A stretch of 64,000 bases of DNA. It comes from a candidate division WOR-3 bacterium UBA2258 (GTDB taxonomy: Bacteria > Hydrothermota > Tepidihabitantia > Tepidihabitantales > Tepidihabitantaceae). Of the stretch, positions 1-64,000 are shown one piece after another (the first letter of the stretch is position 1; each line of letters begins with the position of its first letter). Made by a program: the position numbers and the translations under genes. Where the stretch lies: the NCBI GenBank assembly GCA_002347155.1, contig DDXO01000120.1:17709-81708 (forward strand). The letters are read 5' to 3'. The notes beneath the pieces are model-generated. The model did not search any database. It saw nothing but the letters and a program-made list of their open reading frames with translations, and was not told the origin of the DNA.

Positions 1-979
1 GGGTCGGGCAACTTGACAGCGAGATTGGCCTGTTTCATCTCAACTGCGTAATCGTCTTTGCCATCGAAGTCAGCAAATACGTTTCTGGCAAAGTTCACCT
101 CTGCGGGCGTAGCTCTCTTCTCCAAGGCCTCGAAGAAAGCCTCGGCGGTCAGATTGAACCGCGCAGCTGAACGGCCGCCGGCGTGCTCGGTCTGAGCGGC
201 GGCCACATCACAGCGGATGCTGCCCCCAACGCCTTCAGTCTTGACCGTAATCACGGTACGCGGGATTTCCTTGGTCCTTGCGACCCGACGGGGAATGACT
301 AGGTGCAGCTCTTCCTGTCCAATCACAGTGCGGAAGAGCTGGAGCTCCATAAGTGCCCAAGTGAAGCGTAGCAATGGCGCCTTGGAGAGGAAGTCGTCGA
401 CCATCCGCTCCACGTTCTCTCGGATGCCATCGCCAACAACCAGGAGCATGAATCTGCCTTCCCGCAAATTGCGGCCAACCGTGTCCACGAGGGACGACTC
501 GTCCAGTCCCTCTATGGGTCTTCCCCCTCTCTTCGAAAGCGTGGCAAGCACACCGTCATCACAACGCTCGTACTTTCTGTTGTATCCCCGCACGATACCG
601 TCCAGGTCATCGAACGACCAACCACTGATCTCCTTGGCGTAGTCCATAATCTGAGCTACCACTTCCCGGAGTGCCTGCGGATTACGCCACAGCTTGGTTT
701 CTACTATCGTGAGATACCCGCTTGGGCTGAGCAGTAGATTGTCTATGCTGCCGGAGGCTATTGCGACTTCACGGCCCACTGAGATTGGGGGGCCGAACAC
801 TGCATCGACCTCTTCGACGGGGAGAATGCGTGGATTGGCCCTGATGAAGTCCTGTAGCCACGCCTCCTTCTTGTTGTCGCTCGATCGCAGAATCACCCGC
901 TCGAGTCGCGGAACGACAAGAGATCCATCTGCCCTTATGAGGGACGGACCTCCTTGTGAACGCTCATTCTGACTAGGCA
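1..979 (-). CDS. hypothetical protein, 5'-partial in window (runs off the left edge); possible PD-(D/E)xK-type nuclease fold
   Basis: I translated the minus strand from ATG at 979 to position 1 with no stop (MPSQNERSQGG...IDNLLLSPSGYLTIVETKLWRNPQALREVVAQIMDY...). It is absent from the ORF track because it is truncated by the window edge. The D...E-x-K spacing (IDN..IVETKL) resembles a PD-(D/E)xK core. The two plus-strand ORFs listed here (217-642, 694-972) are S/R/P-rich low-complexity antisense artefacts. Confidence 0.45.
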
Positions 980-1588
980 TCACGCCTTCCTTTCACTGAA
1001 ATTGCCTGGCTGGATCACGCCAGCCCTCCGTAGGAGCTGCAAGGTACGGCCGAGTTCCGAACTGGCCGGTGTGCTTGTTATGACTGGGAGCATCTCAGCC
1101 ACCATCTCGCCTAGCGTAATGAGCCGCAGGGGATTACCGCGCAGCGCCTTGCGGAACCGCGGGTTGTTCTCCCAGTCCGAGCGGTCGCCGGACAGCCAGG
1201 TCACTGCTGTGACATACGTGAACTTGCGAGACCCCGTGAGTCGCGACACTTCGTCCCGGAACGCCGCGCTCCACTTCGGCACCATGAGCTCTCTGAAGCC
1301 CTGCAGAGACTCTCGGCCCGAGTGGATCTTGTTTTCTTTCAAGCCAGTGAGCTGATAGCCGACGCGGAATCCTCCCTGCCAGCTCTTACAGCTCACGGCC
1401 CAGACCCGATCGCTACCTCGTAGGCGCGGATTCACTCCGACAACGTCGATGTCGCTGGCGACGCAGTCGGCCTTGGTTTCGTAGTCGCGGTGACGCTTGC
1501 TGGGACGAAACTTCACGTTGTGCCGCGTGAAGTACCCTTTTGACTGCAGATAGTCGTCGACTACCTGCTCGAGGACGTCCTCCTTCAT
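980..1588 (-). CDS. hypothetical protein, possible PD-(D/E)xK nuclease-like (SDIDVVGV...AVSCKSW)
   Basis: A 202 aa ORF with coding-like composition. Its stop abuts the start of the downstream minus-strand gene at 979 (operon-like). A D-x-D...S-C-K arrangement suggests a restriction-endonuclease-like fold; this is inference only. Confidence 0.4.
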   Translation of the reverse strand: MKEDVLEQVVDDYLQSKGYFTRHNVKFRPSKRHRDYETKADCVASDIDVVGVNPRLRGSDRVWAVSCKSWQGGFRVGYQLTGLKENKIHSGRESLQGFRELMVPKWSAAFRDEVSRLTGSRKFTYVTAVTWLSGDRSDWENNPRFRKALRGNPLRLITLGEMVAEMLPVITSTPASSELGRTLQLLRRAGVIQPGNFSERKA

Positions 1589-1698
1589 CTTGGTGGGCGA
1601 ACTTCTCGTCGCATGATGCGAGACCCGTATGTGGTGAGGTTAGTCACGGCCGGATTCTAGGCCGCGCGGGCGGTCGTGTCAAATGGGCGGGAAAGCGG

Positions 1699-1935
1699 TC
1701 AGAACCCCAGACTCCCGTCCTCGATTCCGAGCGCGAGGGAAATCGCCAGCGCGTTGCGAAGCATGAACGACCCGTAGCCCTTCGCCAGTTGCGCCAGATG
1801 CTCGGCGGCCAGCGGGGTCCACTCAGCATCATCGGTCAGTATCTGTTCTAGCGATTCGGTCTTGCCGCAGTCCACGTTGTCGAAGAGCGTACGGTACTCG
1901 TTGACGAGCCCGCTCACATCTGCTTGAGCCGGCAT
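1699..1935 (-). CDS. hypothetical small protein (78 aa), first gene of a 3-gene minus-strand operon
   Basis: ORF with a balanced amino-acid composition, co-directional and closely spaced with 980-1588. Confidence 0.3.
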   Translation of the reverse strand: MPAQADVSGLVNEYRTLFDNVDCGKTESLEQILTDDAEWTPLAAEHLAQLAKGYGSFMLRNALAISLALGIEDGSLGF

Positions 1936-2050
1936 ATTGCCTCCTAAGTGAACTCATTTCGGTCGAGAAGAACGCCGTTGCGTGTCACCCCAGATTCTTG
2001 TATCAGAGATACGGTATGTAAAGCCCGTGGACATAAACCCATCAGCGCGG

Positions 2051-2275
2051 ATGATGTTGTATATGGCTAACGTCCGGGCCCGGTTCGGCCGCAGGTTGCG
2101 CGAGCTACGAATCAAGCGCAAGCTGTCGCAGGAAGCTCTGTCGTTCGAGGCCGACCTCGACCGGTCATACATCGGGCAGGTCGAGCGTGGCGAGTGCAAC
2201 ATCTCGCTTCAGAACATGGGGAAACTGGCACGGGCCCTCAAGGTCCGTCTGTCCGACCTTCTACGCGGGGTCTGA
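2051..2275 (+). CDS. XRE-family helix-turn-helix transcriptional regulator
   Basis: MANVRARFGRRLRELRIKRKLSQEALSFEADLDRSYIGQVERGECNISLQNMGKLARALKVRLSDLL is a canonical Cro/C1 HTH (LSQEAL...SYI..ERG). The track ORF starts at GTG 1982; the ATGs at 2051-2063 are more likely starts. Confidence 0.8.
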   Translation: MMLYMANVRARFGRRLRELRIKRKLSQEALSFEADLDRSYIGQVERGECNISLQNMGKLARALKVRLSDLLRGV

Positions 2276-2324
2276 GGTGCCGGCGCTACCATACAAGCCG
2301 GGCGACATCATCAAGTATGTCGAG

Positions 2325-2984
2325 ATGAACATGGCAGAGGGTGGGAGTTTCCAGAAGGGCATGAACTTCCGTCCGCGTGGAGGAACCAGCCTGTTTCTCA
2401 TGAGCACGCGTCGCGGTGCTCCGTACAACGACCGCGTGGAGAAGCAGGGCAGAGTGCTCATCTATGAGGGCCACAACGCCAAGCGGAGTCGGGGCGGTCC
2501 GGACCCGGCTATGATCGACCAGCCAGCCGTCACTCCGAGTGGACGATTTACGGAGAACGGGAGATTCGCGATCGCCGCCCGTGCGTTCAAGCAGAAGCGG
2601 GCTCCGGCCGAACCCATACGCGTCTATGACAAAGTCCACGAGGGTATCTGGGTATACAACGGCCTGTTCAACCTCGTTGACGCATGGCAAGAGGAATCTG
2701 GCCAGCGTAAGGTCTACAAGTTCAAGCTCGTGCTGGCAGAGGACCAAACTACTAGCCCTGCTCGTGCGGCGTTGGAGATCGAGCATACGCGAGTGATTCC
2801 GACACCTGTGAAGCAGGAAGTCTGGCTCCGCGACAAAGGCCGCTGTGTCATTTGCGGTGGTGACAAGAACCTCCATTTTGACCACATCATCCCATGGTCA
2901 AAGGGCGGCTCATCGTTGGTCGCGGAGAACATACAGCTTCTCTGCGCCAAGCACAACCTCGCAAAGCATGACCGGATAGAGTAG
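2325..2984 (+). CDS. HNH endonuclease with SRA/SAD-like N-terminal domain (putative modification-dependent Type IV restriction enzyme)
   Basis: C-terminal HNH motif: CVICGGDKNLHFDHIIPWSKGGSSLVAENIQLLCAKHN. The N-terminal region has SRA-like strings (LIYEGHNAKRSRGG; PIRVYDKVHEGIWVYNGLFNL). Start refined to ATG 2325, just after the XRE gene. Confidence 0.7.
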   Translation: MNMAEGGSFQKGMNFRPRGGTSLFLMSTRRGAPYNDRVEKQGRVLIYEGHNAKRSRGGPDPAMIDQPAVTPSGRFTENGRFAIAARAFKQKRAPAEPIRVYDKVHEGIWVYNGLFNLVDAWQEESGQRKVYKFKLVLAEDQTTSPARAALEIEHTRVIPTPVKQEVWLRDKGRCVICGGDKNLHFDHIIPWSKGGSSLVAENIQLLCAKHNLAKHDRIE

Positions 2985-3116
2985 GACCCCGTCCCACCCG
3001 GTCGACGTAGGTGCGTGGAGGCCGGCTTCTCCGGCCAGCTTTTCCTGGGACCAGCCTCGCTTCTCGCGAAGCCTTCGTATGTTGTGTCCGGCTATCTTCT
3101 TGATGTCTTCTGCCAC
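2910..3116 (-). pseudogene. frameshifted remnant of a second XRE-family HTH regulator
   Basis: MAEDIKKIAGHNIRRLREKRGWSQEKLAGEAGLH is an HTH first half. The expected continuation RTYVDRVGRG is found in the other minus frame (ORF 2887-3123), so there is a frameshift. The fragment overlaps the 3' end of the HNH gene. Confidence 0.4.
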
Positions 3117-3149
3117 GGGTCAATTATCCCGTCAGCGCCCTTACGGGCA

Positions 3150-3177
3150 ACGCCCTAAAGGGCGCAGGGCGTTTTTC
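3150..3177 (+). terminator. putative rho-independent terminator
   Basis: acgccct-aaagggcgc-agggcgt followed by ttttt. Confidence 0.4.
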
Positions 3178-3304
3178 GGCCTCGGCGGGCGGTTGCGGGT
3201 GAAGGACGCTTGTATCCGATAGACGCCTATCGGTCTACAGCCTATCGGTCGCAGCCAGGGAAAGTGCCCCAGAGGTCAAGTGGTCTAGTGGAGGACGGGG
3301 ACAA

Positions 3305-3492
3305 TTCAGAATTCAGAAACCAGAGACCAGAATTCAGAATTCCAGGGTTCCGGGCTGCCGATGTCGCGCGGCTAATCGGGGTGAACGGGCAGGGTCCGAG
3401 GATTCGAGGATTCCAGGAGTCGAGTGGCGGAACGGACGTATCCGGTCTCGGATAAATCAGAACTCAGAAACCAGATGTCAGAATGCAGAACG
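3305..3492. repeat. cluster of short degenerate tandem repeats (CAGAAYTCAGAAACCAGA x2; GAGGATTC; GTGGTCTAGTGG)
   Basis: Near-identical strings at 3305-3349 and 3452-3492. ccgaggattcgaggattccaggagtcgag at 3396-3424 recurs in altered form at 4840-4866. Confidence 0.6.
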
Positions 3493-3550
3493 TCGGAGAC
3501 TCACGACTTGATGTTCCTTCGACTTCGCTCAGGACAAGCCTTGGCGACCA

Positions 3551-3647
3551 TGGCGGTCACCCCATTTTCGATTGCCGGATCGACATCTGTGTCCATCAGT
3601 GTGCCTCCGTGTTGGCTCTCTTCGGGATTCCAGTGGCGTTCTTGGCG
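3551..3647. repeat. direct repeat 'B', copy 1 (~97 bp)
   Basis: tggcggtcaccccattttcgattgccggatcgacatctgtgtccatcagtgtgcctccgtgttggctctcttcgggattccagtggcgttcttggcg is ~93% identical to 4713-4836, which has a 21-bp internal duplication. Confidence 0.75.
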
Positions 3648-3726
3648 ACCTTGGCGGTTGGCGGTTAGCGGAGAACGGTTAGCGGAAGTGGGGCCGCCGA
3701 GGCAGGCGCAGAATTGCTGTGAGGGG

Positions 3727-4059
3727 CTAGAGCGACTTGCAGACCTGACGAAGAGTCAGGACAACGCGAGACCAGTCGCCGGGCGTGAGCCGGCCCAGCT
3801 TCCTGTCAACCAGGCTTCGTTGCAGCGCAGCGACTTTGTGAAGCCGCACGACCGATGGAAGCAGCAGTCCGGCCTGCTGCCATTCGTTCAGCGTAACGTC
3901 TTGCGGAGTTGCCGAGAGCTGACCGGTGACACGCGCTACAACGATGTCGTCATCGCCCGTATCAAGCAGAAGCAACGCCGGTCGTCGCTTTGATCCGGAC
4001 GCATCAGTGAAGGGAAACTTGAGCAGGACGATGTCGCCGGCCGCGTACGAAGCCAACAT
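3727..4059 (-). CDS. mazF: type II toxin, MazF/PemK family endoribonuclease
   Basis: GDIVLLKFPFTDASGSKRRPALLLL...IVVARVTGQ matches the PemK/MazF signature. Its start overlaps the upstream antitoxin stop at 4059. Confidence 0.85.
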   Translation of the reverse strand: MLASYAAGDIVLLKFPFTDASGSKRRPALLLLDTGDDDIVVARVTGQLSATPQDVTLNEWQQAGLLLPSVVRLHKVAALQRSLVDRKLGRLTPGDWSRVVLTLRQVCKSL

Positions 4060-4277
4060 CAGGGCCGGTCGTATGCGGCGTCGGCGGCGGCGTAGCCGGA
4101 CAGGAACTGGTCGGTAGTCAGGCTATCCCAGGCGGACTGCTCGTCCGCGTCAGACGGGTCGGGGACCAGGACGATCACTCGCGCAGTCTTGCCGGCGGGC
4201 AGTGTTCGACGCAGTCGCTCAGGGATCTCCAGGTTGCCTTCGGCAGTTATCTTCGCCGGCGACTCGTAGGCTTTCAT
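4059..4277 (-). CDS. type II antitoxin, AbrB/MazE (SpoVT-AbrB) family
   Basis: KITAEGNLEIPERLRRTLPAGKTARVIVL is a swapped-hairpin AbrB-like motif. Sits immediately upstream of mazF in the same operon. Confidence 0.7.
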   Translation of the reverse strand: MKAYESPAKITAEGNLEIPERLRRTLPAGKTARVIVLVPDPSDADEQSAWDSLTTDQFLSGYAAADAAYDRP

Positions 4278-4280
4278 GCG

Positions 4281-4499
4281 TCAGATGCCCTGCAGGCGGC
4301 CGCTACGCTTGGCGTCCTTCGCCTCGCGTACAAGGAAGTCCAGTTTGCCTGAGGCGGAATCGGTTTCGATCTCTCGGTCCCATGCCTGCCAGTCCCTTTC
4401 GAGGAACCAGCGGCGGAACTTGTCGTAGTCCGGTTCGGGCAATTGCTCGACCGCGGTCTCAAGCTCGGTCAATCGGCCGCCCATTTTCACAGGTGACAT
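4281..4499 (-). CDS. hypothetical small protein, first gene of the TA operon (possible accessory antitoxin-like component)
   Basis: ORF 4281-4535. The likely start is an internal Met (MSPVKMGGRLTELETAVEQLPEPDYDKFRRWFLE...), with a 3-nt gap to the antitoxin gene. I could not assign a family. Confidence 0.3.
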   Translation of the reverse strand: MSPVKMGGRLTELETAVEQLPEPDYDKFRRWFLERDWQAWDREIETDSASGKLDFLVREAKDAKRSGRLQGI

Positions 4500-4656
4500 A
4501 TGAGGTAGTGTAGCTGTATGGAGAACCGGAGTCAAGACGCGGGCGGGAGGGCGAGGTAGGATGTCAGATGCTGGACGTAAGAGGTCAGAAGTGCAGGAGG
4601 AAAGGGATCGAGGGATAGAGAGATCGAGGGATCGAGTGCGAGGAGTAGGGTTCTGG

Positions 4657-4709
4657 GGTTCGGGTCGAGAATCTGTGGAATCTGCGTAATCTGTGGATGT
4701 CCTCTCCGA
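4657..4709. repeat. direct repeat 'A', copy 1 (52-53 bp)
   Basis: ggttcgggtcgagaatctgtggaatctgcgtaatctgtggatgtcctctccga is identical to 4864-4915. It contains an internal AATCTGTGGA x2. Confidence 0.8.
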
Positions 4710-4712
4710 CCT

Positions 4713-4836
4713 TGGCGGTCACCCCATTTTCGAGTCTAGATTGCCGATTTTCGATTGCCGGATCGACATCTGTGTCCATCAGTGTGCATCCGTGGTTGGC
4801 TCTCTTCGGAATTCCGGTGGCGGTCTTGGCGGTTCT
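4713..4836. repeat. direct repeat 'B', copy 2
   Basis: See copy 1 at 3551-3647. Copies A-B-A sit upstream of the TA operon and copy B1 sits downstream of it. Confidence 0.75.
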
Positions 4837-4863
4837 CAAGGACTCGGGTTCCAGGATTCCGAG

Positions 4864-4915
4864 GTTCGGGTCGAGAATCTGTGGAATCTGCGTAATCTGT
4901 GGATGTCCTCTCCGA
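4864..4915. repeat. direct repeat 'A', copy 2
   Basis: Identical 52-mer to 4657-4709. Confidence 0.8.
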
Positions 4916-4950
4916 AGGGACGGAAGGGGTCAGATCGGCTAAATCCGTGG

Positions 4951-5007
4951 TAAACGGTTGTTTACATACCCTCTCAGGACCAGGTTGAGGTTAAGGTTGA
5001 GGTTAGG
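4951..5007. promoter_or_regulatory. inverted repeat GTAAAC-GGTT-GTTTAC followed by a (GGTTGA/GGTTAA)n hexamer tract, ~150 bp upstream of the ECF sigma gene
   Basis: gtaaacggttgtttac at 4951-4966 and ggttgaggttaaggttgaggttagg at 4982-5007. Possible operator site; the hexamer tract belongs to a recurring family in this window. Confidence 0.3.
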
Positions 5008-5161
5008 CATCTATCTGACAATCTAGTAATCACTTAGGAGAATTCTGGAACTGCGTTTTTCGGCTTGATTCCGGTGACGGGTTGGGTAATGTGTGACGTA
5101 GTTAATGCGGGGCTGGGCAGGATGTTTCCCGATGTGCCCGGCGCCGAAATGAGGAGTAACC

Positions 5162-5902
5162 ATGTGTAATAAGTCTGCAGGAAACAAGGCGTTACTGGTG
5201 AAGGAATCGGTGGCGCGGGTGCTGGCCGGCGATGTGGGGGCCTACTCGGCTATCTACAAGGTCTGCGATGGGCCGCTTCGTTCTTTCATCTGGTCGCGCC
5301 ACGGGCAGTTGGGCAGGGATTTCGTCTCCGAGGTCGCAATCCGCACTCACGAGTACGCGTTCTCGCACTTGAACAACTATCGCTCGGACCGGGGCGCATC
5401 GTTCCAGACGTGGCTGAACTGGCTGTCGCGGAACTTCGCCGGTCACGTCAGGCGGGAGTGGTACAACCAGAGGTTCGTGCGGTACGACCAGGCGCTGCAC
5501 GAGGCCTGGACGGTGACGGAGACCGGGCCGGCCGATGAGTATGAGGAGACGCGGCTCAGTCGCGTCCTGCACGAGGAGACCGAATCGCTGCCCGAGGCTG
5601 AACGGCAGGTCATCGTGCTGCACGACATCGAGGGCCTGCCGCATCCCGCGTGTGCAAGAGCAACGGGACTGACCTATGAGCAGGTACGTCATAGACGCAG
5701 GCTGGCCCTGGCCGCGCTGAGGCGGCGGTTGGAGCTGCGCGGCGTCAGTCCGGTGCCCGTAGACTCGACGCCCGCGCCCATCTGGTACGGCGAGGACAGG
5801 ACCGACCGGAATGACGGTTTGACGGCGCCGGAAACCGCCCTTCTGCCGGATGGTCCAGATGTGCTGGTTGGCGCAGCAGCCAAGGAGGAGGATGAAGAGT
5901 GA
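5162..5902 (+). CDS. RNA polymerase sigma-70 factor, ECF subfamily
   Basis: Region 2-like FQTWLNWLSRNFAGHVRRE and region 4 HTH LPEAERQVIVLHDIEGLPHPACARATGLTYEQVRHRRRLALAALRRRL. RBS GAGGAG sits 6 nt before ATG 5162. Confidence 0.8.
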   Translation: MCNKSAGNKALLVKESVARVLAGDVGAYSAIYKVCDGPLRSFIWSRHGQLGRDFVSEVAIRTHEYAFSHLNNYRSDRGASFQTWLNWLSRNFAGHVRREWYNQRFVRYDQALHEAWTVTETGPADEYEETRLSRVLHEETESLPEAERQVIVLHDIEGLPHPACARATGLTYEQVRHRRRLALAALRRRLELRGVSPVPVDSTPAPIWYGEDRTDRNDGLTAPETALLPDGPDVLVGAAAKEEDEE

Positions 5903-6175
5903 GGGAGGAAGGATAGACAGGAGAAGCCAGAGGCTGAGGCCCTGCCGCAAAGGCACAGAGACACTTAGAGATCCCGGAGTCCGGACCTTGGTGACTTGGT
6001 GTCCTGGTGGTTGAATCCGTTCTGCTGAGCTGCCGAATTCACGGCAGCTCTCTTTTCACAGGTAGGGGGTTGGCGTGAGTATAACATAGTGAAGGGGCAG
6101 AAGGCACAGTGGTCCAGGGATCAAGTGACCGAAGAAGCCCAAGTTCCGAAAAGAACCCAACAGGAAGGAGGGTCT

Positions 6176-6547
6176 GTGATAGACCCGACGAAGAGGATCG
6201 CCAACTGGAACGTGAAGTTCAACACCGAACGTATCAAGGCGACTCTCGATGAGAAGCGGCCGGCGATGCTGGCCAACGTCACCGCGGTGTACCCGATGAT
6301 CACGGCCATGGAGCTGCAGGTCAAGCAGGTCTGTGATGGCGCCGGAGTGGCGACCATCCAGTATCCGTTCTACCTCAACTTCGGCCGGGAGATGTGGGCG
6401 CTCTCCCGGAAGGAAATCTCCGGTGAGTCGCTCGCGCTGGAAGCCGCAATCCTGATCGCGAAGTGGAAGGCCCGCGGCCTGACCGAGGCCGTGCTGCAGG
6501 CCATCCGCACCGACGTCTTCAACGTCAGCGCGCCCATCGCGCCGTAA
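6176..6547 (+). CDS. hypothetical protein (~124 aa)
   Basis: Coding-like composition. Start refined to GTG 6176, which is preceded by AGGAGGG at a 5-nt spacing. The longer ORF from 6089 has no RBS. Confidence 0.4.
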   Translation: MIDPTKRIANWNVKFNTERIKATLDEKRPAMLANVTAVYPMITAMELQVKQVCDGAGVATIQYPFYLNFGREMWALSRKEISGESLALEAAILIAKWKARGLTEAVLQAIRTDVFNVSAPIAP

Positions 6548-6591
6548 GCGAAGGGTCAACCGCCAGGACGCCAGGCGGTTGGGAAGGAGAA

Positions 6592-6628
6592 GCCGGCGGG
6601 CCGTCGTGGCCCGCCGGCCTTGGTTTCG
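6592..6628. terminator. bidirectional intrinsic terminator between convergent genes
   Basis: Perfect 11-bp stem gccggcgggcc-gtcgt-ggcccgccggc followed by cttggtttcgg. Lies between the plus-strand gene ending at 6547 and the minus-strand serpin ending at 6658. Confidence 0.55.
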
Positions 6629-6657
6629 GTTGTGCCGAGCCTGCGGCTTGCCGCCTC

Positions 6658-7845
6658 CTACTGCTTGGGGTCGTAGATGGCGCCGAGGAAGAGGACCGAG
6701 CCGGTGACGTCGTCGCGGATGGCGCAGAGGAAGGGATGGTCGCAGACAAAGGAGAACTTGTCCTCAGGCCTCGGCACCGCGGTCATCATCATCTTGACCC
6801 CGGTCACCGCCGCCGCCTCGGTTCCTTCTTCGTTCACCTCGACGAACGTCTTGTGCAGGACGTCGCTGATTGCCGCGGTGGCAGGCGGCACGACCATCTT
6901 CGAGAAGTCGGCGCCGGGAGTGAACGCCAGCCCCATGCCGAGGACCTGGAGCGTCTTGACCAGGTTCTGCTCGAACTCGATCTTGAACCGTGGCAGCACG
7001 ACCGTGCCCTTCTTCTCGGCGAAGCCACTGAAGAGAGAGGAGGGAGAGGAGAGGAGGGAGGAGATCAGCTTCGCGAGGCCGTCCTTCGCGCGCGGCAGGA
7101 AGACGTACATGTTGAGCCGTTCGTCGCCGTAGGGCAGAACCACGGCCTGCATCGCGTCATCTTCCTTGTAGCGGAACTCGTCTTCCCGGTTCATCATCTG
7201 GCGCTGCGCCGCGCCCGCGGCGAGGTGGAACTCGCGCGCCGACGTGAGCTTGGGGTCGAACGCCTCGGTCCAGGTTCCTTTAAAGTAGATGGCGTTGACG
7301 AGGACAAGAAACTCATCGGGCGTCAGCTCGCTGACGATCTCCTTGATGCGGCCGCCCGTGTTCTTCGCCACCCAGTCATTTATGGTAGTGACGGCACTGG
7401 GCCGGCCGAAGTCAAGCGTGGTCACCGACGCCCGGTAGTAGCTGCCGCAGTCGTCGGCGAACTGCTTCCGCAGCATCACGCCTTTGCGCAGCCAGAGCGA
7501 GTTGGCGATGTCGAGCCGCACCCGCTTGTCCGCGCTGACGAGTTCCTCGCGCAGCTTCAGGTTGCCGGCCGCGACCTCGGCCCGGGAGAGCCCGGACACC
7601 TTCATCGCGCCGGCCATTGCCTCCCACGTTGCGCCGGCCGCTCCGTGCGCGGTCATCTGGAGCGCAAGCGCGATGCTCAGGGGCGAAATAAAGACGTTCT
7701 CCCCCGGTCTGGCGTCGGTCACGTAGCTGAAGACCTCGATCCCGAACTTGTTGTCGGCCTCGACCAGTTCCGCGGAACGGATTGCCGCCGGCTGGGCGCC
7801 GGATGCGGCCGCGCAGAAGAGGATGGCTGCGAGCAGTAGACTCAT
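6658..7845 (-). CDS. serpin (serine protease inhibitor) family protein, secreted
   Basis: FISPLSIALALQM, NAIYFKGTW, hinge/RCL EVNEEGTEAAAVTG, FVCDHPFLCAI. A signal-peptide-like N-terminus (MSLLLAAILFCAAASGA) begins at ATG 7845, which is preceded by GGAGG. It contains a GA-microsatellite-encoded insert (SSLLSSPSSLFS). Confidence 0.9.
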   Translation of the reverse strand: MSLLLAAILFCAAASGAQPAAIRSAELVEADNKFGIEVFSYVTDARPGENVFISPLSIALALQMTAHGAAGATWEAMAGAMKVSGLSRAEVAAGNLKLREELVSADKRVRLDIANSLWLRKGVMLRKQFADDCGSYYRASVTTLDFGRPSAVTTINDWVAKNTGGRIKEIVSELTPDEFLVLVNAIYFKGTWTEAFDPKLTSAREFHLAAGAAQRQMMNREDEFRYKEDDAMQAVVLPYGDERLNMYVFLPRAKDGLAKLISSLLSSPSSLFSGFAEKKGTVVLPRFKIEFEQNLVKTLQVLGMGLAFTPGADFSKMVVPPATAAISDVLHKTFVEVNEEGTEAAAVTGVKMMMTAVPRPEDKFSFVCDHPFLCAIRDDVTGSVLFLGAIYDPKQ

Positions 7846-8097
7846 GGTTCCTCCGATTATTCTCAAACAGGCTAGCCGGCTCGTCATTGCTTGTCAAAGA
7901 CAATCTACCTGCGGGCTCGGGAGGGTATTCCGGGAGGGAGGCCGGTGCTCAGGTGACAAGAGGGAAGTGCTCCAGTGCTCCTCACCCCAACCCTCTCCTC
8001 TGAGAGGAGAGGGAGAGCGAAGCGAGGGTGAGAAGGGGACGCAGGAAGAGACCGGAAGCCAGGGGTAGGATGGGCTGGTCAAGCGGTCGGAAAGGGA

Positions 8098-8133
8098 AGT
8101 GGTCGAGTAGCCTAGTGGTCCAGTGGTCCAGTG
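8098..8133. repeat. (AGTGGTC)n-type repeat tract at the 3' flank of tatC
   Basis: aagtggtcgagtagcctagtggtccagtggtccagtg. A related tract at 8817-8853 flanks the 5' side (tctagtggtcaggtggtctagcggtccagtgg), and another sits at 3281-3298. Confidence 0.6.
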
Positions 8134-8810
8134 CGCGGGCGGGCAAGCAGGGAGGCGAGGACGCCCAGCTCGAAGAGAAGAAGCAGCGGGACCGCCATCA
8201 GGGTCTGGCTGAACACGTCGGGCGGGCTCAGGACAGCCGCGACGACGAAAACGAGCACGACGGCAATCCGCTGGTTCTTCATCAGCAGCCGGGGGGTGAC
8301 CACACTCAGCTTGGTGAGGAAGAACATGATTACCGGTAGCTGGAAGATAACGCCGCAGGCGAGCAGGAACGCGCCCACCGTGCCGACGTACTCGCCGATG
8401 GAGAGCATTGCCTGGAGCTTCGGGCTCTGGAAGCTCAGAAGGAACTTCATCGCGACCGGTACGACCACCAGGTAGGAGAATGCGACCCCGGCGACGAACA
8501 GCACCGATGAGACGACCACCGCCGCCGCGATGTACTTGACCTCATGCTTGTACAGCGCGGGCCGGACGAACCGCCAGAACTGATAGAAAATCACCGGCGA
8601 AGCGATGAAAAGACCCGTGACCAGGGCAACTTTGAGCTGGACGACAAAGGCCTCGGCCGGGGCGAGATACACGAGCTTCGGCACCGGACGGGTCAGCAGG
8701 TCGAGCACCCGCTGCGAGACGAAGAACCCCGCGACCGCCGCTACGCCCACGGCGATCAGCGCGTAGAAGATACGTTTGCGGAGCTCTTCGAGATGGTCGA
8801 GGAAGGTCAC
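8112..8810 (-). CDS. tatC: twin-arginine translocase subunit TatC
   Basis: LEELRKR, PAEAFVVQLK, and six TM-like segments typical of TatC. Located downstream of tatA. Confidence 0.9.
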   Translation of the reverse strand: MTFLDHLEELRKRIFYALIAVGVAAVAGFFVSQRVLDLLTRPVPKLVYLAPAEAFVVQLKVALVTGLFIASPVIFYQFWRFVRPALYKHEVKYIAAAVVVSSVLFVAGVAFSYLVVVPVAMKFLLSFQSPKLQAMLSIGEYVGTVGAFLLACGVIFQLPVIMFFLTKLSVVTPRLLMKNQRIAVVLVFVVAAVLSPPDVFSQTLMAVPLLLLFELGVLASLLARPRTGPLDH

Positions 8811-8816
8811 TTGGAT

Positions 8817-8853
8817 AGTGATCTAGTGGTCAGGTGGTCTAGCGGTCCAGTGG
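8817..8853. repeat. (AGTGGTC)n-type repeat tract between tatA and tatC
   Basis: See 8098-8133. Confidence 0.6.
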
Positions 8854-8953
8854 CAGGAGGGAAGTCCTGCGGCTTGGCCATTACGGATTGAGACTACGCG
8901 GAGAACCACTCTGTTCGTGCACTTGTGCACTGGAGCACTAGAGCACTATCGGC

Positions 8954-9148
8954 TCAGTCCGCCTTCGGCCCTTCGTCTTCCTTGTGGTTCTTCTCGGGTT
9001 CGTTCGTGTCGATGTCCTTCATGCCCTGTTTCAGCTCGCGCACGCCCCGACCGATGGAGCGCATCACCTCGGGTATCCGCTTGGCCCCGAACAGCAGCAG
9101 GACGATGAGGACGATGAGCAGTATTTCCTGCCAGCCTACTCCAAACAT
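8954..9148 (-). CDS. tatA: twin-arginine translocase TatA/E family subunit
   Basis: MFGVGWQEILLIVLIVLLLFGAKRIPEVMRSIGRGVRELKQ is the canonical TatA N-terminal TM plus amphipathic helix. Confidence 0.85.
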   Translation of the reverse strand: MFGVGWQEILLIVLIVLLLFGAKRIPEVMRSIGRGVRELKQGMKDIDTNEPEKNHKEDEGPKAD

Positions 9149-9445
9149 GGGTGGTTACCTCCGGGCAGTTCGAGTTCTTTCACGTCCAGACTATAGGTTC
9201 ATGGCTGCCGCAGGTCAAGCGACTACCGCCCCGGAACCGACATTGCGGCCACGAAAGAAAGACACGAAACCGATGGGTGCAGAATACCCCGATTCCGTTT
9301 CACTCAGTCTTCGTGGCTGTCAATATCGGAATCAGGGTACCGGACAGCGCTTGACCGGGCTGCAAGGCTGCGGGATAATCACAGTGATTGTGAGTGCCGC
9401 ATATCCGCCGGCGTTGTCCAACCTGTCCGGAACCACGGAGGAACA

Positions 9446-10765
9446 TTGAAGGAAGTATCAAGGCGTGATTTTCTGAAGTACGTCGGGGCCGGCGCGCTCG
9501 GGCTCGCCGTCAAACCCGGGCTTTTGTCCGCGCTCGACCGGCGGTTCCCGCCCGCGCTGCTCGCGAGCGACGTGGTCCAGTGCTTCCACGACGACGCGAC
9601 CAGCGGCAGTACCATCAACGAGGCCGTTGTACAGATGATGGTGGACGAGTCGATAATGGCGCTCGCCGGTATCCGCAACGTCGGCGAGGCATGGGAGACT
9701 ATCTTCCCCGGTATCACCGAGACCTCTGTCATCGGCATCAAGGTCAACTGCATCAACTCGCAGCTTCCCACCCACCCGGCAGTCGTGCGCTGCATCTGCA
9801 GCGGACTGGCCCGGATGGACGTCGGCGGCTCCTCGTTCAAGAAGAACAACATCATCATCTGGGACCGGACCAACAGCGAGCTGACCGGCTCGGGCTACAC
9901 GAAGTACACCGGCAGCGACCCGGACACAGTCCGCTGCTTCGGCACCAACGAGTCCGGCGTCGGCTACGACAACGACGTTACCTTCGACGTCTACGGCTCT
10001 ACCCAGCACCCCAGCAAGATTCTGTCCCAGATGGTGGACTACCTGATTGACGCCGCCGTGCTCAAGACCCACAGCCAGGGTGTAATCACCCTGAACATGA
10101 AGAACCACTACGGCTCGGTCAACAGCCCCGGCAGCCTCCAGCACTCAAGCGGCTGCAGCCCGGCGGTTCCGTCGTTGAACCAGCAAATCCGTGACGTCAT
10201 CACGCCGAACAACATTCAGAAGCTCTTCTTCACCGACGGCCTGTTCGGTCTCTACTCCGGCGGGCCGGGCGGCCCGCCCAATTTCAACCCCAAGCTGCTG
10301 CTGATGAGCAGGGACCCGGTCGCCTGCGACAAGCAGGGCCAGAACGTCATCAATGTCGAGCGCGCGAAGCACAGCCTGCCCGCACTGAACGCACCCATGA
10401 TAACAACCGCAGCCGAGCCGCCCTACAGCCTCGGCTCGCTCGACATCAATCTCATCGAACTGAACAACGTTGCCGTCGGCGACTCGGGCCGTCCGGTTCC
10501 CGCTGACGGCGTGTTTGCGGTCTCGCCGGAACCGGTACGGGACCGGGCCACCGTCACGTTCGCGGTGTCACGTCCGGGACCGGTGTCGCTCGATCTCGTT
10601 GACGCCGCGGGCCGAACCAGGGCGCGCCTGTTCGCCGGCACGCTCAGCAAGGGGCGGCACAACGTGGACTGGCATGCCGGCCGGAGCCTGGCCGGCGGGG
10701 CCTACTTCCTCCGGCTGAACAGTGCCGGCGCCGTCAGGGTCCGCAAAGTCCAGGTAGTAAACTAG
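9446..10765 (+). CDS. DUF362 domain protein with Tat signal peptide and C-terminal T9SS (Por) sorting domain
   Basis: N-terminus MKEVSRRDFLKYVGAGALGLA has a twin-arginine motif. There is a DUF362-like core. The C-terminal ~80 aa (...ATVTFAVSRPGPVSLDLVDAAGRTRARLFAGTLSKGRHNVDWHAGRSLAGGAYFLRLNSAGAVRVRKVQVV) matches the T9SS type-A CTD pattern. Start is TTG, with a GGAGGA RBS. Confidence 0.75.
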   Translation: MKEVSRRDFLKYVGAGALGLAVKPGLLSALDRRFPPALLASDVVQCFHDDATSGSTINEAVVQMMVDESIMALAGIRNVGEAWETIFPGITETSVIGIKVNCINSQLPTHPAVVRCICSGLARMDVGGSSFKKNNIIIWDRTNSELTGSGYTKYTGSDPDTVRCFGTNESGVGYDNDVTFDVYGSTQHPSKILSQMVDYLIDAAVLKTHSQGVITLNMKNHYGSVNSPGSLQHSSGCSPAVPSLNQQIRDVITPNNIQKLFFTDGLFGLYSGGPGGPPNFNPKLLLMSRDPVACDKQGQNVINVERAKHSLPALNAPMITTAAEPPYSLGSLDINLIELNNVAVGDSGRPVPADGVFAVSPEPVRDRATVTFAVSRPGPVSLDLVDAAGRTRARLFAGTLSKGRHNVDWHAGRSLAGGAYFLRLNSAGAVRVRKVQVVN

Positions 10766-10776
10766 GAGCAGCAGCC

Positions 10777-11310
10777 ATGAAGCGACTGATGACTTTCTGT
10801 ATCGCCCTGCTCTGCCTTTCCTGCACCGGGCCGACGAACAGGCCGGTCGACGTAGTCACGCTCGTGCCCGGAGACAACGAAATCAGCGGCTGGACCAGAA
10901 GCTCGCCCATGCAGGTGGCCGAGACCGGAACCCAGCTCGAGGCAATGATCGACGGCGAGGCCGTACCCTATGAGGACAATCACTTCGTCAAGTGCGCGTT
11001 CCAGAACTTCTCCGGCGGCATCGGCGGCAGCGCGGTCGAACTCGCCCTCCGTATCTTCGACATGGGCGACACTACCAACGCGAAGAACGTCTACGCTGCG
11101 GTCGCGGCCGGCACCGAGGTGCCGTGGTCCGGCGATAACCCCGGCGTCGAGGCGCGTACCGACGAGAGCTTCCTGTTCGCCTACCGGGTTGAGTTCCGCG
11201 ACGGACGGTTCTATTTCCGCGCCGATATCATGGACAAGTCGACCGCTGCCCAGGATATTGCCAAGCTCTTTGCCCGGAACGTCTCGTCGGCAATCCGGGA
11301 TACCATCTAG
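10777..11310 (+). CDS. hypothetical lipoprotein
   Basis: MKRLMTFCIALLCLSCTG is a signal peptide with a lipobox-like LSC. RBS AGGAGCA. Confidence 0.5.
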   Translation: MKRLMTFCIALLCLSCTGPTNRPVDVVTLVPGDNEISGWTRSSPMQVAETGTQLEAMIDGEAVPYEDNHFVKCAFQNFSGGIGGSAVELALRIFDMGDTTNAKNVYAAVAAGTEVPWSGDNPGVEARTDESFLFAYRVEFRDGRFYFRADIMDKSTAAQDIAKLFARNVSSAIRDTI

Positions 11311-11322
11311 CGGGAGGCGAAG

Positions 11323-12234
11323 GTGAATCGACGCGACTTCATCAAGACCGGTCTCGGGATCGCCGCTGCCGCAATGCTCCCCCGGCGGCTGTTTGGCGCC
11401 GAGCCGAAGCAGCCCGCCGGCTCGGCAGTCGCCGTTGCGCGCGGCGCGCGCACCAAGCTCGCCAAAGGAGCGGTCGACCAGCTCGGCGGAATGGGCAGGT
11501 TTGTACGGCCCGGGGACAAGGTCTGCATCAAACCCAACATCTCGTTCGCCGCGAACAGCGAGTGTGGCGCGACCACGAGCGCGGATGTAGCCAGGCAGGT
11601 TGTGCAGCTCTGCCTCGATGCCGGCGCGGCCCGCGTGGTGCTGTTCGACCACACTATCCAGGAGGCGGCTCTCTGCGTGGAGCGGAGCGGCATCAAGACG
11701 GCAATCGTGGACGAGACCAAGGTCAGCCTGCTTACGCTCACGAAGGAGCGCCAGTTCGCCGACACACCCATTCCTAACGGCAAGGAGCTGAAGTCGGTCA
11801 AGCTCGCCAAGGTCCTGCTCGAGTCCGACAAGTTCATCAATCTGCCCACCGCCAAGTCCCATTCGGCGACCGGCGTGAGCCTCGGCATGAAAGGGCTGCT
11901 GGGGGCCATCTGGGACCGGGGAGCGCTCCACAAGGTCAACCTGCATCAGGCCATCGCCGACCTGGCCTCGGTCGTTCGGCCGGACCTGACCATCATCGAC
12001 GCAACCCGGGCCCTGACCAGCGGCGGACCGGGCGGGCCGGGCAAGACCGTCGGCCTGAACATGGTCATCGCCGGCGCCGACCCGGTCGCGGTCGACTCGT
12101 ACACAGTCGGCATCACCCAGTGGTACAACAAATCGTTCACCGGCAAGGGCGTCAAACACATCGTCGCGGCCGCCGAAATGGGCCTGGGCGAAATCGACAC
12201 CGCGAAGATGAGCATCAAGCAGGTCACAGTCTGA
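11323..12234 (+). CDS. DUF362 domain protein with Tat signal
   Basis: MNRRDFIKTGLGIAAAAMLP (RRxFIK). GDKVCIKPNISF is DUF362-like. GTG start preceded by GGGAGG. Confidence 0.75.
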   Translation: MNRRDFIKTGLGIAAAAMLPRRLFGAEPKQPAGSAVAVARGARTKLAKGAVDQLGGMGRFVRPGDKVCIKPNISFAANSECGATTSADVARQVVQLCLDAGAARVVLFDHTIQEAALCVERSGIKTAIVDETKVSLLTLTKERQFADTPIPNGKELKSVKLAKVLLESDKFINLPTAKSHSATGVSLGMKGLLGAIWDRGALHKVNLHQAIADLASVVRPDLTIIDATRALTSGGPGGPGKTVGLNMVIAGADPVAVDSYTVGITQWYNKSFTGKGVKHIVAAAEMGLGEIDTAKMSIKQVTV

Positions 12235-12262
12235 TTGGCGGCTGCCGCGTGACGATTGCCGC

Positions 12263-13804
12263 ATGAAGACGGACGCGGAAGCCGCACCGCGCCGAGTGAA
12301 GCCCGGCAACGGCCTCCGCCTGCTCCGCCGGCTGATACAACTGGCGTTCCTCCTTATCTTCGTCGTGCTCTTCGCTCGTATCCGCTACGGCCTGTCGCCT
12401 GCCTTCTCCGACGTTTTCTTCCGCCTCGACCCGCTGGTCTTCGTCGTCACCTCGATCGCAACCCGCACGCTCCTCTTGACCGGCCTGCTCTCGCTCGTAG
12501 TCGTCGTCGCTACGCTCCTCTTCGGCCGGTTCTTCTGCGGCTTCGTCTGTCCGCTCGGCACGACCATTGACCTGGCCGGCGCGGTACTCAAACGCCGGAG
12601 CTCTCGGGCAACAGGCTGGCGCCGGGGCAAGTTCTTCACGCTCATCCTGCTTATCGTCGCGGCCGCTGCCGGTGCTTCATTCCTCGGGTTCCTCGACCCG
12701 CTGGCCATCCTTTCGCGCTCGCTCGCGCTCGTCTTCTATCCGGTCACATCGCACTTCGCCGGACTGGTCTCGATCGTGCGGCCGGCGGTCTTCACTGAGA
12801 CTATCCTCGCCCTCGCAACGCTGCTCGTCATCCTCGGGCTCGGCTGCGCTGCCCCGCGCTTCTGGTGCCGGAACCTCTGCCCCCTCGGCGGGCTGCTCGG
12901 GTTCCTGGCCAAGTTCTCTATTCTCAAGTTCTCGTTCCGCGGTGACTGCCGGACTTGCGGGCTGTGCGAAAGAGCCTGCCCGACCGGCGCGATTGACTCC
13001 GCGCACCGGAAGGTCGATGCGGCCGAGTGCATCGGCTGTCTGGCCTGCCTGCACGCCTGTCCGGATCGCGTCATCGCGTACGCGGCAAGTCCCGCGCCGC
13101 AGCCCGTGGACGTCGGCCGCCGCGAGGCACTCGTGGCGCTCGGCTCAGGCCTGGTTGCGGCGCCGCTGGCAAGGTCCGTCGTCCACGCCCGACTGCAGGG
13201 CCGGCTGCTGCGGCCGCCGGGCGCGATTCCGGAACCCGATTTCCTGAACGCCTGCATCCGCTGCGGCCGTTGCATGAAGGCCTGCCCGACCAATGGGCTT
13301 CAGCCGGCCGTCCTGGAATCCGGGTTCGACGGGCTCTGGACGCCGCGCCTGGTACCGCGCATCGGCGCGTGCGAGAAGAACTGCAATCTCTGCGGTCAGG
13401 TCTGCCCGACCGGGGCCATCCGCAACCTGCCGCTCGAGGAGAAGACCTATGCGCGCATCGGCACCGCGGTCGTGGACCGGTCGCGCTGCCTTGCCTGGGA
13501 GCAGAACCGGGCCTGCCTGGTCTGCGACGAAGCCTGCCCCTACAACGCCATCGACTCGCGCAACGAGACGACACTGGGCACAACGCTCGGCCGGCCGTTC
13601 GTAAACGAGGAGGCCTGCGTCGGCTGCGGCCTCTGCGAGTCGCGCTGCCCGGTCGACGGCCCGGCCGCGATCCAGGTCTTCGCGATGGCCGCGGACCGGA
13701 AGAGAACCGGCTGGTACAAGACGCCGGGGAAGGAACGACTCCGCTCCTGCGGTGAAGAACCGCAGGAGGACATCCCCTCCGGCTTCATCCAGGAAGAAAG
13801 CTGA
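12263..13804 (+). CDS. membrane-bound 4Fe-4S polyferredoxin (NapH/MauN/NosR-type 4Fe-4S binding protein)
   Basis: N-terminal TM helices with FFCGFVCPLGT. Multiple CxxCxxCxxxCP motifs: CRTCGLCERACP, CIGCLACLHACP, CIRCGRCMKACP, CNLCGQVCP, CLVCDEACP, CVGCGLCESRCP. Confidence 0.8.
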   Translation: MKTDAEAAPRRVKPGNGLRLLRRLIQLAFLLIFVVLFARIRYGLSPAFSDVFFRLDPLVFVVTSIATRTLLLTGLLSLVVVVATLLFGRFFCGFVCPLGTTIDLAGAVLKRRSSRATGWRRGKFFTLILLIVAAAAGASFLGFLDPLAILSRSLALVFYPVTSHFAGLVSIVRPAVFTETILALATLLVILGLGCAAPRFWCRNLCPLGGLLGFLAKFSILKFSFRGDCRTCGLCERACPTGAIDSAHRKVDAAECIGCLACLHACPDRVIAYAASPAPQPVDVGRREALVALGSGLVAAPLARSVVHARLQGRLLRPPGAIPEPDFLNACIRCGRCMKACPTNGLQPAVLESGFDGLWTPRLVPRIGACEKNCNLCGQVCPTGAIRNLPLEEKTYARIGTAVVDRSRCLAWEQNRACLVCDEACPYNAIDSRNETTLGTTLGRPFVNEEACVGCGLCESRCPVDGPAAIQVFAMAADRKRTGWYKTPGKERLRSCGEEPQEDIPSGFIQEES

Positions 13805-14034
13805 CCGCGCTCCTCCTCAGCCTTGTCGCGGCGACCGCACAGGGCACGGCCGGCCGGCCGATAGTCCTCGACGGAGTCACCGATGCGTTTGCCTCCGAGT
13901 TCGTCTTCTTCGCGACCGAATACGGCATCTACACCTTCAACCGGACCTCGGCGACCTGGAGCCGTATCACCACGGCCAGCGGCCTGCCCTCGAACCGTGC
14001 ACTCGCGCTCGGGCTCGACGAGGGCGTACTCTGG

Positions 14035-17000
14035 GTGGCGACCGATTCCGGCCTTGCCTCGGCCGACGTAAGGGTCAACGACTGGCAGACCTACGACCTG
14101 CGCGGTACCGTGCGCGCGCTCGCGTTCGATGACCGCTATGTCTGGGCCGGCGGCGACTCCGGCCTCGCGCGGTTCGACAAGTTCTCGGAGACCTGGCAGC
14201 AGCGCTCGGAGGCACCGGTTCTCGCCCTGCTGGCTGCGGCGGAACGCGTCTGGATTGCCACCGCTACCGGCGTGCTCAGCTACGACCAGAAGTTCGACCG
14301 AATCGACGCGACGCCGGCGCCGGCCGACTCCTATACCCGCATAGTCGATACGCGGAATTCAATCTGGTTTGCAGGCCGGGTGCGGCTCGCCGGCTACCGG
14401 AAGGCCACGGCTTCGTGGACCGAATACAGCGCGATCCCCGCCGCCGACTTCTCGGTGCTCGGCGATTCCATCCTCTTCGCTGAAGACGGCGGACCGCTGG
14501 TCTATGATCCCGGCTCGGACCGCTGGGGTAAGCCGCAGCTCATCGGAATGCCCGACGTCGTGACCGATGCTTTCCTCTCGTCGTCGGAGATGCTCTTCGC
14601 GTCCGACCAGGGGCTCGTCATCATCGACACCAGAGAGAACACCCGGCAGGTCTGGACCAGGAGCAATGGCCTCGCTGATGACAGGCTCGTGCGGGTCTAC
14701 TGCGACCAGCGGTTCATCTACGCCCTGACCGCAGGCGGAATTCAGTACTTCGACCGCCAGCAGAAGCTCTGGAAACAGGAGGGTTTTGTACTGCCGCAGG
14801 CCCGCAGGAGGCAGCTTGCCTGGCTCGACGACGCGGGCGCCCACCTGGGTATCGTCCCCGACACCGACATCCGTCTGTCCGGCCGCGCCTACTACTCCCA
14901 GTCGCGGGTGTTCTCTGGCAGCAGCGGCACAACCAGCGACTTCGAGAACATCGGCCTGAACCTTCTGGCCCGGCATCGGTCCGGCCGCGCCCTCTCGCTC
15001 TTCTACGACGACTCGGACCGCGACCTCGTCGCCTATGGCCTCGGGTACCGCGGAGTGGGTCCCGACGTGCTCCACCGTGCGAATGCGGGGAAGCTCAAGT
15101 CCGAGTACTCGGAATTTGATCTCATACCGCCGTTCTCGACCCTCGGCGCGAATGCGCGTCTCATTCTTCCCCAATCCCCGGCCGCTAACCCCCGGGCCCT
15201 TTCGCTTGACCTGCAGGGCGGCCGCATCGAGTCGGCCCTGCGCAGCGACTTCTTCACGGGACGCTCGGTCGACAAGGAAGTCAGGCGGCCCGACATCGAC
15301 TACGCCCGCGGCGTCTTATACCGCCTGCCTTCACCAGCCGCCTCGCAGTGGGACACGGTGTTCGCCGACGACCGCATCCCGACAACGAACACCCCGAAGA
15401 CTCGCGTCGGTTGGACGGTCGGCGACGTCACCGGCGACTTCGACCCGCTCCTGCGCGGCTCCGACTACTTCGTTGACCGGGCCGGTAGCGTCATCTATTT
15501 CGTCGGCGCGCGCAAGCCCGGTGACATACTCGTGTTTGTCGGCAACGCGGGTGCACAGGTTCTCCAGTCCGAGTCCGTAGCCGGGAATGCGCTCCGGAAC
15601 ACGTACTTCTTCGGCCCGGACATCACGCCCGGGTCGTTCGAACTCCAAATCACCGATACCACGGGCGCGGTCCACGCCCTTTCCGGATTCGGCATCGACG
15701 ACGACAACGACGGCCGCGTGGACCCGGCCCATCTGGACCACGACCTCGGCTTTCTCTCTTTCCCTTCGCCCCTGGTCGCTGACTCGCTGGCCCCTTCCGT
15801 CTACTCGCTCCGCGCCACCTACCGCTCGCAATCGACCTTCTACAGCCTGACTCACAAGCCGGTGGTCAAGAACAGCGAAACCGTCGTCGTTGACGGTGCG
15901 GTGATGGCCCGCGGCTCCGACTATGTGCTGGACTACACCTCGGGCATCCTGCTGTTCCTGAAGAAAGACGTGGTCACCGACTACAGCCAGATTGACTTGC
16001 GCTACTCCACGGTCGAGCGGCCCGATTCGTGGACGACCAGGGACCTGCTCTTCTCCGCCCAGCCCGGCTTCACCCTTCTCGACTCGTCGTTCTCGGCTCA
16101 GCTTGCTCCCGGCTTCACGCGAGTGGCGGGCGAGAACATCGTCCACCTCTCCGGCCGGGCCGAGGCCGGAGCCGGCACGGACAAGAGCATCAGGTTTGTG
16201 CCCCAGTTCGCGGTCCGCTGTCCGACCGGGGCCGCTGCGGCCAACAGCGACAAGGCGCTGGCCCAGGACTACTCGTTGAGCGGCAACTTCGGCGTGTTCA
16301 GCGCCGCGGCGCAGTACCGCGGGTTCGGCCCGGGTTTCGAGGAGTTCGGGGCCGGAGAACGGCGCTACGGCGTGCTCCGCCATGCGGCCGCGTTCTCGGC
16401 CGGGGCCGAACCCTTGTCGCATCTCCGCGTCGACGGCACGGCTAGGCGTGACTACGTCGCCGACCCGCTTGCGCCGGACGCGGCGCTGCTGACTGCCGAC
16501 TACTTGTCCGGCAAACTCAGCTACGTCAACCCGAAGTACCCGAGCGGATTCGTGCTCTGCGCCAACGACCGCCTGCCGGACGGGAACCGGCTCCGGGCCA
16601 AAGCGAACGCCGGCTACGAGTTCACACTCCTCAAATCCAGGCTCAAGCTCAACGGCATCGTCCAGAACAGCTCACTTGAGCACTTGAGCACTAGTGCACT
16701 AGAGCACTCTCTTGAGTACATCGCCGAGGCGACCTTCGCCCTGCCCTTCCCGGTCCAGGGCAGCATCCGTTATCGAAACAACGGCCTCTCAAGCGACGGT
16801 ACGCAAACCCGCCGCGAGGACGAACTCCGCGGCCAGCTCAACATCGACGTCGTCCCGGGGTTATACTACACCGGATCCTACAACCTCCTGACCGGGATGA
16901 GTTCGCTCGGCGCCACCCGGGACCTTGAACTTGAGGGCTACCTGTACAACAACCTGCAGGTCGCACCCGGCCGCTGGTGGTCGAAGCTGTCGGTCGTCAA

Positions 17001-17742
17001 TCTCTCGGTCGGAACCGGCTCCAACTTCGACGAGTACGTCCGGAACCTCGTCTCCAACTTCATCCCGCCGCTGCTTCTCATCCGGCCGCTGGACAACCGT
17101 AGTTCATCATTCGACGTTTCCTCCGCGAGTGACCTGCGGACGCTGTACGGTAACGTCCAACTGCAGCCCGCTGCCGGTCTGACTCTCCACGCCAAACGGA
17201 CGATGAGCAACACCGGTACGGCCTACTACGGCCTGCCCGAGCTGAAGCCCTCTACCGATGACGAACTGAAGGCGGAGTATGAGCCGGGCCGGCTCGGACT
17301 CTTCACCGCGCAGTTCAATTCGCGGGCTGCGCCCGGCCTGCCGAAGACGACGCGCAGGAACGCCTATTTCGAGTGGAACATGCCCTGGTCGCAACTCCTC
17401 CGCACGCGGCTCACCGCCACCTACGGATTCGACGACGAGTACTACGGGCCGACGCTGACCCTGCGCCCGCGGAGTGTCGCGCCGAACGTCGAGGCCCTTT
17501 TCCAGTTCAGCGCCCGCTCTTACGCAACCCTTGGCTTGGGAGCAGGCTGGGAACAACGCACCTTCTCTGCCGCGGGCTCAGGCTGGATTGCCGACCCCTG
17601 GAAGGTCTCGCTCCGCCCGGCCGCAGGATTGAACCTGAACCTGCTCCGCTTCCTCTACGTCCAGCTCACCTACCAGTCCGGCCTGGTGCTGTCCGGAACG
17701 TCTACGCACACTCTGTCCGGCCGCCTTACTGCTCAGTTCTAG
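14035..17742 (+). CDS. large secreted/outer-membrane protein: N-terminal beta-propeller-like repeats, C-terminal beta-barrel-like region ending in Phe
   Basis: A 1235 aa ORF from GTG 14035. The in-frame coding-like sequence with a signal-peptide-like stretch (LTALLLSLVAATAQG...) extends upstream to 13801 with no canonical start (see findings). The protein has repeated G..W..T..GL..FD motifs. The C-terminus ...LTAQF is OMP-like. Confidence 0.65.
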   Translation: MATDSGLASADVRVNDWQTYDLRGTVRALAFDDRYVWAGGDSGLARFDKFSETWQQRSEAPVLALLAAAERVWIATATGVLSYDQKFDRIDATPAPADSYTRIVDTRNSIWFAGRVRLAGYRKATASWTEYSAIPAADFSVLGDSILFAEDGGPLVYDPGSDRWGKPQLIGMPDVVTDAFLSSSEMLFASDQGLVIIDTRENTRQVWTRSNGLADDRLVRVYCDQRFIYALTAGGIQYFDRQQKLWKQEGFVLPQARRRQLAWLDDAGAHLGIVPDTDIRLSGRAYYSQSRVFSGSSGTTSDFENIGLNLLARHRSGRALSLFYDDSDRDLVAYGLGYRGVGPDVLHRANAGKLKSEYSEFDLIPPFSTLGANARLILPQSPAANPRALSLDLQGGRIESALRSDFFTGRSVDKEVRRPDIDYARGVLYRLPSPAASQWDTVFADDRIPTTNTPKTRVGWTVGDVTGDFDPLLRGSDYFVDRAGSVIYFVGARKPGDILVFVGNAGAQVLQSESVAGNALRNTYFFGPDITPGSFELQITDTTGAVHALSGFGIDDDNDGRVDPAHLDHDLGFLSFPSPLVADSLAPSVYSLRATYRSQSTFYSLTHKPVVKNSETVVVDGAVMARGSDYVLDYTSGILLFLKKDVVTDYSQIDLRYSTVERPDSWTTRDLLFSAQPGFTLLDSSFSAQLAPGFTRVAGENIVHLSGRAEAGAGTDKSIRFVPQFAVRCPTGAAAANSDKALAQDYSLSGNFGVFSAAAQYRGFGPGFEEFGAGERRYGVLRHAAAFSAGAEPLSHLRVDGTARRDYVADPLAPDAALLTADYLSGKLSYVNPKYPSGFVLCANDRLPDGNRLRAKANAGYEFTLLKSRLKLNGIVQNSSLEHLSTSALEHSLEYIAEATFALPFPVQGSIRYRNNGLSSDGTQTRREDELRGQLNIDVVPGLYYTGSYNLLTGMSSLGATRDLELEGYLYNNLQVAPGRWWSKLSVVNLSVGTGSNFDEYVRNLVSNFIPPLLLIRPLDNRSSSFDVSSASDLRTLYGNVQLQPAAGLTLHAKRTMSNTGTAYYGLPELKPSTDDELKAEYEPGRLGLFTAQFNSRAAPGLPKTTRRNAYFEWNMPWSQLLRTRLTATYGFDDEYYGPTLTLRPRSVAPNVEALFQFSARSYATLGLGAGWEQRTFSAAGSGWIADPWKVSLRPAAGLNLNLLRFLYVQLTYQSGLVLSGTSTHTLSGRLTAQF

Positions 17743-17869
17743 CGTCCCGCCCCGGCCTCCCGTCCATCGCTCAGGACAAGCCGCGCCGGCACGCTGAGCG
17801 GCTTCAGCACTTGACAACACGTCTGTGGAGGTGATACTGTCTCTTATCCTCGCTGGCTGGCGTGCTGAT

Positions 17870-19639
17870 ATGCTGTTCCAGATGACCGAACGACAGAAAC
17901 GAACAGCGTTGTGCGTGGCTTTGGTCGCACTGCTCAACGCCACCGGGTTTGCCATCGGTCCGGTCCGGCCGGGCGCGAGCGGCCGACTCGACTCGCTCGG
18001 CCGCGCGGCCTTTCGGGCCCTCTGGGAGTTCCACCCCGTGGATGCCACCCGCTGCGGATTCCACGAGTTCGACGGCCGGCTCGGCAACTATTCGCCGGCG
18101 CGCACCGCAGCCTTGAAGACCGCCGTCAACCACCTCCTCGCGCAGCTCGATGTCCTCGACACGCTCTCGCTCTCGCTCGACGACCGTATCGACCGCGAGT
18201 TGCTCGTCTCCAACCTGAAGATGGAGCTTTTCTGGCTCGACCAGTTCAAGCTGCTCGAGCGCGACCCGCACTATTACTCGGATGAGTGCATCGGCGGCAT
18301 CTACTACGTGCTGCTGCGTGACTTCGCGCCGCTGCCCGTGCGGGCGCTGCGCGCGTGCGAGCGCCTGGAGGATGTGCCGCGCTTCATCAAGCAGGCCCGC
18401 GCCAACTGTCTGACAGGGAGCGCTGCGCTCAACGTGAAGAACCCGCCCCGCCTCTACGCCGAGGCGGCCATCGAGGGACTCGCGGACGCCGAGGGCTTCT
18501 TCAAGGAAAGCGCGGCCGAGCTGGGCAGGCAGGTTCCGGAGCTGGCCGCGCGGCTCGCCGCTGCCGCGGACAAGGCATCGAACTCGGCCCGTGCCTGGCG
18601 GGCCGGGCTCGAACTCGACCTGCCAAGGCTCAAGGACAGTTTTGCCCTGGGCAAAGAGAAGTTCGACTACCTGCTCGCGACCGACAAGTTCCTCGATTTC
18701 GATTCCGACTCGCTGCTGCGGATGGGCGAGAGCCTGTTTGCGCTCACCGACTCCGCGATGAAGGTTCTGCGCGCACAGGAAGCCGAGATGCTGAAGCGCC
18801 AACCGCGGGTGCCACAGGAGGACGACCCGGCGCCGGCCGGGTTCTCGAAGCAAAACGTACTCGCCGACGAGGAAGCTGAGGTAGACTCGATGCGGGCGTG
18901 GGTGGGGTGCAGCAACTTCGCCATAGTGCCGGAGTGGATCGGCCCACTGAAGGTAGTCGAGACACCGGCACTTCTCCGCCGCGTCATCCCCGGCATCGCC
19001 ATGGAGGGCGCAACACCGCTCGACAAAGACCAGACCGGCTACATGTATATCCCGCCGCTCCCGGACGACTTTGACACGGCGCTGGCCCGCCGATACTACA
19101 ACACCGGCCGCCGGCACGGCTATCGCGGCGGCATCGTCCACGAAGGTATTCCCGGCCACCACTTCCAGATCTCCATCGCCAACCACAACCCGTCCTTCAT
19201 CCGTCGGCTCCAGTTCAACACCTGCCTGATCGAAGGCTGGGCACTCTACTGTGAGCAGGAGGTGGTCGAGCAGGGACTCTATCCTCCCGACTCGTTTCCG
19301 GCCCTGCGCTGGCTCGGCGGCGTCCGGTTCCGCGCCGCCCGTATCATTGTCGACGCGAAGCTGCACACGGGAGCATTCAGTTATGACGACGCGTGGAGGT
19401 TCATGGTCGACAAGTGCTGGCCCGACACCGCCTTCTTCAAGGCCGAGGTGCGACGTTACTGCCTGTCGCCGAGCCAGCCGATGAGCTACCTCGTCGGCAA
19501 GACCCAGATTCTCGCGCTGCGCGACGAGTATCGCCGGAAGATGGGGGACCGGTTTTCGTTAGAGGACTTCCACGACCGGCTGCTGACCCAAGGGTCGATA
19601 CCGGTCAGCCTGATTCGCCGGAAGCTGCTGGCCGAATAA
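17870..19639 (+). CDS. DUF885 family protein (secreted)
   Basis: ~590 aa with the HEGIPGHHFQ motif characteristic of DUF885. N-terminus MTERQKRTALCVALVALLNATGFA is signal-like. Track start GTG 17825; ATG 17870/17882 are more likely. Confidence 0.65.
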   Translation: MLFQMTERQKRTALCVALVALLNATGFAIGPVRPGASGRLDSLGRAAFRALWEFHPVDATRCGFHEFDGRLGNYSPARTAALKTAVNHLLAQLDVLDTLSLSLDDRIDRELLVSNLKMELFWLDQFKLLERDPHYYSDECIGGIYYVLLRDFAPLPVRALRACERLEDVPRFIKQARANCLTGSAALNVKNPPRLYAEAAIEGLADAEGFFKESAAELGRQVPELAARLAAAADKASNSARAWRAGLELDLPRLKDSFALGKEKFDYLLATDKFLDFDSDSLLRMGESLFALTDSAMKVLRAQEAEMLKRQPRVPQEDDPAPAGFSKQNVLADEEAEVDSMRAWVGCSNFAIVPEWIGPLKVVETPALLRRVIPGIAMEGATPLDKDQTGYMYIPPLPDDFDTALARRYYNTGRRHGYRGGIVHEGIPGHHFQISIANHNPSFIRRLQFNTCLIEGWALYCEQEVVEQGLYPPDSFPALRWLGGVRFRAARIIVDAKLHTGAFSYDDAWRFMVDKCWPDTAFFKAEVRRYCLSPSQPMSYLVGKTQILALRDEYRRKMGDRFSLEDFHDRLLTQGSIPVSLIRRKLLAE

Positions 19640-19644
19640 GAAAA

Positions 19645-19752
19645 TGGGGACTGTACCGCGACGAGCAGGCGCCGGGGACACATCCGCGACGCGGTCCTCG
19701 CGTCGCTCCGTGGACGTGTCCCTCAAAGGACTGTCCCCATTTTCGGTCCGGC
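19645..19752. terminator. long imperfect inverted repeat between convergent genes (putative bidirectional terminator)
   Basis: aaaatggggactgt...(80 nt)...actgtccccatttt with an inner gggacacatcc/ggacgtgtccc pairing. Confidence 0.4.
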
Positions 19753-19776
19753 TCTGTGGGTGCGGAGGAGCTTGCC

Positions 19777-20622
19777 CTACTGCCGGTCCAGCTCGACAAA
19801 CTGCCACGACAATGAGTCGTGGGCGAACGTGAAGAGCAGGTAGCCGGGCTCGCCGTAGTCGAGCTGCTGCGCCATCGCGCCGCAGGTGAAGTGGTTGACC
19901 GAGTCAACCTGCATGTGCCGCCAGCCGTGGATGTGCCCGGCGCACCAGGCGAAGGCGCCGTACCGTACCAGCATACTCTGGACCTTCACTCGCTCCGCGC
20001 CGCTTGCCAGGCGCCACATCATCGGCTTCTCGCCGTCATAGACCGGGAAGTGTGTGCAGACAATCCTGGTGTACGCGCTGTCCTGCAGCTCCGATTCGAA
20101 CCAGTCGAACTGGGTGGGGCCGAGGGTGCCGTCCGCGGTGTCGAGGAATATCAACTTGATGCGGTCGGCAATGACAACCCGATAGCAGCTCGGCCCGTAG
20201 TTCTCCTTGAACCGTTCCCACCCGTCCCCCTGGTACAGGTCGTGGTTGCCGATGGTGGCATAGTAGGGTACGCCGACCCGTTCAAGCTGCAGCTTGATGC
20301 TGTCGACCTCATCGGGTGTCGCGTCATCGGTCAGGTCTCCGAGTACGCAGAAGAAGTCGATGTCGCGCCCGGCGACTTCCTGCCGGAAACGGTCGAGCCT
20401 GCTCCTGTAGTCACGGCCGATCTGCGGGTCGCCGAAGACGGCGAAACTGAATGAAGCCGGGTTGACGGCGACCGGGCCGGGTGTGGTCAACGAACCGCTC
20501 AGGCTTTCTTTGACCCGGTCTTCGACGGTCGGCCGGGTCGCGATTCCCCAGAGGTCCCAGTCGCAGGCGCAGAGCGCGAGCAGGACCGCGCTGCCGAGCA
20601 GGAGAATACGCCTAGAATTCAT
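19777..20622 (-). CDS. metallophosphoesterase (calcineurin-like), secreted
   Basis: FAVFGDPQIG, VLGDLTDD, GNHD, GHIHGW motifs, plus an N-terminal signal peptide. Confidence 0.85.
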   Translation of the reverse strand: MNSRRILLLGSAVLLALCACDWDLWGIATRPTVEDRVKESLSGSLTTPGPVAVNPASFSFAVFGDPQIGRDYRSRLDRFRQEVAGRDIDFFCVLGDLTDDATPDEVDSIKLQLERVGVPYYATIGNHDLYQGDGWERFKENYGPSCYRVVIADRIKLIFLDTADGTLGPTQFDWFESELQDSAYTRIVCTHFPVYDGEKPMMWRLASGAERVKVQSMLVRYGAFAWCAGHIHGWRHMQVDSVNHFTCGAMAQQLDYGEPGYLLFTFAHDSLSWQFVELDRQ

Positions 20623-21310
20623 ATCTCACCCCGGCGCTCAGCTCGACCTCGTGGAATGTCACGATCCCGCCCGAGAGGCCAACGATGGCCGTGCCGGCTC
20701 GGGCAAGCAGTTCGAGGTCTTCTTTCACCCGGTATGCCCCGTCGGCCTCAAGCGGGACCTGCTGCGGATTGTGGGCCGTGAACCGGTCATAGCTGGAAAA
20801 CCCGGCCCTGACCCACCAGTTCTCCCGTTGGACGAACTTCCACCGCAACCGGTACAGGTAGTTCCACTCGGATGCGCCGCCGCTCCAGACCAACGGCGAC
20901 CAATACCGGTCGCCGAAGACCGGGACGCGGTGCACCAGGCCCAGGCCGGCATCGAGTCCGTACACCGGGCCGGCTTCGAGCGTCGCAAGCACGCGGTTCT
21001 CGCCTGCCTGCCAGTCGTTCCACTGCTGGTGCTGGACGGCAAGCCGGAGCGCCAGCCCGAGGCGGTCGTGCGCCACTGCGCCGACGCCGAGCGCAGCCGC
21101 ACCGAGGCCGTTGTTCTGGAACAGGTTGAATGAGAACCCGGCATCAAGCCTCACATAGGGGAGCGGGGTGACATCGGCCTGCGCGGCGGCGAACATCTTC
21201 GATTCCACACCCGGCTCGCCCCGATAGCCGAGCGTGAAGGACGGCAAGATTGCCGCGCGACCGGCCGCGGCGAGCAGAATCAGCAGGAGTGCCTGGGCTT
21301 TCAGCGGCAA
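20612..21310 (-). CDS. putative outer-membrane beta-barrel protein
   Basis: Signal peptide MPLKAQALLLILLAAAGRA, alternating hydrophobic pattern, C-terminal ...GVRYEF (terminal Phe). Confidence 0.5.
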   Translation of the reverse strand: MPLKAQALLLILLAAAGRAAILPSFTLGYRGEPGVESKMFAAAQADVTPLPYVRLDAGFSFNLFQNNGLGAAALGVGAVAHDRLGLALRLAVQHQQWNDWQAGENRVLATLEAGPVYGLDAGLGLVHRVPVFGDRYWSPLVWSGGASEWNYLYRLRWKFVQRENWWVRAGFSSYDRFTAHNPQQVPLEADGAYRVKEDLELLARAGTAIVGLSGGIVTFHEVELSAGVRYEF

Positions 21311-21355
21311 CGGGAAAAGATACGCGAACGAGCGGGCGAAATCAACGAATCCAAC

Positions 21356-21889
21356 TCAGACCTGTCCCTCGCCGATGTCAAGCAGGACGGAGAGCGTCAC
21401 TCCGCGCCGGGCGAGGTCGGCCTCCCAGACGACCTTGAGACGGTAGCCGCGAGCGGCCGCAAGGAGCTTCTTATCGACGTCGTGCAACCGGTTCCGGCGC
21501 TGGTTCGGTGTGAGGACCCGACCCTCGTAGACGCGCGGGTCGGCGTGCCAGTAAGTCCCGTGGACTTCCACAAGCAGCCGGTCGGGAAGAAGGAAGTCGT
21601 ACGCGTACGGCCCCAGCGGGAACTGCCAGCGATACTCGACCCCGGCCGCATCGAGCAGCTTCGCGAACTTCGCCTCGAGCTTGTTGTAGGAACGGCACGG
21701 GTAGCCCGTAGCCGCCTGCGCAGCGGCCGTCCGGCGATGGCGCCACCAGGCCGCGGCCTGTTCGACGCGCCGCCGCCGTTCACGCCGCTGCCGCGCGATG
21801 TCGTCCGAGTCAGGGGAAGGAGAGGTCAAAGAAGCGGGGTCAGGGAGCGGGGGCCGGGGATCCGGCTTCCAGTCCGAACTCCCGGCCAT
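21356..21889 (-). CDS. DUF559 (Vsr-like) endonuclease domain protein
   Basis: ...YAYDFLLPDRLLVEVHGTYWH...RGYRLKVVWEADL matches the DUF559/very-short-patch-repair-like signature. The N-terminus is Arg-rich. Confidence 0.7.
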   Translation of the reverse strand: MAGSSDWKPDPRPPLPDPASLTSPSPDSDDIARQRRERRRRVEQAAAWWRHRRTAAAQAATGYPCRSYNKLEAKFAKLLDAAGVEYRWQFPLGPYAYDFLLPDRLLVEVHGTYWHADPRVYEGRVLTPNQRRNRLHDVDKKLLAAARGYRLKVVWEADLARRGVTLSVLLDIGEGQV

Positions 21890-21939
21890 GGGATTCTGGT
21901 GTCTGGATTCTGAACTCTGACTTCTGGTCTATCCGGCTC

Positions 21940-22701
21940 CTACCAGACGACCTTGCCCCAGTTCTGCTGCTTCAGGCTTTCGGCAGCGGCCTCCGAGATC
22001 GCAATCTTCTCGTGCTTCATCAGGTCATCGGAGACCAGGTTCTCGAAGTTGGCAGGGTCGCGAAGCGGGGCGTTGGGCAGCGTGTCTTTGAAATACCGAA
22101 ACACGGTTTCCATGTTGGCGGCGGTTCGCTGGTGCGGACTGTGGTGCAGCGCATCCATGACGGCCAGCTCGAGGCAGAAGGAGGGCAGGCGCAGGTTACG
22201 CAGATTGCGCCAGATCTTCGTCAGCCGGATTTCATCGATGAAGCCCGATTCCTGCACCACCCGCAGGTGGGTATCGAAATTGGTGCGCGTCACCCGCTGG
22301 TGCTCGGTCTCAAAGATCCTGTGGTCGTTCGTTCCACCCAACTCCTGGCGGGCGGGTATCAAATGGACTTCGAGGCCGTGATACTGCAGGCCGATTGAGA
22401 CATTCAGGCGGGTCGGCTTGTAGCCCTTCTTCTTCAGGAAGTCGAAGAACCGGTCGTAGAGCTTGTCTGCGTCCAAGGGCGTGCGGGGCCCGAGCGACAC
22501 CAGGACGTCGATGTCGGTCGCGCCCCTGACTCGAGTCCCCTTCGCATACGACCCGCAGTGACTGGCTCCCTGCAGGAATCGCCCGCCCCATTCGATGAGC
22601 GGGCTCCTCAGTTCTGCGGCGGCGATCTCGGCCGGTGAACCTTCGCCGCCCGGCAGGTCGTACCTCGTCAGAATCGAACGGACATACTCATCCGGAACCA
22701 T
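21940..22701 (-). CDS. nucleotidyltransferase (Pol-beta superfamily; GS-x9-DxD) with C-terminal helical domain
   Basis: GSYAKGTRVRGATDIDVLV is the classic NTase fold motif. It is 253 aa, larger than minimal MNT-type NTases. Confidence 0.65.
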   Translation of the reverse strand: MVPDEYVRSILTRYDLPGGEGSPAEIAAAELRSPLIEWGGRFLQGASHCGSYAKGTRVRGATDIDVLVSLGPRTPLDADKLYDRFFDFLKKKGYKPTRLNVSIGLQYHGLEVHLIPARQELGGTNDHRIFETEHQRVTRTNFDTHLRVVQESGFIDEIRLTKIWRNLRNLRLPSFCLELAVMDALHHSPHQRTAANMETVFRYFKDTLPNAPLRDPANFENLVSDDLMKHEKIAISEAAAESLKQQNWGKVVW

Positions 22702-23129
22702 CGTACCTCCTCCGGCGCCGCCCGCGGCGGGAAAGCTACAAAACTACCCTACTGCCCCCCGGTCTAGCTGCCTCTACGGGGGTAGCAAAGGATATGCCGC
22801 CTCGGCCGGCTGTCAACAAAGTCGCAGCGCGGAATAGCGCGGAATCCGACCGCGCGGTTACGGTACCGATACTGGAGCCACAAGAGCACATCGTTGATGA
22901 AGCACGAATTCCGAAGTCCGCACTGCCCGACCGGGGCCACTGAGGTCAAGCTCGAATGCACCACGATCCCGAATTGCGCCTCGGGCTTCGGGCTTGAATC
23001 GTCACTCTGGTTTCGGACTTCGAGCTTGAACCTCGCTCCACTCGTGGCCGTCTACGTCGGATTCATGGCGGCCACGTTCCTTTGACTTCGCCAATCTTCA
23101 ACCTACAATCTGCAATCTGGAATGGCTCG

Positions 23130-23202
23130 GGCCGTTAGCTCAGTTGGAAGAGCACCTGATTTTTAATCCGGTGGCCGCAGGTTCGAATCCTGCACGGCCC
23201 AT
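23130..23202 (+). tRNA. tRNA-Lys (anticodon UUU)
   Basis: I folded it by hand. Acceptor GGGCCGT/ACGGCCC. D-arm GCTC-AGTTGGAA-GAGC. Anticodon arm CCTGA-TTTTTAA-TCCGG (one U.C mismatch), anticodon TTT. T-arm GCAGG-TTCGAAT-CCTGC. Discriminator A, no encoded CCA. Confidence 0.8.
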
Positions 23203-23280
23203 TCACGTGAAACAATAGGTCCAGGATTCGTGCGGCCCCTCGCGGGGCCGATAGCGCCTCCTGCACGGCCCGGTTCGCGA

Positions 23281-24552
23281 CTATGGCGTACGGGATTCGT
23301 GCGGGTGGGGTCGGGAACGCTCGCGCCTGTCGGCAGCTCGCCGGTCCGAAGCCGCCCTGAGTTGTGCGTTTTTCGTCGCCACGGTAGGCCGAACCCCGAC
23401 GCGCAGCCGGTCGAATCTGGAATACCGAACCTGTGGTGCAAAACCTCTCTGTCGCGGAGTTGCTCTGCCTTCGTCACCTGTGCGCTGATCGCGTGTTTCG
23501 TCTGGCTGGGCAATCCGCGCGCGCGCTTCCTGAGTCCTCACCACGGTCAGGTGTCCCAGACAGACAAGTAGTTGGAGGATGACGATGGCAGTCCTGCCGG
23601 CCGGGCCGACACGCAGATAGAATAGCGCCAGCGCCAACGAAACAAGGCCCAGACCGACATAAAAAAGCGTGACCCGCAGGTGGCTCCAGCCAGCCTGCAG
23701 GAGTCTCTCGTAGAGGTGTGTGCGGTGAGCCTGCCAGAACTTCTCGCCACGGAAGATGCGTCGCAGCAGCGTGTAGCTTGTATCGAACAGGAAGCTGCTG
23801 TAGAGAATGATGAAAAACACCATCGGTACCGACTGCCTGCCGGGCGCGGCCAGCCGGATTGCCAGCACCGACAGCACAAACCCTATTGTGAGACTGCCGA
23901 CGCCACCCATGAACACCTGGGCCGGAGGGAAGTTGTACCACAGGAACCCGAGGCAGGCCGCGGTAACGGCCACTGCAATCACGCCCTCGTACGGATGACC
24001 CGTGGCAAAGGCCGCCGCAGCGACGCCTGCGGAGTACACGACAGCCAGACTGTTCGCCAGCCCATCAGCGCCGTCGATGAAGTTGAAGAAATTCACCAGA
24101 CCCGTAATCCAGAGCACTGTCAGAGGAACTGCGGCCCACAGAAGCACGACACCGGACCCCCAAGGCAGTGAGAACTCCTGCAACACCATGCCTGCGCCAA
24201 CGACCAGCATGGCGGCTCCGGCCTGTAGGAGCAGTCGCAAGTAGGTGGGCGGGTTGCGGAAGTCGTCCCAAAGACCGACGGCTGCGACAAGCGCCGTGGC
24301 GACGGCGAAGAGGATGAGAGCCCCGCGTGGCTCCCCCTGGCTGCGCGCGCCAAGCATCAGAAGCAGGGCCAGGAAGAGCGATAGCGCAAGCCCGACACCG
24401 CCAGACGTCGCCGTTGGAATGTCGTGAGAACTGCGGCAATTGGGAACATCTATCGGTGCACCTCTGCCTACTCTCCCCAGAACAAGACGCGCACCTACGG
24501 TAGACACCGCAAGCGAAAACAAGCTCAGAACCAGTACTTTCAGTTCAAACAC
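23281..24552 (-). CDS. polyprenyl-phosphate sugar-1-phosphate transferase (glycosyltransferase family 4; WecA/MraY-like)
   Basis: Multi-TM protein with NFFNFIDGADGL (MraY/WecA signature). Confidence 0.85.
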   Translation of the reverse strand: MFELKVLVLSLFSLAVSTVGARLVLGRVGRGAPIDVPNCRSSHDIPTATSGGVGLALSLFLALLLMLGARSQGEPRGALILFAVATALVAAVGLWDDFRNPPTYLRLLLQAGAAMLVVGAGMVLQEFSLPWGSGVVLLWAAVPLTVLWITGLVNFFNFIDGADGLANSLAVVYSAGVAAAAFATGHPYEGVIAVAVTAACLGFLWYNFPPAQVFMGGVGSLTIGFVLSVLAIRLAAPGRQSVPMVFFIILYSSFLFDTSYTLLRRIFRGEKFWQAHRTHLYERLLQAGWSHLRVTLFYVGLGLVSLALALFYLRVGPAGRTAIVILQLLVCLGHLTVVRTQEARARIAQPDETRDQRTGDEGRATPRQRGFAPQVRYSRFDRLRVGVRPTVATKNAQLRAASDRRAADRRERSRPHPHESRTP

Positions 24553-25928
24553 TGCGTAACTGTCTCAATCCAGATCGGTTCCTGCACACGCGCCTCCCTT
24601 TCAGGGAGTCGAGCGCGACGCGGCAGACCGAACTCGGTGATCTGCTGGTGGCCTCCATATTTGATTTCCTAAGTGCCACGCCGAGCATGCCCTCGCCCGG
24701 CTGCTTCGACGTGACCCGAGAGCGCCCCGGATCAGCTTTCCCCTCCCTCGTCAAATTGATGCAGGGAGAAAAAGAAAAGACCCCGGCGGTTAGATACGTG
24801 CACATTCCGTTCCACAGACGGTGTTGGAGGGCGTCGATGTATCACCCCCAGGCTATGTGAGTTGCCCGACACGAGCGTGCCGCCGCCGCCGTTGGAATCA
24901 CAGCCGCCACCTCGCTTTGCCGCGATTCACGGCAGCGGCTGCCGCAGACTGCGAAGGCAGCGCGTGGCGAGAACAGCGGGTGGCACCCAGCGCCAACCGA
25001 GCTGTGACGTCTCCCTGCTTCTGCTGCTGGCCGTCGGGATGGCTGCGCCGCGCCATGGGTTGCTTTGAAGACTTAGCACTCCCGTAGGCAGAGAGCCCGC
25101 CTTAAGGCGAGGACACCGAATGACAGGCTCCGCTTGGGTAGCGCAATTCGAATGCAGACAGTCCTCGAGACACACCGATGCGCACCCACGCGTCGGCGCT
25201 GCCGCTCGTGCGTTGCAGGACCGGCGCGATGCAAACGCCCACTGGCGCCACTGTACCCCGTGCCTGCGCGAAGCAGTGCGCCTGACGGACACGGGACGGA
25301 CCGTAACCACGGGTCGAGGCGACGCGGTCTTGGCGGTTCTTCAGCGCACGCTCCTGCCACGTCCAGCATCGCAGGACCCATGGTCTGATTATGCAGGAAC
25401 TGAGCGAAGGATGAGAACGAGGGGGTGCTCCGCTCTCGTCTCCCCTGCTCATGGCAGCGGCGCCTTTGCGCTTCCCCCCGAGAGGCGGTGTTTTTCCTTG
25501 CCTGAGCCACTCTCGTCCGGTATATTCCAAGGGACTTGGAGTCTATCGTCGTCGGTTGGTGCTGGAATCGCGGACACGGGACGCTGCCTGTCCCGAGGCC
25601 GGCAGTGCTGCTTTCTAGAGAAGGACAGGTGCAGACCGCTGCCAGAATCTGCGGCAACAGCGCCGGGAAAACCGGCTGCTATCCCTTCCGTCCGGTTCTC
25701 TCCGAGGCCAAGTCACATAGCCACAACATGATACGACAACCAGGGCCCCTCAAAGATGGAACGGAAGGTGCACACTATGATAGCTTATGGCTGTGCGCAC
25801 TTCCTCCGCCTCGCTGCCTGTCGGGCAACTGGTTGGAGTCGTATTTGGACGCCCGCCCGCAGCTTGTGCGGCCCGAGGTCGGCACGCGACCGACACCGGA
25901 CGGCTCGACGCTGGCTGCCTGACACGAC

Positions 25929-26231
25929 ATGACTCTACCTGACATACCGATACCCAATCCTGCGGCAGTTCAGGAAGTGGGGGCTGACGGCTGGACCCTG
26001 CTGGTGAACCCGGACACCACCGGTGCGATGGCCGTGAACCAGACCGGGGCCCTTGTCTGGAAGCTGGTAGATGGCCGGCGTACGGCCGATGAGATTATTG
26101 CCGCGGTCCGAAGCCGCTTTCCGGATGCGCCGGACAACGTGGCTGAAGACGTGCGGGCACTTCTGACCAAGCTGGCCGACGAAGGGTTCGTCGGCCGGGA
26201 GATACCGCTTAAGGGGACACCTCATGAGTGA
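25929..26231 (+). CDS. PqqD-family peptide chaperone (RRE), type A, copy 1
   Basis: ...GWTLLVNPDTTGAMAVNQTGALVWKLVDGRRTADEIIAAVRSRFPDAPDNVAEDVRALLTKLADEGFV is the PqqD/RRE pattern. ~70% identical to 26498-26827. Confidence 0.8.
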   Translation: MTLPDIPIPNPAAVQEVGADGWTLLVNPDTTGAMAVNQTGALVWKLVDGRRTADEIIAAVRSRFPDAPDNVAEDVRALLTKLADEGFVGREIPLKGTPHE

Positions 26232-26508
26232 GAAGACCTATCGAGCAAACGAAGTCGTTTCTTGCGTTGACGAGGGCGAAGATGGGGCCATGCTCTATAA
26301 CCCGGACAAGGACGACACGGTCATCCTGAATCCCTCCGGCCGCAGCATCTGGGCCCTGCTGTCCGCCCCCCGAACTATTGACGAGATTGCAGGTCATCTC
26401 GTATCCGCCTATCCGAGCATCACGCGAGAGCAGGCACGGAAGGACGCGGAGCAGTTCCTAGAGTCTCTTGTCCCCGATTTCGCAACTCCCTCAACCGATG
26501 AGCACTGA
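26224..26508 (+). CDS. PqqD-family peptide chaperone, type B, copy 1
   Basis: ...AMLYNPDKDDTVILNPSGRSIWALLSAPRTIDEIAGHLVSAYPSITREQARKDAEQFLESL. Paralogue of 27060-27353. Overlaps its neighbours by 8 and 11 nt. Confidence 0.75.
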   Translation: MSEKTYRANEVVSCVDEGEDGAMLYNPDKDDTVILNPSGRSIWALLSAPRTIDEIAGHLVSAYPSITREQARKDAEQFLESLVPDFATPSTDEH

Positions 26509-26827
26509 GCCACTGCCAATCCCCGACCTGACCCTGCCCGACCCGCCGATGCCGAATCCATCCGCCGTCCGCGACGACGGGGAAGACGGCTGGACGCTCC
26601 TGGTGAATCCCGACACCGCCGGTGCAATGGCTGTGAATGCGACCGGCGTGCTCGTCTGGAGCCTCGTAGACGGCAAGCGTACTATCGAACAGATTGTTAC
26701 CGCGGTGAAGGACCGGTTTCCGGATGCGCCGGACACGGTGAGAGACGACGTGCTCGCATACCTGACGAAACTGACCGAGGAAGGCTTCATTGGTCAGGAA
26801 ATACCATTTCTAGACACGAATCGCTAG
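26498..26827 (+). CDS. PqqD-family peptide chaperone, type A, copy 2
   Basis: ATG 26498 overlaps the upstream stop (ATGAGCACTGA). GWTLLVNPDTAGAMAVNATGVLVWSLVDGKRTIEQIVTAVKDRFPDAPDTV... Confidence 0.8.
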   Translation: MSTEPLPIPDLTLPDPPMPNPSAVRDDGEDGWTLLVNPDTAGAMAVNATGVLVWSLVDGKRTIEQIVTAVKDRFPDAPDTVRDDVLAYLTKLTEEGFIGQEIPFLDTNR

Positions 26828-27059
26828 GAGCGCCGGGAGGCCATGGGAAGAGGGAAGAGGTGACATTGAGACCTTCCGCTGTCGGCGTACTCCGTGGTTT
26901 ACTAATGAGAGCAGGAAATGTTTGTCATTCTGAGGCGTTCGACGCCGAAGAATCTGACAACAAGCGAAGGGCTCAGGGTGACAGGGTATAGGGATACTGA
27001 GAGTGACATCAAGAACTGTCCAGTGTTTCATGCTCTCCGTAATATAAGGAGCTAGACCA

Positions 27060-27353
27060 ATGAACAAGACTACATATCGAGTGAACGAAGTCGTGTCCTG
27101 CGCCGACGAGGACGAAGACGGAGCGATGCTCTACAATCCGGACAAGGATGAAACGGTGTTGCTGAATCCCACCGGCCGCAGCATCTGGGCTCTGCTTGGT
27201 GCCCCTCGGACCCTCGACGAGGTCGCCGACCACCTGACGGCTACCTATCCGGGCGTGACAAGTGAACAGGCTCTGCAGGATGCCGACAAGTTCATCCAAT
27301 CGCTGCTGCCGGATTTCGTACTATCCGAAGGTGGGGACGCTGATGCCCGCTAA
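27060..27353 (+). CDS. PqqD-family peptide chaperone, type B, copy 2
   Basis: MNKTTYRVNEVVSCADEDEDGAMLYNPDKDETVLLNPTGRSIWALLGAPRTLDEVADHLTATYPGVT... RBS AAGGAG. Confidence 0.75.
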   Translation: MNKTTYRVNEVVSCADEDEDGAMLYNPDKDETVLLNPTGRSIWALLGAPRTLDEVADHLTATYPGVTSEQALQDADKFIQSLLPDFVLSEGGDADAR

Positions 27354-28521
27354 GAAAGCGCGAAAGGCGAAGGTAAACCCGGCACCTCAGCCGATGCCGG
27401 ACATGACCGTGCCGCCGCCGGGTCTCATGCGATTTCCCAAGTCGGTTGACCTTTCGCTCACTGGACGCTGCAACCTCAAGTGCCGCTACTGCTTCTACGC
27501 CGACGAGATGACCGCGCTCAATGACATGCCGGCGGAGCGCTGGCACGCCTTGTTCGAAGAACTCAGCAGGCTTGGTGTTCACAATGTCTGCCTCTCGGGC
27601 GGTGAGGTCTTCACCCGCCCCGACCTGTTTGAGCTGATCGATGGTGTAATCGCGAACAAAATGCGCTACAACATACTCACCAACGGCACGCTCATCACCG
27701 AGGACACGCTGGAGGAATTCGCGAAGGGCAAGCGCCGTCTGAGGCTGAGTTCAGTCCAGGTTTCAATAGATGGGTCCTGCGCCGAGATTCATGACAAGAG
27801 CCGGCCCCCGAAGAGCTTCGACCGGGCCCTGCGCGGCCTCCGTCTGCTCAAGCAGGCCAAGTTCCCGGTGACCGTGCGCGTGACCGTCAACCGGGCTAAC
27901 GTGAACGACCTGCCCAACATCGCCCGACTGCTGCTCGAGGATGTGGGTCTTGGCGCGTTCAGCACGAACGAGGCTGACCAGATGGGTTCTGCCCGGTGCT
28001 ATGGCGACAGCACAGTCCTCACTCGCTCCGAGCGAAAGCAGGCGATGGAGACTCTGGCGAGGCTGAACAAGCAATACGGAGGCAGAATCAGCGCCACTGC
28101 CGGACCACTTGCCACGGCTACAAACTTCGCCCAGATTGAGGAGGCAATCGCGCAGGGGAAGACCGGCATGCCAGGCCGGGGTACCCTGTGTTCCTGCGGC
28201 GGGGTTTTCCAGAAACTGGCTGTACTCCACGACGGAACAATCGTCCCCTGCAATATGCTGCCCAAGCTCGTCATGGGCGTCTACGGTCACCAGTCACTCG
28301 CCGAGGTCTGGCGCAACAGCCCTGCGGTCAATGTCGTTCGCTACCGGCGCCAGATACCAATACTGTCGTTGCCCGAGTGCAAGGACTGCTCGTACGCCGG
28401 TTTCTGCACTGGCGGCTGCCCGGCCTCGGTCATGGCCAAGTTCGACAGGTTGAACGCCCGTGACCCTCTAGTCTGCTACCGCATCTTCAAAGGAGAGGAG
28501 AAACAAAGTGTCGATATGTGA
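27343..28521 (+). CDS. radical SAM / SPASM-domain peptide-modifying enzyme 1
   Basis: CNLKCRYC (CxxxCxxC) rSAM cluster. C-terminal SPASM cysteines CSCGG...PCN...CKDCSYAGFCTGGCP. Start ATG 27343 overlaps the upstream stop. Confidence 0.9.
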   Translation: MPAKKARKAKVNPAPQPMPDMTVPPPGLMRFPKSVDLSLTGRCNLKCRYCFYADEMTALNDMPAERWHALFEELSRLGVHNVCLSGGEVFTRPDLFELIDGVIANKMRYNILTNGTLITEDTLEEFAKGKRRLRLSSVQVSIDGSCAEIHDKSRPPKSFDRALRGLRLLKQAKFPVTVRVTVNRANVNDLPNIARLLLEDVGLGAFSTNEADQMGSARCYGDSTVLTRSERKQAMETLARLNKQYGGRISATAGPLATATNFAQIEEAIAQGKTGMPGRGTLCSCGGVFQKLAVLHDGTIVPCNMLPKLVMGVYGHQSLAEVWRNSPAVNVVRYRRQIPILSLPECKDCSYAGFCTGGCPASVMAKFDRLNARDPLVCYRIFKGEEKQSVDM

Positions 28522-29686
28522 GCCGGTCCCCAGTCCCCAGTCCCCAGTCCCCAGTCCCTTAGACCTACCTGAGGGTGTACCGGCTTTGCGGGCGTTCTAT
28601 CTCTACATGTCCAATACCTGCAACCTCCGTTGTCGCCACTGCTGGATAACGCCGGGATTCGGCGACGGCAAGGAGACGCCAGGCGATTTTGTGGACCCCG
28701 AGGCGCTGCGTCAAGCCGTGGTCGAAGCCAAACCGCTCGGGCTTTGCTCGGTGAAGCTGACCGGTGGCGAACCGATGCTCCATCCCCGTTTCATGGAAAT
28801 CGCGGACCTGTTGACGGCGGAGGGGATGCACATGGACATGGAGACCAATGGCACCCTCATGACCGCTGAGAAGGCGCGTCATCTGAAAGAAAAGACGAGT
28901 GTCACATTCATCTCGGTCAGCCTGGATGCACCTGACGCCCGCTCGCACGACAGCTTCCGTGGAGTACCCGGCGCGTTCGACGCAGCCGTGCGCGGGCTCG
29001 ATTGCCTGGTGAACGCCGGGTACAGAAACTGCCAGGTTATCATGAGCGTTCACAAGGGCAATCGCCACCAGGTCGAGGAAGTTGTCGCTCTTGCCGCAGC
29101 CCATGGTGCAAATTCGGTGAAGTTCAACCCGGTCACCAGGACCGGCCGGGGCGCGGCAATGGAGGAAAGCGGCGAGGTAATGGACTACGACGAGCATCTC
29201 GCCTTTGCGCGGTATGTGTCAACCGAGCTACGTCCGAAAGCCCGGGTTGGAGTCATCCTCAATATGCCCCCGGCCTTGTCATCGATGCGCGACCTCTTGC
29301 GTACCCACGGCCGGACCGGTGACTGCGGTGTTTTGCGCATCCTTGGGGTATTGGGGAATGGCGACATCGCCCTGTGTGGCATCGGCCGGACAGTCCCGGA
29401 ACTGGTCTACGGGAAACTCGGCCGCGACAGCATTCGCGACATCTGGTTCTCCAACCCGACGATCCTCGGTCTGCGCCGAGCCCTGACGGACGTTGATGCG
29501 CTGCCGCTCCCCTGCGCCAAGTGTCTGTTCGTGAGGACATGTCGCACCGGGTGCGTGGCGAACAACTACACGGAAAGCGGGTCGTTGATTGCGCCGACCT
29601 GGCTGTGCGCGGAGGCTGAACGCCGCGGCGTCTTCCCGGGCAAGCGAGCGCAGAGAAGGACGTCTGGGGGCGAAAGAAAGGGATAG
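28508..29686 (+). CDS. radical SAM / SPASM-domain peptide-modifying enzyme 2
   Basis: CNLRCRHC; SPASM CGIGRT...CAKCLFVRTCRTGCV. GTG start overlaps rSAM-1 by 14 nt. The N-terminus contains the (CCCCAGT)4-encoded PVPSPQSPVPSP. Confidence 0.9.
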   Translation: MSICEPVPSPQSPVPSPLDLPEGVPALRAFYLYMSNTCNLRCRHCWITPGFGDGKETPGDFVDPEALRQAVVEAKPLGLCSVKLTGGEPMLHPRFMEIADLLTAEGMHMDMETNGTLMTAEKARHLKEKTSVTFISVSLDAPDARSHDSFRGVPGAFDAAVRGLDCLVNAGYRNCQVIMSVHKGNRHQVEEVVALAAAHGANSVKFNPVTRTGRGAAMEESGEVMDYDEHLAFARYVSTELRPKARVGVILNMPPALSSMRDLLRTHGRTGDCGVLRILGVLGNGDIALCGIGRTVPELVYGKLGRDSIRDIWFSNPTILGLRRALTDVDALPLPCAKCLFVRTCRTGCVANNYTESGSLIAPTWLCAEAERRGVFPGKRAQRRTSGGERKG

Positions 29687-29840
29687 ATGGATTCCGCGCC
29701 AGTGGAACACGAAAACGGAATGAAACGTGGACATGTGGAATCCGTCACGCATTCATTTAGTGCCCCTGGCCTCGGCTGCCCCTGTCCGACAGTGCGTGCT
29801 TTCGTGGCTCCAGTGTCGGATTCAGGAGAACGGGTTTTGC

Positions 29841-29870
29841 TTGACATGGAGGGCAGGGGGGGTGTAGAAT
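29841..29870 (+). promoter_or_regulatory. sigma70-like promoter upstream of precursor A (TTGACA-N18-TAGAAT)
   Basis: ttgacatggagggcagggggggtgtagaat, ~60 nt upstream of the precursor A start codon. This is the only consensus-like -35/-10 pair I saw in the cluster. Confidence 0.4.
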
Positions 29871-29929
29871 GATGTCGCCTACCAACCAGAGAGGGCTACA
29901 GGTCCGATAAAGTACTTAGGAGGTTAGTG

Positions 29930-30190
29930 ATGCCAGAAAAAGACGAGTCCAAGTATGACGCTCCGAGAGCAGTGCGGCTTGTTGATGCTGCGAGCGCACG
30001 GGGCAGTTGTTATTCCGGGGACACTCCCGGTGAAAGCTGCTACGACGGTAGCAACGACGTGTCGTGCAATACAGGTACCGGTGCACAGGCTTACTGCGTC
30101 AACAATGGCAGTAATGCCGCCGGCTGTGACGTAGGCAACTCTCCTGCGGTGAAGGGCTGCGAAGCAGGCCTCGGAGTCCACGCGCTGTAG
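29930..30190 (+). CDS. RiPP precursor peptide A (86 aa; leader about 1-23, core with 6 regularly spaced Cys)
   Basis: MPEKDESKYDAPRAVRLVDAASA|RGSCYSGDTPGESCYDGSNDVSCNTGTGAQAYCVNNGSNAAGCDVGNSPAVKGCEAGLGVHAL. AGGAGG RBS is 6 nt upstream. Shares the leader motif YDAPRAxRLxDxAxA-RG with 32214-32498. Confidence 0.7.
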   Translation: MPEKDESKYDAPRAVRLVDAASARGSCYSGDTPGESCYDGSNDVSCNTGTGAQAYCVNNGSNAAGCDVGNSPAVKGCEAGLGVHAL

Positions 30191-30198
30191 CAGAAGCC

Positions 30199-30265
30199 AA
30201 GGTCCTGTCGTCCGAAGCGGCAGACAGAGAACCTGCCTGGGTGTCCATGTAGGATGACAGGACCT
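30199..30265 (+). other. stem-loop downstream of precursor A (aaggtcctgtcgtcc ... ggatgacaggacct)
   Basis: 10-14 bp stem, no U-tract; possible transcript-stabilising or attenuating hairpin. Confidence 0.3.
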
Positions 30266-30396
30266 CGGACGGACGGAGCCTCGCAGTCTTGGCGCGGAAC
30301 GGAAACGAAGAACGCTGTTGTCTCTCGTTCATTTCGTGATGTGGGCTTGGCTGTGCAAGCTGAGGCACACGCAGCGGGCGGCTAGAAGGAAAACGC

Positions 30397-32202
30397 TTGG
30401 TGTCCAGAACTGAGCAATCCCAGGTTTCGCAGCGCCCTTTGAGACTAGAACTGGCTGACGGCAGTCGGTGGACGATTATCGGTGCGGACGAGCCGTCAGT
30501 CCTCGTAGTGTCAGAACTGGGCAAAACCATGCGCCTTATGCCCGGCGCTGTGGGTCGCGAGCTGTACGCAGTCGTGTCTTGTGACAGACATCACGACCCG
30601 CAGAAGCCGAGCCGGAACGGCGCGGCTGTGTGCTGGCTTTCCCCGTTGCTCGATCGAAGCCTGCAGATCATCCAGATGGAGAGAATCGCGAAGTTGATTG
30701 CGTTGGAGTCTCTATCGCAGGGCGGTTTGCTTCTCCACTGTGCACTGGCCGAGTACAAGGGAGCTGGCTACGTGATGGCCGGACCCAGCGGAGTCGGCAA
30801 GAGCACCGCCAGCAATCGACTTCCGCTGCCCCATCGTTCGCTATGCGACGACCGGACCCTCGTCGTGCGAGACTCCACCGGCCAGTACTGGGCGCATCCC
30901 TGGCCGACTTGGAGCCAGTTGCACGACGGGAGAGACTCTTCGTGGCCGGTCGAAAACGCCGTCCCACTGCGGGGAATGTTCTTTCTCGGCCAATCCGCGT
31001 CTGTGCGACTCCAGCCGACAGGCCGGACGCAAACGACTGCTCTGATAATGGAATCGGCATTCGACCTTATCCTGGCGATCGCGAGGCTGTCCGAAGTCAG
31101 CGCTTCCACGAAACTCTGGGAAAACCACCTTGGTGCGGCCAAGGCTCTGGCTGCCGCAGTGCCGGCCTATTCACTTGAGATGAGCCTTGACGGCGAATTC
31201 TGGAATGAGATAGAGCAGGTACTGACCGTTATCGGCGATGACGGGGCCAGACAACCGCCTCCCGGCAAGCAGCAGTCCTCGCTCGACTTTCTCCGTGCCG
31301 GTGCACACAACTCCGAGGCGTTCCCGTCAGAAACGGGCGACGGCAGGCTGCGCGCCGTCTGTCTGGGAAGCGCCATGAACCTGACGCTGGCGGAAGCTGA
31401 CATACTCGAAGTCGAACCCTACGGCCGGCGCCGGGTTCGTCCGGGAGACGTCGTCTGCTTCATGTCTCCCGAGAATGCTGAGACGTGTGTGCGGCGTGTC
31501 GTGTCAGTCGAGGGTCGAGGGACGAGGGACGAAGGACTGCGGGACGCAATCCTGACGCGCGGTGACAACAACCCAAACAATGACCCGTGGCTCTTACGGA
31601 GCGAGGACATTGTCGGACGGGTTGTCGCCGCGCGACGCGGCTCTCGCCGGCGACCGATAGACGGAGGTCTGAGGGGACGGATGACAGCCGTACTGCTGCG
31701 CGGCCTGTGGTCGTTACGAGCATTCGGCCAAAGGGTACCTCTTCGTTTGCGGGAGGTTGCCATTAGAGTTGGCTCGCTCGAAGGCGCGCTTCCTCAGTAC
31801 CTCAGGCCCCGGCTGGTGAAGTTCAACGGACGCCACTGGGTGAAACTCAAGCTGCTGCTCGCCGAACGAGAGATCGGACGTTACGACTGCTATGCTCAGG
31901 CGTGGCGTGTTCGGCAGCCGTTTCGTATGTTGCTGGACCTGAGCAAGTTACCGGGGCGATCGATATGGAGCCGTGCCAACTTAGCGGGGGCGCGTCTGCG
32001 ACCCGCACGAAGGCACGAGGAGAACGGTCTGCTGACGGCGTCCAGGACGGCCTTTGCGGCCGGACGCGGTGATTCAGCGAAAAGAGATCCAACAGAATCG
32101 TCGGGCAGTGCCCGGCGACAGAGAAGTGCCAACCGCGCCGCCTCGACCATCGTCGAGGCGGCGGTCGAATTCGTGACCAGTGAACCGGAGAACATACCTT
32201 AA
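30397..32202 (+). CDS. HprK-related kinase (P-loop GPSGVGKST) fused to a catalytically inactive S26/signal-peptidase-like domain
   Basis: N-terminal half ...LHCALAEYKGAGYVMAGPSGVGKSTASN resembles the HPr kinase C-terminal domain. The C-terminal half aligns with the S26 peptidase at 34891-35685 (ILEVEPYGRRRVRPGDVVCFMSPE, TRGDNNPNNDPW), but it has GSAMNLTL where the paralogue has GPSMNPTL and RRV where the paralogue has HRV. Confidence 0.75.
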   Translation: MVSRTEQSQVSQRPLRLELADGSRWTIIGADEPSVLVVSELGKTMRLMPGAVGRELYAVVSCDRHHDPQKPSRNGAAVCWLSPLLDRSLQIIQMERIAKLIALESLSQGGLLLHCALAEYKGAGYVMAGPSGVGKSTASNRLPLPHRSLCDDRTLVVRDSTGQYWAHPWPTWSQLHDGRDSSWPVENAVPLRGMFFLGQSASVRLQPTGRTQTTALIMESAFDLILAIARLSEVSASTKLWENHLGAAKALAAAVPAYSLEMSLDGEFWNEIEQVLTVIGDDGARQPPPGKQQSSLDFLRAGAHNSEAFPSETGDGRLRAVCLGSAMNLTLAEADILEVEPYGRRRVRPGDVVCFMSPENAETCVRRVVSVEGRGTRDEGLRDAILTRGDNNPNNDPWLLRSEDIVGRVVAARRGSRRRPIDGGLRGRMTAVLLRGLWSLRAFGQRVPLRLREVAIRVGSLEGALPQYLRPRLVKFNGRHWVKLKLLLAEREIGRYDCYAQAWRVRQPFRMLLDLSKLPGRSIWSRANLAGARLRPARRHEENGLLTASRTAFAAGRGDSAKRDPTESSGSARRQRSANRAASTIVEAAVEFVTSEPENIP

Positions 32203-32213
32203 GGAGGTACGAC

Positions 32214-32498
32214 ATGGATAATCAGAAGAGCCCGGAGCCGAACGAGCGCGTTCGCTCTGGATATGATGCACCACGTGCCCAGAGACTGAGCGACGTGGCA
32301 CCGGCACGCGGCGATGACTGCGGTCCAGGCAACGCCGCAGATCCTGGGCAATGCAGTGGCAACGGCAGTGCTGCTCAGAATACCTGCACCAATGGCGGCC
32401 AGGCGGTTGCCTGCAAGGACAACGGCAACATAGCGACTCTCTCGTGTTATGGCGGGAGTGGCGCAACCGAGTGCGGTAACGGAAACTCAGCCATATAG
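32214..32498 (+). CDS. RiPP precursor peptide B (94 aa; leader about 1-31, core with 6 regularly spaced Cys)
   Basis: MDNQKSPEPNERVRSGYDAPRAQRLSDVAPA|RGDDCGPGNAADPGQCSGNGSAAQNTCTNGGQAVACKDNGNIATLSCYGGSGATECGNGNSAI. AAGGAGG RBS overlaps the kinase stop codon. Confidence 0.7.
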   Translation: MDNQKSPEPNERVRSGYDAPRAQRLSDVAPARGDDCGPGNAADPGQCSGNGSAAQNTCTNGGQAVACKDNGNIATLSCYGGSGATECGNGNSAI

Positions 32499-32647
32499 GC
32501 ATCGGATAAGGCAGAGAGTCGAAACCAAGACTGACTGCTGTCGGGTTGGCTGACCCTTCGCGGGGAGCAGGCCGGCGTAGGCAACCGGGACGCACGCGGG
32601 GAGGCGTCTGCTAAACGTCCCCTTCCTGCAGCACTTGGTAAGATAGA

Positions 32648-32694
32648 CCGGGCCGGAGTCCCGCAATCCGGCCCGGTTGGTTCTTGTTGCTTGC
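32648..32694 (+). terminator. rho-independent terminator after precursor B
   Basis: accgggccgga-gtcccgcaa-tccggcccggt followed by tggttcttgttgcttg. Confidence 0.6.
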
Positions 32695-32982
32695 GAAGTA
32701 CCCTGCTGCAGGCCTTGGCCGGAATGGCTGTACGCCCGCGTGGTGGCAAAGGGGCCAGTGGTGACCAAAAGAGGTGAACCGCTGAGTCCCCGCCACGGAG
32801 TGGGACTTCAGACGCAAGATCCGGAGCGCCTGCTGTCTGACAGTAATCGCATCGGCCAATCAACATTGAACCCCTGGTTCCCCCACTCCGTCCCTTTGCT
32901 GCATTCGAGCTAGATAATGTCGGTTCTGGGGTACTGAGATGACTTGCCCGGTATATCTGCTTTGGTAGACTGCTGACGGCCG

Positions 32983-34845
32983 ATGGATTCACAACCAGCA
33001 GAAGACTCGCGACCCGGGATGGTCGAGACCCTGAAACAGGGTCTGCATCTGGGTCGCGCGCTTCGTCTCGTCTGGTCCATCGCTCCGGGCTGGGCGGTGA
33101 TGAACCTTGTCCTGGTTTTCGTGCAGGGATTCATGCCTCTGCTTGCACCCTACTTCATGAAGCGCACCATCGATGCCCTGCAGGCCGCCATGGCGATGCA
33201 GACCGGCCTTACCGCCTTTCGCCCGGTCCTATTCTGGGTCATTCTTGCCGCCGCGGCAGCGTTACTGTCAGCGCTGCTTAACTCATTCTCCGGGCTGGCC
33301 GGCCAGTACCAGTCCATGGTTTTTTCCGACAAGGTGACCGACATTGTGCACAGCCAGTCGGTCGCGGTTGACCTTGAGTACTACGAAAATCCCAGCTACT
33401 ACAACACCATGCAGCGAGCTCAGGTCGAGGCACATTCCCGGCCCATCGGTGTTGTCAACCGCCTCGTCACCATCGGCAGGAGCATGGTTTCGCTCGTCGG
33501 GGTCGCCGGCTTGCTCCTCGCTTTCAATCCGCTGGTCGCACTGGCCCTCTTCTGTGTGGCCTTGCCCGGAGCGCTTGTGCAGTCGGTCTTTGCGCGCCGC
33601 CAGTACCGCCTTGAACTGGCGCAGACCGAGAAAGAACGCCAGGCGTCATACTATCACTTCATGCTGACCGGTTCGTGGTTTGCCAAGGAACTGCGGTTGT
33701 TCAACCTGGGGTCTTTGTTTCGGACCCGGTTCCAAGGCCTGCGTCAGCAACTACGCGGAACGAGACTGGCCTTGTCCCGGCGGCGCACCGTTGCCGGTCT
33801 GCTGGCCGGGTCCCTGACCTCAGGGGCTATCTTCGGCTCCCTGGCCTTCGTTGCCTATCAGGCCTACCTGGGGAAAACCACGCTCGGCAGTCTCGTGATG
33901 TACTACTCCATTTTCCAGCTCGCAGTCGGCTCATTCTCGAGCGTACTGAGCGGAGTGGCCGGACTCTACGAAGACAACCTCTTCCTCACCAATTTCTACA
34001 AATTCATGGACCTGAAGCCGCGGGTCATGGTGCCGGCGAGTCCGGCCCCGACTCCGACCCGAATCAGTCAGGGCGTCGCGTTCCATGACGTGCACTTCGC
34101 GTACCCGAGCGACTCCCGGACGGTGCTGGATGGGGTCAACCTGAATATCGCTCCGGGCCAGGTTGTTGCGCTGGTTGGCGCAAACGGCTCTGGCAAGACC
34201 ACGCTGGTTAAGCTCCTGTGCCGGCTCTACGACCCGGACTCGGGCACTATCACTGTTGACGGCACCGACCTCCGACGTCTGGACCCGGTGGGATGGCGCC
34301 GGAAAGTCAGCGTCATCTTGCAGGACTATGTTCAGTATGGCATGACAGCCTGGGAGAACATCTGGATGGGCGACGCGGAAAGAGAGCCGGACCGGAGCCG
34401 AATCACCCGGGCGGCCGAACTCTCCGGCGCTGACTCGGCAATCAGGAAACTGCCCCAGGGGTATGACACTCCGCTGGGCTTTCAGTTCAAGCGCGGCCGG
34501 GAGCTGAGCATCGGCGAGTGGCAGAAAGTGGCTCTGGCTCGTGCGTTCCTCCGCGATTCGGAACTGGTCGTCCTGGACGAGCCCACCAGCTCACTCGACC
34601 CTTTGGCCGAGGCCGAGGTATTCGACCACTTCCGACGAGCTATACGGGGCAGAAGCGCGGTGCTCATCAGCCATCGCTTCTCCACCGTGAAGATGGCCGA
34701 CTACATCTATGTCCTCGACCACGGTCGGGTCGCGGAGTCCGGCACCCACCAGGAACTCTTCGACCGGGGCGGCCTCTATGCCCATCTCTACTCAGTCCAG
34801 GCCGCCCGGTATCAGGCCCAGCCAACAGACCAGCGTGCAGGCTGA
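32983..34845 (+). CDS. ABC exporter, fused permease/ATP-binding protein
   Basis: N-terminal 6-TM domain. Walker A GANGSGKTT, signature LSIGEWQKVALARAF, Walker B LVVLDEPTSSLD. Confidence 0.9.
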   Translation: MDSQPAEDSRPGMVETLKQGLHLGRALRLVWSIAPGWAVMNLVLVFVQGFMPLLAPYFMKRTIDALQAAMAMQTGLTAFRPVLFWVILAAAAALLSALLNSFSGLAGQYQSMVFSDKVTDIVHSQSVAVDLEYYENPSYYNTMQRAQVEAHSRPIGVVNRLVTIGRSMVSLVGVAGLLLAFNPLVALALFCVALPGALVQSVFARRQYRLELAQTEKERQASYYHFMLTGSWFAKELRLFNLGSLFRTRFQGLRQQLRGTRLALSRRRTVAGLLAGSLTSGAIFGSLAFVAYQAYLGKTTLGSLVMYYSIFQLAVGSFSSVLSGVAGLYEDNLFLTNFYKFMDLKPRVMVPASPAPTPTRISQGVAFHDVHFAYPSDSRTVLDGVNLNIAPGQVVALVGANGSGKTTLVKLLCRLYDPDSGTITVDGTDLRRLDPVGWRRKVSVILQDYVQYGMTAWENIWMGDAEREPDRSRITRAAELSGADSAIRKLPQGYDTPLGFQFKRGRELSIGEWQKVALARAFLRDSELVVLDEPTSSLDPLAEAEVFDHFRRAIRGRSAVLISHRFSTVKMADYIYVLDHGRVAESGTHQELFDRGGLYAHLYSVQAARYQAQPTDQRAG

Positions 34846-34890
34846 AGGAAAGGTGAAGGTCCAGGTAGAGGTAGAGGCAAAGGCAGAGGA
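34846..34890. repeat. intergenic spacer made entirely of purine-rich hexamer repeats
   Basis: gaaggaaaggtgaaggtccaggtagaggtagaggcaaaggcagagga lies between the ABC stop and the S26 start. Confidence 0.6.
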
Positions 34891-35685
34891 ATGACTGAGG
34901 GACAGCAGCGGACGGCAGGCCCCGGGAAGGGAGAACCAGATGCGCTTGCTTCGAACAGGCCGGGCTGGACGGCCGACTTCCCTTCGGTTGAGTCAATCGT
35001 AGTCGACGGTCGGCGGCGCGTCGTCTATACCGGGCCCAGCATGAATCCGACCCTGCGCGTGCCGGACATCCTGTGGGTAGAACCATATGGGAAAAGGCCT
35101 GTACGAGCCGGAGATGTCGTCTGCTTCGCGTCGCCTGAGCTTGACACCAACATCGTACACCGCGTCATCTCCGTCCGTCCTTCGTCCCCAGTCCCTGGTC
35201 CCTCGTCTCCCGTCTCCGGTCTCCGGTCTTCCGTCCTCGGTCTTCCGTCTCCGGTCGCCATCCGGACGCAGGGCGACAATAACCCATTGGCCGACACCCG
35301 GGTTCTTGCGCCTGCTGACCTATTGGGGCGGGTAGTGGCGGCGCAGCGCGGCACGCGGCTCCGTTCCATCCATGGTGGCCACGCCGGCCTGATGGTCGCT
35401 TGGAGTGTAAAGCTGGGAAAGGCGATCTGGGGGGTCGTTGCCGGCGTCGCGAGCGCCGTCTACCAGAGCCTCATCCAGGGAAGTCGGTTTGGCTTCCTGC
35501 TGCCCGGCGGCCTGAGACCCAGACTGGTCTCCTTCAAAGGACGTGACGCACCGATCTTCAGGGTGCTTATGGGCGGTCGGACGGTCGGACACTATGACTA
35601 TCGCTACCATCAGTGGCACATCCGGCGACCATTCCGCTTGTTCGTGGACGAACGTACCCTACCCGACCCGAAGTCCAAGGACTAG
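34891..35685 (+). CDS. signal peptidase I-like S26 peptidase, SipW/Sec11 (Ser/His) type, probably the leader peptidase
   Basis: GPSMNPTL (box B Ser) and IVHRVISV (box D His) both intact; RTQGDNNPLAD box. In-frame insert of CCGTCT-family repeats (PSSPVPGPSSPVSGLRSSVLGLPSPV) at 35170-35258. Confidence 0.75.
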   Translation: MTEGQQRTAGPGKGEPDALASNRPGWTADFPSVESIVVDGRRRVVYTGPSMNPTLRVPDILWVEPYGKRPVRAGDVVCFASPELDTNIVHRVISVRPSSPVPGPSSPVSGLRSSVLGLPSPVAIRTQGDNNPLADTRVLAPADLLGRVVAAQRGTRLRSIHGGHAGLMVAWSVKLGKAIWGVVAGVASAVYQSLIQGSRFGFLLPGGLRPRLVSFKGRDAPIFRVLMGGRTVGHYDYRYHQWHIRRPFRLFVDERTLPDPKSKD

Positions 35686-35732
35686 TTTATGGTTGCAGGT
35701 TCTAAGTTCCTGGTTTCCGGCTCGGAATCGAA

Positions 35733-37055
35733 ATGACTAGCGCGGTTGAGACACTGTTCCAGTACCTCTGTCCTAAGTCCCCCGTCCCTCGTCCCCCGTC
35801 CGACCAGGAACCTGAAACCAGTGACTTGGTACTTCATCCGTCCAACCAGGAACCTGAAACCAGTGACTTGGTACTTCATCCGTCCAACCAGAAACCTGAA
35901 ACTAGTAACCAAGAACTTTTGGGCGTTGACTGGAACGCCGTCATCGACACGGCTGCCCACAACAGCCTCGAGCCGCTGCTGTTCAAGCGTCTCAAAGAGA
36001 GCGGCACGCGGGCCTATGTCCCAGCAGGCTCCTGGGAAAGGCTGCGACAGGCCTACTTCAGCAGCGCCCAGAAAAACCTGCACCTCTATCGAGAACTCCG
36101 GCCGGTACTTCGCCGCCTGCGCGACTCCGGCATCCCGGTGATTGTCCTGAAGGGGGCCTTTCTGGCCGAGGCGGTTTACGGCGACGTCGCACTCCGGCCG
36201 ATGTGCGACGTCGACCTCATGGTACCGAAAGCAGAGCTGCCGAAAGCCCAGACAATCCTGCTCGACATGGGCGGCGTTCAGAAGGACCCCACAGGAAACG
36301 AGGCGTTCTGGAGGGAACACCACCACCCTCCGCCGACCTACCTCCGCGACCTCTCCATTGAGCTTCACTGGACCATCGCCGACCCCACCGGGCCCGTCAA
36401 AATAGACCCTGCCGGGCTCTGGTACAGGGCGCAACGAGCTACGATAGCGGGCGTCGAACTGCTGGCGTTATCCCCTGAAGACCTGTTGGTCCACCTCTGT
36501 GTGCACTTCGGCGGTGAACACCATCTCAACGGATTGCGCTCCTTCTGCGACATCACTGAGACTATTCGCCTCCGCGGCGGAGACATGGACTGGCAGCAGG
36601 TCGTAGACTCGACTCGCGAGTGGCTTGCTGCAAGATACGTAGGCCTGACACTCCATCTCGCCCGACGCCTGGTGGGCGCGGGCGTACCGGATGATGTGCT
36701 TGAACGGTTAGTCCCCGGTGGCATTGACGAGCACGTACTGGAATTGGCGAGGCAGCTCGTACTTGCCGACACCGGTTATGCCCCGTGGTCACCGGTTTCC
36801 GGCCTCGTAGGCGCCAGGTCATTCAATGACAAGACAAAGCTGCTGTGGCAGCGGGTCTTCCTTTCACGTGACGAAATGGCCAGGGTCTATCCCGGCTCTC
36901 GCGAATCGCGCTTTCTCTGCCGCTACTACGCGCTGCGGGTCAGGGATGTCATACGGAATCGTGGGGCGACCGTAGTGAAGCTGGCCAGGAGTCCTGACTT
37001 CGCAGAGAGCACTACGGAGAGTGCGGTCGTGGCCAACTGGCTGAGATCCGGGTAG
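35733..37055 (+). CDS. nucleotidyltransferase family protein (NTP_transf_5-like, as found in lasso/sactipeptide clusters)
   Basis: ...GIPVIVLKGAFLAEAVYGDVALRPMCDVDLMVP... The ORF N-terminus is encoded by a 45-bp tandem repeat (EPETSDLVLHPSNQ x2.5); the true start may be downstream of the repeat. Confidence 0.7.
   Translation: MTSAVETLFQYLCPKSPVPRPPSDQEPETSDLVLHPSNQEPETSDLVLHPSNQKPETSNQELLGVDWNAVIDTAAHNSLEPLLFKRLKESGTRAYVPAGSWERLRQAYFSSAQKNLHLYRELRPVLRRLRDSGIPVIVLKGAFLAEAVYGDVALRPMCDVDLMVPKAELPKAQTILLDMGGVQKDPTGNEAFWREHHHPPPTYLRDLSIELHWTIADPTGPVKIDPAGLWYRAQRATIAGVELLALSPEDLLVHLCVHFGGEHHLNGLRSFCDITETIRLRGGDMDWQQVVDSTREWLAARYVGLTLHLARRLVGAGVPDDVLERLVPGGIDEHVLELARQLVLADTGYAPWSPVSGLVGARSFNDKTKLLWQRVFLSRDEMARVYPGSRESRFLCRYYALRVRDVIRNRGATVVKLARSPDFAESTTESAVVANWLRSG
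35805..35905. repeat. 45-bp tandem direct repeat, ~2.5 copies
   Basis: ccaggaacctgaaaccagtgacttggtacttcatccgtccaac x2, then a degenerate partial copy. Confidence 0.75.
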
Positions 37056-37223
37056 CGCATCTGTCGCACGCGCTGCTGGGTCTGGGGCCAGCGCCGTGGC
37101 CCCAGCTTCCGTCGATTCTGAGTCCCCTAACCTCTCGCCTCCGACTGCCGACCCGGGCCAGGCCAAGGCTCGCGGATTCTCTGACTTGCCTGGAGCCGGG
37201 CAGTTGTCGCGGCGCTTCTCAGG

Positions 37224-38213
37224 TCACAGCTTCGGGTCGCCATCACCTGACACCGGTTCCCGGCGTGACTTATGTTGGCTGCGGCGGATATCCTCAAGCA
37301 TCAGTACAGCGCGGGCGGCAGCTACGCCAGGCACGCGTGGTAGCCGTGCGAGCAGTCCGCGCAGCGGGTATGCAAGCGCCACAGCCAGAGCTGCCTGTGG
37401 CCGGTAGGCGATGCCTAGCTGGCAGTGGATCAGCCGGAACCCGAGTCTCTGCAGGACATCGTTGTAGCTGGTGTCGTGTAGAACCGTACGAGTACCGTTC
37501 AGGAGCTTCATACCGCGCTTCAAGACGTACTCCTCCTGAAGAGTGCGCGTGAGCGCGAACACGACACGATTTCGGAGATGGTGAGGATGATAATACAAGT
37601 ATGACTGATGCACCCACTCGCCGCCGATGATTCTCTCGCAAAAGGCCGCCAGTTCACCCGCGACCAGTACAGCCCAGTGTTCAAAGGGACCGTCGGCCTT
37701 GTTGAGCATATACTCGGACCACGCCCATTCATGCCCCGGCCGCAGCCCCCGGCTCGACATGGCGGCGACGTAGCACGAGTAGCCTCGCTCGGCCAGCCAG
37801 CCGGGCTCGGCTCTTTGTACGGAACATCGCTCATACCCGATGTGGACGTGACGCCGGTCTCTCTTGCCAAGAGCCTCCAAGTCCGGGACGCTGTCGCACA
37901 CTACGTAATACCAGCCTGTTGGCTCCTGCGAAATGTGACCGGCGTAGCGCAGCAGCCACGCACGTGACTCGCGGAGTAGCCGGACGGCCTCATCGTTCTG
38001 TAGGACCACCGGGACCGGTACGTCGTCCACGGGCAGAAGTACATGTCTGTTGACGCACCATACGATTCCGCCGCCCGAATAGAGGCGTATGCCGCGTGCA
38101 CGCAGGTAATCTACCCGACTGGGCCGGTTTGCTGCTCCCGCGCTTCCTGGAACTCCGCCCGCACTACCCAACTGCAGACCTCCCTGGCGTGTGTGTGAAC
38201 GCAAACCGTACAC
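37224..38213 (-). CDS. hypothetical protein (possibly FemAB/GNAT-like), last gene of the polysaccharide locus
   Basis: Coding-like. No family assigned. Confidence 0.3.
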   Translation of the reverse strand: MYGLRSHTRQGGLQLGSAGGVPGSAGAANRPSRVDYLRARGIRLYSGGGIVWCVNRHVLLPVDDVPVPVVLQNDEAVRLLRESRAWLLRYAGHISQEPTGWYYVVCDSVPDLEALGKRDRRHVHIGYERCSVQRAEPGWLAERGYSCYVAAMSSRGLRPGHEWAWSEYMLNKADGPFEHWAVLVAGELAAFCERIIGGEWVHQSYLYYHPHHLRNRVVFALTRTLQEEYVLKRGMKLLNGTRTVLHDTSYNDVLQRLGFRLIHCQLGIAYRPQAALAVALAYPLRGLLARLPRVPGVAAARAVLMLEDIRRSQHKSRREPVSGDGDPKL

Positions 38214-38285
38214 TCGCCGCTCGAAAGCGGACGTGCCCCGCTTCCAGCCACAGCTCGCGGGGTCTGTGCTGTCGGGCCGGCACCA

Positions 38286-39560
38286 CTAGTGGACTACCCT
38301 CCGGTCGAGCGTAGCGGCGACGTGTTCAATGTGCCTGACCATGGCTCCGTACACCTTGTCGGGATGGAGCTCAGTTTCATAAAGCCGAATCGCCTGTCTC
38401 CGCATCTCCGCGAGCCGCGACGCGTCCGCAGCGAGGTCCGAGATAGTGCGGGCGAGAACCTCCGGGGCACGATTGGGGTAGGTGACCCCGCAGCCAGAGC
38501 GCCGCAGCAATTGCTCAAGCGAGCCCTCCACGCTCGACAGAATAGGCAATCCCGCAGACAAGTACTCAATCACCTTGATTGGATAGCTTCTGACCAAAGA
38601 ATATGTGCTTGCGTACGGAACAAGCCCGACGGATGCCAGGCGCAGGAGGGCCCAAATCTTCGCCCGGTCCACCCAGCCGGGCAGCATCACATTCTGGCAT
38701 TCGCGAGCCAGATTGCGGTAGTACTCAAGACTGTCGCCGGTCCCGCAGAGCACGAACCTGCATTTGGGGCAACTCTCTCTCAACTGCCGGGCGGCCAGAA
38801 TAACTGCATCGAGGTCAAGCAGCCGGCGCGTTCCCAGGCTGCCGGCCAAGCACAGCACGAAGTCCGATTCGCGCAGACCACGGGAGTGCCAGTATCCTCG
38901 GGCCTCGGTGAGCTGGGCATCGGTGGGAGTCCACGTATCGTTGGCCAGCGGGAAGCTCCCATCCAGTTCCGACACGTCCCTGCCGGCGCAGGACGCGCCC
39001 CATTCAACAAATGCCGGCGTAATCCCCAGCAGCCCGGTGGCCTTCCGACATGCCTGGGCTGCCATCCTGAAGTAGGGAGTCAGGGCAACCCTGCCGATGC
39101 CCCTGAGCCAATCCGGGACAACGTCCAACATGACTCTTGGCCACAGGTCCCTTATGTCCAATACAACCGGCACGTCCCTCTCTCTCCCGTACCGCGTCGC
39201 CTCATAGCTCATGTCGAGGGTCGGGAACGAACAGACGATGACATCAGGCCTGGCCTCGGTCCGGGCGTACCTGCGAAACTTGCGGCCGATAAGCCAGTGG
39301 TTCACAACTCGCGCGACCGAGACATTCTTGCTGTACGATGTCGCGTGCAGCAGCCGGTAGGCAAGCTGCGGGCTCACGTCAACTCGCGAGTCCCTGTCGG
39401 CCTCGTGCCGCTTTCGCGCGTGGTCGAAGGTCGAACCCCACCAGAGCACGTGATGACCGGCTTCCATCAGGTGGTCGGCGATGTTGCCCGCACGGAACCT
39501 CCGATCTTCCGGATGGAAGTAGGGAAGGGGATCGCCGATGTCGATCAGCCAGACGCGCAT
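38286..39560 (-). CDS. glycosyltransferase family 4
   Basis: MRVWLIDIGDPLPYF...; C-terminal E-x7-E-like region ...YPIKVIEYLSAGLPILSS. Confidence 0.85.
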   Translation of the reverse strand: MRVWLIDIGDPLPYFHPEDRRFRAGNIADHLMEAGHHVLWWGSTFDHARKRHEADRDSRVDVSPQLAYRLLHATSYSKNVSVARVVNHWLIGRKFRRYARTEARPDVIVCSFPTLDMSYEATRYGRERDVPVVLDIRDLWPRVMLDVVPDWLRGIGRVALTPYFRMAAQACRKATGLLGITPAFVEWGASCAGRDVSELDGSFPLANDTWTPTDAQLTEARGYWHSRGLRESDFVLCLAGSLGTRRLLDLDAVILAARQLRESCPKCRFVLCGTGDSLEYYRNLARECQNVMLPGWVDRAKIWALLRLASVGLVPYASTYSLVRSYPIKVIEYLSAGLPILSSVEGSLEQLLRRSGCGVTYPNRAPEVLARTISDLAADASRLAEMRRQAIRLYETELHPDKVYGAMVRHIEHVAATLDRRVVH

Positions 39561-39785
39561 GACCCTAGTTCACTTCCCTGGAACCGAGACTGAAACCGCG
39601 AACGAGAGACACGAAGCGACAAGAAGTCATCCACTGATTACGCAGATTACACCGATGGTCTCAAGCCCGAGTCTGCGGAATCCGTGGCATCTGTGGATAT
39701 CCGCTCTGGCTCCCATTCCGTGTCTCAACTGCGACGGCAAGACCGGGCGCCCGCCGAATCTGCCGGACGAAACCTCCACGTAGTC

Positions 39786-40511
39786 CTACGGTTGGTTGGG
39801 GGCCATTTCCTCAACTGTAGAGGCCTTGGCTGCGTCGTTGAGGACACGGCGCGACTCCGGCCCGCAGTTGAAGAGCAGGTCTATGGCTGCGAGATTCGGG
39901 ATGAACGGTTCGCCCTGCTGGGCGTAAACCGGGTGAGCCAGCCGCACAAACCGGTGGTGAAGGCCCTGCCTCCGGAACTCCTCCACATCTACGTAGGACT
40001 TCCCACCCCAGCCTGAGACGTAGGTGTCGCATCCTGCCTTTCGGCACATGTCGATGAGCATCGCCGTCTTCTCACCAGTGACATTGCACTGCGAGCTACT
40101 CAGAACCTCCTTCTCTATGCCGAAGCACTTCATCAGGTAGTGCGTTATGGCGAGGCTGAGGTCAACGAGACGCGGCGAGGCCTTCGTATAGACCTCCTCG
40201 AAGAAACCGCGGTGGTCCTCGAAGAAAGGCGCATTGTGGTAGTTGAGGGATATAGTCCGCCAGTGCTTCCGCGCCCAGGGCAGGGAGTTATCTATGAGTA
40301 CTTCGTCCGTCCTCTGGTAGAACCTGCCTTTGGTCAGCACGGGGACGGTCAGGAGAATCCGGTCGGTGCGGCCGCGAACGTAGTTCCGATTCTGGAACAG
40401 CTTCTTTTCAAACTGCGCGTGGTCCACGAACATGAACTTGTCGCACTGGGTCATCTTATAGAAAACGCCGAGATAGGGCAGGTACGCGGGTTGGTGGCCG
40501 GCGAGTTTCAA
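39786..40511 (-). CDS. WbqC-family protein
   Basis: MKLAGHQPAYLPYLGVFYKM... is the WbqC N-terminal signature (cf. 57015-57770). Confidence 0.7.
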   Translation of the reverse strand: MKLAGHQPAYLPYLGVFYKMTQCDKFMFVDHAQFEKKLFQNRNYVRGRTDRILLTVPVLTKGRFYQRTDEVLIDNSLPWARKHWRTISLNYHNAPFFEDHRGFFEEVYTKASPRLVDLSLAITHYLMKCFGIEKEVLSSSQCNVTGEKTAMLIDMCRKAGCDTYVSGWGGKSYVDVEEFRRQGLHHRFVRLAHPVYAQQGEPFIPNLAAIDLLFNCGPESRRVLNDAAKASTVEEMAPNQP

Positions 40512-40514
40512 GAC

Positions 40515-41258
40515 TCAAGCTCCCGCATCCCGGACGCCCGAGTTGCCGTCCTGCGGCTGCGCCGGCCCGTGCCGGTCGGATTGACCCGGGCGTCCACTGG
40601 TCCTGAATACCAGCCGGGACACCTCAAAGCACTCGGCGTACTCGGCCCCGATCTGCACGCCACGGGTACGTGCCAGCGAGCGGATGAACTGCTCGTCGAC
40701 ATACTCCCGCCCCAACTGCGACACGTAGCACCGGAGCGCCCGCAGCTTGGCGTCCATGTGCCGGGCCTCAAGGAAGAAGAAAGCGTTCGTGCTGAACGAG
40801 AGGTTGTTCCAGGGCACTTCGTAGCCGAGGATGGTTGTCTTCTTGAATGCCCGGAAGCCCTCCTGGGCTACAACCTGGTGGTCCTGGTGCGTGTCGGTGG
40901 AGCTGGGGAGGAACACCAAGTCCGGCTCGATCCTCCGGTTCAATTCCACCAGCCGTTCAAGTATCTGCTGTCGGAATTCCGGGAAGCGCCGCACCGGGAA
41001 GCGTTCGACCACGAGGTGCCTTTCGTCAAGAGCAAGCTCGCGCGTTGCCTTTACGACTTCGTCTGCGAGCACGTCGCGCGGCAGCCCGGCCGGCACCGAA
41101 TCCTCGGCTATCGACAAGGCCGCGTAGTGCACATCCGAGCCGTCCTCAATCAGCCGCGCAATCGTCCCGCCGCATCCGAACTCTCCGTCGTCAGTATGGG
41201 GCGCGAGAACAAGCACTCGGTCTGCAAACATGGTTTCAGACCTCCTTTCCTGTAACAT
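40515..41258 (-). CDS. PIG-L/LmbE family deacetylase
   Basis: VLVLAPHTDDGEFGCGGT and HQDH motifs. Confidence 0.8.
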   Translation of the reverse strand: MLQERRSETMFADRVLVLAPHTDDGEFGCGGTIARLIEDGSDVHYAALSIAEDSVPAGLPRDVLADEVVKATRELALDERHLVVERFPVRRFPEFRQQILERLVELNRRIEPDLVFLPSSTDTHQDHQVVAQEGFRAFKKTTILGYEVPWNNLSFSTNAFFFLEARHMDAKLRALRCYVSQLGREYVDEQFIRSLARTRGVQIGAEYAECFEVSRLVFRTSGRPGQSDRHGPAQPQDGNSGVRDAGA

Positions 41259-42150
41259 ATGTGCCGTTTCTCATCCGTCCTGCCGTATCATCCTGCTCTC
41301 CTCGGACCGGCCCGACTTCGCGGGCGGCACCATTCAACTCCTCAAGCGCGCGCCGGTAGCTGCAGAGCTGATAGCCCGCGGTCTTGAGGAACTCGACCAG
41401 CCACACGTACCATTCCCTGTAGTCACGGTAGTAATCACTGAAATGACCGTCGTGAAAGAGGAGCGAGAAGTGGCTTACGCCTCGGGCGGCGGCGTCCCTC
41501 AAGCGCGTCATCGTGGACTCCTTTGTCTGTTCCGGAGTCTGGTTCTTCCAGGGCCGGCCGACCTGAAAGATGTGGCCGTCCATGAGGTGGATGGGAAATT
41601 CCCAGAACGTATCAGATGACCACGGGCCGGTATCGCTGAAGGTCGTTGAGCTGAACGAGTAGCCGGCCAGCTTGAGATTCATGACATCCGAACCGGAAAG
41701 CTGGACGGATGACGGCGAGAAGCCGATGTTGTGGAACCTGACGCCGACCAGGTCCTGGCCCGCGATCTCCCTGAACGTCGTGAGCTCATCCCGGGCCTTG
41801 TCGGCGGACTCGTACTCAATACCATGAACGCCCACGTCAAAACCCCGGTTCCGGATTCGCGCAATCCACTTCCGGGCGTCCGCGAGTGAATAGCAGAGCT
41901 TCCGGCCGTTCGCCACCGCGACGAAGAACGTAGAGGGAACCCCGTGAGCTTCGTCGAAGTCCATGAGTTCCTCAATATGCTGCCAGGGGCCGTTCCAAAG
42001 GGATTGAACGGCCCGTCTGACTTCGCGCCATCTCGTGTAGCCCAGGAACCACTCGATTCCGAACCGGACTGCGAACTTCGGGACGATCAGGTCTCGCACG
42101 TGCTCCCGCGCCCGGATGTGGTCCACATCGTGCGATATGATCACCTTCAC
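41236..42150 (-). CDS. polysaccharide deacetylase-like protein
   Basis: MKVIISHDVDHIRA... N-terminus (NodB/DUF-type). Family call is tentative. Confidence 0.45.
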   Translation of the reverse strand: MKVIISHDVDHIRAREHVRDLIVPKFAVRFGIEWFLGYTRWREVRRAVQSLWNGPWQHIEELMDFDEAHGVPSTFFVAVANGRKLCYSLADARKWIARIRNRGFDVGVHGIEYESADKARDELTTFREIAGQDLVGVRFHNIGFSPSSVQLSGSDVMNLKLAGYSFSSTTFSDTGPWSSDTFWEFPIHLMDGHIFQVGRPWKNQTPEQTKESTMTRLRDAAARGVSHFSLLFHDGHFSDYYRDYREWYVWLVEFLKTAGYQLCSYRRALEELNGAAREVGPVRGEQDDTAGRMRNGTYVTGKEV

Positions 42151-43131
42151 CTAGAACATGCTCCTCTTGAACAACTTGAGGGCCATCTCCAGCGGAAGCC
42201 ATGCCTTGTTCACTCGCAGGTAAGGCGTCAGTCTCCCTCCGAACCCACGGAAGTATCTCTCGATTGCCGGGACCATCGAACCCTCGAAGTCGAAAGTCTT
42301 CAGCCCCAGTTCCCGGGCATGGCGGATCGCCTCGAACATGGCCAACGCCCCTGCGCCGTGGTGCTTGCCTTCCGTGTCATACCCTCCAAGCAGATAGTAT
42401 GCTGTCCTGGCGTCGTGAACGACGAAGGCACCGGAAATCGTAACCCCGTTCGAGCGGACCACAAAGGCATAGCTGTTCTCCGGACGTGCGAAGGAGAAGA
42501 GTATCCGCTTCACGTACTCGCGCCTCACGTCCTTTCCCTGCCGCGCGAACGTCGCATCAACTAGAGTGGCGATGGCCGAGTAGTCGTCAGTCAGCTCTGC
42601 CTGCAGCCCGTCTCTGCGTGCCTTGCTGATGTTACGCCTGCGGGCCTCGGCCATATCGGCAAGAATGACCTCGTCCGTCTGGTCGAGTGAAAGCAGATAG
42701 GTGTACTGAGGTACTACCTTGTAGTCTCGCCAGAAGAAAGGCAGACAATCAGTGACCCATTGCGCCAGGCCGACCGAAGCCACGGCCGGACGCAGACGCT
42801 CCAGCAGTTCGGCAAGAGCAGCGAGCACATCGCGCCGCTCCTCCAGTTGCGCCACCGGATGCCGGGCTCGAGACTCGAAGAATGGCCCGATAGAGGGCGT
42901 GACCGGAGGATTCGTCAGCACGGTCAGCCCCAACCGGTTCTCCCGGAACAGACAGAAACCGCCTCTCAGAGCACCTCCTGCATCGTAGATTCCGTAGCGC
43001 GTGAGCGCGTCGCCGAAAAGGTCGGTCCAAGGCACAGTGTTGAACACGCTGCCGTGCTCTCGCGCCAGACGATCATACCGGCCGAGGTCGGCATCCGGGA
43101 GCAACCGCGCTTCGAATCCCTGCCCGCTCAT
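42151..43131 (-). CDS. GNAT / FemAB-like (Acetyltransf_6) protein
   Basis: Size and C-terminal half typical of the BioF2/FemAB-like acyltransferases seen in EPS loci. Tentative. Confidence 0.5.
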   Translation of the reverse strand: MSGQGFEARLLPDADLGRYDRLAREHGSVFNTVPWTDLFGDALTRYGIYDAGGALRGGFCLFRENRLGLTVLTNPPVTPSIGPFFESRARHPVAQLEERRDVLAALAELLERLRPAVASVGLAQWVTDCLPFFWRDYKVVPQYTYLLSLDQTDEVILADMAEARRRNISKARRDGLQAELTDDYSAIATLVDATFARQGKDVRREYVKRILFSFARPENSYAFVVRSNGVTISGAFVVHDARTAYYLLGGYDTEGKHHGAGALAMFEAIRHARELGLKTFDFEGSMVPAIERYFRGFGGRLTPYLRVNKAWLPLEMALKLFKRSMF

Positions 43132-44342
43132 GACTCGCCTGACGGCACGCTGCGTGTCTGCCCTCGTCCCGCTCGCGCGCGACCTTGCCTGACCCGGGCC
43201 TCCAGTTCATCATAGGCTGCGAACAGCCGCTCCTCCATCTTGTCCCAATTCCACTTCTCCTGCACCGCCCTGCGGCCATTCTCTCCCATACGCCTCAGGC
43301 CATCCTCGTCGGAGAGCATCCTCAGCACTCCAGCGGCAAGTGGATCGGAACTCGTGGAGTCATACAGCAGACCGGCCATCGACTGTTCCACGTATGGTCG
43401 AATCGACGGCAAGTCCGCTGCCAGTACCGGCAGTCCGCAGGCCATGTACTCAAACAGCTTGATGGGGATATTCCGTTTGTACTTCTGCTCCGGTTGCAGC
43501 GGAACCAGGCCGACTTTGGAACGCCCCAGGTAGCGATGAAGCTCCGCGTGAGGTACCCAGGGAACGATGGCGACTGCTTCTCTCACGCCGAGTTCGTCGG
43601 CAAGAGACAGCGCTCGACGGCGCAGCTCGGCATCCCTGAGACCTATCAGCAGCAGCCGGCAGTCGGGCCGGCCCGCGAGGATGCCGGGCATCGCTCGAAT
43701 CATGTGGAACAGGCCCCGGTCAGCGGACATGGAGCCCTGGTAAGTGATGACTGAATGATGGGAAAAAAGCTCCCGATTCTCGTCGGGGTCGGTATCTTCG
43801 CTCGGGAACAGGCTTAGTCTCGGGTAGTTGAACAGCACGCGGACCGGTACGCCCGACTCCGAGAGGTACTCCGCGGTCGGCGTGTCCGCAGTGATGATCA
43901 AATCACAGCAGCGCGCAAATGTGACCTCGAACAGCCTGACCAGCCTCGCGATAGCCGGTCGGAGCACCTTCGGGAACCGCTCCGACATCAAGGCTGCTGC
44001 CGGGTAGTCCTCGTGGGCATCGTAGACCAGACGGCATCGGAGCAGATACCTCATGGCCGGGGCAACCAAGAGGATGTCGTAGTCGTGAAAGTGCACGATG
44101 TCGGGTCCTATCCTCCAGACTGCTCGCGTCGCCGCCAGCAGCTTCAGGAGTCTGCCTGGAATTCCGTCCCTTTGTCTCAACGTGAGGCATCGAATCCTGC
44201 GTTCGGTGACCTTTCCCTGGTCGCCGTGGTCCGGGGCGACAAGCATGACATCGCTGAACTTGCGCAGCAGACTCAGGGTTTCCTTATAGAAGATTCGGTC
44301 GTCGTTGGGAGCGTGCAGGGTCGTAAGAACGAGGATTTTCAT
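43128..44342 (-). CDS. glycosyltransferase family 4
   Basis: MKILVLTTLHAPNDDRIF...; EYMACGLPVLAADLPSIRPYV. Start refined to ATG 44342, abutting the upstream stop. The ORF track starts at 44432. Confidence 0.8.
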   Translation of the reverse strand: MKILVLTTLHAPNDDRIFYKETLSLLRKFSDVMLVAPDHGDQGKVTERRIRCLTLRQRDGIPGRLLKLLAATRAVWRIGPDIVHFHDYDILLVAPAMRYLLRCRLVYDAHEDYPAAALMSERFPKVLRPAIARLVRLFEVTFARCCDLIITADTPTAEYLSESGVPVRVLFNYPRLSLFPSEDTDPDENRELFSHHSVITYQGSMSADRGLFHMIRAMPGILAGRPDCRLLLIGLRDAELRRRALSLADELGVREAVAIVPWVPHAELHRYLGRSKVGLVPLQPEQKYKRNIPIKLFEYMACGLPVLAADLPSIRPYVEQSMAGLLYDSTSSDPLAAGVLRMLSDEDGLRRMGENGRRAVQEKWNWDKMEERLFAAYDELEARVRQGRARAGRGQTRSVPSGES

Positions 44343-45496
44343 CGTCGATTGCTGCTCGCCAGTTCTTCCAGCCAGGCCGTCACTCTCCTCGCTCGCAGGT
44401 TGATGTCGAACTGCTTCGACTTCTCGAGACATGCCTGAGATATGCTCTTCCGTCGGGCCGGGTCATTCTTCAACGCCACGATAGCGTCTCGGATGGCTCG
44501 GACATCCATCGGGTCCACGCGAACCGCAACATCCCCGTCTACGATGTCATCCATGTAGCGCCCTTTGGACGTCACAATCGGCAGGCCACACGCCATTGCC
44601 TCAAGAACGGAGTTGCACGAACCCTCGACCTGCGTCGGGAGCACGAAAGCATCCGCTGCGGACAACGCAACCGGGACTTCTTCGTGTGGCAGCGTTCCTT
44701 TGAAGACGACCGGGCAACCATCAGTGCTGGCGTGGCCGGAACCTACCAGTAGCAGGGCAATCCCGGGTAGTCCCCGCACGCCATCCAGCAGGAACTCCAG
44801 ACCTTTCTTCCGGTCAAAATGGCCGACGAATGCGATGACGAACCGGTCATCGCTGATGCCGAACCGTCTCCGCGCCTCAGTACCGTTGCCCGGCCTGAAC
44901 CGGGCCAGGTCAACTCCATTGGGGAACACTCGTATCTTCGCCTCGGGAATCGCCAGATCCCGGACCAGCCCCTCTCTGACAAACGAAGAAACGGCAAGGA
45001 GCCCACTCGCGTTCTCAAAATCCCTGGTCGCCCGGTCGAAACCGAACGGCTGAACCGACCAGAACTCACCTTCACCAACCGATACGACGGACGGCTTACC
45101 GATAAGGGTACCCAGTCGTACGGCTGCATACCCTGCAGCATAAAGGAAGTGACCATAGACCAAGTCAGGTGACCAGCCGCTCCGCCGCAGTGTGCGGATC
45201 GCGCAGTTGGTGAAACTCCGTAGTGTCAGCAAGGCGGTGTTGAACCCGGGCATCTGCTTCGCTGAGAAAGAGACGTACCGAGGCCGCAGGACCCGGATTG
45301 CCGATGAACCGCCATCCTGCTCGCTGGATTCCCTTGCATCTAGCGGCCAGTTGCGGGAGGCAACCACGCTCACAGGTGCCACCACCGTACACTCCACGCC
45401 GGCGCGCGATAGAGCAAGGGCGAACTGCCTAACAAAACTGCCTCCAGCGCGCCCGTTGGCTGAAGGGTAGTTGCCAGTGAGGATCGCTAGTCGCAC
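44339..45496 (-). CDS. glycosyltransferase family 4
   Basis: MRLAILTGNYPSANGRAGG...; LEAMACGLPIVTSKGRYMDDIV. Confidence 0.85.
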   Translation of the reverse strand: MRLAILTGNYPSANGRAGGSFVRQFALALSRAGVECTVVAPVSVVASRNWPLDARESSEQDGGSSAIRVLRPRYVSFSAKQMPGFNTALLTLRSFTNCAIRTLRRSGWSPDLVYGHFLYAAGYAAVRLGTLIGKPSVVSVGEGEFWSVQPFGFDRATRDFENASGLLAVSSFVREGLVRDLAIPEAKIRVFPNGVDLARFRPGNGTEARRRFGISDDRFVIAFVGHFDRKKGLEFLLDGVRGLPGIALLLVGSGHASTDGCPVVFKGTLPHEEVPVALSAADAFVLPTQVEGSCNSVLEAMACGLPIVTSKGRYMDDIVDGDVAVRVDPMDVRAIRDAIVALKNDPARRKSISQACLEKSKQFDINLRARRVTAWLEELASSNRR

Positions 45497-45708
45497 GTAG
45501 GAACGCCCGCCCTATTCGAGACGCACCGTCATTGGCCCAGACGGGAACAATGCCGCAGGCAGTGCTTCCTCGTCTGGCAGAAGGAGCGCAGTGAAAGGGC
45601 AACGTTGCGCATACCGTGACCGAATGCCGTTCAAACCGCGATCGTACGCGGTCTGCCCGCCAAAAAGAGGGCAAGTGTTTTCTATGGGCACGTCTCGGGC
45701 ACGTCCTG

Positions 45709-46794
45709 TCATTGATGGTCCACTTGCTGCGAACCAAGCGATGCGACATCCTCCGTTGCAGCCGTCGGTTCGGAATGCTCAGGAGGCCAACCACTGTGAT
45801 GCAGTCTACCTCGTCTCAGAAGAGCAAAGAGCTTCCCCGGTGGGGTCAGATATTCGTATGCCGGGATGTCGAGCCTTGCGTAGCCAAAACCCTTCTTGAA
45901 GTGATTCAGAGCCGGATCCTGGGTAGCGAAGTCACCGTAGACGATCCTCCGGCATTTCAGAGCATTGAGCCAAGCCTCCGTCGCGGAGTAGACGAGCGCG
46001 TCATTGGGGTGGAATCGCAGGGCCTCTGTAAGGCTCTTCGCAGCGTTGAGCGTCATGACGTCACCAACCAAGTACGCGTGAATGTACGCGATCAGACGCC
46101 CATCCTGGTAGGCTCCCCACCATTCGCGTCCCGGCAGGTCGAACAGGGCAAGCATGTTCCGTTTCCACGTGTTGAAAGACGTCACATAGTACTCCTCGGG
46201 AAGACCGACTCCAGTCCGACGGCGCGTAGCTATGTTGATAGCCTGGAGTTCTTGGATGATGGCCCTCAAGTCGTCGATGCGGCGGATCTCACACTCCTTA
46301 AGGCCTCTGCGGATATGATTTCTCGTATTCCTCGAGGTGAGCTCGCTGATCGTGTACGGCGCTGCGTCTCCTCGACGGTCCAGTGCCATGACTGATCGGG
46401 CAGCATTCGCGTGATGTCCGCCCGGAACGACATGCACATAGCCAGCAAGGGCGCGCCGAGGGGATGGTGTCGCTGAGTCGGGAACCACCTCCTGGAATTC
46501 GTAGGCCGGTCTGTAGTAGAATGGAGCTCTCTCTCGCCACCATACCCCATCATTCCGGTGAATCCTCAACCCAAGGCGGATCTCTTGCTCACAGAATTCT
46601 TCAACTGTCAACGTTGCAGTTCCTCGGACGGGTTCGGTTCTGTCCCACGCAACCTTGCGAGCAACCATGCAAGCCTCAGGTTTGCGCAGGCGTTGCGGTA
46701 GAAGTCCCCCTTCTCGAAACGCCATCCCTTTCCCTCGCGTGACCAACGGCCCATCGCGTCGTTGGGTGGCAGTATCTTGGCGCCGACCAAGCAC
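45709..46794 (-). CDS. GNAT/FemAB-like protein (start uncertain)
   Basis: Coding-like. Overlaps the upstream ATP-grasp ORF by 187 nt, so the start is probably internal. Confidence 0.4.
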   Translation of the reverse strand: MLGRRQDTATQRRDGPLVTRGKGMAFREGGLLPQRLRKPEACMVARKVAWDRTEPVRGTATLTVEEFCEQEIRLGLRIHRNDGVWWRERAPFYYRPAYEFQEVVPDSATPSPRRALAGYVHVVPGGHHANAARSVMALDRRGDAAPYTISELTSRNTRNHIRRGLKECEIRRIDDLRAIIQELQAINIATRRRTGVGLPEEYYVTSFNTWKRNMLALFDLPGREWWGAYQDGRLIAYIHAYLVGDVMTLNAAKSLTEALRFHPNDALVYSATEAWLNALKCRRIVYGDFATQDPALNHFKKGFGYARLDIPAYEYLTPPGKLFALLRRGRLHHSGWPPEHSEPTAATEDVASLGSQQVDHQ

Positions 46795-47708
46795 TGCAAC
46801 TCGTTTACCAGATACCCCTTTTCGCTGATCCCAATGCTATCTTCAAAGACATCGACCGCCATGCACCTGAACCCTCCAATATCGGTCACTTCTTCCACAA
46901 AGTCCAGCAGTCTAGAGGGCGGCACTGCATATTCTATTTCTCCCGAACCGCTTGCGAACTCACCAACCTTCCGCTTCCTTCTGCAGAGGTAGTCGTCTCC
47001 CACCCTGACCACACGCCATTCACACGAGTGGGAAATGTACGTCTGGAATATCACGTACCCTTGCTGCTTCTCTGGCGTCCTCGTGGTGCGCAGCCCCAGC
47101 CCCCTTCCGAACGCCCTGTGCACGACTCGTCGCGCCGCTCGCTTGTTCCTCAATACAAAGACACCACTGGACGCGGCTCCACTGTCAGTCTTGCAGATTA
47201 GTGGATAGCTCGAGCTCGCACAGAACCGTAGCGCGGCAGCCCGGTCGAAGAACACGTGGGTTGGAGCGTGGGGCACACACTTCGCGTCAAGCCAATCGTG
47301 AGTCCGCCTTTTGCTGTACTGCAGCCATATCTCGTGCGCCGCCGGGACGCTGGGCTTGCCGGTGATCTGCGTTAGCAGGCTGATTCTGTCTTCGGTAGCC
47401 GACCTCAAACCGCTGAGGAAAAACGTGGGCCAGACCAGAAATGCAGAACATCCTATTGCCCCGATCCGCTCGGCCCAGTCATCCGCTAGCAGATCAAGCG
47501 TCTCGTAGGGAACTCCCAAGTCCCGGCATGCGAGTACATTGTAGACGTAGAAGTATGCGCGATCCTTGACTATGCACATCCGATACTGTACACCCCGGCC
47601 TACCCCCTCGTCAGGTATGGCCCCTCCGTAGAGTGCCTCAGAGTAGAGGCGGCACTGGGCGAGCCGCCGGTCGATTGTCGCGATGTACGGGCGCAGGAGC
47701 GACTTCAA
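46608..47708 (-). CDS. ATP-grasp domain protein
   Basis: PLICKTDSGAASSGVFVL...EWRVVRVGDDY is ATP-grasp-like. Confidence 0.7.
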   Translation of the reverse strand: MKSLLRPYIATIDRRLAQCRLYSEALYGGAIPDEGVGRGVQYRMCIVKDRAYFYVYNVLACRDLGVPYETLDLLADDWAERIGAIGCSAFLVWPTFFLSGLRSATEDRISLLTQITGKPSVPAAHEIWLQYSKRRTHDWLDAKCVPHAPTHVFFDRAAALRFCASSSYPLICKTDSGAASSGVFVLRNKRAARRVVHRAFGRGLGLRTTRTPEKQQGYVIFQTYISHSCEWRVVRVGDDYLCRRKRKVGEFASGSGEIEYAVPPSRLLDFVEEVTDIGGFRCMAVDVFEDSIGISEKGYLVNELQCLVGAKILPPNDAMGRWSREGKGWRFEKGDFYRNACANLRLAWLLARLRGTEPNPSEELQR

Positions 47709-47733
47709 CGTTGTTGGCAGGAGGTTGCTGACG

Positions 47734-49548
47734 TCAGAGATGAGAAGCCCCCTGAAATACCATGGGTGGATCTGGGACTCGAAGGCCCTCCACGCTGTCG
47801 CTGAACACGTAGAAGAAGTAGGCCAGATACAGAATTCTGTCTCGGTGATTGGGGCTCAGGACCAATCTGTCCCACAAGATGGGCAGTCCAAACTGAACGA
47901 GGAGCTGAATGCTCCAGGCGAGAGCGCTTCTGGTCAGGTCGTCGACGAGGGCAGGACTCTGCAAACGACGCCTGATCGCGAAGTGCATATCGCCGTATGC
48001 GATGCGGAGACGCTCGGGTATAGCCGAGATAGCGCAATCAGCGACCCGCTTGAACATGGGCACCGTGTCAAAGCTATGGCCGTAACAGCTGTTCACTTTG
48101 GCAAGACCGGGGTCGATCTTCCTGATCATTTCAGCCTCAAAACAACCGCCGTAGCCTATGTGTGGATTGGCGCCCAAAGCAGACCGCGACACTTCTGAAT
48201 CGGCGAAGGGCATGAGCGAGAAGGAGATCGCATTCTCAGCGCACAGTTTGGGGCCTGCGCTGTACGGCAGCCAGACATCCCGGTACAATAGCCGTGCGAC
48301 GCTCCGGTCGAAGTGGCGCAACTGACGGGCACTCCGACCCAGCACTGCAGCGTATTTTACCGCGAGGCGGTCTCGTAGCAGGGTCAGGTCACGGGCACCT
48401 GCCAGAGCTGCCACGGAATCCGGAGTCAGCACATAGTACAGCAGCCACTCGCCGAAATCGATCCTTCCGGCCCTGAGATGCTCGCGGTTTCTGTAGAGTT
48501 CGCCCCCGAGTCCGTTGAGACTCAGGCCAGACGAACCGAGCGCCCTGATACGTACCTCTCGAGCGTGCACGTCGTTGAAGCTACCCATCGTCATGTTCGT
48601 CCGGCCGTCCCACAAGTACAGGGCGTCGTTCATGTTGACCCTACGAGCGAGGTAGTCAAGCTCCCGCCAGGCTCGGACAGGCACGTGGACAAGCCCGATG
48701 CCCGCGTGCTTCGCCAGCTCCTCGGCGACCGATGACTCGCGTGCGTGCTTGCTGCTGCTATAGGTGTAGACCGAAACTGACAGCCCTGCGTCTCTGGCCA
48801 GCAGCAGCAGCAGACGACTATCATAGCCTCCGGAGACACCCAGGCTTAAACCCATCTCGCCTGACAGCGCGCGGATACGATGGAAGTACTCGCGGAGCAC
48901 TGTCAACTGTTGCTCCACGCACTCGGTGAAGGTGCTGTGACGCGCCCCGGGGTCGGCAGGCGGCGGACGGATAGCCATGAAATCGGCTATAGGAGACCTG
49001 AATTCCTTCTGCTTCTCCTGTGTCAACAGCACGATGTCCTTGAAGAGCGTGTCAGGGCCGGTGACGCTCCCTGTCAGGAGTTGCTCGGTCAGTGCGTCTC
49101 TGTCAACCGGATGCCTGATGCCATCCGCCACCAGAACCGCTTGGAGCGAGTTCGAGATGACTGTGCCGTCGGCGTTCGAGAAGATGTGATACAGACCAGA
49201 GGAATCAGTCATCAAGGAGACCCTCGACCCATCGAAGAAGAGGAGGCAGTAGAATCCGACCAACTCGTCCCGGAGGACACGCCGCGATTCCCAATCTTTC
49301 AGCAGCTCCGTCATGCCCTGGGCATAGCCTAGGCCCTTGTAGACAGGCGTGCCGGTGCAGCACAGCCTGCGGCCTGATTCAGCTTCAAACCAGTTCCGGA
49401 CCGGGTTCAACTGCTTGGGATAGAGCAATAGCCTGGCAGCGCCGAGAGAGCACTCTGCCGGCTCGGAAAACCCCTTACGCCGAAATACAGTGCGCGTCCG
49501 AGCCATATGTGGCGCATGAGACTCATGAAAAAGCACGAAGGCTCCCAT
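47734..49548 (-). CDS. asparagine synthetase (AsnB)-like amidotransferase lacking N-terminal catalytic Cys
   Basis: PP-loop LGVSGGYDSRLLLLL. Start refined to ATG 49548, 2 nt after the upstream stop. No Cys2 (begins MGAFVLFHE...). Confidence 0.75.
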   Translation of the reverse strand: MGAFVLFHESHAPHMARTRTVFRRKGFSEPAECSLGAARLLLYPKQLNPVRNWFEAESGRRLCCTGTPVYKGLGYAQGMTELLKDWESRRVLRDELVGFYCLLFFDGSRVSLMTDSSGLYHIFSNADGTVISNSLQAVLVADGIRHPVDRDALTEQLLTGSVTGPDTLFKDIVLLTQEKQKEFRSPIADFMAIRPPPADPGARHSTFTECVEQQLTVLREYFHRIRALSGEMGLSLGVSGGYDSRLLLLLARDAGLSVSVYTYSSSKHARESSVAEELAKHAGIGLVHVPVRAWRELDYLARRVNMNDALYLWDGRTNMTMGSFNDVHAREVRIRALGSSGLSLNGLGGELYRNREHLRAGRIDFGEWLLYYVLTPDSVAALAGARDLTLLRDRLAVKYAAVLGRSARQLRHFDRSVARLLYRDVWLPYSAGPKLCAENAISFSLMPFADSEVSRSALGANPHIGYGGCFEAEMIRKIDPGLAKVNSCYGHSFDTVPMFKRVADCAISAIPERLRIAYGDMHFAIRRRLQSPALVDDLTRSALAWSIQLLVQFGLPILWDRLVLSPNHRDRILYLAYFFYVFSDSVEGLRVPDPPMVFQGASHL

Positions 49549-49550
49549 GT

Positions 49551-50906
49551 TTAGAATGAAGTCCGGTAGGCACGGGGTACTGAGACCGGTTGTAAGGAAG
49601 CCCCGCCTCTCATCGTCCTGCTTTCGGCAGGACGAAAATCGCGCAGCTCCTGCTCCAGTGCGCATGCGTGCCCCACCAACACACCAATAACATACATATG
49701 GAGCGGATTCAGGAAGTTCGGCGTCCCCAGCCCGAGTACCAGCAGCGAGAGAATCGCTGCCTGGTACAAGCCGGCCATGTAGCGGGACGTCGGGTCCGGG
49801 TGCGACGCCAGCACCCGTCGCAGCCTGCTCCACAGAACGAGGTAGATGGAGAAGTAGAGCAGAAAGCCCACAATACCGGTCGTTGCCAGCACTTCCATCA
49901 AGTCGGAGTGCGCGTACTGGCCGGTCGAGGAGTGAGCCACGAAGTTGCCGAGCCCCACGCCCTGGATGGGCGACTGCACGAACATCTCCCAGCCCTCGGC
50001 GTATAGGTTGTAGCGGACTCTGCTACCGTAGCGGTCGCCGGATGCCTGGCGGAACCTCTCGCCCACCCGCGTACTCTCCACAACGAAGCGACCGGCCACG
50101 TACAGCGCGGCGACCACCGTGAGCAGCAACAGCACTGAGCGTACTCTGGAGTTTTTTGCTCTGCCGTAAGTGAGAAGTGCCCACATCAATGCGAAGACAC
50201 CGACCACCAAGAGGTTCTTTCGCGACCCTGAAGCCACCAGCGAACTGGCGATGAAAGGCAGCGCCAGCAGAGGCCAGAACACGAGTCCCTGCTTCTTGCG
50301 ATTCCACAGAAAGTAAGCCACACTGAATGCCCCGTACAGACAAAGAGTCGCTACTGCGTTCGAGTTTGCCAGGAAGGACGTCATGCGCCAGCTACCACCT
50401 CTGCCGCCTTCCTGCGCGGTGGCCAGTTGCCCGGTGCTGCGGGCATACCAAAACAGGCAGAGGGGCACGACCAGCAGCAGGAGGAAGACGAAGGTCGGCG
50501 TCCCGCGTTCGCGGACGTATTGGGCAAGGGCGAACGCGAGGACCAACTCCTGTGACAGTAGTTTGGCGTAGCCCACAACCAGACTCTGGTTTGTGGCGAG
50601 CAGAAAGCCGGTCAGGGCGCCCCAGGCAACGAATGCGACGTACAGGACGACCTCGGTCGGAATTCGGTCCCCGCGTCGCAGCCAACTGCTGACCGCGAGC
50701 AACCCCAGAACTCCCCCCAGCACGCGGTTGTACGGAGACAGCCACGGGTACAGGTCAATCAACAGCAGACCCGCGAGGAACAACGCCGAGGTGACCTCAA
50801 ACAGCCGGAGCCAGACTCTGGAACCGCGCCTGGCAGCCTGCGCACCGTACGCGAGGGTGGTGGCTGCTCCGGGGAACTCACTGACCGGCCGAACCTGGGC
50901 AATCAC
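49551..50906 (-). CDS. O-antigen ligase/polymerase (Wzy/WaaL-like) family membrane protein
   Basis: ~10 TM segments with a large loop ...HSSTGQYAHSDLMEVLATTGIVGF. Confidence 0.6.
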   Translation of the reverse strand: MIAQVRPVSEFPGAATTLAYGAQAARRGSRVWLRLFEVTSALFLAGLLLIDLYPWLSPYNRVLGGVLGLLAVSSWLRRGDRIPTEVVLYVAFVAWGALTGFLLATNQSLVVGYAKLLSQELVLAFALAQYVRERGTPTFVFLLLLVVPLCLFWYARSTGQLATAQEGGRGGSWRMTSFLANSNAVATLCLYGAFSVAYFLWNRKKQGLVFWPLLALPFIASSLVASGSRKNLLVVGVFALMWALLTYGRAKNSRVRSVLLLLTVVAALYVAGRFVVESTRVGERFRQASGDRYGSRVRYNLYAEGWEMFVQSPIQGVGLGNFVAHSSTGQYAHSDLMEVLATTGIVGFLLYFSIYLVLWSRLRRVLASHPDPTSRYMAGLYQAAILSLLVLGLGTPNFLNPLHMYVIGVLVGHACALEQELRDFRPAESRTMRGGASLQPVSVPRAYRTSF

Positions 50907-50976
50907 AGTCGAGTCCTCACTGATATCCCTGAATCCGATATAGGAGTTGGCCTAAGAAGCCCGCGTCTGACGTTGC

Positions 50977-51003
50977 ACCACAAAGACACAAAGGCACAAA
51001 AAG
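50977..51003. repeat. (ACAAAG)n-type microsatellite in intergenic spacer
   Basis: accacaaagacacaaaggcacaaaaag. Confidence 0.5.
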
Positions 51004-51100
51004 GGTGGGAACCTCAGATGATTCTCTCTGCCTGGTGTCTTGGTGGTTCAGTATCCGTTTAGGCGTAATGTCCTCTCCTGATGCCTGCGAAAGCCCCGTA

Positions 51101-52342
51101 TCATAACTCCGATTCCTTCGGCTCCTCGGTCTTGATCCCCATGACGCTCAGGTAGAAGTCCTTGAGGCGGTGGCAGTAGGACTCAAAGCCAAACAAACGT
51201 GCACGGTCCCGTGCTGCAGCGCTCATCTTCGCATGCAGTGACGGGTCGGCGATGAGCCGCCCGACCGCCCGAGTTGCCTCGCCGACGTCATCCGCCGGAA
51301 CAAGGAAACCGGTCTCTCCTTCCGTGACGACGGCATCGGTTATCCCCGGAAGGTTCGTTGCCACCGTCGGCAGCCCGGCCGCGGCCGCCTCAACCAACAC
51401 ATTGCCGAGACCTTCCATCCGGGTCAGGAATACGAAGATGTCGGCGGCGCTGTAGTAGCCGACAAGCTCTCGCTCGTCGGCGACTAGGCCGGTCCAGATG
51501 ACCCGGTCGGAAATGCGAGCTTCATGTAGCTTCCGTCGCTGCTCCGCTACGTACGAAACGTCGAACCTGGGTGCCGCGGTCTTGTCGTTCGCTCCCACCA
51601 GAAGGAGCCAAGTGCGCGGGTACTGCTGAGCAACCCTGATGTAGCTCTCGACAAGGGTATCAAGACCCTTGCGCCTGGTGGCGGAGCCAGCGAACAGCAG
51701 AACCCGGTCATCTGGAGGAATCCGGTATCGCGCTCTCATGGCGGCCCGCAGGCTCTCGTTCCGGCCTGCCTCCAAGTCGGACATCACCAGGAAGTTCGGG
51801 AGACAAAGGACGTTGGTGATGCCGTGTTCCCGGCAATCATCGGTCAACCCCGGGGACAGGGCGATGACCCCATCGAACCGACGATAGAGGTCCAAACCCA
51901 GCGCGCCTCTGCGTTTGGCAATCTCGCCCGGGTTATCAGATTCGTACAGACTCGTCGTGTAGACTGCCTTCTTCCCGAGTCGGTGAAGAACCACAGGACT
52001 GAGCAACTCGAACCATGAGAGCGTGTGAAAGTGCGCGATGTCGAACTCGTTTCGCCGGAACACGAAACTCGTCAGCCGACGGACCGCTGACCAAAGCAGG
52101 CCGAGGCGGCCTAGTATTCTGCCGCCGGTCCACAGTCTACTTCCCTCCGGGAGTTGATACTTAAGGTTCCCGCTGTTCATGTTCACCGGCTTCAGTTCCG
52201 TCCCCCACAAGCCAAGGGTAACGTCCGGGTCCTGCCAGCCACTAAGCAACGTGTAAAGCCAGCGGGTCTGGCCGCTGAAATGCCGTCCGAACGTGCTACG
52301 CACGACGTGCACAACCCGGATCGGCCGGTTGGCGCCTGCCAT
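51101..52342 (-). CDS. glycosyltransferase family 4
   Basis: MEGLGNVLVEAAAAGLPTVATNLPGITDAVV. Confidence 0.85.
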   Translation of the reverse strand: MAGANRPIRVVHVVRSTFGRHFSGQTRWLYTLLSGWQDPDVTLGLWGTELKPVNMNSGNLKYQLPEGSRLWTGGRILGRLGLLWSAVRRLTSFVFRRNEFDIAHFHTLSWFELLSPVVLHRLGKKAVYTTSLYESDNPGEIAKRRGALGLDLYRRFDGVIALSPGLTDDCREHGITNVLCLPNFLVMSDLEAGRNESLRAAMRARYRIPPDDRVLLFAGSATRRKGLDTLVESYIRVAQQYPRTWLLLVGANDKTAAPRFDVSYVAEQRRKLHEARISDRVIWTGLVADERELVGYYSAADIFVFLTRMEGLGNVLVEAAAAGLPTVATNLPGITDAVVTEGETGFLVPADDVGEATRAVGRLIADPSLHAKMSAAARDRARLFGFESYCHRLKDFYLSVMGIKTEEPKESEL

Positions 52343-52596
52343 CCTCTAGAACATCCCTCGACAGCCGTCCCTGCGCTGTTCGGCAGCGGCAGCCGTGGCC
52401 AAGACGGAGAGCAACGGACTCACGGTTTCCACGTCCATCTCTTTCGTGTCTCCGTGGCTCGGAAACCGGTTCCGGACCCGCCCGGGCACCGACAATCGAG
52501 CGTACTCATAGGCTATACTATAGTATCTGCCTGTGTCCGTGCAACCACTGCCTGCCGGCGAGTTCGAAACCGCGCGCCCGAAACACTCGTACGGGC

Positions 52597-53559
52597 CTAC
52601 TCATGGCACCCGGCCAGGTTCCGCATCGCATGCCTTGCCGCCTTGAGCCGCGCCGGCCAGCCGGGTGGGAGCAGTGTCTGCAGCATCAACCGCCGCCAGC
52701 CCCGTGCATACTTCCGAGTACCGCGGCAGCTCAGCAGGAGCTGACGTGCATAACGCGGGTTTCCTATTCTGATATTCGTGGAGGCAATCTCAGTCTGGAA
52801 GTGCGCGATGAACTCAAACGCATCCTGCCGCTGTTCCGGCGTAACAAGTCCGCTCTTCAGAGCCTCCCGGACGACTCCGACAAAGCAGTACTCGCTCTGT
52901 GGTTGGCCCAGCGCGTTGGTCCGGTTCTCCGCCTCCTTGTGGTAGACGGCTCCGACCTGCGTACTCAGACACATCCGGTACTTCAGCGCGATCCTGGTCC
53001 ACATGTCAATGTCCTCGCCGTGCGCCACTCCCACCGGGAACAACCCCACGTCGTCAAAGACGTACCTCGGTACGGCGACTGCTGAAGCGCAGACCGGATA
53101 TGTAGGTGCAGAACGAAAGTAGTTGGGAATGAGCCCCTCCCAAGGGAACGCCGGAATTCCGTCGCAGACGTGAGTCCAACGCTTGCCCCCGGTCGCCACT
53201 AGATTAACAGCCTGAGCATAGGCACCGCACGCGGGGTATACCGCCGTCAGGCGTGCTATGGTGGCCAGAAAGCCAGGTAACCACTCGTCATCTGCGTCGA
53301 GGAAGGCTATCAGGTCGGACTGCGCCTCGTCAATACCCCGGTTCCGCGCGGCACTCACGCCCTGGTTCTCTTGCCGTATGAGTCTGACTCCTCTCTTGGC
53401 GTAGCCAGCAGCGATGTCGCCGCCCCCATCAGTGGAACCGTCATCAACCACGATAGCCTCGATGGCCGGCACCGTCTGCGCGAGGACGGACTCTAGCGCC
53501 CGAGCCACGTAAGGGGCCTTGTTATAGAGAGGAATGACGGCTGATATCACGAGTCCCAT
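52597..53559 (-). CDS. glycosyltransferase family 2
   Basis: ISAVIPLYNKAPYVARALESVLAQT...VVDDGSTDGG. Confidence 0.85.
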   Translation of the reverse strand: MGLVISAVIPLYNKAPYVARALESVLAQTVPAIEAIVVDDGSTDGGGDIAAGYAKRGVRLIRQENQGVSAARNRGIDEAQSDLIAFLDADDEWLPGFLATIARLTAVYPACGAYAQAVNLVATGGKRWTHVCDGIPAFPWEGLIPNYFRSAPTYPVCASAVAVPRYVFDDVGLFPVGVAHGEDIDMWTRIALKYRMCLSTQVGAVYHKEAENRTNALGQPQSEYCFVGVVREALKSGLVTPEQRQDAFEFIAHFQTEIASTNIRIGNPRYARQLLLSCRGTRKYARGWRRLMLQTLLPPGWPARLKAARHAMRNLAGCHE

Positions 53560-53571
53560 CGGCCTAACAGA

Positions 53572-54672
53572 TCACGTCCTAGACAGAACGCTCTCCAGCG
53601 CCTTGCTGACGCTCTCCAGGATTTTCACAGCCCTGACAACAGCTCCGACCGGACGACGCGTCCCGCGCTTTGACGCCCCAAGCAAGTACAGCTTCTGCTC
53701 GAGCGTAAGACCCCCACTAACCTCCTGCAGTTTCCGCGCTGCCTTGTAGGCAAGTTCAGCATCGCCTACTTTGAAGGCCAATCTGAGCAGATTGACGTTG
53801 CGCGACTGGTGAATCCTCTGAACCACATCGACTGAACAACGGTATTTCCTTGCCAGGTGCAGCGACAGTTTGTAGCCGGAGGTCGCAAAGCGTATCTGCC
53901 TTCCAGCGTCTCTTGAATGGGCAAGCGATTCCGGCAGGATGTTGTGGGTTGCCAGCGATTCGTCGAGAAACCCGACCCTCGCTGCTCTTGCTGCCTCAAG
54001 CCAAGTCTGTGAGTCTGTCATCGGGAACTCATCGGTGTAGTTGTCCGGGCTGTTTTCGCGTATCGCACGATACAGGCTCCGTCTCATGCAGACCGTGCAC
54101 GCATGAGGATGGGGATACCTGTAGGTAAGCATCCTGGTGAAGACATCGTTCTGGTCGCTTTCGGCGGCGGGTTTGGGTCGCCAGCGCAGTCGGCGCCCGG
54201 TCTCGACGTAATATACATCCGCCCCGCTGTGCACGAACCCCACTTCCGGGTGTGCCTCAAGGTAGTCCGTCTGCTTCTGCAGTTTGTGCGGGTGATGCCA
54301 ATAGTCGTCGCCTTCGCAATAGGCAACGTACCTCCCCCGGCAGGCTGCGTCGGTGCGCAGCTCGTTCGCGCTGGGGCCGACGTTGCGCTCGCCCGTGATG
54401 ACACGGATGGTCTCCGGGTACTTTTTCTGAAACTCCAGCGCAATCTCACGCGTCCGGTCGGTTGAGCAGTCCTCGCCGATTACCAGCTCGAACGGGAAGT
54501 CTGTCTGCTGCATCAGCACGCCTTCTATCGCCTGTGCGATGTAGGGCTCATGATTATAGGTAATCATGTGAACGCTGACCAGCGGGTCCTTACTCATGAC
54601 GGCAGGGGCACTGACCTCGATATGGGGAGATATGTCGAGCTTGGGCGATACCGTGCTGGGTTCCGTTCTCAT
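53572..54672 (-). CDS. glycosyltransferase family 2
   Basis: VSVHMITYNHEPYIAQAIEGVLMQQTDFPFELVIGEDCSTD. Confidence 0.85.
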   Translation of the reverse strand: MRTEPSTVSPKLDISPHIEVSAPAVMSKDPLVSVHMITYNHEPYIAQAIEGVLMQQTDFPFELVIGEDCSTDRTREIALEFQKKYPETIRVITGERNVGPSANELRTDAACRGRYVAYCEGDDYWHHPHKLQKQTDYLEAHPEVGFVHSGADVYYVETGRRLRWRPKPAAESDQNDVFTRMLTYRYPHPHACTVCMRRSLYRAIRENSPDNYTDEFPMTDSQTWLEAARAARVGFLDESLATHNILPESLAHSRDAGRQIRFATSGYKLSLHLARKYRCSVDVVQRIHQSRNVNLLRLAFKVGDAELAYKAARKLQEVSGGLTLEQKLYLLGASKRGTRRPVGAVVRAVKILESVSKALESVLSRT

Positions 54673-55691
54673 TTGTGGCTCAACCTCGCAACCAAGTCTC
54701 CCAGGTACGCCCGGGCCATGCGTCGGGCCAAGTTTGACCTGCCGGGGGCTGAACCCTCCGGCCTATCAGCACACATCCGATTGACCATGAACTCCCTATC
54801 CCGGTGGATGCCCTTCGTATCGAAGAACATGCCAACACACGCATGTCTCCTGCGAAGCTCTTGCAGCATATCCCTCGAAACCCCGTCCGCAGAGAAAGGG
54901 AATGCAAATGGGACCTGGGGCGTCCCCGATAGAGGCGCTATCGCTTTGCACGACCCAACTATGTCTCTCTCCACCTCCACATCAGACATCGAACCGAACT
55001 CCTGGTGTCCGAGAGAATGCGCACCAATGGTGAAGCCATCCCGAACAAGGCCAAGTATCTCATCAGCCGACATGTAGGGGCGGCGTTTCGCCAGGTACCC
55101 CGGCACGTCGATATCCAACAACTGGCAGAGGTAATCTACTGCGGAATGGTCACGAGCAGCGACCGATACTGTCCAACGTATCAAGTCCAGCCTACTGCTC
55201 AGCTCCGTGTCAAAATGGTCACTAACAGATTCCACCACGTCCGACAGGACGCTGTCCTCTAAGGACGCAACCGCGTCGACGCACAAGGATGCTTTGTGGT
55301 CGGTGCCCATTTTGCGGTTCCCGATGTAGTCAATTGTAATGAAGAAAGTGCACGGGATGCCGTATCTAAGCAGGAGTGGTCTGGCAACAGAGTAGCATTC
55401 AGCGAGGCCATCGTCAAAGGTCAGGATGGCCGACCTGGGCTTGAGTCGCTGCCCCCGGTTGTGGTGTTCTACCAGTTGCCCGTACGTGATCGGATTGAAA
55501 TTCGCGACAAGGTACTTCAGATCATTCTCGAACATCCTCGCGGACTTGTAGGGATACAGATGACGGATGTGCGGCAGGGGTTCATCCGAGACGACATGGT
55601 AGTAGAAACCCAGCACATCCCGCTTGGTGACCACCCTCCACAGAGACAGAGGCGCACTTGTCGCCATCCTCTCTATGAACCGTCCCAGCAT
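54669..55691 (-). CDS. polysaccharide deacetylase (CE4/NodB)
   Basis: ILTFDDGLAECY...IPCTFFIT. Confidence 0.8.
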   Translation of the reverse strand: MLGRFIERMATSAPLSLWRVVTKRDVLGFYYHVVSDEPLPHIRHLYPYKSARMFENDLKYLVANFNPITYGQLVEHHNRGQRLKPRSAILTFDDGLAECYSVARPLLLRYGIPCTFFITIDYIGNRKMGTDHKASLCVDAVASLEDSVLSDVVESVSDHFDTELSSRLDLIRWTVSVAARDHSAVDYLCQLLDIDVPGYLAKRRPYMSADEILGLVRDGFTIGAHSLGHQEFGSMSDVEVERDIVGSCKAIAPLSGTPQVPFAFPFSADGVSRDMLQELRRRHACVGMFFDTKGIHRDREFMVNRMCADRPEGSAPGRSNLARRMARAYLGDLVARLSHK

Positions 55692-55709
55692 GTCAATGGG
55701 ATACCAGGA

Positions 55710-56975
55710 TCATCCGTACGGGTACTGATCCCAGTCATGGTCACCTCGGCTGAGAAACCAACTGCCCGGCGCGGGTACGGGTACTACCCTGCTCTTGTAT
55801 ACGGGCGTCACTTCAGCCGTCTTTTTGAAGCCCAGCGCCAGCAAAGCGCTCTTGTATGCATCAACTGAACTGGCCGCCACGATCCGCTCCACCTGCTGGT
55901 TCTTCAGGTGCCGGACCGCAAAGGCCAGTAGTGTATGAATGACCGCCCTGTCTCCGGGTGGTGCAAACAAGTCGGCGATTATGCCGGTATTGCTCTCGGG
56001 GCTTCTGGTCTTGCGCAGGATGACATATCCGCACATCCTTCCACTCCTCGAAGCACTGAATAGCTCGTAGTTCATGTGAGGTTGTCTGACGTACTTCCAG
56101 TTCAGGTATGCGCTGCTCCGCTGCACGATGGCGTGGAATTGCGGCGAAACCGCGTCCCATAACCGGTCTGCCGCCTGGTCGAATTCACGCACCTGTCTGA
56201 CATCTACTCCAGAATCCAGGCAGCGGAGGAGACGCTGACCACGCATCGCTCGACCAACATTGATAAGGGCTCCTACAGGCTGGTCCATCCGCAGAAGACA
56301 CAGGAGGCGCAGCAGTGCTCCTGATGCTGCGCCCTGCACTTTCCCCGGCCACCGGCTGTCTAGACGCTTCCGAAAGGCAGCGAAGGCAGATGCCGCGTCG
56401 AATCGTGCCGGCCGACGAAAGACCGTGACGGAATCTACGGCGAAGCCGCCGAGTTTCATCTCCAAGTGTCGGCTGGCTTCTGACATCACCAGGGTCATGA
56501 AGATCTCGTTCCCCTCGTAGTTCGCATTCTGCAGCTCGTGACCGAGCTTCTGCCCCCGATATGCAGGCAGCACGAACATATCTGCACCCCAGCCCAGACG
56601 ATACGTGTCCGACCCTATCTTGAGGGGTTCAATCATGGCGCACGTTTGGCCAACCACGGTGCCTTCATCATCTACTGCAATCCAGACGGGCAGTTCGTCC
56701 TGGTTCCGGAAGGGGTTCTTTTCGAACTGCCACTCCCAGCGTTCCGGGAACTTGTAGCGCGCTCTGTCCGCATAGGCTTTCGACAGAAACCTGAAGATCG
56801 CCTGCTTGTCATCGAGCGTCGCCCGCCGGACCTCGATCACACTATCCCCAACTGACCGCCGTGCTCCATGTCGATGAGTGCTCTCGCGACAACGCTGGCG
56901 CGGATCCTGTGTCTGTGATGGTGCACTCATCCCATGGTCATGCCGATGCTCCGACTGAGGTACGCGTGGCGCCAT
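55710..56975 (-). CDS. GNAT family acetyltransferase-like protein (start uncertain)
   Basis: VIEVRRATLDDKQAIFRFLSKAY... The N-terminal 40 aa of the ORF are low-complexity. Confidence 0.5.
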   Translation of the reverse strand: MAPRVPQSEHRHDHGMSAPSQTQDPRQRCRESTHRHGARRSVGDSVIEVRRATLDDKQAIFRFLSKAYADRARYKFPERWEWQFEKNPFRNQDELPVWIAVDDEGTVVGQTCAMIEPLKIGSDTYRLGWGADMFVLPAYRGQKLGHELQNANYEGNEIFMTLVMSEASRHLEMKLGGFAVDSVTVFRRPARFDAASAFAAFRKRLDSRWPGKVQGAASGALLRLLCLLRMDQPVGALINVGRAMRGQRLLRCLDSGVDVRQVREFDQAADRLWDAVSPQFHAIVQRSSAYLNWKYVRQPHMNYELFSASRSGRMCGYVILRKTRSPESNTGIIADLFAPPGDRAVIHTLLAFAVRHLKNQQVERIVAASSVDAYKSALLALGFKKTAEVTPVYKSRVVPVPAPGSWFLSRGDHDWDQYPYG

Positions 56976-57014
56976 AACAGGGACGAACTCCTCAAGTCTC
57001 AGAAACGGGAGCTC

Positions 57015-57770
57015 TCACTGGCTGTCGGCTCCAATCTGGCTTGGAGGCTGCTGGGTGGACGACCGGCATCCGGCGTGCGCCTCTAAATGACGAAGAAGGG
57101 CAGCGGGTGAGTTCCACATCAGGACGTCTATGATGGATAGCGCCGGCTCGAACGTATACCCGTCACATGGATAGGTCATGTTCTCGAAGCGCTGAATCGT
57201 CAGTGTGACTCCGGCTGCCTCGAACCCGGCCTTGCCAAACAGCGCCTCTCCTCCGGGCGGGTTCACGTACTCGCTCGCCCCGAGTGCTTCGGATATGCGG
57301 AGCGCCCAGTCGCCGGGCCCGCCAACCGAACCCAAGTCGAGCTTCATTTCCGAAAAGAACTCGTATCGAAACGGTATCCGGAGATACCCGCAGACCTTGT
57401 CGAGTATGGCGGCGTTCAAACGCGAGAGCGAAGGCTCGTCATTGTCAAGGCACTCTCGAACCAGACCGGCGGTCGCCTCGTAGTGCGGAGCCCTCTTCTT
57501 GTAGTGTATCAGTTGACCGCACACCCGGTCGCGCCAGTCCCTGCCTTCCTTGACGAGGACATCAGAAATCGGGGTGTCGCGGTGGTGCTGTCGCAACGGA
57601 GCGGCGATGTACTGCCACCCGGAATTCGGGTGCAGAATCCGGTTCCGATTGACCCAGCCGTGCCTGATGTACTGGGCGGTGTCGAACACGACCCAGCGGT
57701 CAGTTCGGTAAATGAGGTCGAAGTACCCGAGGTACGGGAAGAAGTAGGGCTGCATGATGCCGAGTTTCAT
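57015..57770 (-). CDS. WbqC-family protein
   Basis: MKLGIMQPYFFPYLGYFDLI...; ATG 57770 overlaps the DegT stop (ATGA). Confidence 0.8.
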   Translation of the reverse strand: MKLGIMQPYFFPYLGYFDLIYRTDRWVVFDTAQYIRHGWVNRNRILHPNSGWQYIAAPLRQHHRDTPISDVLVKEGRDWRDRVCGQLIHYKKRAPHYEATAGLVRECLDNDEPSLSRLNAAILDKVCGYLRIPFRYEFFSEMKLDLGSVGGPGDWALRISEALGASEYVNPPGGEALFGKAGFEAAGVTLTIQRFENMTYPCDGYTFEPALSIIDVLMWNSPAALLRHLEAHAGCRSSTQQPPSQIGADSQ

Positions 57771-58978
57771 GCTTCTGAAACGGCGGATGCTCGCAACTCG
57801 CCGATGTAGCGACAGATTCTCTCCACTGTCTCTTCCGATATCTCGTGATACGTCGGCAGCGTCAGAATCCTCCCGGCCACTCGCCGCGCCACGACCAGCG
57901 GGTCGCGGGTCCGGATGTTCCGGTAACAAGCGAAGTCCGGCACCAGCGGATAGAAGTACCTCCGCGCGTGGATATTCAGCCTCTTCAACTCCCGATAGAG
58001 ACGGTCCCGGCTCATCCCGAATTCCGTTTCATCAACCTCGACCGGCATATACCCGTAGTTGTAGCGAACTCTGGGCGGCAGCGGCTGCGGGATGCGGATG
58101 CCCGGCACGTCGGCCAGTCTCTCCCGATAAACCTTCTCGGTCGACCGTCCCTCCTCAATCAGTTCATCCAGACACTTCAGCACCAGCATACCCATCAGGG
58201 CCTGCAGCTCGTTCATCTTGGCGTTGGTACCGGGCATCACCACCTTGACCTCGTTCTTGAAACCGAAGTTCCTCAGGTAGTCGAGCTTCTGCTTGAGCCC
58301 GGCGTCCTGGAAGGTCAGCATTCCGCCTTCTATCGAGTGATAGAGCTTGGTCGCGTGGAAGCTGAACATGCTCATATCACCGTAATGGGCGATGGACTTG
58401 CCACCGACCTCGACGCCGAAGGCGTGCGCAGCGTCGTAGATGAGTTTCAGTCTGTGCCGTCTTGCGATGTCGGCCAGTTCCTTCAACCCGCTGGGATAGC
58501 CGAACACGTGGACGGCCAGGATTGCCGAAGTCCGGGGAGTGATTGCGGCTTCGACTTTTTCCGGGTCGAGCGTGTAGTAGTCCGGCTCGATGTCAACAAA
58601 CACCGGCGTGAGCTGGTTCCAGTAGAGCGCATGGGTGGTGGCGACAAAAGTGAACGGGGTAGTAATGACTTCACCCGTTATCCCCATCCCCTGCAGGCCG
58701 AGCTGCAGGGCCAGAGTGCCGTTGTTGAACAGGCAGACATTGTCCGTCCCGAGGCAACGGGACAACTGGCCGGTGAACCGCTGCAACAGCGGCCCGTTGT
58801 TTGTCAGCCAGCGGCTGTCCCATATCTCCTTCAGCCCGGCCGCAAACTCCTCAATCGGAGGCAGAAAGGGGCGAGTTACGTATATCGGCTCATCCAGCCG
58901 GTGCAGCCCGACGCGGACGTCGGGAATGGCGGGGGGAGGTAGAGGTGGAGGTGAAGGTTGAGATTCAGACAGCCTCAT
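57767..58978 (-). CDS. DegT/DnrJ/EryC1/StrS-family PLP-dependent sugar aminotransferase
   Basis: VTRPFLPPIEEF..., FSFHATKLYHSIEGG (PLP Lys). The annotated N-terminus (MRLSESQPSPPPLPPP) is encoded by the hexamer repeat tract; the true start may be internal. Confidence 0.9.
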   Translation of the reverse strand: MRLSESQPSPPPLPPPAIPDVRVGLHRLDEPIYVTRPFLPPIEEFAAGLKEIWDSRWLTNNGPLLQRFTGQLSRCLGTDNVCLFNNGTLALQLGLQGMGITGEVITTPFTFVATTHALYWNQLTPVFVDIEPDYYTLDPEKVEAAITPRTSAILAVHVFGYPSGLKELADIARRHRLKLIYDAAHAFGVEVGGKSIAHYGDMSMFSFHATKLYHSIEGGMLTFQDAGLKQKLDYLRNFGFKNEVKVVMPGTNAKMNELQALMGMLVLKCLDELIEEGRSTEKVYRERLADVPGIRIPQPLPPRVRYNYGYMPVEVDETEFGMSRDRLYRELKRLNIHARRYFYPLVPDFACYRNIRTRDPLVVARRVAGRILTLPTYHEISEETVERICRYIGELRASAVSEA

Positions 58979-59177
58979 GTGTTCACCTTGACCTTAGCCT
59001 TGACCTTAACCTGCCGAGAGGCAGTGGTTGAGGTTGAGGCGGCCGACCAGGCTGAGGTTGAGGTGAAGTCTGAGACCCCGGTCCTCGGTCATCCGTCATC
59101 CGTCTTCCGTCACCGGTCATCGGTCCTCCGTCATCCGTCTTCCGCCCTCCGTCACCGGTCATCCGTCTTCCCATCCT
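58925..59177. repeat. intergenic spacer composed of two hexamer-repeat families (GGTTGA/CCTTAA type then CCGTCA/CCGGTC type)
   Basis: ccttgaccttagccttgaccttaacctg...ggttgaggttgaggcggccgaccaggctgaggttgaggtgaag; then tccgtcatccgtcttccgtcaccggtcatcggtcctccgtcatccgtcttccgccctccgtcaccggtcatccgtcttcc. Confidence 0.8.
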
Positions 59178-60263
59178 TCAGCGCAGCCCCATGCGGCGGA
59201 GCGCCCGCCCTGCGAGCACTCTGGGGTACGTCACCGTGTCTATGGCCGCCCGCCGCGCCGCCAGACTCAGCACCGGCCAGATTCGACCGCGAGGGACCAA
59301 GTCGCTCTCTTTCATCATCCGCCGCAGCTTGAACGCGGCAAAAGGCCCTGAGCCATGAACCACGGCCCATGCTACTTTCTCTTCACCCCTCCGAATCTGA
59401 TTTGCGATTGCGGCTTGGTGCATGGATCCCACCTCGCCGTTGAGCAGCTTCGGGAGCGAATAGTAGAATTGAAGTAACGCGAACCGCTTGTTTAGTCTCG
59501 AAAGCGGCACCCAGTAGCTTGCGGAGTGTATACGGTACACGCCCATCCTCTCGGGAAGGCAGGAACCTCTGCCCTGCGCCAGCAGCAACAGCAGCAACGG
59601 TTCGTCGTGCGCAGGCAACTTGAGTGCGATGTCCATTTTCGGCTGCGGGATGGCACGCAACGCACTGGTCCGGAATACCCAGGAATTCATGTGTGTTGGT
59701 GTGCCTTGAATCGCCTCCCCCACCCCGAACACCTCCGGACAATCCTCACCTGTGAAGACCTGCTGCTCAAGGAGATTGCCCGAATCATCCACGTTGTCGA
59801 CCCAGTGACTGGCGATTGTGAACTCAGGATTCTCTTCGAGGAAGTCCACCTGCCTCTGCAGCTTGTCTGGGTCGGTCCAGTAGTCGTCGCCCTCGCACAA
59901 GGCGATGTACTTTCCTCTTGCCGCCGCCCGGATCCGAAAGGCGTTCTGAGACACCCCGACATTCGCATCGAAGGCTATTACCCTGAAGAGTTCCGGTAAC
60001 CGCTCGGCATAATCCCGCACAATCCGGGGCGTGCCGTCAGTCGAGCAGTCGTCGCCGATGACTATCTCGATGGGGAAGCTCACCTTCTGCATCAGGAAAG
60101 AATCCAGTGCCTGGGCCAGGTACTTCTCGTGGTTATACGTGGCACAGCAGATGCTGGCCACGGGCGTCGCAGACTGGTCCTGTGTCACGAGACCGTCCTT
60201 CGTCTGCCGTCTCCCGTCATTGGCCGACCGCCTCGAGCAGAAAGGCCTCAACCTTGTCCGCAT
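59178..60263 (-). CDS. glycosyltransferase family 2
   Basis: ASICCATYNHEKYLAQALDSFLMQKVSFPIEIVIGDDCSTDGT. Overlaps the upstream gene by 47 nt, so the start is probably a downstream GTG. Confidence 0.8.
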   Translation of the reverse strand: MRTRLRPFCSRRSANDGRRQTKDGLVTQDQSATPVASICCATYNHEKYLAQALDSFLMQKVSFPIEIVIGDDCSTDGTPRIVRDYAERLPELFRVIAFDANVGVSQNAFRIRAAARGKYIALCEGDDYWTDPDKLQRQVDFLEENPEFTIASHWVDNVDDSGNLLEQQVFTGEDCPEVFGVGEAIQGTPTHMNSWVFRTSALRAIPQPKMDIALKLPAHDEPLLLLLLAQGRGSCLPERMGVYRIHSASYWVPLSRLNKRFALLQFYYSLPKLLNGEVGSMHQAAIANQIRRGEEKVAWAVVHGSGPFAAFKLRRMMKESDLVPRGRIWPVLSLAARRAAIDTVTYPRVLAGRALRRMGLR

Positions 60264-61452
60264 ACAGCTCCAGAGAGTACCGGCTGGTGACTACAGCGCG
60301 GGCACTCTGGACAACACTGCGATAGGTAGCCGGACTGGTGATTAGTTCACCTACCCTGTTGGCAGCGGCCTCGAGGTCGCCCTCTGGGACGAGATAGCCT
60401 GTCCGGCCGTCCTCAATAACTTCGGCCGAACCTTCATTCCCGTATGAGACAACTGCGCAGCCACTGGCCATTGCTTCCAAGGGCACTTGCGACAGTCCGG
60501 ACTTGTGGTAGCTCGGGAAAAAGCACACGTCAGCTTGCTGATAAACCGAGGGCATCTGTTCGTGGCCAATCATGGTCGGCATTATCCGTACATGCTCTGT
60601 CAAGTCCAGATCGTTGATCTCTCTCTCCAGTAGATGTAGGTAGGACGGAACTCCGACGTGCCCGAGAAGAGACAGTCGCGCTTTGATGCCTCTTCGATGT
60701 AGCGCCGCCACCACACGTACGGCGTCTCGTTGTCCTTTGGCCGGCTCGAATCTTCCGGGGACGACTATGCTGGGTGGAAGCCTGATCTCCGTTCTGGGTG
60801 CGAATGTGAACAACTCGGTATCCAAACCCTGGCGTATGACTGTACTGCCCTCCGTAGGCATGCCTGACGCCTTCGCGAGCCGGCGGCCGCCCTCGCTGTT
60901 AAAGTAGCCGCGCATGTTCGCCGGCCATGCCCATTGCTTCTTGAGAGCGCCGCCACTGACCGCGCAGCAGGCCGCTACCAGAATCCGCTTCAGGAAGACC
61001 TTGGCGATCGACAGGGGCCTGCCCTCGGCAAAGGGGTACCAAAGACCGTGATGGTTGTATGAGAAGGACATGCCGATTGAGCCCTCGTAGTATGCTACCG
61101 GAATGCCGCAATCCGCGAAGTACGGAACCATGGTCTTGGCGACATCGCAAATGTGTATGACAAAGATGAGATCAGGCCGGTACCCGTCGACCTTCCTCTT
61201 GACGAATATTACATCTTTGATCTCATCCATGATTCCCGCCGCCCAGCCTGCGTGCTCATCATCTCGCGTGAGCCTTCTGAAAACGTCTCCTTCAGGTGCT
61301 AGCCGTCTCCTCTCCCCACGGGGGCGTCTCGTCGTGACCGTAGCTATGCTATGGCCACGTTTCCGGAGTTGGTCCAGGAGTTCCTTCGCGCTAACACCAA
61401 GTCCCCCCCTTTGGTACGGGGGATAGTCATCCGTGATGGCAAGCAATCTCAT
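60217..61452 (-). CDS. glycosyltransferase family 4
   Basis: MRLLAITDDYPPYQRGGLG...; LEAMASGCAVVSYGNEGSAEVIEDGRTGYLV. Confidence 0.85.
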   Translation of the reverse strand: MRLLAITDDYPPYQRGGLGVSAKELLDQLRKRGHSIATVTTRRPRGERRRLAPEGDVFRRLTRDDEHAGWAAGIMDEIKDVIFVKRKVDGYRPDLIFVIHICDVAKTMVPYFADCGIPVAYYEGSIGMSFSYNHHGLWYPFAEGRPLSIAKVFLKRILVAACCAVSGGALKKQWAWPANMRGYFNSEGGRRLAKASGMPTEGSTVIRQGLDTELFTFAPRTEIRLPPSIVVPGRFEPAKGQRDAVRVVAALHRRGIKARLSLLGHVGVPSYLHLLEREINDLDLTEHVRIMPTMIGHEQMPSVYQQADVCFFPSYHKSGLSQVPLEAMASGCAVVSYGNEGSAEVIEDGRTGYLVPEGDLEAAANRVGELITSPATYRSVVQSARAVVTSRYSLELYADKVEAFLLEAVGQ

Positions 61453-61680
61453 CGGTCAAGCGCTGTAAGCGCAGTCACGCAGGAGGTCCATGACATGGTT
61501 GCCGACCGGTGACTGCGCAGACTGTTCGAGGCCACACGGCAGTGAACGAAAGGATAGGCCCAGAACGGCCTTGGGCACCGAGATGGGAGCGTGCTCGCGG
61601 GGCACGACAGGTCCTCCAAGTTGACCGGAATGACTTTGGCGTCGAGAGCCAGAGATACCCGGCTTGGGCCCGTCGCCCAC

Positions 61681-63018
61681 TCACCGACTAGCCGCAGGCT
61701 TGACTCCTTTCGCATGACTCCAGGTGTAGTCACAGAGGAATCCGGAGAACGGCCAGACAACCCCGGTTCCGTAGTAATCGCCTTCCGCCACGTCAAGAAC
61801 CAAGGCAGCGTTGACTCTGTCTGCCAGCACCTTGTTCTGTTCGATGTCGACATTCAGCGAAAAGCGACCTGACTCAAGCGGAAGCCGCTTTATCACGCAG
61901 ACAAACGTCCCGGTCCCCTCAATCCAGTCGATGTTGAACCGAACGACCTCTGACCCGAGATACAACATGGGGGACTGATCGAGTCTCCGCACCCCGATTG
62001 CCACCACGACATTGCGGAGGCCGTTCGTCCCATCGCAGGCATAGTCTACCTCGGCCACGGCATCCTCACCGGTGATCCAGTGGCCGCTCGCGGGATCAGT
62101 ACGAGTGCCGACGCGCATGCCCGTGACCTTGACAACACCACTGCCCTGTCGGTCTCGCCGGTCCGCAAGAAGCGTGGCGTCCCCGCGGTTCAGTATCTCC
62201 CCCAGGTAGTTCCCGATCACGTCAGCGGCAACACCTGACTGTACAAGACGACCGTCTCGTAGGAGAACAGCTCGCTGACAGAGCCCCCTCACAGCAGTCA
62301 TGTTGTGGCTCACGAAGAGAACGGTCCGCCCGCCCGAGGCTACGTCACCCATCTTGCCTAGACACTTCTTCTGGAACGCCGCGTCGCCCACGGCAAGGAC
62401 CTCGTCGACAAGCAGTATCTCCGGGTCCAGGTGAGCCGCGACCGCGAACGCCAGCCGCACGTACATGCCACTGGAGTAACGCTTCACCGGCGTGTCTATG
62501 AACTGCTCGACTTCAGAGAAAGCCACGATCTCATCGAACTTGCGGGCAATCTCCACCTTCTTCATGCCTAGAATGGCCCCGTTGAGGTAGATGTTCTCTC
62601 GCCCGGTCAGTTCCGGGTGAAATCCGGTGCCGACCTCAAGCAGACTCGCCACACGACCTTTGGCTTTGATCTGTCCGCTGGTCGGAGCCGTCACGCCGGT
62701 CATTATCTTGAGCAAGGTGCTCTTGCCTGCGCCGTTCCGACCGATGATGCCCAGAATCTCGCCTTGTTTGACCTCGAAGTTGATGTCCTTGAGGGCCCAG
62801 ATGATCTCGCCGTCGCGGTTATCTGGTTTGTGGTTTTTGGTTCTTGGTTCTTGGTCGTTTCGTCTAAGGTCTTGCTGGCCGATCTTGGCCAGAGGATTGG
62901 GCTTGCCCCTTGCCTTCGCCCACCAGATCTTCAGGTCGTCGACAAGTCTGCCGGTGCCGATCTGGCCGAGTCTGTAGGACTTGGACAGGTGCTCTACCGA
63001 AATGACAGTGCTAGGCAT
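61681..63018 (-). CDS. ABC transporter ATP-binding protein, Wzt/TagH-like (polysaccharide export) with C-terminal extra domain
   Basis: Walker A GIIGRNGAGKSTLL, signature YSSGMYVRLAFAVA, Walker B ILLVDEVLAVGD, plus a ~190 aa C-terminal domain. An in-frame insert (DQEPRTKNHKP) is encoded by a GGTTCTT-type repeat at 62825-62862. Confidence 0.9.
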   Translation of the reverse strand: MPSTVISVEHLSKSYRLGQIGTGRLVDDLKIWWAKARGKPNPLAKIGQQDLRRNDQEPRTKNHKPDNRDGEIIWALKDINFEVKQGEILGIIGRNGAGKSTLLKIMTGVTAPTSGQIKAKGRVASLLEVGTGFHPELTGRENIYLNGAILGMKKVEIARKFDEIVAFSEVEQFIDTPVKRYSSGMYVRLAFAVAAHLDPEILLVDEVLAVGDAAFQKKCLGKMGDVASGGRTVLFVSHNMTAVRGLCQRAVLLRDGRLVQSGVAADVIGNYLGEILNRGDATLLADRRDRQGSGVVKVTGMRVGTRTDPASGHWITGEDAVAEVDYACDGTNGLRNVVVAIGVRRLDQSPMLYLGSEVVRFNIDWIEGTGTFVCVIKRLPLESGRFSLNVDIEQNKVLADRVNAALVLDVAEGDYYGTGVVWPFSGFLCDYTWSHAKGVKPAASR

Positions 63019-63114
63019 GGCAGGTTGAGGTTAAGGTTGAGGTTGAGGCCGAGGAACAGGCTGAGGTTGAGACTAGGGTTGAGAAAGAACAGACCGAGGT
63101 CGAGGCAGAGATGC
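63019..63114. repeat. (GGTTGA/GGTTAA/GGCTGA)n hexamer tract filling the spacer upstream of wzt
   Basis: aggttgaggttaaggttgaggttgaggccgaggaacaggctgaggttgagactagggttgag... Confidence 0.8.
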
Positions 63115-63243
63115 TCACTTAGAGGACCTCCGGAGGGACGAGATCACGCGGTTGAGCTCGGTATGGACTTGGTCGAGTCTGTCGGAGAGCGCCGCAACAT
63201 CGGACGCCGCCAGGTAGCCGACGCGCCCATCAATGAAGGCTGA
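63115..63243 (-). pseudogene. truncated duplicate (C-terminal ~40 aa) of the adjacent four-helix-bundle protein gene
   Basis: DGRVGYLAASDVAALSDRLDQVHTELNRVISSLRRS aligns with GRRVGYIPASVANDLSVKLEFLHTDLNKVISALKKQ of 63354-63773. The rest of the ORF (to 63357) is translation of the hexamer tract. Confidence 0.5.
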
Positions 63244-63353
63244 GGTTGAGGTTAAGGCTGAGAGAGGAAAGAGCAAGGTTGAGGCGGAGGTCGAGGTTGA
63301 GAGGGGATAGGCCGAGGCTAAGGTCAAGGCCGAGGTCAAGGTCAAGGATGGCA
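63244..63353. repeat. hexamer tract (GGTTGA/GGCTAA/GGTCAA family)
   Basis: ggttgaggttaaggctgagagaggaaagagcaaggttgaggcggaggtcgaggttgagaggggataggccgaggctaaggtcaaggccgaggtcaaggtcaagg. Confidence 0.8.
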
Positions 63354-63773
63354 TCACTTGGCTTGCTTCTTGAGCGCAGAGATGACCTTGTTCAAGTCGG
63401 TGTGTAAGAACTCTAGCTTCACGGAAAGGTCATTGGCGACGGACGCTGGTATGTAACCCACTCGCCTGCCGTACTCAAGATGACTCTGCGTTTCGGTCAG
63501 AGAACCTCGAGCAATGTGATAGAAGTTCACTTTGTCGAGAGTGTGGGAGCGGCCAAAGGCCTCCGCGATGTTGGCAGAGATACTAAGAGCCGCTCGGCGG
63601 ATCTGAGAAGTGAAGCCGTAGTCTTCCTTGCGCGGGAGCCCGTCCGTCAGTGCAAACACTCGCTCGGCTACTTCCATTGCCGTCTGCCATACAGGCATTT
63701 CCCTGAAGGAGAGATAGGGAGGTTTAGGTTGAGGCTGAGATGCAGGAGCAGGTCTAGGTTGAGAGGTCTGCAT
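63354..63773 (-). CDS. four-helix-bundle protein (23S rRNA intervening-sequence protein family, TIGR02436-like)
   Basis: MPVWQTAMEVAERVFALTDGLPRKEDYGFTSQIRRAALSISANIAEAFGRSHTLDKVNFYHIARGSLTETQSHLEYG. The first ~25 codons of the ORF are hexamer-tract encoded; a likely start is near ATG 63698. Confidence 0.85.
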   Translation of the reverse strand: MQTSQPRPAPASQPQPKPPYLSFREMPVWQTAMEVAERVFALTDGLPRKEDYGFTSQIRRAALSISANIAEAFGRSHTLDKVNFYHIARGSLTETQSHLEYGRRVGYIPASVANDLSVKLEFLHTDLNKVISALKKQAK

Positions 63774-63900
63774 CTTCTACCTTAACCTCGCCCTTAGCCT
63801 TAACCTCGAACTAGGTTGAGGTCTAGGTTCGGGTTGAGAAAAGGCTATCATCCTTGCTCGGTTCTCCTCTCAGAACTTAACCTTAACCTTAGCCTTAACC
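63715..63900. repeat. hexamer tract in both orientations (GGTTGA... then CCTTAACC...)
   Basis: ggtttaggttgaggctgag...ccttaacctcgcccttagccttaacctcgaactaggttgaggtctaggttcgggttgag...cttaaccttaaccttagccttaacc. Confidence 0.8.
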
Positions 63901-63906
63901 TTGTCA

Positions 63907-64000
63907 TCAGACTGTGTCCACAAACGTCGCCTCTACCCGGTTGAATACCACGATCCCGACTACCAGGATGACGACCATGAAACCGAAGCTGTAGGCGAGT
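63907..64000 (-). CDS. 3' end of a membrane protein gene, possibly ABC-2 (Wzm-like) permease; partial
   Basis: Minus-strand translation ...LAYSFGFMVVILVVGIVVFNRVEATFVDTV* is a TM helix followed by a stop at 63907-63909. The gene continues beyond the window. Confidence 0.3.
   Translation of the reverse strand, partial: LAYSFGFMVVILVVGIVVFNRVEATFVDTV

Follow-up and report, generated by a model that had tools for sequence, protein, structure and literature searches.

Long simple sequence repeats in a candidate division WOR-3 bacterium and their hexamer arms at four-helix-bundle genes

Overview

The window, that is, the whole stretch of 64,000 nucleotides of the WOR-3 bacterium UBA2258 that was analysed, carries tracts of long simple sequence repeats with units of 5-9 nt that are real and have been inherited vertically. 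The tracts are drawn from a small set of units common to related WOR-3 genomes. Hexamer tracts are arranged as arms around a four-helix-bundle gene, and folding predicts that these arms pair. The (GGTTRA)n hexamer is a cross-phylum element of fixed polarity, with the G-rich arm 5' and the C-rich arm 3', and four-helix-bundle genes are associated with such arms and with sugar-nucleotide and polysaccharide operons. Long simple sequence repeats were reportedly described as a class by Mrazek in 2007. Repeats of this kind have been described in cyanobacteria (STRR, which are typical), Xanthomonas, Beggiatoaceae and Bacteroidota.

Repeat tracts in the window

All tracts listed in the preliminary description were recovered with TRF at the same coordinates or a few bases off (4982-5005, 7033-7063, 8098-8133, 8817-8853, 8919-8948, 16673-16708, 28526-28558, 31509-31546, 34863-34889, 35176-35256, 50979-51000, 58935-59012, 59088-59171, 62824-62855, 63022-63083, 63237-63347 and 63876-63902). 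The window contains 58 repeat intervals covering 1798 bases, against 11.8 ± 3.3 intervals and 260 bases in 30 dinucleotide shuffles; arrays with a period of 5-9 nt and at least 3 copies number 31, against 0-1 in 20 shuffles. The same tracts are found at 99.86-100% match in JGI 3300002821, JGI 3300001580, ENA ERZ27315071, ERZ27315072 and contigs of Logan SRR5324050, with a single 1-base gap at a variant junction. Recovery, excess over shuffles and identity elsewhere confirm the tracts, which are reproduced base for base in four other assemblies and are not an assembly artefact.

On the gene map used here, a stringent subset of tracts occupies 693 of 8979 non-coding bases (7.7%) versus 664 of 55,021 coding bases (1.2%), a density about 6-fold higher outside genes. 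Six spacers consist wholly of tract (21890-21939, 23086-23128, 34846-34890, 58979-59177, 63019-63114 and 63774-63906), and most remaining spacers in the window have no tract at all on the same map. The tracts had been called pervasive fillers of spacers, which is true of this subset and not in general. The tracts are supported as a real family placed where sequence is unconstrained, namely in operon spacers, 5' leaders, N-termini and one surface loop; their earlier description as tolerated in linkers and N-termini agrees with these sites. In several cases, the "first codons of ORFs" made of tract may be no more than ORF extension. The C-rich strand of these tracts is almost free of stop codons, and NCBI annotates the DegT orthologue as starting from a CTG that lies downstream of the tract.

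A suggestion that the tracts create phase-variable contingency sites is unsupported: none of the 17 arrays that are also present in another strain or assembly differs in length, including those compared with a strain carrying 16 substitutions in 11 kb. The strain variant L008 departs from the window at 4739-4768, at a tract position, and the assembly variant L001 departs at 63052, inside a C-rich hexamer arm; the latter junction could be a misassembly. Two contig ends fall in tracts; the Logan contig L003 ends at 59114, within a heptamer tract. At the DNA level, the tracts would be the points at which rearrangement and the turnover of cassettes take place.

Tracts outside the four-helix-bundle cassette

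The PemK toxin cassette is flanked by two mosaics read from TRF, sequence and self-BLAST. The left one (3303-3671) comprises AATTCAG x5.7 (3303-3342), CGAGGATT x3.5 (3397-3424) and TTGGCGG x3 (3651-3671). The right one (4603-5005) contains AGGGATCG x4.2, two occurrences of GAATCTGTG x3.2 inside a 63-bp direct repeat (4647-4709 and 4853-4915) and a solo G-rich hexamer arm at 4982-5005. An 88-bp direct repeat has its copies at 3561-3647 and 4744-4831. The serpin gene on the minus strand contains a GA-rich tract (7033-7063) that is C/T-rich in the sense strand. Around tatC (8112-8810), tracts found by TRF and direct reading are nested on the minus strand at 7966-8948: AGTGCTCC x2 (7966-7981), AGTGGTCC x4.5 (8098-8133), AGTGGTCTAGCGGTCA x2.3 (8817-8853) and GCACTAGA x3.8 (8919-8948), the outer pair being inverted and the inner pair direct. 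The unit family of the tracts adjoining tatA/tatC is also found in frame inside the plus-strand gene of a 1235-aa protein, as 36 nt of CACTAGAG x4.5 (16673-16708).

Between two co-directional genes, GGATTCT x5.3 (21891-21927) fills a 50-nt spacer, and CAATCTG x4.6 (23092-23123, plus strand) fills the 43-nt spacer directly before tRNA-Lys (23129-23201). The plus-strand tract at 28526-28558 is GTCCCCA x4.7 with 100% identity, and its opposite strand reads (GGGGACT)n. The tract begins 5 nt past the rSAM-1 stop, ends 46 nt short of the rSAM-2 Pfam domain and is one of only two tracts fitting a G-quadruplex motif. Its CCCCAGT/GGGGACT unit is the Nostoc repeat of Rehm et al. 2015 (PMC4692102), also given as cyanobacterial STRR1 or the Nostoc GGGGA(C/T)T repeat. 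At 35770-35911 (plus strand), GTCCCCC-type heptamers and then a 42-bp unit x2.6 lie within the 60 initial codons of the longest NTP_transf_5 ORF, whose Pfam domain begins at residue 65, so this tract is a leader or else extends the N-terminus. The Wzy-GT spacer contains CACAAAGA x2.8 (50979-51000), a unit also present elsewhere in the genome (L007, 2711-2735), and TGGTTCT x3.6 (62824-62855, minus strand) lies within wzt codons ~52-64. The unit families of the window recur on other contigs of the same genome and in relatives with as little as ~60% protein identity.

The GT2-DegT spacer

On the minus strand, which is the sense strand here, the GT2 stop is directly followed by heptamers and a C-rich hexamer arm (59027-59172), with (GGATGAC/GGAAGAC) x12 at 59172 to 59081 and the arm at 59075 to 59027. 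Then comes the DegT start-codon module (58935-59012): a G-rich arm at 59012 to 58985, the ATG (58978-58976) in the loop and a C-rich arm at 58962 to 58935 that supplies codons 7-16. The hairpins at the start codon have only modest stability (z = -1.4 to -2.4), and folding of the whole spacer is no better than that of shuffles (z = -0.3).

In a related WOR-3 species with a DegT 88% identical to that of the window, the order of modules in this spacer is kept, copy numbers differ and one module is duplicated; the start-codon module is retained, with a different copy number, in related species L131. Resizing of the slippage type is visible between species. An earlier proposal of a lineage-specific process generating repeats by slippage keeps its slippage part. 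Lineage specificity has to be given up, as (GGTTRA)n occurs in at least 120 loci of many phyla and the class is known from other bacteria.

The loop insert of S26-like proteins

The S26-like C-terminal domain of ScmC has a loop insert, EGRGTRDEGLRDA, encoded by a G-type heptamer tract (CGAGGGA x5.3, 31509-31546, plus strand). At the same alignment position and in the opposite orientation, S26b has a 28-aa insert encoded by about 12 units of C-type heptamers (CGTCCCT/CGTCTCC, 35170-35258, plus strand); both tracts were found by TRF. In the homologous loop, the two genes indeed contain the previously reported 12-mer, as GTCCTTCGTCCC and as its complement GGGACGAAGGAC. The ABC-S26b spacer is filled up to the ATG by a G-rich hexamer tract (AGGYAR type, 34846-34890, plus strand), the RNA of which folds worse than shuffles (z = +1.9).

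The opposite orientations had been taken as evidence of recurrent independent insertion and not inheritance. An insert of 9-36 aa is present between HRV..V and GI.TRGDNN in all orthologues of the WOR-3 clade and in both paralogues, and is absent from distant ScmC/S26 homologues. Its orientation varies even among orthologues, and in the L132 orthologue a C-type arm is directly followed by a G-type arm to form a quasi-palindrome. Judged by these alignments, the insert has been inherited throughout the WOR-3 clade. A single old insertion with later one-arm loss or template switching is a simpler account than repeated insertion, because the insert is clade-wide and both arms are adjacent in one orthologue.

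The four-helix-bundle cassette

The four-helix-bundle gene near wzm-wzt (63354-63773, minus strand) belongs to PF05635 and TIGR02436 (S23p), and its closest solved structure is Xanthomonas XCC0516 (PDB 2GSC). A C-rich hexamer tract supplies its codons 3-18 (63765 to 63715). The spacer from wzm (63774-63906, minus strand) is filled with arms that are, in the sense strand, G-rich at 63901 to 63878, C-rich at ~63840 to 63815 and G-rich again at 63806 to 63775, running into the ATG. C-rich sense arms (63244-63353, minus strand) directly follow the stop codon, and pairing between them and the G-rich arms on the upstream side of the gene is predicted: in the fold of the 888-nt element, this pairing appears in both MFE and centroid structures (z = -3.4). 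Next on the minus strand is a 3'-terminal fragment of a second four-helix-bundle gene (63115-63243) with its own stop codon, its last 36 residues sharing 50% identity with the intact copy (E = 5e-11). A further C-rich sense arm (63019-63114, minus strand) forms the whole leader to the wzt ATG; this leader has no Shine-Dalgarno motif and its RNA is unstructured (-10.8 kcal/mol, z = +0.6). The arm layout is present at both four-helix-bundle copies in the genome. The paired arrangement was overlooked in the preliminary description, and it recurs across phyla.

Hexamer arms in other phyla

Among the matches listed for the hexamer loci, there are ~27 arrays per 64 kb, similar to the window, and adjacent arm pairs separated by at most 150 bp are G-then-C in 13 cases and C-then-G in none. 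Examples of culturable carriers are Chryseobacterium, Pelotalea chapellei, Geomonas and Phaeodactylibacter. Around four-helix-bundle genes, sampled as 80 metagenomic loci with proteins 41-72% identical to that of the window, repeats take up 12.9% of the bases lying up to 300 bp from the gene, against 5.3% of the remaining non-coding sequence in the same loci and 1.55% of all sequence at distances of more than 500 bp. Hexamers account for 128 of the 151 arrays within 300 bp. Where arrays lie on both sides (n=46), they are inverted with matching units in 34 genes and direct only in 5; in all matched inverted pairs (34/34), the G-rich form lies upstream and the C-rich arm downstream. The unit co-varies across both sides (GGGGTT with AACCCY in L211, other units in L151 and L068). 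Flank-flank duplex energy reaches z < -3 in 25 of 67 genes, two of the z-scores being inflated by the L189 and L195 contigs, which are palindromic beyond the arms. Arms on both sides are detectable in ~40-60% of the genes (21/55 by pattern, 33/58 by TRF).

Flanking ORFs are co-directional with the four-helix-bundle gene in 86% of 113 cases and match Epimerase (23), GDP_Man_Dehyd (22), RmlD (18), Polysacc_synt_2 (10) and DegT (5); genes beside generic hexamer arms lack this bias. Among the matches listed, ~130 of 164 clusters are solo, most hexamer tracts adjoin unrelated genes and only 3 four-helix-bundle ORFs occur in 852 kb of hexamer loci. The arms are not simply relics of cassettes, since most of them are solo beside unrelated genes.

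Possible origin and significance

The 23S rRNA intervening sequence (IVS) has terminal inverted repeats as a stem and the S23p ORF in the loop, and this layout is mirrored here in polysaccharide operons. In Coxiella, RNase III cuts the 28-bp terminal stem of the IVS, whose loop holds the S23p ORF, preceded by tandem GACAGAT heptamers that vary in number (PMC4990558). By analogy, arms pairing in the operon transcript would give a stem of ~25 bp or more; if RNase III cut such a stem, the cassette would be insulated from the wzm-wzt message or excised out of it, which would make insertion cheap for the host. RNA processing is suggested by this likeness, and the cassette may be selfish or mobile. 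The explanation as a whole, of inherited repeats and of an IVS-like cassette that is probably processed as RNA, has about an even chance of being right.

Slippage would resize the tracts, inverted duplication or template switching would produce pairs of G-rich and C-rich arms, and tracts would persist only at unconstrained sites, namely intra-operon spacers, leaders, N-termini and one surface loop. The heptamer-nonamer tracts, which make up most of the finding, have no pairing partner and are weakly linked to the four-helix-bundle gene; for them, the explanation reduces to tolerated slippage products. What is new is that (GGTTRA)n occurs in many phyla and that relatives of the window's four-helix-bundle gene are typically bracketed by it.

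Abundance, placement and stability of the tracts

TRF recovered from the window, whose GC content is about 61%, every tract listed in the preliminary description. The window holds 31 arrays with a 5–9-nt unit and at least three copies, against none or one in 20 dinucleotide-preserving shuffles, which confirms that the tracts are more numerous than chance would produce. Repeats cover 1798 bases of the window (260 ± 82 in the shuffles). On a gene map compiled from genes called on matching contigs and from Pfam checks, 7.7% of the non-coding bases and 1.2% of the coding bases are tract-covered, and co-directional genes flank 11 of the 13 tract-bearing spacers. Other contigs of the same genome contain further arrays built from the window's units. 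With their excess over composition and their dispersed placement biased to non-coding DNA, the tracts belong to the LSSR/STRR class of repeats (5–11-nt units).

The two strands of the tracts are strongly asymmetric (mean |GC skew| 0.51, compared with 0.18 in random segments). In tracts within called ORFs, it is nearly always the C-rich strand, with hardly any stop codons, that is sense. Owing to this asymmetry and to the scarcity of stops, tracts easily become 'first codons'. Such a position had been described for several ORFs; tracts do fall there, and several leaders in the window are made up wholly of tract, but some of these starts are probably ORF extensions and not translated sequence. 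Tracts lengthen called ORFs and break assemblies.

Contigs Iso3TCLC_10003182 and _10004962 of the JGI metagenome 3300002821 match the window at 100%, and four more assemblies (JGI 3300001580, ENA ERZ27315071 and ERZ27315072, Logan SRR5324050) match it at 99.86–100%. Since independent assemblies give the tracts without length change, an assembly or chimera artefact is disfavoured. Seventeen arrays showed no length difference among 4–5 consensus assemblies, a comparison that minor variants could escape; the set includes L008, the contig of a strain variant with 16 substitutions in 11 kb (0.14%). The idea of phase-variable contingency sites is thus not borne out. The contig of an assembly variant, L001, is identical to the window for 15.3 kb and diverges at 63052, within the hexamer arm before wzt. 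L008 diverges at 4739–4768, within the repeat mosaic adjoining the PemK toxin cassette, and contigs end inside tracts at 59114 and 4886. The tracts are therefore length-stable on this timescale, yet mark rearrangement or assembly breakpoints.

The PemK cassette itself (3727–4499, minus strand) is accompanied by direct repeats of 88 bp (3561–3647 and 4744–4831, 93%) and 63 bp (4647–4709 and 4853–4915, 95%), and L008 is unrelated to the window left of about 4740. Judging from the flanking repeats and this variant, the cassette looks recently gained or lost by recombination between repeats. Immediately left of the mosaic and the toxin cassette, at 2051–2984, an HTH gene is followed by an SRA-HNH nuclease gene, a restriction-like module recognising modified cytosine; together these elements suggest a small defence or mobile island. 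Another repeat family, this one palindromic, 'ggggactgt ... gtccccattttcg', occurs between convergent genes at 19640–19745 and again in L001 (5600–5720), and its motif ccccattttcg is also found within the 88-bp repeat at 3561–3647. At 21356–21889 (minus strand), next to a spacer filled with GGATTCT, a 177-aa protein is encoded that gives a weak, sub-threshold match to the Vsr mismatch endonuclease (E = 7e-4).

Inheritance of the tracts between species

Among named relatives, those nearest in DegT (88% identity) and in the S26-like protein (86%) carry the annotation 'candidate division WOR-3 bacterium'. In a related species (GCA_016935295.1), the GT2-DegT spacer keeps the module order of the window: GGATGAC/GGACGGA heptamers, a CTCAACC arm, a small hairpin (CCACTGCCTCTCGGCAGG), a GGTTAAGGTCAAGG arm, tgaacacATG and a CAACCT/CACCTC tract. 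Copy numbers are unequal, and one module is duplicated. In both species the upstream ATG of DegT and its tract-encoded N-terminus are in frame (27 versus 39 codons); the NCBI start of the orthologue is a downstream CTG. Unit families are common to the window and to relatives with proteins only about 60% identical. These are the GGTTGA-type hexamers, GACGGGA/GGGGACN, AACCAGA/AATTCAG, CACTAGAG/AGTGGTCC, GAATCTGTG and CACAAAGA.

One S26 paralogue is the C-terminal domain of ScmC (TIGR04249), the other a separate S26-like protein, S26b; both belong to the SynChlorMet cassette. Twenty homologues were aligned: the stretch between HRV..V[T] and P.GI.TRGDNN is uninterrupted in the distant ones (annotated as Chloroflexi, Anaerolinea, Deltaproteobacteria, Acidobacteria and Victivallaceae), and every WOR-3-clade sequence carries an insert there, of 9 to 36 residues. 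In the window, the S26b insert consists of C-type units only (GTCCCYN, about 12 copies), and that of the ScmC domain is G-type (CGAGGGA). The S26b orthologues of two WOR-3 relatives differ again: one insert is G-type (GGGGACN, locus L133), and the other runs from a C-type arm, GGTCCCC GGTCCCC GGTCTCC, straight into a G-type arm, GACGGGA GACGGGA ... (locus L132). Orientation thus flips even between orthologues, and a palindromic state exists. The opposite orientations in the two paralogues had been read as recurrent independent insertion and not inheritance; as the insert is clade-wide, a single old insertion followed by arm loss or template switching is the simpler account.

The SynChlorMet cluster comprises three PqqD genes, two radical SAM genes (one with a SPASM domain), ScmC, an ABC transporter, the S26-like gene and NTP_transf_5. 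Its long 'spacers' contain two uncalled paralogous small ORFs on the plus strand, at 29927–30190 (87 aa) and 32214–32498 (94 aa), with a common leader YDAPRA.RL.D...ARG and Cys/Gly/Asn-rich cores; they probably encode the precursor peptides of the cluster. At 35796–35906, a 42-bp tandem repeat (2.6 copies, 95% identical) occupies the 5' end of the longest NTP_transf_5 ORF, before the Pfam domain, and represents either a leader or a repeat-encoded N-terminal extension.

The four-helix-bundle cassette

The four-helix-bundle gene at 63354–63773 (minus strand) matches PF05635 (E = 7e-32) and TIGR02436 (E = 2e-31), and its closest solved structure is Xanthomonas PDB 2GSC (E = 7e-19). Its neighbours are transport and glycosyltransferase genes: it is located between wzm and wzt, which are usually adjacent. 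The sense strand reads G-arm, C-arm, G-arm, ATG, C-tract (codons 3–18), gene body, stop, C-arms, 3' fragment, C-arm and the wzt ATG. The 3' fragment is a piece of another four-helix-bundle copy (E = 5e-11). A second copy of this genome lies just outside the window, on contig L002 (488–1042), with a 100-nt G-arm, ATG, C-tract, body, an 18-residue 3' fragment and a 58-nt C-arm. The two copies are 72% identical. For the 888-nt element of the window, the MFE and centroid folds agree in pairing the G-arms before the gene with the C-arms behind it (z = −3.4).

The search of the window for long-range inverted repeats singled out the four-helix-bundle element and, weakly, a pair by the serpin; the other pairs reported look like chance matches in GC-rich coding sequence. 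The inverted outer tracts flanking tatC were judged by eye only. The wzt leader (63019–63114) consists throughout of a repeat made up of C, A and U alone; it lacks a Shine-Dalgarno motif and is predicted to be nearly unstructured (−10.8 kcal/mol for 104 nt). Unlike wzt, other genes of the window have clear GGAGG-type sites, which suggests an alternative initiation mode, or coupling, for wzt.

The generality of this arrangement was assessed on 80 metagenomic loci carrying relatives at 41–72% identity to the window protein. Repeats cover 12.9% of the sequence within 300 bp of these genes, 5.3% of the other non-coding sequence of the same loci and 1.55% beyond 500 bp. Hexamers account for 128 of the 151 arrays within 300 bp. 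Arrays flank 46 of the genes on both sides; for 34 of these the unit is shared and inverted, and in all 34 matched pairs the upstream arm is the G-rich one, mostly AAGGTT or AGGTTG, also GGGGTT, AAAGGC and others. For 25 of 67 genes, the energy of a duplex between the two flanks falls over 3 SD below that of shuffles. The nearest neighbours are co-directional in 86% of cases, and sugar-nucleotide and polysaccharide enzymes dominate among them (of 113 neighbouring ORFs, Epimerase 23, GDP_Man_Dehyd 22, RmlD 18, Polysacc_synt_2 10, DegT 5 and NTP_transferase 5). The neighbours of generic hexamer arms, used as a control, have no polysaccharide bias.

Two proposals failed. The 3' gene fragments are not a general footprint of cassette replacement, being present behind both copies of this genome and behind none of 76 others, and a phage vector was rejected, with a single relative in 2.9 million viral contigs. 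Two metagenomic contigs with the gene, L189 (1–600) and the whole 1008-bp L195, are palindromic for 70–200 nt past the hexamer arms; these palindromes are either fold-back misassemblies at the arms or real long inverted repeats, in which case the segment is possibly invertible.

Hexamer arms across phyla

A scan with the hexamer query GGTTRAGGTTRAGGTTRAGG against one genome per species gave at least 120 loci, which does not agree with the earlier notion of a lineage-specific repeat process. Bacteroidota contribute most of the matches listed, and the other carriers include Geobacterales, Syntrophia, Myxococcota, Nitrospirota, Aminicenantes, Cloacimonadota, Chlorobiota, Fibrobacterota, Kiritimatiellia and WOR-3, among others; cultured isolates are present as well, among them Chryseobacterium koreense, C. 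taichungense, Pelotalea chapellei DSM 13688, Geomonas anaerohicana and Phaeodactylibacter luteus. Among the matches listed, about three quarters of the hexamer tracts lie outside ORFs, and 852 kb of hexamer loci contain 363 arrays with 5–9-nt units, or 27 per 64 kb. This density indicates that genomes carrying the hexamer are generally repeat-rich. About 200 of these 363 arrays differ from the selected hexamer and are mostly heptamers of very diverse sequence. The hexamer is shared between lineages, and the heptamers are lineage-specific. Of the heptamers, 26% lie within 100 bp of hexamer arms, against 4.9% of bases; as both kinds of repeat are confined to spacers, this clustering may reflect their placement.

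Again among the matches listed, where two arms are no more than 150 bp apart the G-rich one precedes the C-rich one 13 times and follows it in no case. Such pairs without an ORF form hairpins in at least six phyla, some of them followed by a T-run. Near gene starts of the hexamer loci listed, the C-rich strand is the sense strand in 34 cases versus 12. A hexamer tract is not always found beside a four-helix-bundle gene: the 120 loci listed contain only three such ORFs, even with an iterated HMM search, each bracketed by repeat arms of a different unit. The association is strong only from gene to tract, not from tract to gene. The view of solo arms as cassette relics in polysaccharide loci is likewise unsupported, generic arms adjoining unrelated housekeeping genes.

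Comparison with known repeats and intervening sequences

Heptameric STRR repeats were reportedly described in cyanobacteria by Mazel et al. in 1990. Genomes rich in repeats with 5–11-nt units were defined by Mrazek et al. 2007, as far as that work is relayed in PMC4679880. The window tracts resemble LSSR/STRR repeats: their 6–9-nt units are repeated imperfectly from a few to about a dozen times, a genome has numerous arrays of them, placed preferentially in non-coding DNA, and carriers are sporadic in the phylogeny. The unit CCCCAGT/GGGGACT is identical to STRR1. The window tracts differ from LSSR/STRR repeats in that hexamers are as prominent as heptamers, inverted arm pairs are many and the host belongs to WOR-3, for which no published description of LSSR-type repeats was found. 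According to Rehm et al. 2015 (PMC4692102), GGGNATC/GGGGAYT repeats of Xanthomonas and Nostoc lie between co-directional ORFs near stops and starts. The window tracts are alike, being placed in the same way and with a GGGGA(C/T)T-type unit at 28526–28558, and the closest structure to the four-helix-bundle protein is also from Xanthomonas. Unlike those repeats, just two window tracts have G-quadruplex potential.

MacGregor 2015 (PMC4679880) described TAACTGA heptamers that marine Beggiatoaceae share with cyanobacteria and some Bacteroidetes, no mechanism of transfer being known. In Bacteroidetes the same study noted 'assemblages of heptamer repeats', reported contig ends within them and considered a part in rearrangement possible. 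The likeness consists in one unit found in distant phyla, tracts abutting start codons without a Shine-Dalgarno site, different heptamers mixed together and contig ends inside. The unit is different, however, and the window heptamers follow no strong forward-orientation rule; for TAACTGA repeats, neither arm pairs nor a link to four-helix-bundle genes is reported in PMC4679880.

In structure, the known element that the armed cassette most resembles is the S23p-carrying intervening sequence (IVS) of 23S rRNA. The Coxiella IVS has a 28-bp terminal stem cut by RNase III, an S23p ORF in the loop and variable-number tandem heptamers before the ORF (Warrier et al. 2016, PMC4990558). As in the IVS of Leptospira and Coxiella, the window element encodes a PF05635/TIGR02436 protein in the loop of a predicted stem of terminal inverted repeats, with tandem repeats before the ORF. 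In contrast to them, the host transcript is a protein-coding operon (wzm-wzt, sugar-nucleotide genes) and the arms are long simple repeats instead of unique sequence. No rRNA was found in the window, and the element lies between wzm and wzt, not in a 23S helix; it resembles an IVS in layout and is not one in the strict sense.

REP/BIME elements of enterobacteria are repeated palindromes in operon spacers that form RNA hairpins and recombination junctions. The window elements are likewise repeated within operon spacers, hairpin-capable and associated with recombination junctions, but REP units are unique 35–40-nt palindromes, which do not consist of tandem simple repeats and are mobilised by RAYT, a transposase of which the window showed no gene. 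Avd of diversity-generating retroelements belongs to the same fold family of four-helix-bundle pentamers and binds nucleic acid with the reverse transcriptase; neither a reverse transcriptase nor a template/variable repeat pair was found near the window gene. The IVS layout outside rRNA, the cross-phylum hexamer arms with fixed polarity and the preference for polysaccharide operons were not found described before; for the hexamer sequence and for S23p in polysaccharide loci, incomplete coverage of the literature makes this absence weak evidence.

Possible role and origin of the tracts

The account preferred here, given about an even chance of being right as a whole, joins two parts. The tracts would be inherited slippage-prone repeats tolerated where the sequence is unconstrained, and the hexamer arms would in addition form a stem enclosing the four-helix-bundle ORF within the operon transcript, as the folding model predicts. 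By analogy with the rRNA IVS, RNase III may process this stem, which would insulate the cassette from its host operon. At the DNA level the tracts would act as rearrangement junctions. The heptamer to nonamer tracts are explained solely as tolerated repeats.

All tracts, arms included, could instead be neutral by-products, slippage and inverted-duplication debris under weak selection, with arm complementarity and the four-helix-bundle neighbourhood reflecting a shared mutational history and no RNA-level role. This is consistent with the confinement of tracts to unconstrained sequence, the wide differences in heptamer units between genomes, the predominance of solo arms next to unrelated genes and the lack of RNA structure in single arms. 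The heptamer excess has been ascribed to polymerase slippage (Mrazek et al. 2007, so far as cited in PMC4679880). Neutrality is hard to reconcile with one hexamer unit and one G-then-C polarity across phyla with GC contents from 29% to 69%, with the co-variation of the arm unit on both sides of the gene, and with tract architecture kept between species and lengths unchanged between strains. We regard it as somewhat unlikely.

A mobile element, a doubtful reading, would have (GGTTRA)n as terminal inverted repeats, the four-helix-bundle gene in its autonomous form and the ORF-less hairpins as MITE-like derivatives, spread by transposition or horizontal transfer; in a variant, the ORF targets the loops of hairpins already in place, in the way that rRNA intervening sequences occupy the loops of helices. 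The fixed polarity (13 versus 0 adjacent pairs among the matches listed, 34 of 34 matched arms) gives the arms the form of terminal inverted repeats. The cross-phylum spread with its ORF-less G-then-C hairpins, several cassettes per locus in 9 of the 80 loci and the 3' pieces of another copy that follow each of the two genes in this genome point the same way, and the Coxiella IVS has been called a selfish element (PMC4990558). Against mobility, the scanned window ORFs include no transposase, integrase or reverse transcriptase, no target-site duplication is recognisable beside the simple-repeat ends, no empty site was seen, the two copies in the genome are only 72% identical, relatives are nearly missing from viral contigs and no 3' fragment was found behind 76 other copies.

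Post-transcriptional control is improbable as a general explanation. Tracts would be binding-site arrays for an RNA-binding protein of the S1, Csp or CsrA type, or SD-like (GAGG/AAGG) and anti-SD-like (CCUC) strings hiding or exposing the start codon, a model proposed for TAACTGA repeats (MacGregor 2015, PMC4679880). G-arms end in AAGGUGA 7 nt before the DegT AUG, which is predicted to lie in the loop of a G-arm/C-arm hairpin in two species; the wholly tract-made leaders and the C-rich sense strand near gene starts (34 versus 12 among the matches listed) also fit. However, tracts are equally frequent after stop codons and inside genes, the units are too diverse for a single binding protein and the hairpin z-scores are weak. 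The same hexamer arms, moreover, occur in Bacteroidota, which make little use of Shine-Dalgarno pairing. For individual leaders, SD-like/anti-SD-like control of translation is possible.

It is a similarly long shot that the S23p/Avd-like pentamer and the tracts are one system, in which the protein binds the repeats or hairpins and, with a trans-acting polymerase, reverse transcriptase or recombinase, seeds and spreads the arms. Repeat addition to the 3' ends of a break would be expected to produce the geometry seen here, in which the G-rich strand invariably points, in the 5' to 3' direction, at the cassette. If true, this would explain why repeat-rich cyanobacteria, Bacteroidota, Xanthomonas and WOR-3 are also rich in four-helix-bundle paralogues, and would give a function to a protein family that has lacked one for 30 years.

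Hypermutable contingency loci, at which copy-number change would toggle polysaccharide genes, are very improbable: the polysaccharide locus does hold many tracts, some at gene starts, but the lengths of the 17 arrays are constant in 4–5 assemblies, hexamer copy changes keep the reading frame and units of 6–9 nt fall outside the 1–5-nt class that is known for phase variation (PMC4692102). A change of spacing by heptamer tracts in leaders could still be conceived. That the tracts act as G-quadruplex-forming repeats, like GGGNATC of Xanthomonas and Nostoc, is barely credible, since only 28526–28558, (GGGGACT) × 4.7 with the Nostoc unit near the preferred four copies, and 35186–35211 fit the motif (at least four G-runs of at least three, spaced 1–7 nt), the window has 7 motifs against 4–10 in shuffles, hence no enrichment, and the hexamer arms have GG runs only.

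Significance

In phyla carrying such tracts, the annotation of MAGs should allow for assembly breaks and lengthened ORFs. To our knowledge, bacterial repeats with 6–9-nt units have been catalogued for decades with no agreed role, and we know of no function for the widespread S23p/four-helix-bundle family outside diversity-generating retroelements. The present analysis ties a cross-phylum hexamer to this family, with a fixed polarity of the arms and a preference of the genes for surface-polysaccharide operons. It raises the questions of whether RNase III cuts the arms, whether the pentamer binds them, whether the cassette moves and whether it takes part in the exchange of O-antigen genes. Through the link between hexamer and S23p, both the role of the repeats and the function of the family become testable in culturable bacteria.

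Follow-up and report, generated by a model that had tools for sequence, protein, structure and literature searches.

A mazEF-type toxin-antitoxin (TA) operon in a 64,000-nt stretch of a candidate division WOR-3 genome (the window, by which we mean the whole stretch analysed) lies between two copies of a roughly 100-nt direct repeat, B, one of which is itself enclosed by two copies of a second repeat, A, and the arrangement raises the question of whether these repeats mark the borders of a mobile cassette. A preliminary description, made from the letters of the window, proposed that the operon is a cassette-like insertion bounded by B, possibly carried by a chromosomal-integron-like or MITE-like vehicle, or else that the two repeats serve as protein-binding sites or sRNA elements. 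In this paper, we argue for a different reading, to which we give a probability of roughly 0.55, i.e. that A and B are intergenic repeats whose recombination adds or removes DNA, and that they do not delimit an integron cassette or a transposon. The locus offers a population-level example of TA cassettes that are gained or lost with no linked mobility gene in a poorly known candidate phylum, in the form of three alleles that break within a nested pair of repeat families.

The features of the locus are collected in Table 1. The antitoxin gene has a weak NCBIfam match to a RelN antitoxin domain (E 2.3e-5, under the family cut-off), antitoxin and mazF together show 77-80% nucleotide identity in the loci L008, L009 and L041, and toxin and antitoxin are conserved together in five WOR-3 loci. 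A mazEF type II TA system is characterized by a PemK/MazF toxin gene with a small antitoxin gene overlapping it upstream, and judged by its sequence the pair belongs to this type. The third gene of the operon has no Pfam or NCBIfam match, and is missing at the mazEF loci of L008, L009 and L010. Upstream of mazE in L008 and L010 there is a TTGACT-17-CATACT site. The similarity of mazEF to L008, L009 and L041 ends at the coding borders, thus the flanks are not part of a conserved cassette. The region around the operon is, as the preliminary description had it, full of short tandem repeats, with nine arrays of period 6-10 detected by Tandem Repeats Finder within 3303-5005, and the sense strand of the spacers is C-rich and G-poor (GC skew -0.15 to -0.41). 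Between the mazF stop codon (3727-3729) and B1 we measured a gap of 67-80 nt, for which about 80 bp had been given. L174 has 18 nt in place of the B1 block, L008 is without it, its M2 beginning 26 nt past the mazF stop, and in L165 the layout of the block is repeated (CAGAA repeats, CTTGGCG..TCAC and the B core). A role of B as promoter or terminator of the operon was also considered and rejected, since the promoter-like site is 110 nt from A1 and B1 has no terminator-like site.

Table 1. Position of genes, repeats and spacer elements at the mazEF locus, and of the distant A-like pair, in window coordinates
Feature	Position	Strand	Remarks
Spacer module M2	3386-3442		Kept downstream of mazF in related strains; 82% identity to L008 6661-6716, about 80% to the L174 tail
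B1 block, 260 nt	3432-3691	+	B1 plus CAGAA-type heptamer array (3450-3490); additional sequence separating mazF from M2
Repeat B1	3540-3660	+	Sharply bounded core 3570-3641; repeat search, blastn, four-copy alignment
mazF-type toxin gene, 110 aa	3727-4059	-	Pfam PemK_toxin E 2.7e-10; gene in four public assemblies
Antitoxin gene, mazE-like, 72 aa	4059-4277	-	One-base overlap with mazF start
Third operon gene, 72 aa	4281-4499	-	Called by JGI and ENA gene callers
Promoter-like site of operon	4507-4535	-	TTGACT-17-TACACT, ends 7 nt before ATG at 4499; consensus scan; putative function
Octamer array (AGGGATCG)n	4603-4636	+	Between A1 and operon promoter; Tandem Repeats Finder; in all three alleles
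Repeat A1	4647-4709	+	Three 9-nt units AATCTGYGN, terminal GTGGAT; contiguous with B2
Repeat B2	4707-4840	+	Core 4753-4825; crossover interval versus long allele 4769-4809
Repeat A2	4853-4915	+	Partial copy, A half only
Hexamer array (AGGTTG)n	4982-5005	+	Between A2 and sigma-factor gene
Inverted pair of A-like arms	39628-39710		Weak hairpin, z -1.09

The repeats themselves are confirmed, close to where they had been placed. Both B copies were recovered by repeat search and blastn, B1 at 3545-3660 and B2 at 4707-4840, and are 94-96% identical, with matching blocks of 27, 51 and 37 nt at 92-96% identity plus 85 nt at 94%, and the internal 21-nt duplication of B2, which is imperfect, was located at about 4733-4753. 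A1 and A2 match over 63 nt at 95% identity, 53 nt being identical (4657-4709 = 4863-4915; 52 bp from 4864 in the preliminary description), and AATCTGTGGA, reported as present twice in A, is found twice in each copy. The repeats are real and far above chance expectation, as 19-30-nt sub-patterns of A and B gave 2 observed matches versus 0.00-0.03 in 100 dinucleotide-preserving shuffles. Alignment of four B copies revealed a sharply bordered core of 73 nt common to all of them, and flanks that vary from one copy to the next; the core is made up of three phased decamers ending in GTGGTT (ATCTGTGTCC ATCAGTGTGC ATCCGTGG TT), and the units of both A and B are phased at 9-10 nt. When folded as single-stranded DNA, B and A are no better than shuffled sequence (z +0.05 to +0.77). 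A 17-mer from B had been said to recur at 25322-25338 in a non-coding gap; it does recur, but at 25324-25340 and within a publicly called ORF (window 25120-25731, 203 aa), and since the likeness is of 17 nt only with dissimilar flanks (blastn E 0.007, 2-kb query), the match is probably coincidental and was set aside.

Three alleles are found at the locus among strains that are 98.8-99.9% identical; all are represented by short-read metagenome contigs, and a chimeric join or a skipped loop may lie behind them. The window and two JGI contigs carry the allele A1-B2-A2. In L174, where the same mazEF operon lies beside the sigma-factor gene, A is single and both B2 and the B1 block are missing; over 3692-4709 (operon, A and promoter region) this contig is 98.8% identical to the window, with 12 SNPs. 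The third allele comes from sample ERZ27315072, where L003 reads A1-B''-heptamers-parE and L167 reads X-B'-A2-sigma; these are separate contigs with the middle of the insert unassembled, and we read them as A1-B-(parDE cassette)-B-A2, in which parE is seen and parD presumed. On the insert side, B' and B'' have flanks that differ from those in the window, and the B2 of the window consists of the 5' part of B'' and the 3' part of B', with the switch between 4769 and 4809. By this comparison, B2 appears to be the single hybrid counterpart of the two B copies that border the parDE insert. The alleles break within A and within the 73-nt core of B, and both repeats appear to be junctions for the addition or removal of DNA. 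As L174 keeps the operon at the same place without B, B is not the delimiter of the mazEF module; the proposed cassette-like insertion thus survives as gain or loss of DNA at the repeats, as with the parDE insert between B copies in ERZ27315072, but not as a mazEF unit bounded by B. Contig look-ups with the SRA-HNH protein and with the antitoxin yielded no further alleles.

In the reading that we prefer, A and B would each be one half of a dispersed, mosaic intergenic repeat in this WOR-3-type lineage, composed of phased 9-10-nt tandem units, whose copies may have accumulated on both sides of the resident gene3-mazE-mazF operon and supply portable homology there. A crossover within the 63 nt of A or within the 73-nt B core would add or remove the intervening DNA, up to a whole parDE cassette. 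In the simplest view, A1-B2-A2 would be the footprint of recombination between the B copies flanking the parDE insert, in a solo-LTR-like manner; equally, it could be the site where the insert entered by single-crossover (Campbell-type) integration. For A and B2 either insertion or deletion would fit. We infer the mechanism, the direction of events and any function of the motif, and homologous, Campbell-type (RecA-type) recombination between dispersed repeats seems the most likely mechanism. Against it stands the B1 block, which has no flanking repeat to account for its insertion, and the sharp 73-nt core with differing flanks also resembles a site-specific att site.

Had A and B occurred nowhere else, this would, by the preliminary description, have spoken against its proposal; related copies of them are, in fact, found elsewhere. 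The WOR-3 MAG locus L009 contains the same A-to-B junction at 12272-12450 (nhmmer E 1e-9), 5 kb from its mazEF, in a different orientation and in unrelated intergenic DNA, and a B1-type composite is present in L165. The distant pair of A-like arms in the window makes A a dispersed family. Given that only 2-3 B copies of the exact window type were found, B is called dispersed on account of its diverged relatives; 2 B copies and 4 A-type arms were counted in the window and the fragments of related genomes. An exact 22-mer of the B core had no match in the genome-contig or metagenome-contig collections, which evidently do not include the source sample. The B-core pattern GTCCATCNGTGTNCATCCGTGG has matches in at least 120 metagenome stretches, and 54 of 124 instances among the metagenome matches listed are inverted pairs with their GTGGTT ends outward. 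One bearer, L153, belongs to the Verrucomicrobiota according to named AroA relatives, and the core is nearly base-for-base identical in WOR-3 and Verrucomicrobiota contigs. The arms of the inverted pairs retain their ATCYGTG units, but their variable positions do not covary (observed/expected identity 0.62/0.67, 0.44/0.45 and 0.40/0.38), which suggests recognition of a DNA sequence rather than an RNA stem. By crude ORF calls, 60 of the 124 instances fall 'inside' ORFs, with the remainder about evenly distributed over four orientation classes. Rfam searches (window at gathering score; 3000-5300 at E up to 5; 12 motif-bearing loci) returned only a tRNA and one chance snoRNA match, and the idea of A and B as sRNA or structured RNA is disfavoured by the absence of a fold signal, an Rfam match or arm-to-arm covariation. 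A six-frame translation of A1-B2-A2 as one pseudo-protein had no match among 5.8 billion proteins, a typical inverted pair had none by blastn in plasmids and phages, to which the low-complexity filter may contribute, and the sequence strings sought are absent from the papers searched. The 30-nt phased-decamer motif common to WOR-3 and Verrucomicrobiota contigs is absent from both Rfam and the searched literature. Should it serve for protein binding or recombination, soil and sediment bacteria would have in it a widespread genome feature that has gone unannotated; should it be no more than slippage-prone recombining filler, the locus would be a neat, if ordinary, instance of repeat-mediated indels.

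Cassettes of the TA type are also found in related genomes, between long direct repeats made of local sequence. In L006, parDE is flanked by 100-nt repeats; the spacers of L008 have common modules of 117-214 nt with about 90% identity; and in L010 three copies of the fusA 3' end are arranged around mazEF and MNT/HepT, these copies being diverged and separating the two TA cassettes, with the tail of the gene-proximal copies unlike that of the distal orphan. Close homologues of the parDE and mazEF cassettes in other genomes have no B, and their flanks contain locally derived repeats.

Among the rival explanations, the vehicles of the preliminary description fare worst. An integron is recognised by an IntI next to its array, a requirement dropped for a CALIN, and by cassettes that mostly lack a promoter, with a recombination site, the attC, behind each of them. 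This site is imperfectly palindromic and 57-141 nt long, contains an RYYYAAC ... GTTRRRY core pair and folds into a single-strand hairpin. TA cassettes between similar ~100-nt direct repeats do resemble the sedentary integrons of the Vibrio type (PMC4889954, PMC13108822), and B follows both mazF and parE by 60-70 nt; yet the operon has its own promoter-like site, and homologous cassettes elsewhere are without B. The search for an integron integrase nearby, which had been suggested, brought none to light: integrase, recombinase and transposase domains are absent from the large ORFs (Pfam scans) and the called genes checked across the 64-kb window, and recombinase domains from the precomputed Pfam annotation of the genes called up to about 6 kb outside the start of the window. 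Neither strand of 3000-5300 contains the core pair, and no terminal inverted repeats are present at the borders of the unit, the only inverted pairs in 2500-6000 being three weak ones (14-19 nt, 79-88%). We rejected the integron reading because no integrase, attC cores or fold were found, and the MITE-type vehicle because no terminal inverted repeats bound the unit; a chromosomal integron, a CALIN cassette array or a MITE-like vehicle is accordingly extremely improbable. The main rival is a trans-acting site-specific recombinase encoded elsewhere, of which B would be the att-like site, so that integrase-less TA cassettes, each with its own B, would stack in tandem by an integron- or CIME-like accretion without IntI or attC. 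The sharp borders of the 73-nt core and the differing flanks of its four copies speak for such a site, as do the position of B1 and B'', which share their orientation and lie 60-70 nt past the stop codon of a toxin gene, and the classical accretion pattern of L010, where fusA 3'-end copies separate two TA cassettes. We nevertheless hold it to be unlikely, as no recombinase is seen in the ORFs and called genes checked over the 64 kb and about 6 kb beyond its start, cassettes homologous to parDE and mazEF elsewhere have locally derived repeats instead of B, the single-A and A1-B2-A2 alleles break in A and not in B, and the 41-nt identical crossover window suits plain homologous recombination equally. 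More doubtful still is a bolder proposal, in which A and B would form an undescribed cross-phylum phased-decamer family acting as recognition and crossover sites of an as yet unrecognised trans-acting recombination system that shuttles small integrase-less TA cassettes into arrays, by an integron-like logic without IntI or attC, with landing at housekeeping 3' ends (fusA in L010) in some genomes.

Two rivals remain. A and B might be cis elements, such as protein-binding sites, transcriptional insulators or Rho-entry regions between cassettes, whose duplication is incidental; the near-identity of the B core between WOR-3 and Verrucomicrobiota contigs, the 9-10-nt phasing of the units, the non-covarying arms, which point to DNA-sequence recognition, and the C-rich, G-poor sense-strand spacers are all consistent with this. 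However, by crude gene calls there is no orientation preference relative to the flanking genes, B1 lacks a terminator-like site, and the presence of the operon without any B in L174 makes B dispensable for it, and we regard cis elements as an improbable explanation. Even less probable is that B1/B2 and A1/A2 arose by local slippage and that the 'alleles' are mis-assemblies at repeats. Short tandem arrays prone to slippage do run throughout the region, B2 contains its internal 21-nt duplication, and the breaks of unitig assemblies coincide exactly with B1, A1 and A2; but L003 leads into the parE gene and L167 into 150 nt of X, both of them unique sequence that the window does not have, L174 has 12 SNPs and, where the B1 block would be, 18 nt of unique sequence, and relatives of A and B are present in other genomes. 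Furthermore, since A (63 nt) is shorter than the assembly k=141, repeat collapse is unlikely. The cis-element reading, for its part, is compatible with the best explanation and not exclusive of it.

The locus can be compared with several known systems. A solo LTR is the single repeat that remains after recombination of two flanking direct repeats, and integrative elements can accrete in tandem at the 3' end of a gene. B2 is like the former, being a single hybrid where flanking direct repeats would have recombined, and L010, where orphan fusA 3' ends lie between the stacked cassettes, is like the latter; unlike either, no retroelement or integrase is seen, and the cassettes are only 0.6-1 kb. 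REP/BIME/REPIN sequences are short dispersed extragenic repeats, occurring as singlets or as inverted doublets with a variable spacer, which form mosaics and are substrates of rearrangement (Bertels and Rainey 2011, PMC3116915; PMC3337134). The A/B family is likewise short, dispersed and extragenic, occurs as singlets and inverted doublets, and is mosaic with other modules. On the other hand, its unit consists of three phased decamers rather than a palindrome, with arms that lack covariation; REPINs are lineage-specific (PMC3116915, PMC3337134), but the B core is shared by at least two phyla; neither a RAYT (Y1 transposase) nor any other transposase was seen within the window; and in the window B occurs as direct singlets.

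Insertion with long target duplication, described for restriction-modification units, leaves direct repeats of >30 bp (Furuta, Abe and Kobayashi 2010, PMC2853133). Similarly, the A repeats (63 nt, i.e. beyond 30 bp) flank B2 and both align with the single copy of L174 within the same outer flanks, an addiction-type module adjoins the insert, and no mobility gene was seen among the large ORFs and called genes checked. In contrast to those units, the cargo would be B with or without a parDE cassette, and not the mazEF operon, the insert holding only B2 in the window allele and parE (presumably with parD) in the ERZ27315072 allele, of which the middle is unassembled; in addition, B encloses the cassette and is in turn enclosed by A, and the repeats belong to dispersed families rather than to a unique target sequence. 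With sedentary integrons and CALINs (PMC4889954; PMC13108822), the locus shares arrays of TA cassettes and similar ~100-nt direct repeats typical of the host lineage, but it differs from them in that no integrase, attC cores or fold were found, the cassettes have promoter-like sites of their own, and the repeats vary by genome and can be copies of a housekeeping-gene 3' end (L010). The AGGTTG unit of the hexamer array is also present at window 63021-63347 and in each spacer of L008.

The locus is a repeat-mediated variable spot beside a resident mazEF operon, and the mosaic repeat at this spot has a cross-phylum motif as its core. Direct reading of the region and repeat comparison bore out the repeats A and B of the preliminary description, together with its short tandem repeats around the operon, of which nine short-period arrays lie in 3303-5005. 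The two window copies of B, B1 and B2, show 92-96% identity in blocks of 27, 51 and 37 nt (94% over 85 nt). B2 has an internal imperfect duplication of 21 nt and directly continues one of the A copies (A1) with no gap. For A/B sub-patterns, shuffled windows lead one to expect 0.00-0.03 matches, against the two observed. The 17-mer of B that had been placed in a non-coding gap actually lies at 25324-25340, inside a called 203-aa ORF, and the match does not extend into the flanks.

Coordinates of genes and repeats in the window and in locus L010
Feature	Position	Strand	Remark
mazF	3727-4059	minus	PemK_toxin
Antitoxin, 72 aa	4059-4277	minus	weak RelN-type match
Third operon gene, 72 aa	4281-4499	minus	no family matched
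Repeat B1	3545-3660		repeat search and blastn
Repeat B2	4707-4840		repeat search and blastn
Repeat A, 63 nt	4647-4709 and 4853-4915		53 bases identical between copies
Inverted pair of A-like arms	39628-39710
Degenerate arrays (examples)	8098-8133, 8817-8948, 16673-16708, 28526-28558, 35176-35256, 59078-59171, 63022-63347
Diverged fusA 3'-end copies, three (L010)	732-1015, 1632-1841, 2830-3084

The locus was found at 98.8-100% identity in JGI 3300002821, JGI 3300001580, ENA ERZ27315071, ENA ERZ27315072 and Logan SRR5324050, and the nearest mazF-bearing genomes are MAGs labelled 'candidate division WOR-3'. Three related toxin-antitoxin (TA) loci, L008, L009 and L041, share 77-80% nucleotide identity with the window from the mazF stop to the antitoxin start and not beyond. 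The flanks and neighbour genes of mazEF are different in every genome compared, and the third gene is missing from L008, L009 and L010, the three in which the flanks were read. Upstream of the operon, a promoter-like site, TTGACT-17-TACACT, ends 7 nt before the ATG at 4499, which suggests that the transcript may be leaderless or near-leaderless. A site of the form TTGACT-17-(C/T)A(T/C)ACT is common to the TA operons of this lineage (window 4499-4535, L008 6040-6085, L010 1020-1070); in the window it precedes the extra third gene, not mazE.

Three alleles of the locus were recovered. The order A1-B2-A2 is present in the window and in both JGI contigs. In the strain contig L174 (ERZ27315071), positions 1-484 correspond to window 5336 to 4853 and positions 422-1439 to window 4709 to 3692; as the 63-nt overlap of these alignments is A, this allele has the sigma gene, hexamers, one A, octamers, the promoter and the same operon, with no B2. 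Downstream of its mazF, 18 nt stand in place of the 260-nt B1 block (window 3432-3691) and are followed by the spacer module M2, which in L008 begins 26 nt after the mazF stop. Comparison of L174 with the window revealed no flanking repeat that explains the arrival of the B1 block. The stretch from the mazF stop to M2 is hypervariable (L174 1405-1460 versus window 3432-3706): its length is 26 nt in L008, 57 nt in L174, where it has two small hairpins, and 285 nt in the window, where it contains B1 and the B1 block replaces the second of these hairpins (TCGGACAGTGCGACTGTC). In ERZ27315072, an insert is bordered by two contigs. One of them, L003, equals the window as far as 4825; beyond that point come heptamer repeats and a parE gene, which has 93% identity to a ParE cluster representative (PF05016). 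The other, L167, enters from the sigma side, crosses A2 and a B copy whose 5' flank bears no relation to the window, and continues into 150 nt of unknown sequence. Outside B, both are 99.9% identical to the window. Alignment of the four B copies gave a core common to all (window 4753-4825) with differing flanks, and window B2 joins the left variants of the L003 copy to the right variants of the L167 copy, the switch falling between 4769 and 4809.

Their layout elsewhere shows A and B to be parts of a single mosaic element that belongs to a dispersed family. In L009 (12272-12450) the A-to-B order and junction are as in the window, i.e. an A-like triple AATCTGYG ending GTGGATG, TCCTYTCC, CTTGGCGG..CAC, ~45 variable bases and the B core; this copy is intergenic, 5 kb from the mazEF of that locus and in the opposite relative orientation. 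The metagenome locus L165 has the B1-type layout, with CAGAA-type heptamers, CTTGGCG x2 with TCAC, and the core. The core motif itself consists of three phased decamers ATCYGTGTNC and ends in GTGGTT(A/G)A, its 30-nt unit being ATCCGTGTCCATCYGTGTYCATCCGTGGTT (window sites 3585-3612 and 4768-4796; metagenome loci L046-L165). The pattern GTCCATCNGTGTNCATCCGTGG matched at least 120 metagenome stretches, and at least 120 contigs (soil, peat, sediment and bioreactors; GC 35-72%) bear the motif. Among the matches listed, 54 of 124 motif instances have an inverted partner 14-224 nt upstream and only 5 have one downstream, so that the typical unit is CCACGGATG... spacer ...CATCCGTGG, with the GGTT ends outward. 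The inverted pairs carry GGTTAA ends outward, and their variable loop may hold other repeat families. At variable positions the arms match no more frequently than base frequencies predict, with no covariation, which argues against a selected RNA stem. The motif stands directly before aroA in L153, the named AroA relatives of which are Verrucomicrobiota; the WOR-3-type genome here shares it with a Verrucomicrobiota contig. It had no match in Rfam, no blastn match in plasmids or phages, and no mention in the literature searched.

Related genomes also carry TA cassettes between repeats. L008 (1-8234; ENA ERZ27245787 k141_228703) is an 8-kb array of seven small modules, mostly TA pairs (ParE/Unstab_antitox, MNT, AAA_14/DUF4143, DUF4258/DUF2283, parDE, mazEF and MNT/HepT). 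All spacers are made up of the same blocks of 6-7-nt tandem repeats in the same order (AATCTGN; TAGTCCC/TGGTCCC; TCAGTCC/TCCGTCC; AACCTY hexamers); the spacers have 117-214-nt stretches in common at ~90% identity, and are C-rich and G-poor on the sense/coding strand (GC skew down to -0.41). In L006, parDE lies between 100-nt direct repeats (86%). In L010, fusA (EFG_III, EFG_IV, EFG_C) is followed by mazEF, an orphan fusA 3' end (87.6%), MNT/HepT and a second orphan (92.6%, EFG_C), which is the layout that integrating elements leave behind when they accrete in tandem, but this 4-kb contig has no integrase. The mazEF and MNT/HepT cassettes are stacked at the fusA 3' end in L010 1-3200 (JAUWNN010000257.1, a WOR-3 MAG), and the two gene-proximal fusA copies share a C-terminal tail, unlike the distal orphan. 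In these layouts, homologous cassettes are flanked by repeats of local origin that differ from genome to genome, which fits repeat-mediated or long-target-duplication insertion of the kind reported for restriction-modification units (PMC2853133).

The variable part of the locus is the DNA between repeat copies, namely B2 between two A, and a parDE-containing segment between two B. The preliminary description had taken the TA module for a cassette delimited by B; since L174 has the same operon at the same place without any B, B does not mark the operon borders, and what stands of that interpretation is the segment varying between two B copies. Both breakpoints fall inside stretches of identity, and single-crossover integration, or direct-repeat deletion, would yield exactly such breakpoints. 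The window order A1-B2-A2 is what B x B recombination in the long allele is expected to produce, and the single A of L174 is what A x A recombination is expected to produce; insertion, with the events in reverse order, is equally possible. We infer, with a probability of about 0.55, that the mechanism is homologous recombination between dispersed copies.

The main rival, a trans-acting site-specific system, seems unlikely to us; it is kept alive by the stacked fusA 3' ends of L010, but an attC-like site travelling with its cassette is a poorer fit to homologous cassettes between different, locally derived repeats. Neither vehicle proposed earlier found support: no integrase, transposase or RAYT domain turned up in the large ORFs or called genes that were checked over the 64 kb, which speaks against an integron-like vehicle together with the lack of an attC-type core pair and a folding of B and A no better than that of shuffled sequence, and against a MITE-like one together with the lack of terminal inverted repeats. 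Elsewhere the window codes for Tat components, DUF362/Fe-S proteins, a cluster with PqqD and radical-SAM/SPASM, ABC transporters and a cluster of polysaccharide genes.

A truncated XRE-type HTH ORF at 2910-3116 (minus), of which HTH models match the first ~35 residues only, extends into an SRA-HNH endonuclease gene (1982-2984, plus) at the 3' end of the latter, which has its own HTH gene upstream; apparently, the HTH/SRA-HNH pair has overwritten an older small module, of which the truncated ORF is a relic. Degenerate tandem arrays with a period of 6-9 are found in intergenic DNA across the whole window (75 Tandem Repeats Finder rows). These arrays, among which are (GTCATCC)x12 and GTCCCCA heptamers reminiscent of the STRR heptamers of heterocystous cyanobacteria, look like a habit of the lineage across its genome, not like something peculiar to the TA locus. 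A 42-nt tandem repeat (35796-35906; 2.6 copies, 95% identity) is located at the 5' end of a long ORF (35733-37055); as the NTP_transf_5 domain of this ORF starts only at residue 65, translation may in fact begin further downstream, which might leave the repeat in intergenic DNA.

Follow-up and report, generated by a model that had tools for sequence, protein, structure and literature searches.

Dual Sec/Tat polyferredoxins have been validated by experiment, and seven clusters, three cytoplasmic and four periplasmic, have been predicted for this family (Tooke et al. 2017, PMC5449189). That study settled the biogenesis of the polyferredoxins, not their working partner (PMC5449189). For secretion across the outer membrane, a review table gives the T9SS as Sec-only and the T2SS as Sec/Tat (PMC8047123). 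None of 102 experimentally known T9SS cargos has a Tat signal, and for this reason T9GPred discards any candidate that carries one (PMC10515386). No literature report linking candidate division WOR-3 to the T9SS was found.

A five-gene envelope operon beside tatAC

A 64,000-nucleotide stretch of WOR-3 DNA (the window) was analysed. It contains a five-gene envelope operon at 9446-17742 on the plus strand, in the order DUF362 protein with a C-terminal domain (CTD) of T9SS type (DUF362_a), DUF6599 lipoprotein, second DUF362 protein (DUF362_b), polyferredoxin (PFD), and an outer-membrane protein of about 1313 residues. The preliminary description covered the first four genes and listed two DUF362 genes and a polyferredoxin. 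This list was incomplete, as a DUF6599 gene lies between the DUF362 genes and the large outer-membrane protein gene lies downstream of PFD. The genes tatA and tatC adjoin the operon upstream of DUF362_a and are divergent from it. The features are:

8112-8810, minus strand: tatC, divergent from the operon (PF00902, 236 bits; TIGR00945, 211.6 bits, cut-off 132.7)
8954-9148, minus strand: tatA, 64 aa (PF02416 on the called gene in the identical contigs L001-L003; translation MFGVGWQEILLIVLIVLLLFGAKRIPE...)
9351-9379, plus strand: sigma-70-like promoter candidate, TTGACC-17-GATAAT, 10/12 matches (weak, consensus scan alone)
9446-10765, plus strand: DUF362_a, 439 aa, TTG start, GGAGGA ribosome-binding site; Tat signal, DUF362 domain and type-A CTD
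9446-9556, plus strand: DUF362_a Tat signal peptide region, residues 1-37, RR codons 9461-9466 (TIGR01409, 21.9 bits)
9731-10336, plus strand: predicted DUF362 catalytic domain of DUF362_a, residues 96-297, with K99-x-N and H209-x9-K219
10514-10762, plus strand: T9SS type-A-like CTD of DUF362_a, residues 357-439 (TIGR04183, 18 bits, sub-threshold; orthologue matches; predicted fold)
10777-11310, plus strand: DUF6599 protein, probable lipoprotein, 177 aa (PF20244, 37.6 bits)
11323-12234, plus strand: DUF362_b, 303 aa, periplasmic DUF362 protein with Tat signal, RR codons 11329-11334 (PF04015, 157 bits; PF10518, 23.3 bits)
12263-13804, plus strand: PFD, 513 aa; NapH-like part 12320-13084, internal RR 13118-13123, TM5 13127-13183, NapG-like four-cluster part 13145-13720
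13801-17742, plus strand: large outer-membrane protein, about 1313 aa, CTG start overlapping the PFD stop codon

A mirror promoter-like site on the minus strand (9218-9190), likewise from the consensus scan alone, faces tatA. All five operon genes were also found together in WOR-3 contigs with differing flanks, and the set is present in about 20 species genomes of WOR-3, TA06 and Stahlbacteria (GTDB).

The DUF6599 protein is probably a lipoprotein, judging by a signal peptide that ends in a cysteine kept in four orthologues (LSC, LAC, LLAC and VSC). In WOR-3, Fibrobacterota, Zixibacteria, Spirochaetota and Thermodesulfobacteriota its gene is found in syntenic position. The large protein comprises a signal peptide, a PorZ/Reg_prop-like beta-propeller, a beta-barrel of about 40 strands with an inserted domain, and a C-terminal ...TAQF; its model is all-beta and confident (pLDDT 88), with outer-membrane barrels as structural neighbours. 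The gene always lies 3' of PFD in WOR-3 and TA06 loci, and a divergent orthologue is located upstream in Fibrobacterota, in which DUF362_a combines a Tat signal with a lipobox. The barrel accompanies DUF362_a under either anchor, CTD in WOR-3 or lipid in Fibrobacterota. A CTD is found on DUF6599 itself in Zixibacteria and in contig L029, so that the accessory tier is repeatedly targeted to the outer membrane, though by different means (CTD or lipobox on DUF362_a, CTD on DUF6599).

The locus had been proposed to encode an extracytoplasmic or surface electron-transfer module. Neither haem (CxxCH) nor Fe-S motifs were found in DUF362_a, DUF6599 or the barrel, leaving no visible electrical link from the outer-membrane tier to PFD; a surface chain as originally stated is unsupported, since the operon has no haem or Fe-S carrier to span the outer membrane. 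Synteny does support an envelope-spanning module in which PFD lies in the inner membrane, one DUF362 protein in the periplasm, and the lipoprotein, the barrel and the anchored DUF362 protein at the outer membrane.

Tat signals and the C-terminal domain of DUF362_a

Both DUF362 proteins had been described as starting with twin-arginine motifs, and HMM searches bore this out. DUF362_a carries SRRDFLK at residues 5-11 (TIGR01409 cut-off 16.7) and DUF362_b carries NRRDFIK (PF10518, TAT_signal, cut-off 22.7), both matches lying above cut-off. DUF362 membership was confirmed by PF04015 (58.6 bits in DUF362_a, 157 bits in DUF362_b; cut-off 24). Across 27 DUF362_a orthologues of 55-100% identity, S5, R6, R7 and F9 are invariant, while the remaining signal region varies in sequence and length; residues 1-37 have a pLDDT below 50 in the AlphaFold model. 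Of 150 DUF362_b cluster representatives (50% identity), 127 have an N-terminal RR motif, and at its N-terminus the family profile aligns with the Tat signal peptide of CueO (PDB 9e04). By these motifs and matches, both DUF362 proteins are bearers of Tat signals. Most of the 23 RR-less DUF362_b representatives resemble fragments.

A type-A CTD had been assigned to the end of DUF362_a. The protein's own TIGR04183 score lies under the curated cut-off (18.0 bits, E 0.002; cut-off 23 bits), but the assignment is upheld by family matches and predicted fold: 22 of the 27 orthologues match at E<=0.01 (best 2.9e-10), and residues 357-437 form a seven-strand beta-sandwich after a disordered linker in the AlphaFold model. 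FlgD_ig, a generic Ig-like fold, scores about as high as TIGR04183. The best structural fits of this domain were the CTDs of mirolase, PorU, PorZ and NucA, and one of the closest matches was solved within a translocon complex. The CTD is kept in all 22 close orthologues of GTDB genomes (WOR-3, TA06, Stahlbacteria), and 17 of the 19 CTD-bearing orthologues with a complete N-terminus have the strict RR pattern. On the strength of these sequences, the occurrence of a Tat signal and a type-A CTD on a single polypeptide is real and conserved in WOR-3, TA06 and Stahlbacteria. The pairing also occurs on one DUF362 polypeptide in Zixibacteria and in Chitinivibrionales, the latter having a CTD of CHU_C type. 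It goes against current T9SS doctrine: folded export joined to a tail that normally takes unfolded-exported proteins to the cell surface is a combination not previously described.

CTDs of the same type terminate unrelated proteins in WOR-3 contigs; these other CTD proteins of the flanks start with ordinary signal peptides of Sec type, without RR. Of the suggested route, Tat export followed by T9SS, the two signals on one protein stand, but the search for T9SS core genes came up empty, with no core family match in a scan of window proteins that covered most of the larger ORFs. A C25 peptidase nearby in a related contig matched no NCBIfam model at E<=0.01, so nothing marks it as PorU.

The polyferredoxin and its DUF362 partner

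PFD had been described as a multi-TM NapH-like membrane protein, which holds for residues 20-274 (84.6 bits; equivalog cut-off 234); residues 295-486 are NapG-like (111 bits; equivalog cut-off 269), and the protein thus fuses NapH to NapG rather than being NapH alone. As both scores fall far under the equivalog cut-offs, a quinol dehydrogenase activity would be assigned by analogy. Seven CxxCxxCxxxCP clusters had been counted. Seven stands as the cluster total, but the exact motif occurs only four times (C229, C256, C331, C452). C370 and C409 mark one variant each (Cx3Cx2Cx3CP and Cx8Cx2Cx3CP), and half-motifs of the form CxxxCP lie at C92 and C202, a sum that matches the prediction of Tooke et al. 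The RR ahead of TM5 is kept in four orthologues, and TM5 is of low hydrophobicity and is followed by R/H/R/R. These sequence features place PFD in the "PFD" family that Tooke et al. 2017 described as dual Sec/Tat.

Among the 80 best-scoring GTDB loci, from about ten phyla, the DUF362_b gene directly adjoins a full-length PFD gene in 76, mostly overlapping it; the other four loci stop at contig edges. These loci belong to WOR-3, TA06, Stahlbacteria, Rhodothermales, Eisenbacteria, Fibrobacterota/Chitinivibrionales, Latescibacterota, Zixibacteria, Spirochaetota and Thermodesulfobacteriota. The steady partner of the polyferredoxin is thus the CTD-less DUF362_b and not, as first thought, the CTD-bearing protein, a lineage-specific addition directed to the outer membrane. 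The DUF362_a orthologues of Spirochaetota and Rhodothermales are plain soluble proteins with a Tat signal. A variable fourth gene in Thermodesulfobacteriota encodes a Tat-signal aldo/keto reductase carrying a 4Fe-4S dicluster domain.

The top structural neighbours of DUF362 were all LarA-family racemases or epimerases, and DUF362 is placed in the same Pfam clan, CL0471, as DUF2088 (PMC11770544). Residues N72, K178, H180, H203 and D258 are invariant in the DUF362_b family; the first four do not vary in 64 diverse homologues, in which K190 reaches at least 90% conservation. In a weak profile alignment (hhalign, E 0.075), AKSH180...K190 of DUF362_b falls on ESH174...K184 of LarA1. No useful alignment with LarA was obtained when the CTD-bearing paralogue's profile was used, and LarA-family Pfam models did not match the operon's DUF362 proteins at E<=0.01. 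The LarA-like fold and His-x9-Lys motif hint at a pre-loaded cofactor; with this fold and the His-x9-Lys...His constellation, DUF362 probably folds round a cofactor of cytoplasmic origin, and this would account for its use of Tat.

Proposed function and comparison with known systems

The architectures, signals, folds and cross-phylum synteny shown above are the basis of the explanation we propose, to which we give about an even chance: a widespread redox core of PFD and DUF362_b, supplemented in WOR-3 by an outer-membrane tier that includes a Tat-exported, CTD-directed DUF362_a. The core would be a two-part redox unit widespread in anaerobes. The first four PFD helices would be inserted by Sec, and TM5 with the cluster-loaded NapG-like domain by Tat; about seven [4Fe-4S] clusters in PFD would then relay electrons between the periplasm and either the quinol pool of the membrane or the cytoplasmic face. 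Soluble, Tat-exported DUF362_b, a putative enzyme, would be the catalytic partner in the periplasm. The tier would consist of the DUF6599 lipoprotein, the giant beta-barrel with its PorZ-like propeller, and the paralogue DUF362_a, which would be exported folded by Tat and directed by its CTD to the outer membrane, most likely the cell surface. What we infer is the way electrons flow, the cofactor and substrate, surface exposure and the machine reading the CTD.

DUF362_a could instead stay in the periplasm, its Ig-like domain serving in WOR-3 not for secretion but for docking on a periplasmic PorZ-like propeller, the barrel or another partner, with no T9SS involved. We consider this unlikely, though the foremost of the alternatives. 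No T9SS core genes were found in the inspected flanks or among the scanned window proteins, and most review abstracts call the T9SS Bacteroidota-specific; the TIGR04183 score is sub-threshold and about equalled by FlgD_ig, a periplasmic site is compatible with DUF362_a function given the soluble orthologue of Spirochaetota and Rhodothermales, and the barrel is present with either anchor. Yet the CTD sits at the extreme C-terminus past a disordered linker, as in true cargo, its nearest structures are bona fide T9SS CTDs, including the one from a translocon complex, and its recurrence on unrelated Sec-signal WOR-3 proteins is the behaviour of a sorting signal. The lipid anchor of Fibrobacterota and the DUF6599 CTD of Zixibacteria likewise point to outer-membrane targeting. 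That the RR motifs are incidental, both DUF362 proteins being ordinary Sec substrates and the Tat and CTD combination an annotation artefact, is very improbable. The Tat HMM scores are barely over threshold and 2 of 19 complete orthologues miss the strict expression, but SRRxF is invariant within a varying region, RR persists in most distant representatives, the full S/T-R-R-x-F-L-K consensus and the CueO signal peptide are matched, tatAC adjoin the operon, and Sec-type CTD proteins of the same lineages lack RR.

A further reading, which we regard as improbable and behind periplasmic retention, makes the DUF362 proteins LarA-like isomerases or epimerases with internal hydride shuttling, whose substrates would be hydroxy-acids or sugar derivatives outside the cell or in the periplasm: DUF362_a would convert outside, the barrel import and DUF362_b process, PFD only keeping the cofactor reduced or active. 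The LarA-family neighbours and shared His/Lys motif agree with it, as does an outer-membrane tier without redox carrier. Extracellular DUF362-CBM9-dockerin proteins in lignocellulose-degrading communities (PMC5742341) suggest carbohydrate-related substrates that need no electron supply, and the aldo/keto reductase of Thermodesulfobacteriota belongs to a family active on sugars and carbonyls. That reductase, however, itself has a 4Fe-4S dicluster domain, fusions to 4Fe-4S domains are known for many DUF362 proteins (Pfam description), as in a DUF362+Fer4 gene at the end of contig L092, and in about ten phyla DUF362_b goes almost without exception with a seven-cluster PFD, often with overlapping genes, which argues for stoichiometric electron transfer over occasional repair.

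Among known systems, the LarA superfamily (DUF2088) of nickel-pincer nucleotide enzymes shares only 9-13% sequence identity with DUF362 and no Pfam match at the above E-value, and the DUF362 proteins differ in their export signals and coupling to Fe-S proteins. T9SS type-A cargos (gingipains, mirolase, NucA) resemble DUF362_a in the C-terminal seven-strand Ig-like domain after a linker, in family-level matches to TIGR04183/PF18962 and in nearest solved structures; DUF362_a differs in its Tat rather than Sec signal, its sub-threshold score and a host without documented T9SS. In the Shewanella extracellular DMSO reductase DmsEFAB, a cytoplasm-loaded enzyme also crosses the outer membrane, works at the surface beside a large beta-barrel and is fed by an inner-membrane quinol dehydrogenase, all from a single gene cluster (PMC9048795). 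Its outer-membrane step is T2SS, whereas here the signal is a T9SS-type CTD and the surface site is putative, and its electrons pass the barrel via decahaem DmsE, whereas cytochromes are absent here.

The NapGH quinol dehydrogenase of periplasmic nitrate reductase (E. coli, Wolinella) has both PFD modules and their cluster motifs, and is the likely model for quinol-to-periplasmic-enzyme electron transfer by PFD (PMC5449189). In PFD the modules are fused in one chain that scores far below the NapG and NapH equivalogs; napA, napB and napC were not found among the window proteins scanned, the operon has no haem motif, and the proposed acceptor is a DUF362 protein rather than a molybdoenzyme or cytochrome. 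Closest are the polyferredoxins of Tooke et al. 2017 (eLife, PMC5449189), which share four NapH-type helices that bear two CX3CP motifs, a pair of [4Fe-4S] motifs on the cytoplasmic side, a NapG-like four-cluster domain in the periplasm, and a twin-arginine right before a weakly hydrophobic TM5 that is followed by positive charges. What is new here is the near-invariant pairing with a Tat-exported DUF362 gene, often with DUF6599 too.

Gene content and Tat signals of the operon

Four co-directional genes were found between positions 9446 and 13804, where the preliminary description had read three; the additional gene encodes a DUF6599 protein, a probable lipoprotein. Local HMM scans were run on stop-to-stop open reading frames, and structural inferences were based on predicted models. 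Both DUF362 proteins, designated DUF362_a and DUF362_b, scored above the PF04015 cut-off, as their annotation had implied. The nearest named relatives belong to candidate division WOR-3, and the same four genes, followed by a fifth for a large outer-membrane protein, occur in WOR-3 contigs with differing flanks. Complete WOR-3 chromosomes with the operon include CP070680.1, CP070664.1, CP070795.1 and CP070705.1.

Genes of the interval and the tat genes upstream of the operon
8112-8810, -, tatC, divergent from the operon
8954-9148, -, tatA, divergent from the operon
9446-10765, +, DUF362_a, 439 aa, PF04015 58.6 bits (cut-off 24)
10777-11310, +, DUF6599 protein, 177 aa, between the two DUF362 genes
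11323-12234, +, DUF362_b, 303 aa, PF04015 157.3 bits (cut-off 24)
12263-13804, +, polyferredoxin (PFD), 513 aa, NapH-like over residues 20-274 and NapG-like over residues 295-486

The twin-arginine motifs previously read at the start of both DUF362 proteins were borne out by Tat models and by invariance of the motif among orthologues. In the Tat-type N-termini, SRRDFLKYVGAGALGLAV and NRRDFIKTGLGIAAAAML, the n-region carries S/T-R-R-x-F-L-K and the h-region behind it is moderately hydrophobic. TIGR01409 scored 21.9 bits on DUF362_a (cut-off 16.7) and PF10518 scored 23.3 bits on DUF362_b (cut-off 22.7). Across 27 DUF362_a orthologues (55-100% identity), S5, R6, R7 and F9 were invariant, and the stretch behind SRRxF differed in sequence and length, as is typical of a signal peptide. 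For DUF362_b, 5551 relatives were found when 1.84 billion cluster representatives were searched. Because an N-terminal RR motif was present in 127 of the best 150 of these, most of the others looking fragmentary, and because the N-terminus of the family profile matched the CueO Tat signal peptide within PDB 9e04, Tat export is predicted to be the rule for the DUF362_b subfamily.

Adjacency of tatAC to the operon was confined to close relatives. In one related contig (L007 8379-9817), a 23S_rRNA_IVP-family gene sits between tatA and tatC. The tat genes of the window adjoin a bacterial serpin gene (6658-7887, -; PF00079, 352 bits), which is also present in L007 and in the contigs identical with the window (L001-L003). 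Upstream of the serpin, a SAD/SRA-HNH endonuclease gene (2187-2984, within 980-2984) and, on the matching contig L001, a PemK toxin gene with small neighbour genes (1465-2237) form what may be a small patch of defence or mobile genes. Third-position GC was approximately 0.81-0.86 for genes at about 8-23 kb and approximately 0.6-0.77 elsewhere in the window, a contrast that might stem from expression level or from a different origin. Beyond the operon, a long polysaccharide or O-antigen-type cluster (41236-63018, -) contains genes for GT1, GT2 and GT4 glycosyltransferases, a FemAB/GNAT-like protein, a polysaccharide deacetylase, a DegT aminotransferase and a Wzt-type ABC ATPase. A RiPP-like cluster lies at 25929-37055, in which no precursor peptide was identified.

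Genes of the RiPP-like cluster
25929-26827, three tandem PqqD-family genes
27262-29686, two radical SAM enzymes, the first with a SPASM domain
32983-34845, ABC exporter
34891-35685, S26-like peptidase
35733-37055, NTP_transf_5 protein

The polyferredoxin and its pairing with DUF362_b

PFD had been described as a NapH/MauN-like protein with seven CxxCxxCxxxCP clusters. The NapH-like part was recovered (NF007013, residues 20-274), but a NapG-like half (NF007012, residues 295-486) follows in the same chain. Seven is not the literal number of such motifs: the protein has two CX3CP half-motifs (C92, C202), two full motifs in a cytoplasmic loop (C229, C256) and, in the C-terminal domain, two more full motifs (C331, C452) together with the variants Cx3Cx2Cx3CP (C370) and Cx8Cx2Cx3CP (C409). 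As a count of clusters the figure is correct, because the NapH-NapG fusions described by Tooke et al., which are inserted by Sec and Tat together, have three cytoplasmic and four periplasmic clusters (PMC5449189); the examples given there are from Latescibacteria, Caldithrix, Nitrospirae and a deltaproteobacterium. In PFD, GRRE (residues 285-288) abuts the final hydrophobic stretch, TM 289-307, which has the lowest Kyte-Doolittle value (1.71) among the distinct predicted transmembrane helices and is followed by RSVVHARLQGR, that is, by Arg, His, Arg and Arg. The RR pair and all cysteine motifs were kept in four divergent orthologues. By these sequence features PFD is assigned to exactly the jointly inserted family of Tooke et al.; the polyferredoxin of the operon is of an already known kind, and the tatAC-adjacent locus thus holds three predicted Tat-dependent products. 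PFD fails membership of the NapG and NapH equivalogs (111 versus a cut-off of 269 bits, and 84.6 versus 234, respectively), and no nap genes were found among the scanned window proteins.

A scan of GTDB species genomes with a 14-sequence DUF362_b alignment confirmed 548 matches, and the 80 best-scoring loci were then examined with HMMs built for this analysis. A full-length PFD lay directly beside DUF362_b in 76 of these best 80 loci, usually overlapping it, and the remaining four end at contig edges. The best 80 loci came from WOR-3, TA06, Stahlbacteria, Rhodothermales, Eisenbacteria, Fibrobacterota/Chitinivibrionales, Latescibacterota, Zixibacteria, Spirochaetota and Thermodesulfobacteriota/Syntrophaceae. 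The preliminary description had grouped DUF362, C-terminal sorting domain (CTD) and polyferredoxin; the constant partner of PFD in these loci is DUF362_b, which lacks the CTD, rather than CTD-bearing DUF362_a.

Within the same 80 loci DUF6599 was a frequent third member, with Pfam scores of up to 1e-45 to 1e-52 in Thermodesulfobacteriota, and the fourth member differed by taxon.

Fourth member of the module by taxon (best 80 of 548 loci)
Thermodesulfobacteriota: Tat-signal aldo/keto reductase with a 4Fe-4S dicluster domain
Rhodothermales, Spirochaetota: soluble Tat DUF362_a
Fibrobacterota: Tat lipoprotein DUF362_a (RRKFL...SC or GC)
WOR-3, TA06, Stahlbacteria, Zixibacteria: Tat DUF362_a with CTD

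In Thermodesulfobacteriota/Syntrophaceae the gene order is DUF6599, Tat aldo/keto reductase, Tat-DUF362 and polyferredoxin (L065 7465-12519; L070 7603-12531; L091 7574-12534). The dicluster domain of this reductase is C-terminal, and its predicted periplasmic placement is odd; the aldo/keto reductase family normally uses cytoplasmic NAD(P)H. The DUF362_a proteins of the Fibrobacterota loci (L040, within 3819-9298; L042; L047; L048), with both RR and lipobox, have about 150 extra residues. In Zixibacteria and at locus L029 the DUF6599 protein is itself terminated by a type-A-like CTD (L043 6572-7945; L029 2435-3247), the Zixibacteria protein apparently having two DUF6599-like repeats.

Literature searches returned nothing specific on DUF6599. 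Tat-exported DUF362 proteins are common, and the DUF362_b-PFD-DUF6599 module appears to be undescribed. Until now NapH-NapG polyferredoxins had been of note only for the unusual way in which they enter the membrane. That they are almost always paired with a Tat-exported DUF362, joined by DUF6599, in about ten phyla of anaerobes marks out an uncharacterised, putative redox module of the periplasm and places DUF362, a large domain of unknown function, in a setting open to experiment.

LarA-like features of DUF362

The predicted models gave DUF362 a LarA-type fold. In 64 diverse DUF362_b homologues N72, K178, H180, H203, D258 and G235-P236 were invariant, and K70 and K190 nearly so. In LarA1, residues R75, H108, H174, K184 and H200 serve NPN binding and catalysis; H174 is catalytic, K184 tethers the nickel-pincer nucleotide and H200 is a nickel ligand (PMC11770544). 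Alignment of DUF362_b with LarA1 by hhalign, using a LarA1 sequence verified against 5HUQ, placed AKSH180-x9-K190 onto ESH174-x9-K184, a weak match (E 0.075) in which no DUF362_b equivalents of R75 and H108 were established. DUF362_a retains K99-x-N and H209-x9-K219, and its profile gave nothing useful against LarA1. LarA-family Pfam models gave no match at E<=0.01, and no sequence match to LarA was obtained in the PDB. PDB sequence searches with both DUF362 proteins and their family profiles found no solved relative, the only matches being to the CTD and the Tat signal peptide.

Together, the modelled LarA-like fold and the His/Lys motif point to a tethered cofactor that is assembled beforehand and does its work outside the cytoplasm. 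We infer that this cofactor is made in the cytoplasm and that DUF362 folds around it, which would account for the obligate use of Tat. An Fe-S cluster common to both paralogues seems unlikely, because DUF362_a and DUF362_b have no cysteine motif in common. A cytoplasmic, ferredoxin-fused form of the family is encoded in the same WOR-3 genome as one of the compared operons, where a gene about 10 kb downstream fuses DUF362 to a 4Fe-4S (Fer4) domain (L092 23486-23903).

The sorting domain, the outer-membrane protein and a proposed export route

The type-A T9SS domain that the preliminary description had assigned to the end of DUF362_a fell short of the model on the window protein itself (TIGR04183, 18.0 bits; cut-off 23), whereas 22 of 27 orthologues matched at E<=0.01 (best 2.9e-10). 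PF18962 was precomputed on several orthologues, and an Ig-like beta-sandwich, as found in type-A cargo, was predicted at the extreme C-terminus. An HMM built from this CTD showed that the same domain terminates unrelated proteins in WOR-3 and related contigs; those with readable N-termini have ordinary Sec-type signal peptides without RR. Because it ends such unrelated Sec-signal proteins, the CTD appears to behave as a sorting signal in WOR-3 and related lineages. DUF362_a is the exception in joining it to a Tat signal, the Sec signal normally required of T9SS cargo being absent. Some WOR-3 genomes have two or three tandem CTD-bearing DUF362 paralogues (L007 5555-11320; L013; L022; L029). Chitinivibrionales also encode DUF362 proteins with a Tat signal and a T9SS-type C-terminal domain (L052 777-2078, -; L054 7211-8551, -), the former scoring 22.9 bits for the Tat signal and 27.6 bits for a CHU_C-type domain; the combination has thus arisen or persisted in more than one phylum.

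T9GPred drops candidates with Tat signals because none of 102 proven T9SS cargos carries one (PMC10515386), and a review table lists the T9SS as "Sec" and the T2SS as "Sec/Tat" (PMC8047123). Searches of the open literature for Tat-dependent T9SS cargo gave general reviews and nothing specific, and no paper was found linking WOR-3 to T9SS. The pairing of a Tat signal with a CTD appears to be undescribed. Pipelines for T9SS prediction assume Sec-dependent cargo and discard such candidates; this conserved family offers a concrete case for asking whether T9SS-type outer-membrane transport, like the T2SS, can take Tat-delivered, cofactor-loaded proteins.

The frame that follows PFD stays open upstream as far as a CTG at 13801, which overlaps the PFD TGA stop (aag-CTG-A) and is most likely the start of the large outer-membrane protein. 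Read from there, the product has 1313 aa and includes the signal peptide and the first blades of the propeller, which are common to all homologues; gene callers place the start at 14035, losing 78 residues including the signal peptide (13801-14034). TTGA, CTGA and similar junctions occur at the same place in related genomes, a pattern that suggests translational coupling tolerant of a non-canonical start. The N-terminus is a Reg_prop/PorZ-like beta-propeller (PDB 4a2l, 8e-16), and PF21544 was found in 12 of 28 orthologues. In the model of the C-terminal 986 residues (pLDDT 88, pTM 0.78), about 40 long beta-strands were predicted, together with an inserted domain, and the protein ends in ...TAQF. 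The predicted barrel, confidently modelled, has no close structural relative and appears to be undescribed. The propeller-barrel protein was found where DUF362_a is predicted to be outer-membrane-anchored, encoded downstream in WOR-3 and, in Fibrobacterota, upstream as a divergent, collinear orthologue ending ...ATALF. In L013 the first propeller-barrel gene is followed by a fragment of another.

Built on the architecture, signals, folds and synteny established here, a tiered arrangement is proposed. By analogy with NapGH, the clusters of PFD would connect the periplasm with either the quinol pool or the cytoplasmic face, with DUF362_b as its probable catalytic partner. After Tat export the CTD would direct DUF362_a to the outer membrane, where it may form a further tier with DUF6599 and the barrel. 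The operon encodes no haem or Fe-S carrier able to span the gap to the outer membrane, and a porin-cytochrome conduit of the MtrCAB type was rejected because no CxxCH haem motifs accompany the barrel. Either the two tiers communicate through a diffusible substrate or product, or external electrons are not needed by DUF362_a, which would then use LarA-type chemistry.

Taken jointly for WOR-3 and its relatives, these elements would make up a previously undescribed route, with a folded, cofactor-loaded enzyme exported by Tat and then led by its CTD across or into the outer membrane, forming with PFD and DUF362_b a cytochrome-free, envelope-spanning redox system of LarA-like enzymes, a reading that we consider improbable as a whole. 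The CTD could be read by a divergent T9SS, or else by the barrel of about 40 strands that the operon itself encodes. No match to T9SS core families (SprA/Sov, PorV, PorU, PorK/L/M/N) was found among the scanned larger proteins of the window, and a C25 peptidase near the operon of locus L092, considered as a candidate PorU sortase, gave no NCBIfam model match at E<=0.01. The 1313-aa protein was rejected as a SprA/Sov translocon, having neither a full-length TIGR04189 match (cut-off 200 bits) nor a SprA-like 36-strand barrel; its PorZ-like propeller and SprA-like segment could make it a minimal dedicated translocon or an attachment device. The closest functional analogue of the operon is Shewanella DmsEFAB, in which a T2SS puts a cofactor-loaded reductase on the cell surface beside a barrel (PMC9048795), whereas the outer-membrane signal of the operon is of the T9SS type and the operon is without cytochromes.
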